A stretch of DNA of 33,126 nucleotides from Reclinomonas americana ATCC 50394 (GCA_048213135.1 PS015191.1:89920-123045), one strand, 5' to 3'. Positions 1 through 33,126 are shown, counted from the stretch's first letter. The notes: generated from the sequence alone by a model not told the origin. Translations and numbers: made by a program.

Positions 1-1
1 G

Positions 2-993
2 CAGCAACAGGGTCAGTCTCCAATGGGTGATTTGTCGCACTTGCGCATGGCCGGTGGCTTCATGCCGCCGCCGCACATGGCGCCAATGCCACCGCACATG
101 ATGGGACCGGGTCCGATGCACCCGAACGATCGAATGATGTACATGATGCACATGCAGCAGCAGCAGCAACTGCAGATGATGCAGCACCAACAACTCCTCC
201 AGCAGCAGCAGCAACATCCGCAGTTCCAGTCACCGCTCGGCGTGCCGCCCATGTTTGGTGCTTCGCCAATGCCGCACGAATTGGGCGGTGGTGCGCCACT
301 GTCGCCGCAGTTGGCGCCGTCGCAGCCGGCGGTCCATCCGTTCGAAATGCACGCACAGCAGCAGCAGCAGCAGCATCAGCAACAACAATACCAGCAGCAG
401 CAACAGCAGCAAGCACCACCACCACCACAACAGCAGCAGCAGTTGCCACCGCCAGCGGTTGCTCCGCCATTGTCGCCGAATCCAGTTGGACATGTGGCGC
501 CGCCATTGCAAGACGTGTCTGTGGCCGCTGCCGATGACAAGAGCGCCTCGTCGCCGGCGAGTCGTGCACCGGCGTGGCAAATGGCCGGCAAGAGTGCCTC
601 GTCGCCAGTCGCCGCTGCCGCACCAGCACCTGCATCGCCAGTGGTGAAGCCGTCGCCGGAGCCAGTCGTGGAGAAGCCCGCTGTGGCACGACCCGCTGAG
701 CAGCCGGCTGCGAATGCAAAGATCGAAGGTGCCCCTGTCGAGCGCGGCCGTGGCCGAGGACGGGGAGCTCCGGTACAGCCGTCTCCCGCCGCCGCCGCTG
801 CAGCAGCACCCGCACCCGCACCCGCAGCAGCCCCCGCACCCGCCCCCGCTCCAGCAGCAGCTGCGCCGCCACCAGCCGCAGCTCGCGGTCGTGGCGCTGC
901 AGCAAGTCCAACTGCCGCTCCAGTCGCACCACCTGCTGCTGCCGCGGCTGCAGCCGGCCGTGGTCGTGGCCAGCCGGCTCGACCAGTTGCGGC
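2..993 (+). CDS. Partial coding exon, Q/P/M- then A/P/RG-rich low-complexity region; probably the downstream part of the GIGYF-like gene (contig appears inverted in the scaffold)
   Basis: Open frame from base 2 (QQQGQSPMGDLSHLRM...) to the N-gap with polyQ, PPP and RGRG motifs. It joins in frame to the polyQ end of the 1678-2624 contig (CA + G). Confidence 0.7.
356..442 (+). repeat. Coding CAG/CAA (polyQ) and CCA (polyP) trinucleotide tracts; similar tracts at 155-213, 2365-2391 and 2593-2624
   Basis: Directly visible cagcagcag/caacag runs in frame. Confidence 0.9.
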
Positions 994-1677
994 NNNNNNN
1001 NNNNNNNNNNNNNNNNNNNNNNNNNNNNNNNNNNNNNNNNNNNNNNNNNNNNNNNNNNNNNNNNNNNNNNNNNNNNNNNNNNNNNNNNNNNNNNNNNNNN
1101 NNNNNNNNNNNNNNNNNNNNNNNNNNNNNNNNNNNNNNNNNNNNNNNNNNNNNNNNNNNNNNNNNNNNNNNNNNNNNNNNNNNNNNNNNNNNNNNNNNNN
1201 NNNNNNNNNNNNNNNNNNNNNNNNNNNNNNNNNNNNNNNNNNNNNNNNNNNNNNNNNNNNNNNNNNNNNNNNNNNNNNNNNNNNNNNNNNNNNNNNNNNN
1301 NNNNNNNNNNNNNNNNNNNNNNNNNNNNNNNNNNNNNNNNNNNNNNNNNNNNNNNNNNNNNNNNNNNNNNNNNNNNNNNNNNNNNNNNNNNNNNNNNNNN
1401 NNNNNNNNNNNNNNNNNNNNNNNNNNNNNNNNNNNNNNNNNNNNNNNNNNNNNNNNNNNNNNNNNNNNNNNNNNNNNNNNNNNNNNNNNNNNNNNNNNNN
1501 NNNNNNNNNNNNNNNNNNNNNNNNNNNNNNNNNNNNNNNNNNNNNNNNNNNNNNNNNNNNNNNNNNNNNNNNNNNNNNNNNNNNNNNNNNNNNNNNNNNN
1601 NNNNNNNNNNNNNNNNNNNNNNNNNNNNNNNNNNNNNNNNNNNNNNNNNNNNNNNNNNNNNNNNNNNNNNNNNNNNN
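994..1677. other. Scaffold gap (684 N)
   Basis: Run of N. Confidence 1.
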
Positions 1678-1701
1678 TGTTTTTTTGACGCTGGTGCACA
1701 G

Positions 1702-2624
1702 AATGGGGCCGAAGCATGTTGCCGGGTCGTCGACACAATGCACCGGGAGACGGATCGTCGCGTGGAGACGAGGCGCATCAGCAGCACGATGCACCGCCGT
1801 CTTCGCAGACCGAATCGTTGAGTACGCGTCTCGGCGATGAAATGCAGAGTGTGGTTGTGCTGACAGCGCCATGTGGGCGTGCAGGTTGTCGGCCTCGAAG
1901 CCGGCGGGTGAGAGTGGCAAGCGAGTGGTGTTGGAGAGTGTCGCCGATGTGCAGGAGCCGGTGTGGCACTATCGTGGAACGCATGGGCAGGATGAGGGAC
2001 CGTGTACGCTGGTGAACCTGCGCAGCTGGTACCAGGATGGTTTCCTGGCGCACGACACTCCGGTGTACAAGGCCGGCGGGGAGAAGATCCCTCTCGATAT
2101 GCTTATGCGCGCCGTGGATGAGGCTGTGGGTGGTGGTGGCGCACAACAGCACCAGCCGCAGCATGTGCTTCCGTCGCAGCCGAGTCTCCAGCAGCAGCAG
2201 CAACATCTTCGACAAGATGCCCCGCATGTTGGAGGTCTCGCATTGTCTGCGCTACGAAGAAGCACCTCGCAATTGATCTCATTTCATCTGGTGCAGGTGG
2301 TGGTGTTATCAAGGCAGAAAACCTGGAGCACATGCTTGGCTCCATGCACATGGACACTTCCTCACAGCAGCAGCAGCAGCAGCAGCAGCAGCCGATGATG
2401 GGTGGTGGCTTTGCGTTCATGGGAGGCATGCAACAGCTGTCTCCGATGGGTGGTATGCCGCCGCCTCCGATGCCGCAGCTTGGCGGCTTCCCGCATCCGG
2501 GACTCGCCGGTCCGGGAGGCATGCCCATGCCGCCACCTCCGTTTGGTCTCGGCCGGGATCTGGGAATGGTTGGCATGTCCGACGACTTTTTGCAACAGCA
2601 ACAACAGCAACAACAGCAGCAGCA
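1702..2624 (+). CDS. Partial gene: GYF-domain-containing exons of a GIGYF/Smy2-like protein
   Basis: Acceptor CACAG at 1701; introns 1817-1884 and 2235-2296 restore one frame. WHYRGTHGQDEGPCTLVNLRSWYQDGFLAHDTPVYK resembles the GYF consensus W-x-Y-x4-G-x3-GPF-x4-M-x2-W-x3-GYF, and is followed by polyQ. Confidence 0.75.
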
Positions 2625-3161
2625 NNNNNNNNNNNNNNNNNNNNNNNNNNNNNNNNNNNNNNNNNNNNNNNNNNNNNNNNNNNNNNNNNNNNNNNNNNNN
2701 NNNNNNNNNNNNNNNNNNNNNNNNNNNNNNNNNNNNNNNNNNNNNNNNNNNNNNNNNNNNNNNNNNNNNNNNNNNNNNNNNNNNNNNNNNNNNNNNNNNN
2801 NNNNNNNNNNNNNNNNNNNNNNNNNNNNNNNNNNNNNNNNNNNNNNNNNNNNNNNNNNNNNNNNNNNNNNNNNNNNNNNNNNNNNNNNNNNNNNNNNNNN
2901 NNNNNNNNNNNNNNNNNNNNNNNNNNNNNNNNNNNNNNNNNNNNNNNNNNNNNNNNNNNNNNNNNNNNNNNNNNNNNNNNNNNNNNNNNNNNNNNNNNNN
3001 NNNNNNNNNNNNNNNNNNNNNNNNNNNNNNNNNNNNNNNNNNNNNNNNNNNNNNNNNNNNNNNNNNNNNNNNNNNNNNNNNNNNNNNNNNNNNNNNNNNN
3101 NNNNNNNNNNNNNNNNNNNNNNNNNNNNNNNNNNNNNNNNNNNNNNNNNNNNNNNNNNNNN
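2625..3161. other. Scaffold gap (537 N)
   Basis: Run of N. Confidence 1.
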
Positions 3162-3199
3162 CTTGCATTCCTGTGACACACACATGCACATACACAAAC

Positions 3200-4175
3200 C
3201 TCGCCCACCACGTCCACCACCTCGCGACGACGGCGGCGTCGTTCCCGTCACATCGCCACCCCGACGGAACCTGCATCACCACCACACCATCAGCTGCAGA
3301 AAGCCCACAATAGCCAGGCCTCCCACACACTCACCGATCAAACGACGACGACTCGACCGGCGATCCTCCGCTGCCTGCTCCGCCACCTCCACGACCACCA
3401 CCAGGAATCGGTCGCCCACGCCCACCACCACCGCTGCTATTGCCTCCATAACCCCGGCGCGGCTCATTGGTGGTGAACCCATCGTCGTCCACCTCCTCTT
3501 CATCGCCACCACCCGGCGAACCTGCAGTGGCAACAGCAGCCGCAGCAGCCGCCGCCGCCTGACGCTGCGCCCGCACATCCTCCCATCGCGGCCGCGCTCC
3601 TTCCTCTGCAACCATGGCTGAGCAAATGTCCCACCAACACTCACACTCTCGCAAACACACACACACCTCGCTGACCACGACCAGCGCCAGTCGCCGCCGA
3701 GGAAGCAGCACCAACGCCGCCACCACCGCCACCACGTCCACGGCCTCCACGATAGTCGCTGCCTACGTTCTCGGGGCTACCAAGAGCGCCATCGTCGCCA
3801 CTTCGATGGCGCGCGCGGTACGCACCTTGCCCACCGCCGCTGCCGCCTCCAGACGCATTGCCGCCGCCACCACTGCCCGCAGAGAGCTTCTCCTCGCCAC
3901 CACTCCCCAACGCAATGATCCCGCTGCCAGGAGCCATCAAAGTCGGCGAGAACGCCACCGGAAACTGAGAGCGCTGTGTGCATGTGTGCAGAGAGAGCGT
4001 GTGTCAGTGGCCGCGCTCACTTTGTCTCTCTCACTCGCGTGCGAGTGCAAACCTCGGAGACAAGCAGAGACTTGACATCGGGCGGGAGTGCAGAGAGTGC
4101 AGCCGGCACCGACTGCGGCGGACGGAACAAGCCCAAGAGCTCCTCGCGACTAAACTTGCGTGACTCGACGGACAT
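3200..4175 (-). CDS. N-terminal exons of a GIGYF-like protein (4E/4EHP-binding-like motif, RGG-rich linker)
   Basis: ATG at 4175; MSVESRKFSREELLGLFRPP resembles the GIGYF N-terminal YRYGREEMLALF motif. Exon 1 is 4175-4053, followed by GT-AG introns (e.g. 3334-3271) and G/R-rich exons. The last donor at 3199 runs into the N-gap. Confidence 0.7.
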
Positions 4176-4252
4176 GTGTGTTGTTGTTTGCTCGTGTTGC
4201 GTGTTGTGTTTGCGTTTTAGTCGACTGGTCATTCACTGTCTTGGTGTTCAAT
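4176..4252. promoter_or_regulatory. Putative bidirectional promoter region (77 bp) between the GIGYF-like and mS25-like genes
   Basis: Positional inference; contains an initiator-like TCATTC near 4229. Confidence 0.4.
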
Positions 4253-4724
4253 ATGGCGGGGCGCGCGGCTGTCTCACGCACTCTTGCGTTCCTGCGTTCG
4301 TCGCCTGTGATCAAGCTGCGGCCTGATGTCGAGGGCATGACAGTGGCGTATGCAAAGAAGGGCGCGGGCATGGCGGGCGCGAGGTGAGAGAGAGAGTGAG
4401 AGCAACAACAGTGTGACTGCCTCTGACACACGCATGCGCATGCAGGCACTTCTTGTATGAGGTGGTGCCCGTCATCAAGTTCCACAACGAGCAGGTGCGG
4501 ACGCAGGTGGAGAAGTCGGCGACGAGCGACACTGCAGAGATCCGCGTGCATCTCAGTTGCGCACACACTCTCTCTGCGCACACACACACACACACGCAGA
4601 GACTGACATTGTTGGTGTGCACACACACACAGAGGGAGGTCAGTCAGAGACGATTGCGGCCAAGGGCGTGAGTGCAGGCGACATTCGACAGGCGCTGGTC
4701 AGCAAGTTCTCTCAACCACAATGA
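4253..4724 (+). CDS. MRPS25: Mitochondrial ribosomal protein mS25-like (L51/S25/CI-B8 family), 3 exons
   Basis: Introns 4384-4445 and 4556-4632 give MAGRAAVSRTLAFLRSSPVIKLRPDVEGMTVAYAKKGAGMAGARHFLYEVVPVIKFHNEQV...KFSQPQ*. This is colinear with animal MRPS25 as I recall it (GRFPIRRTLQYL...MTVNY...GARKF...IPQIQYKNP). Confidence 0.75.
4562..4631 (+). repeat. Intronic (CA)n/(CT)n microsatellites, representative of many introns in the window
   Basis: cacacacacacacac and ctctct runs here; also at 7222-7245, 7652-7667, 8737-8750, 9153-9164 and 16738-16751. Confidence 0.85.
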
Positions 4725-4777
4725 ACACAGTCGTCCATTGAATAGAAGATCATCGCGTGTCAGTGTCAGTGTGAGAG

Positions 4778-6097
4778 ATGGCCAGTGGATCAGCAGCAGA
4801 TGTGCAAGCCGCGGATCTCAGCAAGGAGTTTCAGCGACTGATGGCGCGTTGCCCGTGGAGTGAGGTAACACACAGTGTGTGCGTGCGTGTGCTCGTGTTG
4901 ATGTGCATGCCCAACTCGCACACGCTCTCTCTCAGTGGGAGGAGTTCTGCGCACACGTGACCACTGCCATCAAAGAACGCGAGAAGCAACGATGTTACGC
5001 ACAAGAGGCGCACGCACGCAGGTTTGATCGTTCCGCTCTCTCACTCTCTTCTCTGTCTGTCTGTCTGCAGTCGGCAACGATCGTCGCGTTCGTGTCATGG
5101 CCGATGTGAAGCGCGAGTTGCGGCGACTTGTGCCTGTCTCTGGCGAGGCACCCGATGAGCACATTCACTTCCTCGGCCTCGAGGAGGTTCGTCACTCGCA
5201 GTCACTCATGATCCGAACATCGCCCCCTGACCTCTTTCTCTCACACAGTACGAGGGCTACACGCCCGCCAACACCGCACACGTCGACAACTTCCTCTTCA
5301 CCGACGACGAGGTCGATGAGCAGGTGGAGGAGGGTCAAATGAGCCGCAACTACTGCTTGGATTGCGGATCGCGACGGTGTCGTCCCCTCAACTTTATCTC
5401 GCACTCGTTCAGTGAGGCGCAGCTGCGCTTCATCTTTGGTCCGCACTGCCTCGGCGATATCACCGGGAAGACTGTGGTCGATGTGGGGTCGCGGCTGGGC
5501 ATTACACTGTATGCTGTTGCGTGTTGCGGTGCTGCATCATCGCCCAGCACCCATCGCCGTCTCATGATTGTTTTTCCGCAGGGTCATGTGTACTCGCAAG
5601 CGCGGCTGCTGTGGGGCATTGAGATCAACCAGTACTGGGTGGATCTGACGGAGCGTGTGGCGCGCAAGTTCCACATGGAGGACCGAGTGAAGGCCACGCT
5701 GACGGATTTCTTTGCGGCGCCGACGGGCGAGGCCGAGGATTGTGTGGCGGCCGCCGACATTGTGATTATGCACAATGTGTTTGAGTTCTTTGTGGAGTCG
5801 ACGGAGAAGTTGCGCGAGGCGTGGGATCGTGTACGGGATCGACTGTCGGCCAAGCCGGGTCTGCTGTTCTTGACGTCGCCGCCGTTGGAGGTGTCGCTGG
5901 AGAATGCAAAGGTGAGCAACAGGAGAAGAATGCAGACCGAGTTGCCTTGCCCTCAAAATGAGCGCGCGTCGCAGTGCGAATGGTCGGTGGAGGACTGGCT
6001 GGAGGAGGTGCCGATCACACATCCACTGGCGCTGGACGATTTCACGGGCGAAATGGAGCCACAGTGCACCGACATTTGCCTGTACCGAGTGCGATGA
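4778..6097 (+). CDS. Uncharacterised class I SAM-dependent methyltransferase with N-terminal CxxC, 6 exons
   Basis: Introns at 4865-4935, 4994-5070, ~5187-5248, 5516-5581 and ~5912-5974. Motif I VVDVGSRLG, post-I GIEIN, ADIVIMHNVFEFF, and upstream HVDNFLF..SRNYCLDCGS..FISHS. Confidence 0.8.
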
Positions 6098-6176
6098 ACG
6101 ACGCTTTATATGTAGAAGAGCTCCCTCTCTCCCTCCCTCTCTCCCTATCTATGGTGGCGCGAGAAATCATAAATCA

Positions 6177-7397
6177 TTAGTAGTAGATGGTACGTGTGCG
6201 GTGGTGTGGCAGGAGGCTGTTGCCGGCGTTGAGCTCCTCGCCGAGTGTCCACATTAGCCAGTCGAGCTCCACCGACAGGATCTCGGCCTTTTTGAATTCG
6301 TCCACCGACGAGCGCATCATCTCCACCACTTGCACCGTGGCCGCACGAATCTCAATCTCCTCCTCCGATCCACTGGCGATCTCCTGGTTGCCGTCGACTG
6401 CACCGACTGTCAAAACATGCAACTCCACCGAGGAAATAGAAACTATCACTAACCTCGTGCGGCAAGATCGTCAGCATACACCAGCACACCCCACGTGCGC
6501 AGCAGCTGCGGCACTCGATAGTCGGCAAACATGGTCAGCTTCTCCATGTCGACAAACTCGCCAACGCCAGCCCCTCGAAACGCGCCCCACACATCGGCCA
6601 CAAAGATCTGCGCCCGCTTGAGGAAAAACACCTGCCGACCGCCATAGATGGTGAAATCGGCAAAGCCCGGGAAGCGTGTGGCCATGGTGGTGGCCAGAGC
6701 AACGGCACTGCCCTTGGCCGACTGCACCAGCGTCGTCACACTGCTGCCAAACTGTTCGCGCAACACACGACCGACTTGTCGAATGAGCCGCACTCGCTCG
6801 TCCTCCACCGGCAACACTCGGCCCTTGTACCACTCCTCACGGAACCGTCGCACCGTCAACCGCTCCAGCTCCTCCGGTGCAAACTGACTCGCATCGCGTT
6901 GCATGGCCTCGCGCAGACACCCACTCAAGAAATCATACTCAAACGCCGCCTCCGGTCCCTCCTCTGTGCCCCGCACACAATCAATCCCGCTGCATAAGTG
7001 CGTCATGTGTCGCGCTAACTGACCGACCTTGCGAGGGCCAGAAGCAAAAGTTGATCGTGTCGACCACCAGCAAGTGGCGCAAAGTGTCCTCTGCACGATG
7101 CGCAGTGTCTGTGAAGTGGAAGTTGGCCGGATCCCATGGCACACGCGGCAAGTAGCCACCGCGCTCACTCCGCGCGCGTGCCGCGTCTACATAAGAGAGT
7201 GTGAGGCAGAGCGCATCGGACTGTGTGTGTGTGTGTGAGACAGAGAGGCAACCTGTGACAAAGAGTGTGGGATGCCGCTCCATCAGCTCACGCGCGCACG
7301 TCTGCAGCGCGCTTTGGTCGATGCGCACGTGTCGGGCCTCGCGCATCACACGCGCTGTGCTGCCACACACGTCGAGCAGTGCCTCACAGTCTTCCAT
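6177..7397 (-). CDS. QNG1: Queuosine 5'-phosphate N-glycosylase / queuosine salvage protein (DUF2419), 4 exons
   Basis: Family motifs VDTINFCFW, FPGFADF, FLKRAQIFVADVW, LTMFADYRVPQLLR, EEIEIRAATV, LDWLMW and C-terminal HHRTRTIYY*. Three GT-AG introns (e.g. 7252-7187). Confidence 0.92.
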
Positions 7398-7454
7398 GGT
7401 CAAGAAAGCAAGTGCGGATGGATGGTCGACGGACTGATCGCAGTCACGAAAGCA

Positions 7455-10400
7455 ATGAGTGGTGCGTGCTGAGAGTGTCTCGCTGTGTGTGTCTGTGTTC
7501 ACGCGCGCGTACACACGCTTGTGCACTGCGCTTGTGTGTGCGTGAGAGAGATAGACAGAGAGAGCACACGCAGTATGCGAGAGCGTGTACGAGTTGCAAC
7601 GGGCATGACACACTTGCCCACAAACACGCTTGTCACTCAACACACACGCGCCTCTCTCTCTCTCTCTTTCTGTTTGTTGTGCACAGGGTACTTTGGTGGT
7701 GGTGGTGGCGACGGCGACAGTCTTGCGTCGTCGTCGGCGTTTTCCACGACTGGAAAGTACGTGGTGGCGCGATCGGCCGAGGGCGCTGTGCATTACTTTG
7801 CGCGAGGTGAGTCGCTTCTCTCACACATGAGAGACGCAGACACACACAAGAGCACACCACAATGAGATTATCGACTGCCGAACGAATTCGCGATACCCGC
7901 TCTCACTCTTCATTCACTCTCTCTCTCACACACAGGCGATGGATCGGTGCCAACGAGTGCACGGTGCGTGTAGGTGTCGCGTCGCTTGTGGTGAATGTTT
8001 ATCCTTCTATTCTTACTTGCTTTAGTGGCGATTCTGTGCGCAGGTCATCGCCGCAGCGTGTTGCGTCGTTTGTGTGTTTTTCGAATAATCGCCCGTTTCG
8101 ATGATCGATCGGCCTCATTTCGCTTCTGCGTGTAGTTTCATGAGAATGGTGGCAGTGCAACGCACTCACCAGCCGCTGGCGGCGATCGCGGCTCGTTGTG
8201 GGTGCGAATGATGATCGATTTGAGTTTTTATTGTGTTTTTTCGTTGTAGTGAGCTTATTGGTTGGTGATGATGGACAGGGCGTCGGTCGCGATGGCGATC
8301 TGGACTCGTTTCGACAGCGGTATGTGTGTGTGCGCGTTATGGATTCGTGTAATGATCATGCGCGTTCATGACATTGGTGCATGACGACAGTGATCCGTCG
8401 CCCTCGCTGACGAATGGACGATTGCATGCGTCGCGATCGCCGCGTCGATCGCGTTCGCCCATTCATCGGGTGCGGTTGTTTGTGTGTGGGGGTGTATGTG
8501 GAAGAGGCGGTGAGCTGACGTGTTGCGTGACAGGCGAGTGATTTCGACGATGCGCCACGTCATTTTGTGAAGCAACCATTTTCGCTCGAGTCGCTGTCGC
8601 CGGGGTTTTCATCGTCACGGTTGTCGTCGGCGCAAAGCAGTCCGATGACAGAGGCCGTGCTTCGATCGTCGTCGTCGCGAATCTTGTCGTCGTCGGGTGG
8701 CTCGTCGACGATTCGACGAAGCGGCACGCGGGTATGTCTCTCTCTCTCTCTTTGCGCGCTCCCCTCTGTGCTGCTGGCAGTGCCTTACGCACACACGCAC
8801 GCACACACCACCAGCTGGCAAAAGTGATTGAGGGACCGAATCGCGAGCGCAGTTATGTGCTCACCGAAGACGAGTTCCGCAGTGTGCACGAGGATTTGGA
8901 GGTGCATAATGACGTCACATCCACACACCAGTCTCCCGAGAGTATTCACTCGCGCTTTGCAGGAACGTGATCGGTTGGAGCACAAGGTACGGTTGCTGGA
9001 GACCGACAGCGCCATTAAGGAGGCCAAGATCCGTGGCTTTGAGAAGGAGAGTGCACAAAAGACCGGTGTCATTAGTGCGCTGCAGGAGAAGGTTGGCGAC
9101 ACGGCGTGTTGTGGCGTGCATGTTGATTTGCTCTCTTACGCGCGCGTGCGCGCACACACACACAGGTTCGTGACATGGAAGAGCAGCGACGGCGGCTCGA
9201 GCAGGACCGCCACTTGCTCGACAGGGAACGAAAGAACTTGCAAGAGAGCAAGAGCGAGACGTCTCTGTATGCACGCCGCGAGACGGAAAAGCTGCGCGAT
9301 CAGCTCAAGGTGTGTGTGCGCGTGATGTGCTTGCGCCTGGCGTATGCACGTGGTGTTGCTCACTGGCAGGCGGTTGGGTGGCACAGGCGCTGCAGGCCGA
9401 CAATGCTGCGTTGGAAGCTCGTCTCGACGAGGCGCGCTCGCAGCTGGTGCAGGCCAGCACGCAGTCGTTCCAGACAAAGCGCGACGTCGATGTGCTGCGT
9501 GACTCTGCGAAGGTTTGCAACGCGTTGGCACGCATGTCTGCATGTGCGTGGTGCTGAATAGTGCGTGTTGTGTGGAGCAGGAAATCGAGTCGGAGAATTC
9601 GGTGCTTCGTGCGCGACTGGAGGAGACGCGGCGTGAACTGAGCGAGAGCTTGCTTGTTCGTGACAGCACGTCCAAGGTTTGTCAGAAACCGGTTGCACGC
9701 AGCGCACTGTGTGCGCATGTTGGTGGCGCTGACGCACATGACAGTTGGGCGAGACGTCACAGCAAATGCGGCTGGAGAAGCTGGAAAAGCAGGTGATGCA
9801 AAAGGACACGCTGCTGGCTCGATTGCAGGAGGAGATACGCCACACAGAGGATCGCTATCACGAGGTCGAAAGGGAGCGCAACCGTCTGCGTGATGAGCAA
9901 CGCTCGATGCGCAGCTCGGCAGAGATGTCTCTGTCAGCGCGACGGGATGTTGACACGCTGCGCGAGCAGAACCTGGTTTGTCAGCTTGTTTTGACTCTTT
10001 TGTGCCACGCTTGCGTACTGCGGGAGTGACGGAATCATATGCAGGAACTGGAGGCGCGCAATGCGTTGCTGGAGAGCCGCTTGGATGATGCTCGTCGTGA
10101 GTCGGCCGATCGAACCGCCGCACTGCGGTCGCTTACGAGCCAGGTTTGATCGCGTGCGCGCGCACACACTTGCTCGAATGAGTTGGTTCGCGCTCATTGG
10201 GTCGCGCGTGGCAGAATACCATGTTGGAGGAGCAGCTGAGAAGATACGAATCGCAGCATAGCGTCAGCGACACTGTTCGGCAAGAGATCCAGCGTGCGCA
10301 CGAGCGTGCCAAGGTAGGCCTGTAGACACTGTTTTATTATCCCTTTCCCTGCCCTCACGGTTGCTGGCGAGAGCAGGCTGCCGAGCTGGAGCGGCATCGT

Positions 10401-13400
10401 CTGGAGGGCCACTTGCAGGAGACCGAGGCGTCGCTGAAGGCCAAGACGATACGTGTCACTGAGTTGATGGATGAGGTATACACGCGACGTTGTGCAAAAG
10501 TAAGTGTGTGTACGCATGTAGTGCTGACACCTCCGCATCTGCAGCGTGCACAATTGAAGAAGGAAGTGTTGCGACTGAGCACGGAACGCGAGACTGGCTC
10601 ATTGTCGCGACACGAGTTCGACACGATGACGGAGCGGTATCGAGTTGCGTTGTGCTTTCGATTTCCGTGTGGATGGCTTCATGTGTTCCTTTGCTGAACT
10701 GCGCGCGTTGCAGCAACTGGAATCCACACATTTGCGTGCTCAGGACCAACTGGCCAGTCTGCAGACGCGCTACGCAGAACTCGAGCGCGAGCTGTCGGAC
10801 AGCAAGCTGAGTGATGTGGAGCAGGAGCAGCGTATCCGCGAGCTGGAGACGGAGGTGTGGTATCGGTTTTTTTGCTTTCGGCCACTGTGTGTGTTCCATT
10901 GTCTGACCGTGCTGGGTCTTGCAGAACCGCAAGTTGGCGGAGCGAATGCGACACTCGGAGCCGCTGTCCGATCGTCTCAAGTCGTCGGAGCAGGAGCTTG
11001 CGCGTTTGCAGGCCCGCCTAAAGGTGCGTGTGCGTGGCTGGCCACACTGTGTTCTCGCTCTTCTAAAGTGTTGCGGCGCAGATTTCGGAGACCGAGCGAG
11101 AGCACCTGTCCACCGTGCTCAACTCGTCACATCGCGACCAGTCGCAATCGTCGGTGATTATCGACGAGCTGCGTCGGTTGAATAGCAGCCTCGAAGACAA
11201 GGTGGCGCTGTACGAGGTGCGTCTGGCGGAAATGGACGAATTGCAGTCGCTGCTGAAGCGTGTGGACTCGGAGAAAGTGGAGTTGGCGCGCGAGAGCGAG
11301 CACGCGAAGGCGATGCGGATGAAATTGGCACGAACTGAGGAGCAAGTCGCGGTGCGTCTTCTTACGCATGTCGCCGTCCACCAAGCATTTATGCTCACTT
11401 TCCTTCTTGTGTCCCGCCACCAGGCTGCCGATCGGGAACGCACTCGACTGCAAGCCGAAATGAACAGCAGCCGACTGCGCAACGACGACTTGGAGCGTCA
11501 GGTGGTGGAGTTGCAGCAGCGCCTGTTTGACCGCGATCACGCAGCGACAGCTGCCGAGGAGACCACTCACCGGCTGGAGGAGCGCGTTCGCCACTTGGAA
11601 AACGTGCGCAGTTCTGCCGAGGGCACCAAGAGCGATTTGTCGCGCCTCCACGATCAGCTGCATGAGTTGGCACTTGAGCGTGACCGGTTCCAACGCGAGT
11701 TCGCTACCGAGTCGAAGCGCAGCCTGGCCAAGGACACGACCATTGAGGAGCTCCGATCGCAGGCCGAGGTGCTGCAGGGCCGCTACGAGGCCGCCTTGGA
11801 GCAGCACATGCAGGCGCAGGCACAACTGCGTGCCGAGTTGGAGTCGCAGCGACACGGCCACGAAACGCAGCGTCGCGACTGGGAGCTGAAGCTGGAGGAA
11901 ATGCGTGCACAGTTGCTCGCGGCGAAGCGCGAGGCAGAAGGCACTCGGCTGGAGCTGCAATTGCATCAGGAGGAGCACGTGCGCGAGTTGTCTCGACTGC
12001 GGGAAAATATTGAGCGAGAGCAGACTGCCAATGTGCGCCTGCAGGAGCGGCTCGACTCGGTTGCGTCTCTCGTGTCCGCGAGAAGAGGTGTGCGACGGCC
12101 CGTGCAACTCACTCTTCACTTGTGTGCCACACAGTTTGCCACCGACTCGGTGGGTGAGTCGACTCGCCTTCATGCTCGTCAGGTTCAGCTGGAGGGCCAG
12201 TTGTCGTCACGCACTCTGGAAGTCGATCGCCTGACGACGGAGCTCAAGTCGACGCAGGAGGTTTGTATGTGTGATTGCATGCCTCGCAGTTCTCCTCTTC
12301 AACAGACACTAACGTGCTTGTGCGCGCGCTGCCATAACAGGCGCTGTCGGCGCAGCTCGAAGAGGTGGCTCGGCTGCAGGTTGATTGCGCTCGCCTGCAG
12401 GAGCTGGTCTCCACGTCGTCCATTCGCGAGCAAGAGCAGCGGAAGGCATGGGAGGAGAAGCTGCATCATTTGGAGCTGCAGTTGCAAACGGAGCGACAGA
12501 ACTTTGTCAAAGCCAAGGACCAGTGGCGACAGGGCGAGGATGCGCTGAGTGGCGACAATCAGCAGATGCGAGCGGCGTTCAGCAAGGTGTCGGCCGAGCT
12601 GGATGCGTCTCGCTCTCGCGTGCACGATCTGGAACGCGAGGTTGCCAGTCTGCACAAGGCGGAGGCTGACTTGCGTCTGGACTTGCAAAAGAAGAACTCG
12701 GCGTTGCGTCGCGGCGGATCTTGCTGTTTTCCCATGTTCACTGTTTGTGTGTCGACTCTGATTGCGTGCGCATTTCATGCTGCAGGCTGGCCGAGTCCAT
12801 GGGAGAGCGACAGCAGTTGGAGCAGCAGTTTGCCATTGAAAAGGAACGCCTCAACAACGAGCACGTGGTGCTGCAAAAGGAGGTTGGCCGCCTGCGTGGT
12901 GTGGACACGGATCTGACGGCGGCACGAGGCGAGATTTCGCGACTTGAGCGGCGTGCACGCGAGCTGGAGACGCGGCTCAATGAGGTTTTGTGTTTCTTCC
13001 GCCCATGTCTTTTATCGCCACCCAGTTGCATCATGTCTCACCTGTACTCGTCGCCACGCCAGCTGGTGGATCGAGCGGACGAGGCTGCCGCGGCGCACAA
13101 GGCCGAACTGGGTCGTTTGCATCACGAGCTGGACGAGATACGACCGGCGGCACTCAAGGCGCAGGCTCTCGAGAAGGACTACGCGGAGCTGCGGTGAGTA
13201 TTCTTCACGTCGTTGCAAATCGTGGTCGATAGCTCACTTTTTTTGGTCACAGACACGCCATCATGTCGGATGCGGACCAGGAGAGTGGCACACCGACCAA
13301 GCGCAAGCACTCGAACCCGGCCAAGCAGCTGCTTGACATGCACAAGAAGGCACAGGAGCAGTTGCAAGAGCTGCGCGCGCGCAACTTGGAGCTGTCCCGC

Positions 13401-15323
13401 GACTGCATGGCACTCAGCGAGGAGCGCAAGGAGATTCGCAATCTGTTGGAGGCCAAGGTTTCGTGATGATTGTGTGCTTGGAGGGAGTCAATTCTGTTGT
13501 GCGTTCTGACACGTGCGCGCGCGCGTTGACAGGTCTATCAGCTGCAGGACGAGAAGAATGCGCTGGAGGTGGAGAATCATCGGCTGGCCGGTGTGGAAGC
13601 GCAATACAAGCGAGCATCAGTGGAGCTGGAGGAGTGGCGCAATCGGGCCATTGTTGCTGAACGGCAGTTTCGTGGTGGACTCCTCATCGTTGGCATTTAT
13701 TGCATGTTTCTCATCCTTCGCGTCAGACTGGAGTCGGCGACCATGTCACATTCGTCGCTGGAGAAGGATGCGCGATCATCGCAGCTCGACGCCAACCGAC
13801 TGAGCGAGGAGGTGGAACGACTGCGGGTGGAGAAGGCGCGCAAGGAAGAGGTTATCTCGCACCAGGTGGAGGAGTTGAGGTCGCTGCGTGAGGCGCACGA
13901 TGCACTGAATGCCACGCTGAATGACGAGAGCGCTCGGAGGGCGCGACTGGAGGGTGCGTGTAACTACCCCGCGTCTCCCATCCTTTTCTCTCTGCCGTCT
14001 CAAGCAGTGTGTCGCAGCAGGCACGAAGAGCAAATCGGAGGAGGAGCTCGTCTGGAAGGTGCAGCAGCTGCGAGTGCAAAAGGACAGCGCCGAGCGCCGC
14101 CTGCGTGAGAAGTCTGCCGACATGACCAAAGTGGAGGAGGAGCTCAAGTCGTGGAAGACAGTGGCCAACGAAGAGAGCAACGCACGCAAGCGCTGGGAGC
14201 AGCGCTGTGTGGAGCACGAGACCGCGCTGAAGCGACTGCAGGGTCAGATTTCGGGATTGCGCGAGCAGAAGCGCAAGGCCGAGACGGAAGCGCAGCACAT
14301 GAAGAAGGAGCTGCAGGTACGCAACACATGGTCGTGGCTGTTTCTTTTGTTCCGTGATCCTCACACTCCGAGTGTCTGTCTGCAGTTTGAGCGCGAGCGC
14401 TCCAAGCGGAGGGAGGGCCTGCAAGAAAAGGACCGCACCCGCTCGCGCAGTGCCAACTCGCGGGGTCGGTCGTCAAGTGAGACTGTGGACGAGGTGGGCG
14501 GGCTGGTGCGGGGCACATATGCATTGAGCGTTTTTTGTTGTTTTTATTGGGACCATTCTCGTTGCGCTTACTCTCGGTCTGTTGCTGCTGCACAGGCGGG
14601 TGCCACCAATGCCCTGAATCGTGCACAACACGAGCTGGCCAACCAGGAGCGTCTTCGTGAGGACCTGGACGACGTGCAACGCATCTTGGAGGACGAGGTC
14701 CGCAACAGCGGCAACCGATCGCTGGATTCGAGTTTCGACATGGAGCAACTGCGCGGCTCGCCCGTCATCCAGGAGAGCAGCTATGTGTCGATGTGAGTAC
14801 CACGTCGGGTGCGCGATTCACACTGTGGAGCCGGCGTCTCATCTTGTTGTGTGATTGCAGTCCATCGCTCGGTGTCGCTCTGCACGGCGCCCCGGCACCG
14901 TTCTCCAGCCCACAACCCGCCGCCGGTCGCCACTCGTCGCCAGCCACACGGCAGTCGCCACCTGGACCTGTGCTGATGTCGTCGCCAGCAGCGCCGCGTG
15001 TCCTCTCCATGTCGGGCACATCTACCACGGTCTCCGGTCATGGGACCATCACGCGCACGGTGAGCAACAGCAGCGTGCACTCCAGCAGCAGCAGCATCAT
15101 GTCGGCGTCGCACAATTCCGCCGCCGCTCCGAACCGCCCACCGTCGCGGCCCACCAGCGCACCGCGACGACCGTCGCCAGGCGTGAACAGTCGCCGTGTG
15201 GGTGGTGGGTACACCACGGGCGATGCCGACGCGTCTGCGTTGAGCAACTCGACTTCGTCACTCCGTATGAGTGGCGGTTCGTTGTCGTCGTCGCACGAGA
15301 AGAGTGTGCGTTTCCCGACGTGA
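7455..15323 (+). CDS. Large (~2000 aa) coiled-coil protein with S/R/P-rich disordered ends, about 24 exons; cytoskeletal/centrosomal-like, function unknown
   Basis: E/R/L/Q/A-rich heptad exons from ~8815 to ~14700, linked in frame by about 23 GT-AG introns, ending HEKSVRFPT*. The first two small exons and the start at 7455 are tentative. Confidence 0.75.
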
Positions 15324-15605
15324 GTCTGCGTTTTTTTATTTTTTTGGTGGAGCGCAGGCCTTGTTTCTTCTGCGTATTTTTCTCTTTCTTTTACAGTGGT
15401 TTAACGACGTATCAAAGTGTATGCTTACTTGATGTTTTAATTGTAGCAAGACGCAAAAGCACCACACCTGGATAGCTGTTAAAGGAAGAGCAGTGACACA
15501 CCAAGCGCCTGCTCGTTGCCGGAAAACGAGCCAGAAATCAAAGCTTGTCGCGTCTTCGGCACGACAGGACAACCTTGCATCTTCCGTCATCCACGAGCGA
15601 CCACC

Positions 15606-17134
15606 ATGCGCCTTCTTGTGAGCATCATGTCAGCCACACTCCTCTCCAGACGTCTTGCACAGTTGTCTCACTGCACACGCGCTCTCCCTCCCTCTCTCTC
15701 AGATGCGTCCCACAAGACTCGCACTTGCCGCCATCACCGCCGGCGGTGCTGCCTCACTCTACCTGCTCGGCAGTGGCGGGCACAGAGCATCCCACTCCAC
15801 CTCCTCCGCCGCGGTCGCGCTGCATGCCAGCACGGCGGCGGAGCAATCGATGACGCCCACAGATTCCGAACTCGGGAGCTGGGTGCACAATGTGCGCATC
15901 GTTCTCGACCAGTCGCACGTGGTGCTGTCGTCGCAGCAGGCGGCGCAGTTGAGCACGCTGGAACTGATGGCCTCGCGCAGTCAGCGGCCAGTGGATTCCC
16001 AGTCGGTGATTTCCGCGCGGCGTGTGGCACAGGCGATTGATCACACCTTGTTGCGACCGACCGCCTCCACCGAAGATGTGGTGAAGCTGTGCACGGAGGC
16101 GCGAGCGCATCACTTTGCCGCCGTATGTGTCAATCCGGTGTATGTGCGACTGGCGGCACACGAACTGAAGAGCACGCCGGAGATTCATGTGGCCGCTGTT
16201 GTGGGATTTCCGCTTGGCGCTTCGTGCACGAGTGTCAAGGTCTTTCTTTTTGTGGCCATGATGGTGCCGCGAGGCAGTGGTCACTCACTCACTCATTCAT
16301 TCACTCTCTCATTTCCCCTCGTCAGGCTCACGAGGCGACAACATGCGTTCGGGACGGAGCTCATGAAATCGACATGGTGTGCCTTCCGTGTGTGACATTC
16401 ATCGTGTCGCCCGCGCCATGACACGGTTTCTGTTATCGCAGGTGTTGAATATTGGTGCACTGAAGGAGGGCAATCTGCCGCTGGTGTTGCACGACATTGA
16501 GCAGGTGGTGAAAGCCGCTCGTGCTGCGTCACCCAAGGTATTGTTGTTCGCCCTCCATTGCAGCTGGGTGATTGGGTTTAACAGGGGCGCTGTGAATGTG
16601 CGGCAGAGTGTGGTCAAGGTGATCATGGAGACGGGATACCTGGCACCACGTGAAGTGGTGCAGGCGTGTGTGATATCGGTGCTTGCCGGTGCCGATTATG
16701 TGAAGACAAGCACTGGTTCGTTGGTCGCGCAGAGTGATGTGTGTGTGTGTGTTATTCCAACCCCATATCAACACACAGGCTTTGCCGCTGGAGTGCCGGC
16801 GGCCACGCCTGAAGTGGTCACTCTCATGAAGCGCACTGTTGGCGAGCTGGCCAAGGTCAAGGCGGCCGGAGGTAAATGATGATAGAGACCCTCGTGCCTG
16901 GTCATTTTGCGCTTGTTGACAAACCGCCTTGTCCTCTCGCTGCACAGGCGTGCGCACGACTGAAGCAGCCATGGACATGATTCGACGTGGTGCTGATCGC
17001 ATCGGTATGTTGCGCTTTTTTTCGCTTCTATATACCTACGAAGCAACTCACGTGCTCTGTGTGCAATGGTGATAGGCACCAGCAGCGGAGTTGCTCTTGT
17101 GAAAGGCGCAGCGACTGCTTCGACGGGATACTGA
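15606..17134 (+). CDS. deoC: Deoxyribose-phosphate aldolase (type 1 DeoC) with N-terminal extension, 8 exons
   Basis: Motifs IDHTLLRP, AVCVNP, VGFPLGA, EIDMVLNIG, VKVIMETGYL, GADYVKTSTGF, VKAAGGVRT, GADRIGTSSG and a C-terminal Tyr. The start is 15606 (exon MRLL, intron 15618-15702) or 15703. Confidence 0.92.
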
Positions 17135-17180
17135 GAGCATCGGAGACAGCGATTGGTGCAAAACAATTGATTAATGAAAA

Positions 17181-20100
17181 TCACAAAAAAAGGGCTATAA
17201 CAACAGCAGAAACAAGGCTAGAGATTAAGATGGTGCGGAGGGCGGCGGCAGGAAATCCGCCGACCGCCGCTTGATTAGTTGTGGCACTGATGCGCGTCGA
17301 GGCACTTGGCGGCTGTGTGAACCATTTTTGCAATGTCAGCAAGAATTCACGCAACTTCATCAACCACACAACGGCACGCAACAGACGAGCCGTAGCCATT
17401 GATGGCGCGCACAGTGACCGAGTATGAAACATTCTGCAGTGCAGTCAGTTGGCGAACCCAAGCAGGCAGAGAAGAGAGAGAGAGAATGGTTGGACATACC
17501 GGCTGGAGAGCAGACAAGGTGGCGACGAAACCGTCACCAGTGGTGATACCGTCGTCGGGGCGGACATAGGCCTGCACCGATGGCCAGTTGCCGTCTGGCA
17601 CCGCGACGACTAGGTATTGCAACAGCACACCACGGCCGATGCTGGCCGGATTCGACCACGTGAGCCGCACTGCAGTGCGACTGAGTGCTGACAACACTGT
17701 GACGGCCTGCGGAGCAGATGGAACGGGATCTACGGCGAAAAAAGTCAGGCACTCAAATCGAGGCGAAAGCACAGCATGTAAAAATTGGTTGTTGACGTAC
17801 CTCGCGTGCGCTGAGTGACAATTGGAATCGACAGAGGCCCGTGTGCTCCCGCAGCGTTGCGAGCCACCACGTACACCGTGTACGCAGCAGTTGGAACGAG
17901 TGATTCGACGAATGCACACAAACTGTCGCCGACATCAATACTCTTCATCTCCATGCCGTCGTCAAACAGCTCGTCACTGCACGTCGACAAGTGAGAGACG
18001 AACACACAGCAGTGCGACTCGTGCGGATTCGTTTGTCACCTGTCGGGAAGCGTACGCTGAACCACTCGATAGTAGATGACCACATATGCAGCAGCATTGA
18101 CCGCCGGCAACCACGTCACACGAATCGTCTGCATACCTCGGATGTGAGCACTTGGAAAAACACACAAGCAATGCCACGGTACGCAACGTCATATGTCGTC
18201 TCCTGCACCTGGAGTGATTCAACGGCCTCAGGAGTGTCTGCATGCAGTCGAACACGTCAGCCACCACCTCCCATCGGGTGCGAGCAACTTGTCTCTCACT
18301 CTTCTGGCACTCACCTGGGTCTCCTGGGGGCTCGGCCTGCGTGAACGCGGCAGGCGAGTCATCACTCTCGCCAACACTGTTGATGGCCGTCGCGCGTGCC
18401 CGATACAGCGACCCAACGGCCTTCGTCTCCAGTGTGTACGAGCGTGCCGATGATCCGAGTTTCACTGGCGCAACGGCGTCGTCACCAACAGTCTTGCACA
18501 ACTCACTGATGAGCCAGCAACTTCCACACAAAAATTGCATGCAAGCGGCACAAGTGATTCACCTCAAAGTACAGCACAAAGCCGTCGACGGGCGAGCTCC
18601 CCTGGTGACCGACTGACCAGGCGAAGTGAACGCGGGTCGTCGCACTGAATGCAGGACGCAGCAGTGGCGGCGATGGCACGCGACCGGTGCGCACCACGTT
18701 GTCGAGCCCGTTCCCTGCCGTGGCAGCGTCGACCGCAAACGAAGATGCTTGCTTCGCACCACCTGCGGCGTTTGCTGCACGCACGTCGATGCGATACTCC
18801 ATGTTTGCCGTCAAGTTTGTGAGAGTGACACTCATTCCCGTCGTCGAGACGGTGTACCCGGTCGGGTCGCTGCCGTCGAGTCGCCAACATGTGACATTGT
18901 ATGAGAGAATGGAGCCGGCGCCGCCCGTCTCCACAGGCTCATCCCACTGCAGTGCAATCTGTGACGGCAGCATATAAGACTCGGCTCACTGTACATGGTC
19001 ATTGTCGACGCAAGTCACCTGATCGGTTCGTTTGCGCGACAACACAGAGACCACCGAGTCGATGGATCCAGGCACTGAGGTTGTGCAAGATCAGGCGCAG
19101 CAAGTATGAATGGAGAACACGAAGCAGACTCACCGGCCGCTCCTGTGGAGGTGGTAACAGTGACATTGTTTGATGGCGTCGTTCCGATAAACCCATTGAA
19201 TGCGACAATGTAGAACAGACTGCCCCCGATGAATGGCAACCCGTGTCAGACTCATCAACTCTCCCCCTCTCTCTGTACACCACAACCGCAACTATGTTGT
19301 GCCGGCGGCCAGATTGTTGATTGTCCCTGTTCGCACTGCAGCGAACGATTTCGTCATGCACGGGAAGCTGCGCTTGCCATAAAAACCAGTCACTGTGGAG
19401 TTACCGGCGACGGTACCATTGACGGCATGCTATTCACCACCCACACGCACACACACAGTGCTGTCAGCGACCGATGTCAAAATGACACGCTGCGGAACAG
19501 ACCGACGCACATAATACACAATGTATTGCAAATCATCGTCGTCGAGACTCGCTTGTGTGCCGATTGAGGAATCGGTCGGAGAGGTCCACGCAAGGCGCAC
19601 AAAGCCGAATCCATGTCCCGTGACAGACAGTTCGGGCACAGGATACGGGGCTGCAAGGGTGCGTGAGAACAGTATGCCGTGGACACAAAAAGCTGCACCC
19701 CTAAGAGCATGGCACACACCAACAATGGGGTTGGCGGCGTGCGTGACACCAACAGATGCCGTGCCGACACTGGAACCAGCAACGGCCTGTATGCGGTGCT
19801 CGTATGCGAGTCCAGGAGCTGCGTGCGTCGAGACTCTTAGCCACTGAAGTGAAACGCACAGAAAAGATACACAAGTGCAGCGCACCAGTTGGGACGACGG
19901 CAGTGGTTTGCGTGCTGGGCACGACAGTGTGCCGCATGCAACTGTTCCTGTAGACCTGCACAACCTACAGAGGAGAAACAGACAATCAAAAACACAAGGC
20001 AGACATTACGCGCTGGTGACAAGTCTGCATACCCTGTAGGCGGTAATGGGACGGCCACCGCGCACGACTGGCGGAGACCATCGAAGGCCAACCGTAGCAT

Positions 20101-23100
20101 CAGAGAGGAAAGTGACCTCGAGATGTGTCGGTGCACTTGGCAACGTGGCTGTGCTTGCAGTTGCGTGAGAAGGTGCATCAGAAAAGCGAGAGGCAACACA
20201 CGCGCACAATTGGAGGGCACGGTGACCGTGATCGGCAGAGTGGCCTCGGAGGAGCCGAGTGAGTTGGTGGCACGGAGCTAGAGCGAGCAAGCATGTGAGA
20301 TATCAGACCGCAGAACGGCGCGGAAACAGGTGTGCCCACAGACGAACCAGGTAAATGTAAGTGGTGTCGCCCTGCACACTGGTGTCCGTCGCCGTGAGAC
20401 TGTCGACACCGACTGTGACCACCGACTTGAAGGCGACGCGGACAGTCGACCGCTCCAGCTGCCCCACCAATTCACGGTCAGTGTAGACTGCACGCAACAA
20501 CACACGAGAGGGGGGACGAAACAGTGTACGCGGCATTGGTAAGAAGTGGAGTGGAGCCAAAGTGTGGATTCTGCATCCATGTGAACGTGACACCATCGGC
20601 AGCCACTTTGGTGACGGTGAATAATATGGGTGGTCCGGGCAATCGCTGCTCGGCGTCGTCTGTTGTCACCTCCACCGCCTGGCGAGCACATTAAGAGAAA
20701 TCAACATCGAGAGAAGCAGAGCGCGTGTGCGGTGCAAGACTCACATTGGACAACTTGACAAAGGCGGCCGTATCGGCAGTCACCGTTAGCACGGGTACAG
20801 AGAAGGCGTTGGTGCCAGCCACTCTGCGCAGACAGCATCTGATGGTCAGTGGCCGCACAATAAGAAGACTATGGACCGACTAATGCAACTGTAGCAGGTA
20901 TGTGGTGGCAGGTTCCAGGCCCTGCACGTCGGCCACCCAACTCACTTGCGCGGCCACACTCGCCTGCGTGGCCGGCACCAGTGCAAATGATGCACTCTGC
21001 AACGTCACTTGCGGTGCAGTGGAATCCGCTAAGGTGGCGTACACGCGAAACGGCGTGTTGGCCAGCAGTTCGCCGCCGCCCAGCGACTGCGGCGCTGTGA
21101 TCTCGAGTCGCACCGACTCGGACGCCACGCGGGACACGGCGTTCACGATTGGTGCCTCCGGAATGGAACCGACACGCATCGTTGTCTGCAACAGCGAGAT
21201 GCTGATGGGTCCCACGGCGACGTTGTTGCTCAGCGCCACCGTGCAGCGGTACAGTGAATTGGGATGTAGGGCACTGCCGCCCGGCACACGCAGTCCGATC
21301 ACTGCCACTTGCGCGCCTGACACGTACTGGACCGCTGTGTATGAATGTGCTCAGTAAACAGTCGCACTCTTGCGTGCAAGCACATTATCGAAGTGGCGCA
21401 CCACTTGTGTTGAATTCGCTGTATTCCTCGCGATACTGACCAAGCGACGCCAGCACATAGTCGTTGCTGTAGAAGTTCAGATACGTTCAGATACACTCAC
21501 TGCAAGAGAAACCATGCGAGTTGCACGCGATAACAACGCACCCCGACTCGACACCAGCGATCCGCACAACTGCTCCCGACAACGCTAGAATCCCGAGCGA
21601 CAGCGGTTCAGTCCACCGCAGCACAAAAGAGACTGATGTTACCGCGGCAATCTACACACAGGCTCACGTGAGACTCGAGCAAGTCTGACGGAAAACAAAA
21701 GGCGAAATGACATCGTGTACAGACTGTTGGGGAAACAACTTTGCCAGGCGCAGAACCGGCCGCCGACAGCGACACAGTGAGCACGTTGCTGTACACTGTT
21801 GTTGCGACGTTCGACGTGGTGTTGACACGCATCTGCATGCGCCTGTGAGCAAGTGATTTGCCAACAATTCCTCTGTAAACAGAGTGGACGCACCCGTACT
21901 TGAGCCACCCGACCAACCAGACTGTCGACTCTGATCATGTTGTACCGCTGCGTCGATGAGACCGGCGCGAAACCTACGTACGACGCAGCGGTCCACGTGG
22001 CCGAGTCCACACGAACTTCAATAGTGTACGGATTGTTCGCCAGCAACGGCTCGACAATCTGCACTGGTGCCTCCCACCCAAAGGCGAACGATGAAACAGT
22101 GACCTTGCGGACCAAAGAATCGAGAGTAGGCGCGCTCAATGATGGCCCCGACGCGGCAGTTGTCGACACAGCAAATGATACGACGCTCTGACCTCGACCG
22201 GCCGCGTTTCGTGCAGCAATCTGCTCGTGACTCATGGTCAAACAAAAGGAGTGCCAACACAAACAAGCGTGCGCACGCACCGCCACCGTGTACTTGGTTT
22301 GTGGAAGAATCGGGTTGGCGACAGTGGAGGCGAAATCCAAGCGAACAAACGAGCCGTCAACCTCCGTACTCAATCCCGCCGAGTTGCCGACGAAATCCAC
22401 CTGCGGACCGCCAGATTTCAACAAACAGGCCCAGTAGCGTGCGTCAGCACCATCCGCAGTCCCCACAGGCGCAGCACCCATGTTCAGAGGAGGCCTCACG
22501 AAAATCTGTCGGACTTGTCGGTTGTCACTGAAACACACACACACACACGTGTGGACAATCGGCGCACCGAAAAGGACGAGCCGGTGATAAAGTACGCTGC
22601 CGCTGCGGTGGGTGCTTCGGGCCGACCTACTCGCAGTGCTCATCAGCGCCACGTATGACTTTTATGTGTGAATTACAGGCACACTGACTCGGAACGTAAC
22701 TGGCAGCCGTAACCCACGACACGACCGACGTACGTGGCCCAACAATGCTGGAATCCATAGTGCGCACATACGCCTGCATCGCCAGCTATGAGACTCCTCC
22801 ATACAGACAGTGGCTGCACGCATCAGGAGACAGCACTCACTTGCATCTCGTACGTGCCACCCGGCAGCAACTGACCCAGTGTACACGAGTATTGCTGACC
22901 GACAAAGACATGAGATCCGGTGAGCGACGTGCACGACACCACAGAGAATGACGAGCCGCTGCCTCCGCTGCTCGTGCGTCGAAGTTCAACAACGTAGGGA
23001 TCCGATGGCAGACTAGTGCCTGCAACGCGTGCACCCGGCGAGTTGGAGAATATCGTGCCGGCCAAGTAGTCATCGCTGATGCTTTGTACCACTGCGCGCG

Positions 23101-25670
23101 ACGGTCAGCAACGAATGTGAACTTGTGACTCACACGCACACACAGAAGGAACTCACCGGTTGCACCCGTATCGGTAATATCAACGATACTGACGGCACCG
23201 AGAGCAGCCGGTGCGGTGCTTGGTGAGTTTGCAAATGCGAACGAATCGGAAATGACTCGGCGTGAGCTCGGCAGTCCACCTCGGCCATTGTCAACAATCA
23301 CCTAGCTCACGGCCATCAGTCCATCCCACACGAACAAGAAGTCACCAATAAAACAACGCACTTGAAACTGCGTCTGTGTAATCACGTTGCTGGTCTGCAG
23401 CACGACAATGAACGAACTCGCCGTCTTGACACTGGTGGGTTGCGCACCGCCGGCCACACCAAGAACTGCCATCGATCAATGGCCGTGAGATGCGAGATGG
23501 CGCAAAAGTGCAAGAGTGCGATGCAACTCACCCGGGTACGCCACTGCCGTCGACGGCAACGCATTCTCCACCGAACAGCCGCCGGAGCAGTCAGTGAAAG
23601 CATAGTCGAGAGACAGCGTGGATGCGACTGGCTGTCCAACATTGACTGGGCGTGCTACACAGAGAGCCACCCAATCGTAGCCGATCTAAAGAATAACATC
23701 GTGAGCGATTACAACTCCCAGCAAACAGCCATCCCATGCAGCGCACACGCACGCACCGCCATGGAGCGAGTACTCGATGCGCCTGAGCGGCTGCAGAGAA
23801 CGGGCGGATTGCTCTGCGCTCCTGCTGCGATGAAGGGAACCGCAACTGTGGCCGTCGGTCCTGCTCCATGGTCATTGACAGCGGTGACCTGCGCGTGCGA
23901 TGGGATGAGTGCGTGGCCTGCGCGGATGCAAGTGTTGTCGCAGCCTCACAAACCTGCACCGTGACCGCTTGCGTGCAGTTTTCAATACTGGCGACAAGCA
24001 TGCGGTCAGTCATGTCGGTGCTGGTGATGGAGGCGGTGCATCCAGCCGTCAACGGCACCGCCACCATGCTGTACGTGAGATCGCCCAGCAGCCCCGTGCC
24101 GCCGACAACCAGCGGCACGACAAACGACAGCGATGCCGACACAGTGGTCGCAGTTGGCGTGCGCCACACGCGCGTCAGCGACAGGGAACGAACTGCAGAA
24201 GGAACTGCACAGCATGTCTTGTCAACACGCACGATACAGCAGCAGCAGCAGTAGCTCGACGCAAACCAGCGGCTGTGGCTGTGGTGGTAAACGAGTATGC
24301 CGCCACCGTCGCAGTATCCTGTGTCACGCCAACACCGAGAGCATTGACGGCAGCCACACGGACTCGGTATGTCATCAGTGGCATCAGTCTGCCGACGACA
24401 ATCTGTTCCAATGCCCCAGCGAGCGTGCGTGAGACACACGGTGAAACCATCAGCTGTGGAGGAACCATCGAGCCCACCTGCGCGCCCGTAACACGACCGT
24501 TTGCGGTGAGCAACCGAACTGTGCCGCTGGCCGGCGTCCACGTGGTGGCGCTCAACTCTGCCACCTGCACGCAACAAGCTCAGCGCGCAGCCACTTCCGA
24601 TGTATTCTCTTGCGCACACGCTCGCTGTCTCACCTCCACATGAAAACCCGTAATCGTGCTCCCAATGGTGACCGGAACCGACCAGCTCAGCAGCGCTCCA
24701 TTGGCGGCCACGGCCTCCGCGGCCAGCACCGACGGCACAGAACCCGGTGTCTGTTTCCCACTCATGGTGTGGAACGACAGCGGCTGCACCGACCACGTAC
24801 CGAATCCCACACTATTGATTGCACGCACACGCGCCAAGTAGGCCGCGTCGGGTGTGAGGTCATCCAACGACGCCACCTGTCGCTTCTCACAATCTGCATT
24901 GAATGTGTTGGTCGACGCCACCGGCGGCGCCTGCCATGAGCTGCCCGTCACATCGCTGCGCTTGACCTGCACCTGATAGTACGGCGCCACCAGCGTCGTC
25001 ATGCCCCACAGCAGGGGAGCATTGAACGAAATCACCGCACCCGTGCTGGTGAGCCGATCCACGAGTAGAATCGACGGCGCCGCCGGTGTGCCCGAGATCG
25101 GCATGGTAAACGGAAGGGCAGTCGACGGCGTGCCACGACCATACGCGTTCACTGCGTACACCTGCTGATGGCGTGAGTCCCACGTGCGACGGGGAATGAG
25201 AGAAGAAGACGCACCACAGCAGAGTACGAGGCACCCTGCACGATGCGATGCTCGAACTCGGTAAGCACCGCCGATCGCGCCTCGCTTCCATCGACCGTCA
25301 CTGTTACATCCACCGGCACCGCGTCGCTCACCACCACGGCCTCGGCGGAGGTTCCGGCGGTGCGCACAGACGACACCACCACCTCGTATCCAGTCACCGC
25401 CGCATTGCCCCAGTTGAAGGGCCCATCGTCCCACGCCACCGTCACACTCGCTCCTTCATCGCTCTGCCCCACAGCCTTGATCTGCGCCGCCGTGTGAACG
25501 TCGATGAAGACACAGAGAGTGAGAGAGAAAGAGACAGAGGACGCAACGATGGCCACCCCGCGCGGTGCACCGGGTGAGCCAAGCACCGGTGAGTCAGCAC
25601 GGACCAGAAGCAGTGGAACAAAGAAGAAGAGGAGGAGGAGGAAGAAGAGAAGGCATTCTTGCCGCCGCAT
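17181..25670 (-). CDS. Giant secreted fibronectin type III repeat protein (~2100 aa, at least 12 FN3 domains), probably GPI-anchored
   Basis: Signal peptide MRRQECLLFFLLLLLFFFVPLLLVRA. Recurrent FN3 signatures (V/L-x-W-x-x-P; YRVRVAAVNALG, YLARVRAINSVG, YRIDVRAANAAG, YSVTVRAINGYG). Ends in a hydrophobic tail ...LRTILISSLVSAVVIALFL*. Internal exon boundaries were only partly traced. Confidence 0.82.
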
Positions 25671-25713
25671 CCACAGTTATCAAGCTTGCAGGACAACACA
25701 CCAACTCAATCAA
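25671..25713. promoter_or_regulatory. Putative bidirectional promoter region (43 bp) between the FN3 gene and HisRS
   Basis: Positional inference only: it is the sole non-coding DNA between two divergent start codons. Confidence 0.45.
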
Positions 25714-28700
25714 ATGGCGGAGAGCGAGGTGAAGACGGTGATTATCGGCGGCGGAGTCGGCGGTGCCGGCAAGGCCGGTGTCTCCATCGATGACTTGGTG
25801 CGCGTCTGCTACTCCACCGAGGCCTGGGAGACTGCAATTCCGCACCCGATGGCTCGTGCACGAGTGGCCATTGATCGCGCCGCAGTGCTGCGCATGACCG
25901 CCATTGCCGCGTCGGCCGCAGCCGGCAGCAGTGGAGGGGAGGAACAAGCGGCTTCGGTGGCGGCGTTGGTCGAGGGCGTCTTGCAGGGTGGACTGCCAGT
26001 TGCGTGAGTCGGGGGAGATGTGAGGACATGCACACCTCCCCCCTTGGCGCACTCCCTCTTCCTCTCCCTCTCTTTCTCCCACTGCATGATCATTACCGTA
26101 CACACATGCGGCACACTTGCCCCCCAACTGTGCCTCACATTGTCGCAAGTTGCATGCTCATGTTGGATGATGATGATGACATGCAGATTGCGCCCGAGTT
26201 TGTTCGTGGTCTGCTTCTGGTGCGTGCCGCGGCAGCATCGAGCACCGCGCACTCGGGAGTCTCCAAGAGCACCATTGAATACTTGGTGGCGCTGCTCAAC
26301 AGTGACATGACGCCGGTGGTGCGTGCGACTTGTCCCTCGCTGTGCAGTTGTGTGCATCAGTCGTGTTCTCAATCTGAGCCGAATGCAGCTCTTTGTTCCG
26401 GATAGCAACGGTGCGGAGATTGACCTGCGTGCCTACTTTGCCGCATTGCTGCTTGGTCGTGGTGCGTGCCCGCCTCTCTCTTTGAGTGTGTACGCAGCAG
26501 AGCTGATGGCTGGCATGATCAGGAAACTGCATCTGCAAGGGCGCGTTTGGTGAGCTGTCTGGTGCTCTGTCGTTCTTCAAGGTGTCGCTGCCGACGCCAC
26601 CGACTGTGGCGGAGATCGATTTCCTTGCGCTGAATGCGGCTGCTACGCTGTCGATTGTGGTCGCTGCCGTGACGCAGTATCGTGCAGAGGTGTGTGTTTA
26701 TGTGCGCGTCCTGTGCTTGCCGGTGTTGTCTCATCTCGCCATTCGTGCATGCTAGTCGCTGGTGGAGACTGCTGACCTCGTGGCGAGTTTGTATTTTGAG
26801 GCACTGGGACGACCGGCTGNNNNNNNNNNNNNNNNNNNNNNNNNNNNNNNNNNNNNNNNNNNNNNNNNNNNNNNNNNNNNNNNNNNNNNNNNNNNNNNNN
26901 NNNNNNNNNNNNNNNNNNNNNNNNNNNNNNNNNNNNNNNNNNNNNNNNNNNNNNNNNNNNNNNNNNNNNNNNNNNNNNNNNNNNNNNNNNNNNNNNNNNN
27001 NNNNNNNNNNNNNNNNNNNNNNNNNNNNNNNNNNNNNNNNNNNNNNNNNNNNNNNNNNNNNNNNNNNNNNNNNNNNNNNNNNNNNNNNNNNNNNNNNNNN
27101 NNNNNNNNNNNNNNNNNNNNNNNNNNNNNNNNNNNNNNNNNNNNNNNNNNNNNNNNNNNNNNNNNNNNNNNNNNNNNNNNNNNNNNNNNNNNNNNNNNNN
27201 NNNNNNNNNNNNNNNNNNNNNNNNNNNNNNNNNNNNNNNNNNNNNNNNNNNNNNNNNNNNNNNNNNNNNNNNNNNNNNNNNNNNNNNNNNNNNNNNNNNN
27301 NNNNNNNNNNNNNNNNNNNNNNNNNNNNNNNNNNNNNNNNNNNNNNNNNNNNNNNNNNNNNNNNNNNNNNNNNNNNNNNNNNNNNNNNNNNNNNNNNNNN
27401 NNNNNNNNNNNNNNNNNNNNNNNNNNNNNNNNNNNNNNNNNNNNNNNNNNNNNNCGGCGCTCGAGCAGGCACTCTACGATGTGTCGCACCCGCACAAGGT
27501 GTGCTGCGATGATGAATCTGCTCTCTTTTCTTTCTCTATCTCTGCTCCTCTCACGCCCCACGCAGGGCATGATCCGTTCGGCAGAGGTTTTGCGTGCCGT
27601 CACAGACGGAAGCAAGTTGCTGATCAAGTCGACGACGGCCAAGTCAGGCGATGAGGCCGACGAGGCGGCTCCGCCGGCGACCGGTGGTGAGAGTGCTGCT
27701 GCGGGTGGCGATGACAAGGGTCGACGAAAGAAGGGTGGAGCGGCGGCGCCTGCCGGAGGAAAGAAGGGAGCAGCGGCTGGCAGTGGCAGTGGCGCTGAGT
27801 CCACCGCCGAGGCCGCGGTGGCGCCCGGTGCGTGGTCATCAGTGTGTCAGGCTCACGGTGTCGCTCGTGACGCACTCTCCGTCAGTCACGGTATGTCGAT
27901 GTGTGTGCTGCGTGTGTGTCAGAGCATGCACCTTATCGCCACTGCCGTGTAGAGCGTGTTGCGGTGGAGTTGCGCAGCGTGGAGCCCGGCAGTGCTGCAG
28001 AGACAGTGTCGCGTGGCGGCGCATTCAATGGAGCCGTCGTGTCGCAAGTGGCCGCATCATTGGCCTTCACTCTGCAGTCGCTCGCGGCGGCCTCGTACGC
28101 ACGCTTCCGTGAGCTGGTGCAACAGGGGGCGGCCGAGGCGCACGCATCTGAGCTCTTTGAGGGTCGCTTGAGCGATGTCGCGGTGCGTCTCTCTCTCCAT
28201 TCCGGTGCTCATCTTTTCCTTGAAGCGACTCATGGGAACCTGTGAATGTTGTTTTGGCAGGGTTTTGTGGTGCGTTCTGCCGCCGTAGTGGAGCGCAACT
28301 TTGAGGTTGTCGGTGGTGGTGACGCGACTGAAGTTCCGCCGGCATGGCGACGTGCGCTGTTGACGTCGAGTGTGACCGATGTGTTGCTGTCGGTATGCGA
28401 AGCGCGGCCACGCTTGTCTTTTCCTCGTTTGTGTCTACGACTTACGCACTTGAATGATAGGTCCTCTCGGCCGAGGCGGCGTGCTCGGTGCACATTTTGG
28501 GTGCGATGGAGAAGACGCTGCGAGACAAGGTGTTGGCGAAACTCGGCGACAGTTGCGTGTGCTGGGACCCCGACGCGCCATTGATCCACGCTAACCGCCT
28601 GCGCGCAGAGCCGGCCCCAAAGAAGCTGCCGAGTCTCGTTCTTGGCAAGGGCACTCGCCTGTATCGCGATCTCCTGGCCGAGCGCCACACCGTGCCTGCG

Positions 28701-30926
28701 TCGGTGTGTGTGCTTCTTGCATCCGACCATGTGTTCACCAGTCGCTGACAGTATGTTGCACAATGCACAGAACCCAGAGGATGTGCAGCAGCTGGTGCAA
28801 GCGCTCACTCTCTTCTGCGACCCGTTCGACGTGGCTCACCGACAGGCCACTCGCGAAATCGTCGAGTCGCTGACCACCACCAGCATGCGCAAGGCCAAGA
28901 CAGCCAAAGTGCGCAAAGTATTCACTGACCACGTTTGGCAGGCACCAGTGTGTCTCATTACCCGCTGCAGGGCGCACGCGACTACGGACCAGCTGAGATG
29001 GCCATTCGCGAAAAGGCTTTCAACATCATCACGCGAGTGTTTAAGCGTCACGGCGCCGTCACGATCGACACGCCGGTGTTTGAGTTGAAGGAGACCCTGA
29101 CTGGCAAGTACGGCGAGGACTCGAAGCTCATCTACGATTTGGCCGACCAGGGAGGCGAGCTGCTGTCGCTTCGCTACGACCTCACGGTGCGCGAGTCGTC
29201 AGCCGCTGCCTTTCTTGTTCAGCACTTCACTTACTTATTATTGCTCGGACGTGTTCACAGGTTCCGTTCGCCAGATACGTCGCCATGAATGGTGTGGGCT
29301 CCATCAAGCGCTACCACATTGCTCGAGTGTACCGCCGCGATCAGCCGGCCATGAACAGCGGCCGGTATCGCGAGTTCTATCAGTGTGTTGCGTCGTCTTG
29401 CTGCCCGAGTATGGTGGGCACTACGTGCTTGCGGTTTCCTCATGCACGTTGCAGGACTTTGACATTGCTGGTTCGTTCTCGGCCATGCTGCCCGACGCAG
29501 AAGTGGTCAAGGTGCTCGAGGAGATTCTGAGCGAGTTGGATATTGGCTCGTTCATGATCAAGGTCAGTGCAAGTATCCACCTCTCTCTTGTGAACTGTCC
29601 TCGACGCTGATGCGTTCTTTTTTTGGTCGGGCAGATCAATCACCGCGTGCTGCTCGACGCCATGATGGCGGTGTGCGGCGTGCCGACGAACAAGTTCCGC
29701 ACCATCTGCTCCTCCATCGACAAGCTCGACAAGGTGTGTTTTGTGCGATGGGACCATTGCAAGTGTCTGCTCCAGTGACTCACTGACTGCCCCCGTCGTC
29801 GCGTGCAGAACTCGTGGGAGGAAGTGCGTGCGGAGATGGTGAACGAGAAGGGTCTGGAACCGGAGGCCGCCGACCGCATTGGCGAATTTGTGTCACTGAA
29901 GGGTGTGTGTCTCGTGTGCGCTAGTGGATTGATTGCACACTCTTTTACCTGACTCCAAATGTGCCACAGGCAATCCGCACGAGCTGCTCGAAGTCCTCCG
30001 TGGCAACGCGCTGCTCGCAGCCAGTGCCGACGCACAGCGCGCTTTCGAGGATCTCAACAAGCTGTTTGACTACCTGCGCGCCATGGACGGCCTCAACCAC
30101 GTGTCATTCGACTTGAGTTTGGCTCGTGGCCTGGACTACTACACGGGAGTCATCTACGAGGCGATGGTCACCAGTGCGTACCTACGTCGCTCTACCGTAC
30201 CGCATGATGGTGCTGAACTTGTGCCATTCGTGCAGCCACCGATCGTGTGGGCAGCATCGCCGGTGGCGGTCGTTACGATGGCCTGGTGGGCATGTTCCAC
30301 CCGTCAGGCAAGCAGATTCCGGCCGTGGGAGCCTCGATCGGCATTGAGCGTGTGTTTGCATTGTTGGAGGAGAAGGAGAAGCAGGTGCGCGCGCGGTCTC
30401 GTGTATTTCGTATTCCCTCGCCGTCTGGCTCATGACGTGGTGTCTCGCACAGCTTGGTCTGCACGAGCAGACTCGCGCATGCCCGTCACAGATCTATGTG
30501 GCGACTATTGGCAAGGGTCTGATGGAGGCCCGCCTGGCCATCGCCAGCGAATTGTGGCGTGCCGGTCTGCCAACGTCGTACTCCTATGCCGAGAACCCCA
30601 ACATCAAGAAGCAGCTGGATTCGGTGCTGGAAGATGCCATTCCGTTTGTCGTGGTGCTGGGTGAAGACGAAGAGAAGGCTGGTGTGGTCAAGGTTCGCCA
30701 TTGTTTCCTTGTGTGTACGACGATAGCATACCGCCTTGCCGTATTGTGCTGACTGTGCTACTGTGTGCAGGTGAAGGACATGGCGCTGCGAACGGAGGAG
30801 ACGATTTCGCGGGCCGACATGGTCGCCCACTTGCAGGTGTTGTGCGCAAGACCACCCATCCCGGTGGTTCCACAGCCAGCTGGTGAGAGTTCGGCTGGCG
30901 AGGGAAGCGGCTCGTCGTCACAATGA
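25714..30926 (+). CDS. HARS: Cytosolic histidyl-tRNA synthetase with N-terminal histidine ammonia-lyase-like domain
   Basis: HisRS motifs [92 protein letters not shown] and SIGIER. The N-terminus has HAL-like segments ([41 protein letters not shown]). Confidence 0.93.
26820..27454. other. Scaffold gap (635 N) inside the HisRS gene
   Basis: Run of N. Confidence 1.
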
Positions 30927-31051
30927 TGCGGCAAAAAGTCAATTTGGTAGAGTGAGAGCAAGAAAAGAGAAAGACTGAGTTTGGAATACACATGATTAAC
31001 AATCCATTCATTAGCTTGCGTTTGTTGTTCTCCGTCGCCCGACTCGCAAAA

Positions 31052-33126
31052 CTATCGGGTATCCCAGTCGCCCCACGCCCGTGCCACTAACCGGCGCTGA
31101 CTTTCGCGGACTAGTTGCGTGCTTCGCGGATTCACCGTCGGTCGGAAAGACGGCGTGATATTGGCGTAGCGCATTGTGTCGTCGGACACTCGTGGTGGTT
31201 CCGGATTGGCGGGGTCGCCCTTGGCAAAGTACAGGCGATCCACAATGTTGGCAATCTCGCGTTGCGAGCGCACCACTGGCGGCGATACGCGGCCGCTAGC
31301 GGTCGGAGACGTATCCCGCACCGATGTCAGCGGCGGCACGCGTGGCCGACGCTGCACCGAGTCTCCGCTTGCCGAGCCCATCGAGGCAGCTGAAGACGAC
31401 AGGCCGCTCTCTGGTGGCCGCAGCTGCAAATGGAATGGAACAACCTGCGGCGTCTCCGCCGAGCTGGCGCCACCGGACTGGGCGGCGGCATGTCCATTCG
31501 CAGCTCCAGGTTGGAACAGACGATGCTCGTACTCCGTGGCCGACCCAATACCGCTGCTGGGTGTGGCACCACGCTGTCGGGAATTGGGGGTGACAGAGCG
31601 GCGGCCGGCACGCACACCGGGTGACGGTGAACGCGACGAGGCCACAACGCGGTGGCGCAAGAAGCTCTCAATGGCCCCGCTGCTGGCCTCGATGCTCTCC
31701 AGTGCACGCTGTCGCTCCTCTTCGCTCCGCATACTCGGCTCTTGCGGCGGCTTGTACAGACGCTCCACCACCTACGCACACACTCGGTCAGACAATGCAC
31801 TCTCGCAGTCTTGTCTTCTGTCGCCACGTACCGGTGTTCCGGCATTCCGCCGCTGCGCGAGTCGCTGTGACTTTTGATTAATATCAGGCGACGGCCTTCG
31901 TTCCTTCTCTGCCTCCTTCTGCGTCCGCTCCGCCAGCTTTCCGCGATGCTCCTCCACGCCCTTGGCCCAGTTCTCCAGGTCCTCCAAGCCACGCTGCAGC
32001 TTCTTCGACTTGTCGTTAATGTCGGGAGTGAATGTCAACTCCTTGTCGGTCTGGCTCTTGACCAGCGCAGCCGTATGCTGTAGTGCTGCTTCGCGTGCTC
32101 GCAAAAACGCCTCCTGCCGCGCCAGCAGGCTGCCGCTCTTGCGCTGCGACAGCAGCTGCACGCTCTTGGCGCTGATCTTGGGCGAAAAAGTGGTCTCTGC
32201 TGCTTCGCGCGCCTCTAGATCGGCACGCAGCTCAGACACACGCTGCTCACGGCGGGCGAGGAACTCGCGCTGTCGCTGTTGGAGCGACATGCGACGAGCT
32301 CCGTTGGGGATCTGAGACATCTTGCGATCCATGATGGCGCGACTGCGCGGTGCCATTTGCCAATGCTCAGGCTCACCCCGCTCGGCACAATGCTCGTGAG
32401 CTGCAACACACGTCAGCACACAAGCAATACTGGCGAGAAAGAGAAAAAGAGTCCGCGAAAGCATACCGTGCTGATGCAGGTGGTGCTGACGATCGTGTTC
32501 CGCCTTGGCGTCGTCGTGCACGTCCGCATCCGCCTCCTCCTTGTGGTTGGCAGAGGCCTGACTGTGGCGACCCGAGCGCCGACCAGGGGACGACTGACGC
32601 GACCAGCCAGTCACACTCGAAGCACGGGTGCTTCGGCGGCGACCACTGCTGCCAGGCGTAGCCGACGCAGTGCCACCACCANNNNNNNNNNNNNNNNNNN
32701 NGGCGTTGCGAGGAGTCGACCTCCACCGCCGCCGCCACCACCACCACTCTCGCGTGGAACGGAGGTGATGCAGGCGCCGCCGTTTGTGCCAGACCACGCG
32801 CGCCAGTCGTCGGTCGATGGTCTGTTTAGCGAGTATGTTGCTCGGCAGTCGTCAGCCGGAGTCATGCGCGACATGTACGTTGGTGGGCTTGGCCCGGCGC
32901 TCACATCGCTGCCGCCTCCCGAGGACCGTCTGAGCCCGCCGTCTTCAATGATGCACCGCGTCGCCGGCACACTTCCATCCGCTCCGCCCAATGTGCCACC
33001 ACTGAAGATTGGCAGCGGTGCGAACGATGTGCACGGAGTGCCGACGCTGACGGTGGACGGCATTCTGCTCGACTCGGACGACGAGAAATCGGGTCGCAGT
33101 GCGCAGCGAAGTGCGTCGGCCTCTCG
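31052..33126 (-). CDS. Partial (5' end outside the window) uncharacterised S/R/G-rich protein with repeated TFxPxI[NS]xxSxxL motifs
   Basis: Long minus-strand exons joined by two GT-AG introns (near 32467-32401 and 31830-31772), with stop TAG at 31052. Four copies of the motif plus two (E/D)RLY motifs. Confidence 0.65.
32682..32701. other. Small scaffold gap (20 N)
   Basis: Run of N. Confidence 1.

Follow-up and report, generated by a model that had tools for sequence, protein, structure and literature searches.

In established models of major-type splicing, the G at +5 and the U at +6 of the donor are contacted early by C4-A3 of U1 snRNA and, at the catalytic stage, by the AC of the U6 ACAGAG box. 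The standard U1 5' arm is ACUUACCUG, the standard U6 box is ACAGAGA, and the U12-type donor consensus is RTATCCTY; to our knowledge, the 5' end of U1 varies hardly at all among eukaryotes. Other registers of U1 pairing, both bulged and shifted, have been validated experimentally in human cells (Tan et al. 2016, PMC4856993). As cited in that article from Roca et al. 2012, bulge registers were predicted for 68 (+2/+3) and 51 (+3) of 201,541 human sites, or less than 0.1%. An example oligonucleotide for the shifted (+1) register, ACAGUCAAGUAUA (Roca & Krainer 2009), is given in Table 2 of PMC4856993.

The window considered here is a single 33-kb stretch (33,126 nt) of Reclinomonas americana ATCC 50394 (GCA_048213135.1 PS015191.1:89920-123045) with about ten genes; positions are counted from its first letter. 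About one in six of its introns starts with GTT..GT, mostly GTTGCGT, in place of GT..GT, and at the level of genomic sequence this offset start is confirmed as a real, non-random variant of the donor signal in an intron-rich window. GTTGCGT occurs 19 times on the two strands, against 8.88 expected (sd 3.16) from 100 dinucleotide-preserving shuffles, none of which reaches 19. Two gene models place the heptamer at intron starts. The donor-blind model, constrained by GT..AG only, has 88 introns and keeps roughly 6100 codons open; GTTGCGT stands at 5 of its 88 donors versus 6 of 1884 other sense-strand GT sites (p=5.9e-5). The matrix-trained model, built with one donor matrix, has 107 introns and gives 8 of 107 donors versus 6 of 1989 other sense GT sites (p=8e-8, odds ratio 27). 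A preliminary description of this DNA had listed 18 offset introns, seven of which fall in a single coiled-coil gene. A string check found all 18 strings in place and on the expected strands, with GTTGCGT at 10 of the 11 GTTGCG sites (4556 reads GTTGCGC), and the estimate of about 18 in roughly 90 introns is reproduced, since G at +6 without G at +5 occurs in 20 of 88 donor-blind and 19 of 107 matrix-trained introns.

Two of the predicted GTTGCGT donors are fixed by protein homology. The first begins a 68-nt intron of a fused HAL-like/HisRS gene, within its HisRS portion (29387..29454, + strand; donor tgt|GTTGCGTCG, acceptor gttgcag|GAC). In four of five fused homologues, the tblastn alignment stops at 29386 with residue n and restarts at 29455 with residue n+1. 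Spliced alignments were run with 120 HisRS homologues, and 112 of the 115 that span the site select this donor and this length; the preliminary description had placed the junction REFYQC|DFDIAG here. The second begins a 66-nt, in-frame, stop-free intron in a methyltransferase-like gene (5516..5581, +; donor gct|GTTGCGTGT, acceptor ccgcag|GGT). The first 30 of 102 homologue matches were aligned, and every one picks exactly this donor and acceptor; the donor-blind model agrees. A canonical-only donor matrix, in which a non-G at +5 is penalized by 3.4-3.75 nats, misplaces both homology-fixed junctions (calling 29414 and 5483 instead) and still keeps seven of the listed sites. The homology searches returned no proteins of the same species or close relatives, the best Q_salvage match being 51% identical. 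Likewise, a metagenome scan with a coiled-coil exon gave 105 pattern matches and no relatives, and one with a degenerate REFYQC+GTTNNGT junction gave four AT-rich contigs unrelated to HisRS.

The donor-blind model selects 12 of the 18 sites (1817, 2235, 4556, 4994, 5516, 10644, 12060, 12703, 12985, 13458, 13667, and 29387), and the matrix-trained model adds 16538, 17382, and 18187 for 15 of 18, with the reading frame restored. In the GYF-domain gene, introns of 68 nt (1817..1884, +; atc|GTTGAGTAC) and 62 nt (2235..2296, +; gag|GTCTCGCAT) are called by both models and kept under the canonical-only matrix. In the methyltransferase-like gene, a putative intron of 77 or 44 nt (4556..4632, +; tca|GTTGCGCAC) lies in the 5' part, which is poorly conserved; both models choose it with no homology support, and the rival donor at 4546 (GTGCATC) is likewise non-canonical. 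At 4994..5070 (+; gat|GTTACGCAC), a 77-nt intron is called by both models and kept under the canonical-only matrix; only three candidate donors are available there, none with G at +5.

In the coiled-coil gene, the donor at 10644 (10644..10743, +; cga|GTTGCGTTG) opens an intron of 100 or 70 nt, depending on whether the acceptor is 10743 or 10713. It is chosen by the donor-blind model, has no rival with G at +5 within 7 score units, and is kept under the canonical-only matrix. The same matrix keeps introns of 83 nt (12703..12785, +; ggc|GTTGCGTCG), 78 nt (12985..13062, +; gag|GTTTTGTGT), and 75 nt (13458..13532, +; aag|GTTTCGTGA). The first two are called by both models, no candidate with G at +5 exists among the alternatives to 12703, and 13458 is the only donor among seven candidates, a ban on it costing 21.2 score units. 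Two further introns called by both models, an in-frame, stop-free one of 75 nt (12060..12134, +; tcg|GTTGCGTCT) and one of 60 nt (13667..13726, +; gca|GTTTCGTGG), are lost under the canonical-only matrix; at the former, the rivals with G at +5, 12033 and 12090, score 4.2 and 5.4 lower.

On the minus strand, the FN3 gene carries a 70-nt intron after the end of an FN3 repeat (…YSVTVRAINGYGSS; 17313..17382, -; tct|GTTGCGTGC), which is supported by the matrix-trained model and the frame view. Pfam was run against the stop-free ORFs of the window, and its fn3 match in ORF 17350-17934(-) stops at ORF residue 183, near 17386. A second GTTGCGT lies in frame at 17355, 27 nt downstream of this donor. 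A 59-nt intron (18129..18187, -; gac|GTTGCGTAC) joins …PEAVESLQVQETTYD to TIRVTWLPAVNAAAYVVIYY, the start of an FN3 repeat, and is supported by the frame view and the matrix-trained model; the donor-blind model took 18255. The motif TTYD|TIRVTW had been offered as fixing this junction: it does match an FN3 repeat start by eye, but Pfam gave the short exon no score. Near the 5' end of the same gene, upstream of the span of the gene models, a candidate intron of 66 nt (25482..25547, -; atc|GTTGCGTCC) is in frame, stop-free, and CT-rich and ends in gcgcag, as judged from the sequence view only. Two candidates extend the original list. One is a 73-nt intron of the FN3 gene (19220..19292, -; ata|GTTGCGGTT), called by both models with no homology support; the other is a 57-nt intron in the linker of the fused gene (28552..28608, +; aca|GTTGCGTGT), which the matrix-trained model alone chooses and the donor-blind model treats as exon.

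At three of the remaining sites, rival donors bring up the question of whether most junctions are mis-inferred, with the true donors at nearby canonical or other GTs and a heptamer that is common in T/G-rich intron starts. In the weakly coding 5' sequence of the coiled-coil gene, the candidate at 8060..8135 (+; cgt|GTTGCGTCG) competes with GTGTGT at 8072, 12 nt downstream and with the same acceptor, which the matrix-trained model favours. In the fused gene, the ambiguous candidate at 25999..26186 (+; cca|GTTGCGTGA) has a canonical GTGAGT 5 nt downstream at 26004, where the gene models place the donor (acceptor 26149). One of eight fused homologues backs 25999 and two back 26004, with weak scores (47-83) and disagreeing donors in this HAL-like N-terminal part; the Pfam Lyase_aromatic match starts at 26187, just past the candidate. 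The 69-nt intron of the DeoC gene (16538..16606, +; aag|GTATTGTTG) is the choice of the matrix-trained model; of 20 DeoC homologues, 4 agree with it and 14 select GTCACCC at 16528. Score gaps between alternative donors are often small on coding score, and GTTGCGT is also found away from donors, at three intron 3' ends (8522, 20498, and 24575) and within an intron (17355). Against general mis-inference, homology fixes 29387 and 5516, the rival donors at 14 sites mostly lack G at +5 as well or require poor GAG/AAG acceptors, seven sites survive the +5 penalty, and the offset G-T is enriched over intronic background (p=1.8e-5, below). We consider it very unlikely that most of the junctions are wrong. 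The second GT of GTTGC|GT was also considered as the true donor; it is canonical at 25999 only, and homology excludes it at 29387 and 5516.

False insertion of T (GT to GTT) during sequencing or assembly would generate the same string. Nothing specific points to it, beyond four runs of N that mark the assembly as a draft. Such an indel rate would break reading frames, whereas the models keep their codons open, and alignment to homologues preserves the frame across nine or ten HisRS introns, six DeoC introns, and the methyltransferase exons. An artefact of this kind is barely credible.

The shape of the offset is well defined. In the matrix-trained model, 36 donors lack G at +5, and 13 of them carry G at +6 with T at +7, versus 41 of 476 GT sites in intron interiors (odds ratio 6.0, p=1.8e-5). 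In the donor-blind model, counted outside the FN3 gene, the pair is present at 10 of 24 such donors, versus 39 of 415 intron-interior sites of all modelled genes. The pair is thus about fourfold enriched among donors lacking G at +5, and the refuting condition set in the preliminary description, that it be no commoner there than in the intronic background, does not hold for the window. The inserted base, at +3, is T in 12 of the 13 donors, and the tetramers at +4..+7 (GCGT, GAGT, TTGT, TCGT, GCGC, ACGC, and GCGG) all belong to the canonical +3..+6 set, as fits the original picture of a normal donor with one base inserted after GT. Over the 107 introns, GCGT starts at +3 in 14 cases, at +4 in 8, at +5 in 2, and at 0-2 per position thereafter, which is the profile of a sharp one-base slip and not of a floating enhancer. 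Because GCGT makes up 8 of the 13 offset tetramers versus 14 of 71 canonical ones, the offset class covers less than the full range of canonical donors with a T added.

On the exon side, G at -1 is present, as first described, at 1 of 11 GTTGCG donors (the sole carrier is 12060) versus 38 of 48 donors with G at +5 in the donor-blind model (p=2.6e-5), and its frequency at GTTGCG donors is indistinguishable from the exonic background of 28.5% (p=0.135). The eleven sites have A3 T4 C3 G1 at -1 and C5 G4 A1 T1 at -2, with no clear preference for A or C, and positions +8 and +9 are variable. The remainder of the intron is ordinary. Of the 13 introns with G at +6 and T at +7, 12 have a CTSAY branch-like motif 9-31 nt before the 3' end, as do sampled introns with G at +5; acceptors are YAG, median length is 69 nt versus 68 nt, and base composition is equal. 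With homology restored at 29387 and 5516, the frame restored in the models at 15 of 18 sites, and a branch motif before YAG, these look like GT-AG introns of the major (U2) type. The idea of a second class therefore applies to the donor and not to a second type of intron, since the 3' halves are ordinary.

Pairing with U1 was predicted for a conventional 5' end (AUACUUACCUG) in any register with bulges allowed, although the U1 of this organism may differ. The mean best duplex is -1.9 kcal/mol for 10 GTTGCG donors and -2.9 for the 13 donors with G at +6 and T at +7, versus -6.3 for donors with G at +5, a value inflated because the matrix that partly selected them favours both -1G and +5G. Background GT sites, 1987 in number, average -2.9 kcal/mol, the same as the 13 offset donors (p=0.49), and the predicted duplexes are short, at 2-4 pairs. 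A plain bulged U1 register, one of the options initially suggested, is not demonstrated by these energies. Under nearest-neighbour rules with a conventional U1 5' end, the offset register is predicted not to be energetically favoured and, because GTTGCG duplexes reach only -1.9 versus -2.9 at random GT sites, would be insufficient alone for recognition. If the extra U were bulged from U1, a G at -1 should be helpful, so its presence at 1 of 11 GTTGCG sites counts against the bulge.

Pairing no better than at random GT sites also speaks for a purely historical origin, in which former GTGCGT donors acquired a one-base T insertion that is tolerated. Short introns would then owe their definition chiefly to GT, length, branch site, and 3' site, and the G at +6 and T at +7 would be unread and decaying. 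Among canonical hexamers GTGCGT is the most frequent (14 of 71), which fits the dominance of GCGT in the offset class. Furthermore, G at +5 is not obligatory in the window, because two homology-verified donors have no G at +5 or +6: aag|GTCTTTC at 16240 (20 of 20 DeoC homologues) and gag|GTAAATG at 16872 (17 of 20). These two donors, however, have AAG and GAG exon ends, and GTTGCG donors, with -1G at 1 of 11, would have neither compensation. The heptamer is intact at eight model donors, with its odds ratio of 27, whereas unselected relics should decay in scattered fashion, and the tandem copies at 17382 and 17355 are hard to fit. We regard a decaying relic as possible but doubtful.

Alternatively, GUUGCGU could be recognized directly by a dedicated reader, whether a variant copy of the U1 (or U6) snRNA or an RNA-binding protein, and major-type introns would then include a true second class of donor. 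A heptamer that is sharply conserved within the intron, with no exon-side consensus and no predicted affinity for conventional U1, is what a separate reader would be expected to leave, and the excess of GCGT suits a specific motif better than a general slip. Yet GTTGAGT, GTTTCGT, GTTTTGT, and GTTACGC speak for a graded slip rather than a single fixed word, the 3' halves match those of ordinary introns, and the U1 5' end is, as noted, almost invariant. Nothing in the window could serve as the reader: Rfam gave no match of any kind, snRNAs included, at the gathering threshold and, at E<=1, two chance isrG matches only. Such a reader is, in our estimation, unlikely. It is also conceivable, although distinctly unlikely, that the major spliceosome reads two donor languages, AG|GURNGU and a rigid, intron-only GUUGCGU with a partner of its own (a U1/U6 paralogue that has gained a base or has a changed 5' arm complementary to GUUGCGU, or a dedicated protein). 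If true, this would explain why the donors can do without -1G and +5G and show no affinity for standard U1.

Overall, we favour, with a probability of about one half, the reading that these are genuine GT-AG introns of the U2 type that share their splicing machinery with neighbouring introns, that an extra U follows the GU, and that the offset G-U is still read by the usual contacts. In some 12-18% of the introns of the window, one additional uridine would move the G-U from +5/+6 to +6/+7 (GU-U-GCGU versus GU-GCGU). As to which RNA or protein reads the displaced G-U, we infer that it would be the contacts normally made with +5G/+6U, most likely with the extra U looped out; the cleavage site would still be set by the GU at +1/+2. 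Given a U1 pairing that is predicted to be very weak and an exon side free of constraint, recognition would probably proceed through intron definition, aided by very short introns (median 69 nt) and a strong CTSAY branch motif, and a later U6 check instead of through U1 duplex stability.

If the pattern is genome-wide, more than one in ten introns of an unannotated eukaryote would carry a donor that standard splice-site matrices reject, and gene predictions in the lineage would contain systematic errors of frame unless gene finders were given a second donor state. Routine offset donors with neither exon-side help nor predicted U1 affinity would, in addition, be a natural system in which to separate the share of U1 pairing from those of U6, U5, and intron definition.

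Several known systems share features with these donors. U12-type introns likewise have a rigid donor word inside the intron and no consensus on the exon side, but RTATCCTY has no match in the window, and the branch motif, its distance, and the acceptor are as in neighbouring ordinary introns. Similarly, an identical terminal word in several introns, at exon positions outside the usual AG|G context, recalls introners. An introner family is rejected, with no similarity past the first 7 nt and a mean local score of 7.73 among 10 GTTGCG introns versus 7.82 when they are compared with canonical introns and 7.80 for canonical introns compared with each other. In the literature, a search of article full texts for the heptamer or GTNNNGT-type words gave nothing relevant, and a further search on bulges, U1, and protists gave no report of a lineage with such donors.

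The shifted (+1) U1 register is closer in that G at +6 and U at +7 substitute for +5/+6; the G at +1 stands in for the G at -1, so no exonic G is needed, which fits -1G at 1 of 11 GTTGCG sites. Human shifted examples reportedly depend on long pairing from +4 to +9 (AAGUAU). Unlike them, GTTGCGT offers only a G.U, a mismatch, a G-C, and a U-A, and the extended complementarity from +4 is absent. Finally, the human +2/+3 and +3 bulges, as presented in PMC4856993, have the same outward form, with an extra nucleotide after GU, G-U at +6/+7, and an intron that is otherwise of the major type. The human cases described there are defined by a gain in free energy, whereas here the best duplex with conventional U1 is about that of a random GT and -1G goes unused; and whereas bulge registers make up less than 0.1% of human sites, the offset donors account for 13-19 of the 107 model introns in this window.

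The window (33,126 nt) is approximately 58% G+C, contains four N runs, and is eukaryotic in character, gene-dense and very rich in introns. Pfam matches to stop-free open reading frames, together with homologue searches, identified a GYF-domain gene (~1700-2620, + strand), a methyltransferase-like gene (4290-6060, +), a queuosine-salvage gene (6210-7400, -), a long coiled-coil gene (~7935-14890, +), deoxyribose-phosphate aldolase (DeoC; 15730-17130, +), a giant FN3-repeat gene (17230-25550, -), a fused gene encoding a histidine-ammonia-lyase-like (HAL-like) domain and then histidyl-tRNA synthetase (HisRS; 25710-30920, +), and an unnamed gene (31000-32680, -). The 5' end (1-990, 2300-2620) codes for a long low-complexity protein rich in Q, A and P, and (CA)n and (CT)n tracts are abundant in introns and spacers throughout (e.g., 4560-4640, 7900-7935, 25490-25545). 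The HAL-like region corresponds to Pfam Lyase_aromatic; diatoms and several transcriptomes contain fused homologues of 930-1060 aa (P0007, P0012, P0013, P0034, P0044, P0055), and an N run at 26820-27454 masks part of the lyase-like domain. No near-identical or closely related protein was returned from the collections searched. Top identities were ~50% for queuosine salvage and ~40% for the methyltransferase, with high values confined to the best-conserved HisRS exon; the lineage appears poorly sampled among eukaryotes.

Ordinary donors carry G at +5, as the preliminary description held, and the leading hexamers are GTGCGT (14), GTGAGT (9), GTGTGT (8), GTGCGC (5), GTATGT (4) and GTTTGT (4). It had also listed 18 donors with this signal displaced by one base. 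All 18 strings are present on the strands assigned to them, and among the 11 that begin GTTGCG, 10 read GTTGCGT and 10 lack a G as the last exon base (-1G). The window contains 19 copies of GTTGCGT where 8.9±3.2 are expected, and none of 100 shuffles yields as many. An assembly artefact is a scarcely credible explanation. Ten copies are donors from that list and 28552 is an additional candidate. Three form part of TTGCGTG(A)CAG at the 3' ends of introns (8522, +; 20498, -; 24575, -), such that TGCGTG recurs just upstream of acceptors too, and four are intergenic or antisense to a gene. The remaining copy (17355, -) falls within the intron that begins at 17382, 27 nt away and in frame, and the two could serve as tandem alternative donors differing by 9 codons. 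Three GTTGCGT introns are stop-free, in frame and a multiple of 3 in length (5516-5581, +; 12060-12134, +; 25482-25547, -); retaining any of them would add 22-25 residues without truncating the protein.

A donor-blind model, built by dynamic programming on codon-versus-intron trinucleotide log-odds with GT..AG as its only splice rule, predicted 88 introns and hit 12 of the 18 sites without donor context. At the 14 sites for which frame-compatible alternatives were listed, those with G at +5 were either absent or clearly worse, mostly with GAG/AAG acceptors. A matrix-trained model (a single donor and a single acceptor matrix plus a prior on length) predicted 107 introns and kept 15 of the 18. 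It recovers the homology-fixed junctions of the HisRS and DeoC genes, that at 6453 in the queuosine-salvage gene and those at 5187 and 5516 in the methyltransferase-like gene, favours GTGTGT at 8072 over the string at 8060 and GTGAGT at 26004 over that at 25999, and begins only downstream of 25547. With a deliberately hostile matrix, trained solely on G+5 donors, 7 sites were still kept and both homology-fixed offset junctions were misplaced.

Junctions were also placed by a spliced protein-to-DNA aligner written for this analysis, which requires GT..AG and uses no donor matrix. For the HisRS donor at 29387, 120 homologues were run; 112 of the 115 alignments spanning the site remove the same 68-nt intron (29387-29454), one picks 29414 and two have no intron. 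With tblastn, four of five fused homologues end one residue at 29386 and begin the next at 29455. Since the candidate intron at 5516 preserves the frame and has no stop, only homology can reveal it; 5516-5581 was removed exactly by 30/30 methyltransferase homologues (the first 30 of 102 hits). In the same gene, 24/30 remove an in-frame segment of 51, 63 or 81 nt starting aag|GTGAGCA at 5912 (+), a further candidate intron that the gene models, the matrix-trained one included, read as exon. Among 20 of 150 DeoC homologues, selected on length and N-terminal match, donors (+) were placed at 16240 (aag|GTCTTTC, 20/20), 16377 (19/20), 16716 (13/20), 16872 (gag|GTAAATG, 17/20) and 17005 (16/20). The string GTATTGT proposed as a donor at 16538 is present; the vote was 4 for it versus 14 for GTCACCC at 16528. 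GTTAGT at 6453 was the choice of 11/12 hand-picked queuosine-salvage homologues, and the HAL-like domain is too divergent for homologues to place the candidate donor at 25999. Mis-modelled junctions may explain individual sites such as 16538 and 8060; as an account of the class, which includes 29387 and 5516, they are very improbable.

The 107 donors of the matrix-trained model comprise 71 with G at +5, 13 with G+6/T+7 and no G+5 (the offset class), 6 with G+6 and another base at +7, and 17 with neither G. G+6/T+7 thus marks 13/36 non-G+5 donors versus 41/476 intron-interior GT sites (p=1.8e-5); the donor-blind model gives 10/24 outside the FN3 gene versus 39/415 intron-interior sites in all modelled genes. 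T occupies +3 in 12 of the 13. GCGT runs from +3 onward in 14 introns, from +4 in 8, from +5 in 2 and from each later position in 0-2. Taken together, these figures place the offset signal above the intronic background, the comparison on which the preliminary description had staked its claim. Offset donors make up 12-18% of model introns.

The rest of the intron is unremarkable. Offset and canonical introns have median lengths of 69 and 68 nt and share base composition, YAG acceptors and a CTSAY motif resembling a branch site, located 9-31 nt before the 3' end. The U12-type donor word has no occurrence in the window, and GTTGCG introns resemble each other no more than unrelated introns do; they are neither an introner family nor a second intron type. 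The evidence, sound at sequence level and drawn from one window, indicates that offset donors are genuine, non-random and part of ordinary introns.

The exon side does differ. In the donor-blind model, -1G is present in 38/48 G+5 donors versus 3/10 G+6/T+7 donors (p=0.004), and at GTTGCG sites in 1/11 (p=2.6e-5 versus G+5). Exonic GT sites generally have -1G at 28.5%, from which 1/11 does not differ (p=0.135), so the preference is absent at GTTGCG sites rather than reversed into avoidance. A strong exon end is known to offset a poor intronic donor. The homology-fixed donors without G at +5 or +6 (16240, 16872) keep the usual strong exon end, and +5G is therefore not obligatory here given AAG or GAG.

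Duplex energies, predicted with bulges and loops permitted, used the conventional U1 5' end printed in Tan et al. 2016 (PMC4856993), which may not be the organism's own. Means were -6.3 kcal/mol for G+5 donors (n=71, a set partly chosen by a matrix rewarding pairing positions), -4.6 for donors with neither G (n=17), -2.9 for G+6/T+7 donors (n=13), -1.9 for GTTGCG donors (n=10) and -2.9 for other sense-strand GT sites (n=1987). G+6/T+7 donors did not differ from these background sites (p=0.49), and hence a bulged or shifted register on standard U1, as first suggested for them, is not energetically favoured; the one-base displacement itself stands.

The canonical tetramer is sharply displaced by one base, and the added base is T; this argues that the reader of +5G/+6U, whatever it is, acts one base further along. 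We propose, at roughly even odds, that ordinary machinery reads these donors in offset, such that the factor normally contacting +5G/+6U would read the same bases one position downstream. Tolerated relics of T insertions are an unlikely alternative. With weak predicted U1 pairing and no constraint on the exon side, the evidence points away from the stability of a U1 duplex; recognition may instead lean on intron definition, on contact with U6 at a later stage or on a reader of its own. A dedicated factor or variant snRNA would also fit weak pairing and is somewhat less likely still; no snRNA gene was found within the window.

Full-text literature searches returned no report of a lineage using such donors. 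That U1 can pair in bulged or shifted registers is established for human cells (PMC4856993), where Table 3 of that paper predicts bulges at +2/+3 for only 68 and at +3 for only 51 of 201,541 sites. In contrast to those counts, one-base-offset donors here reach 12-18% of model introns.
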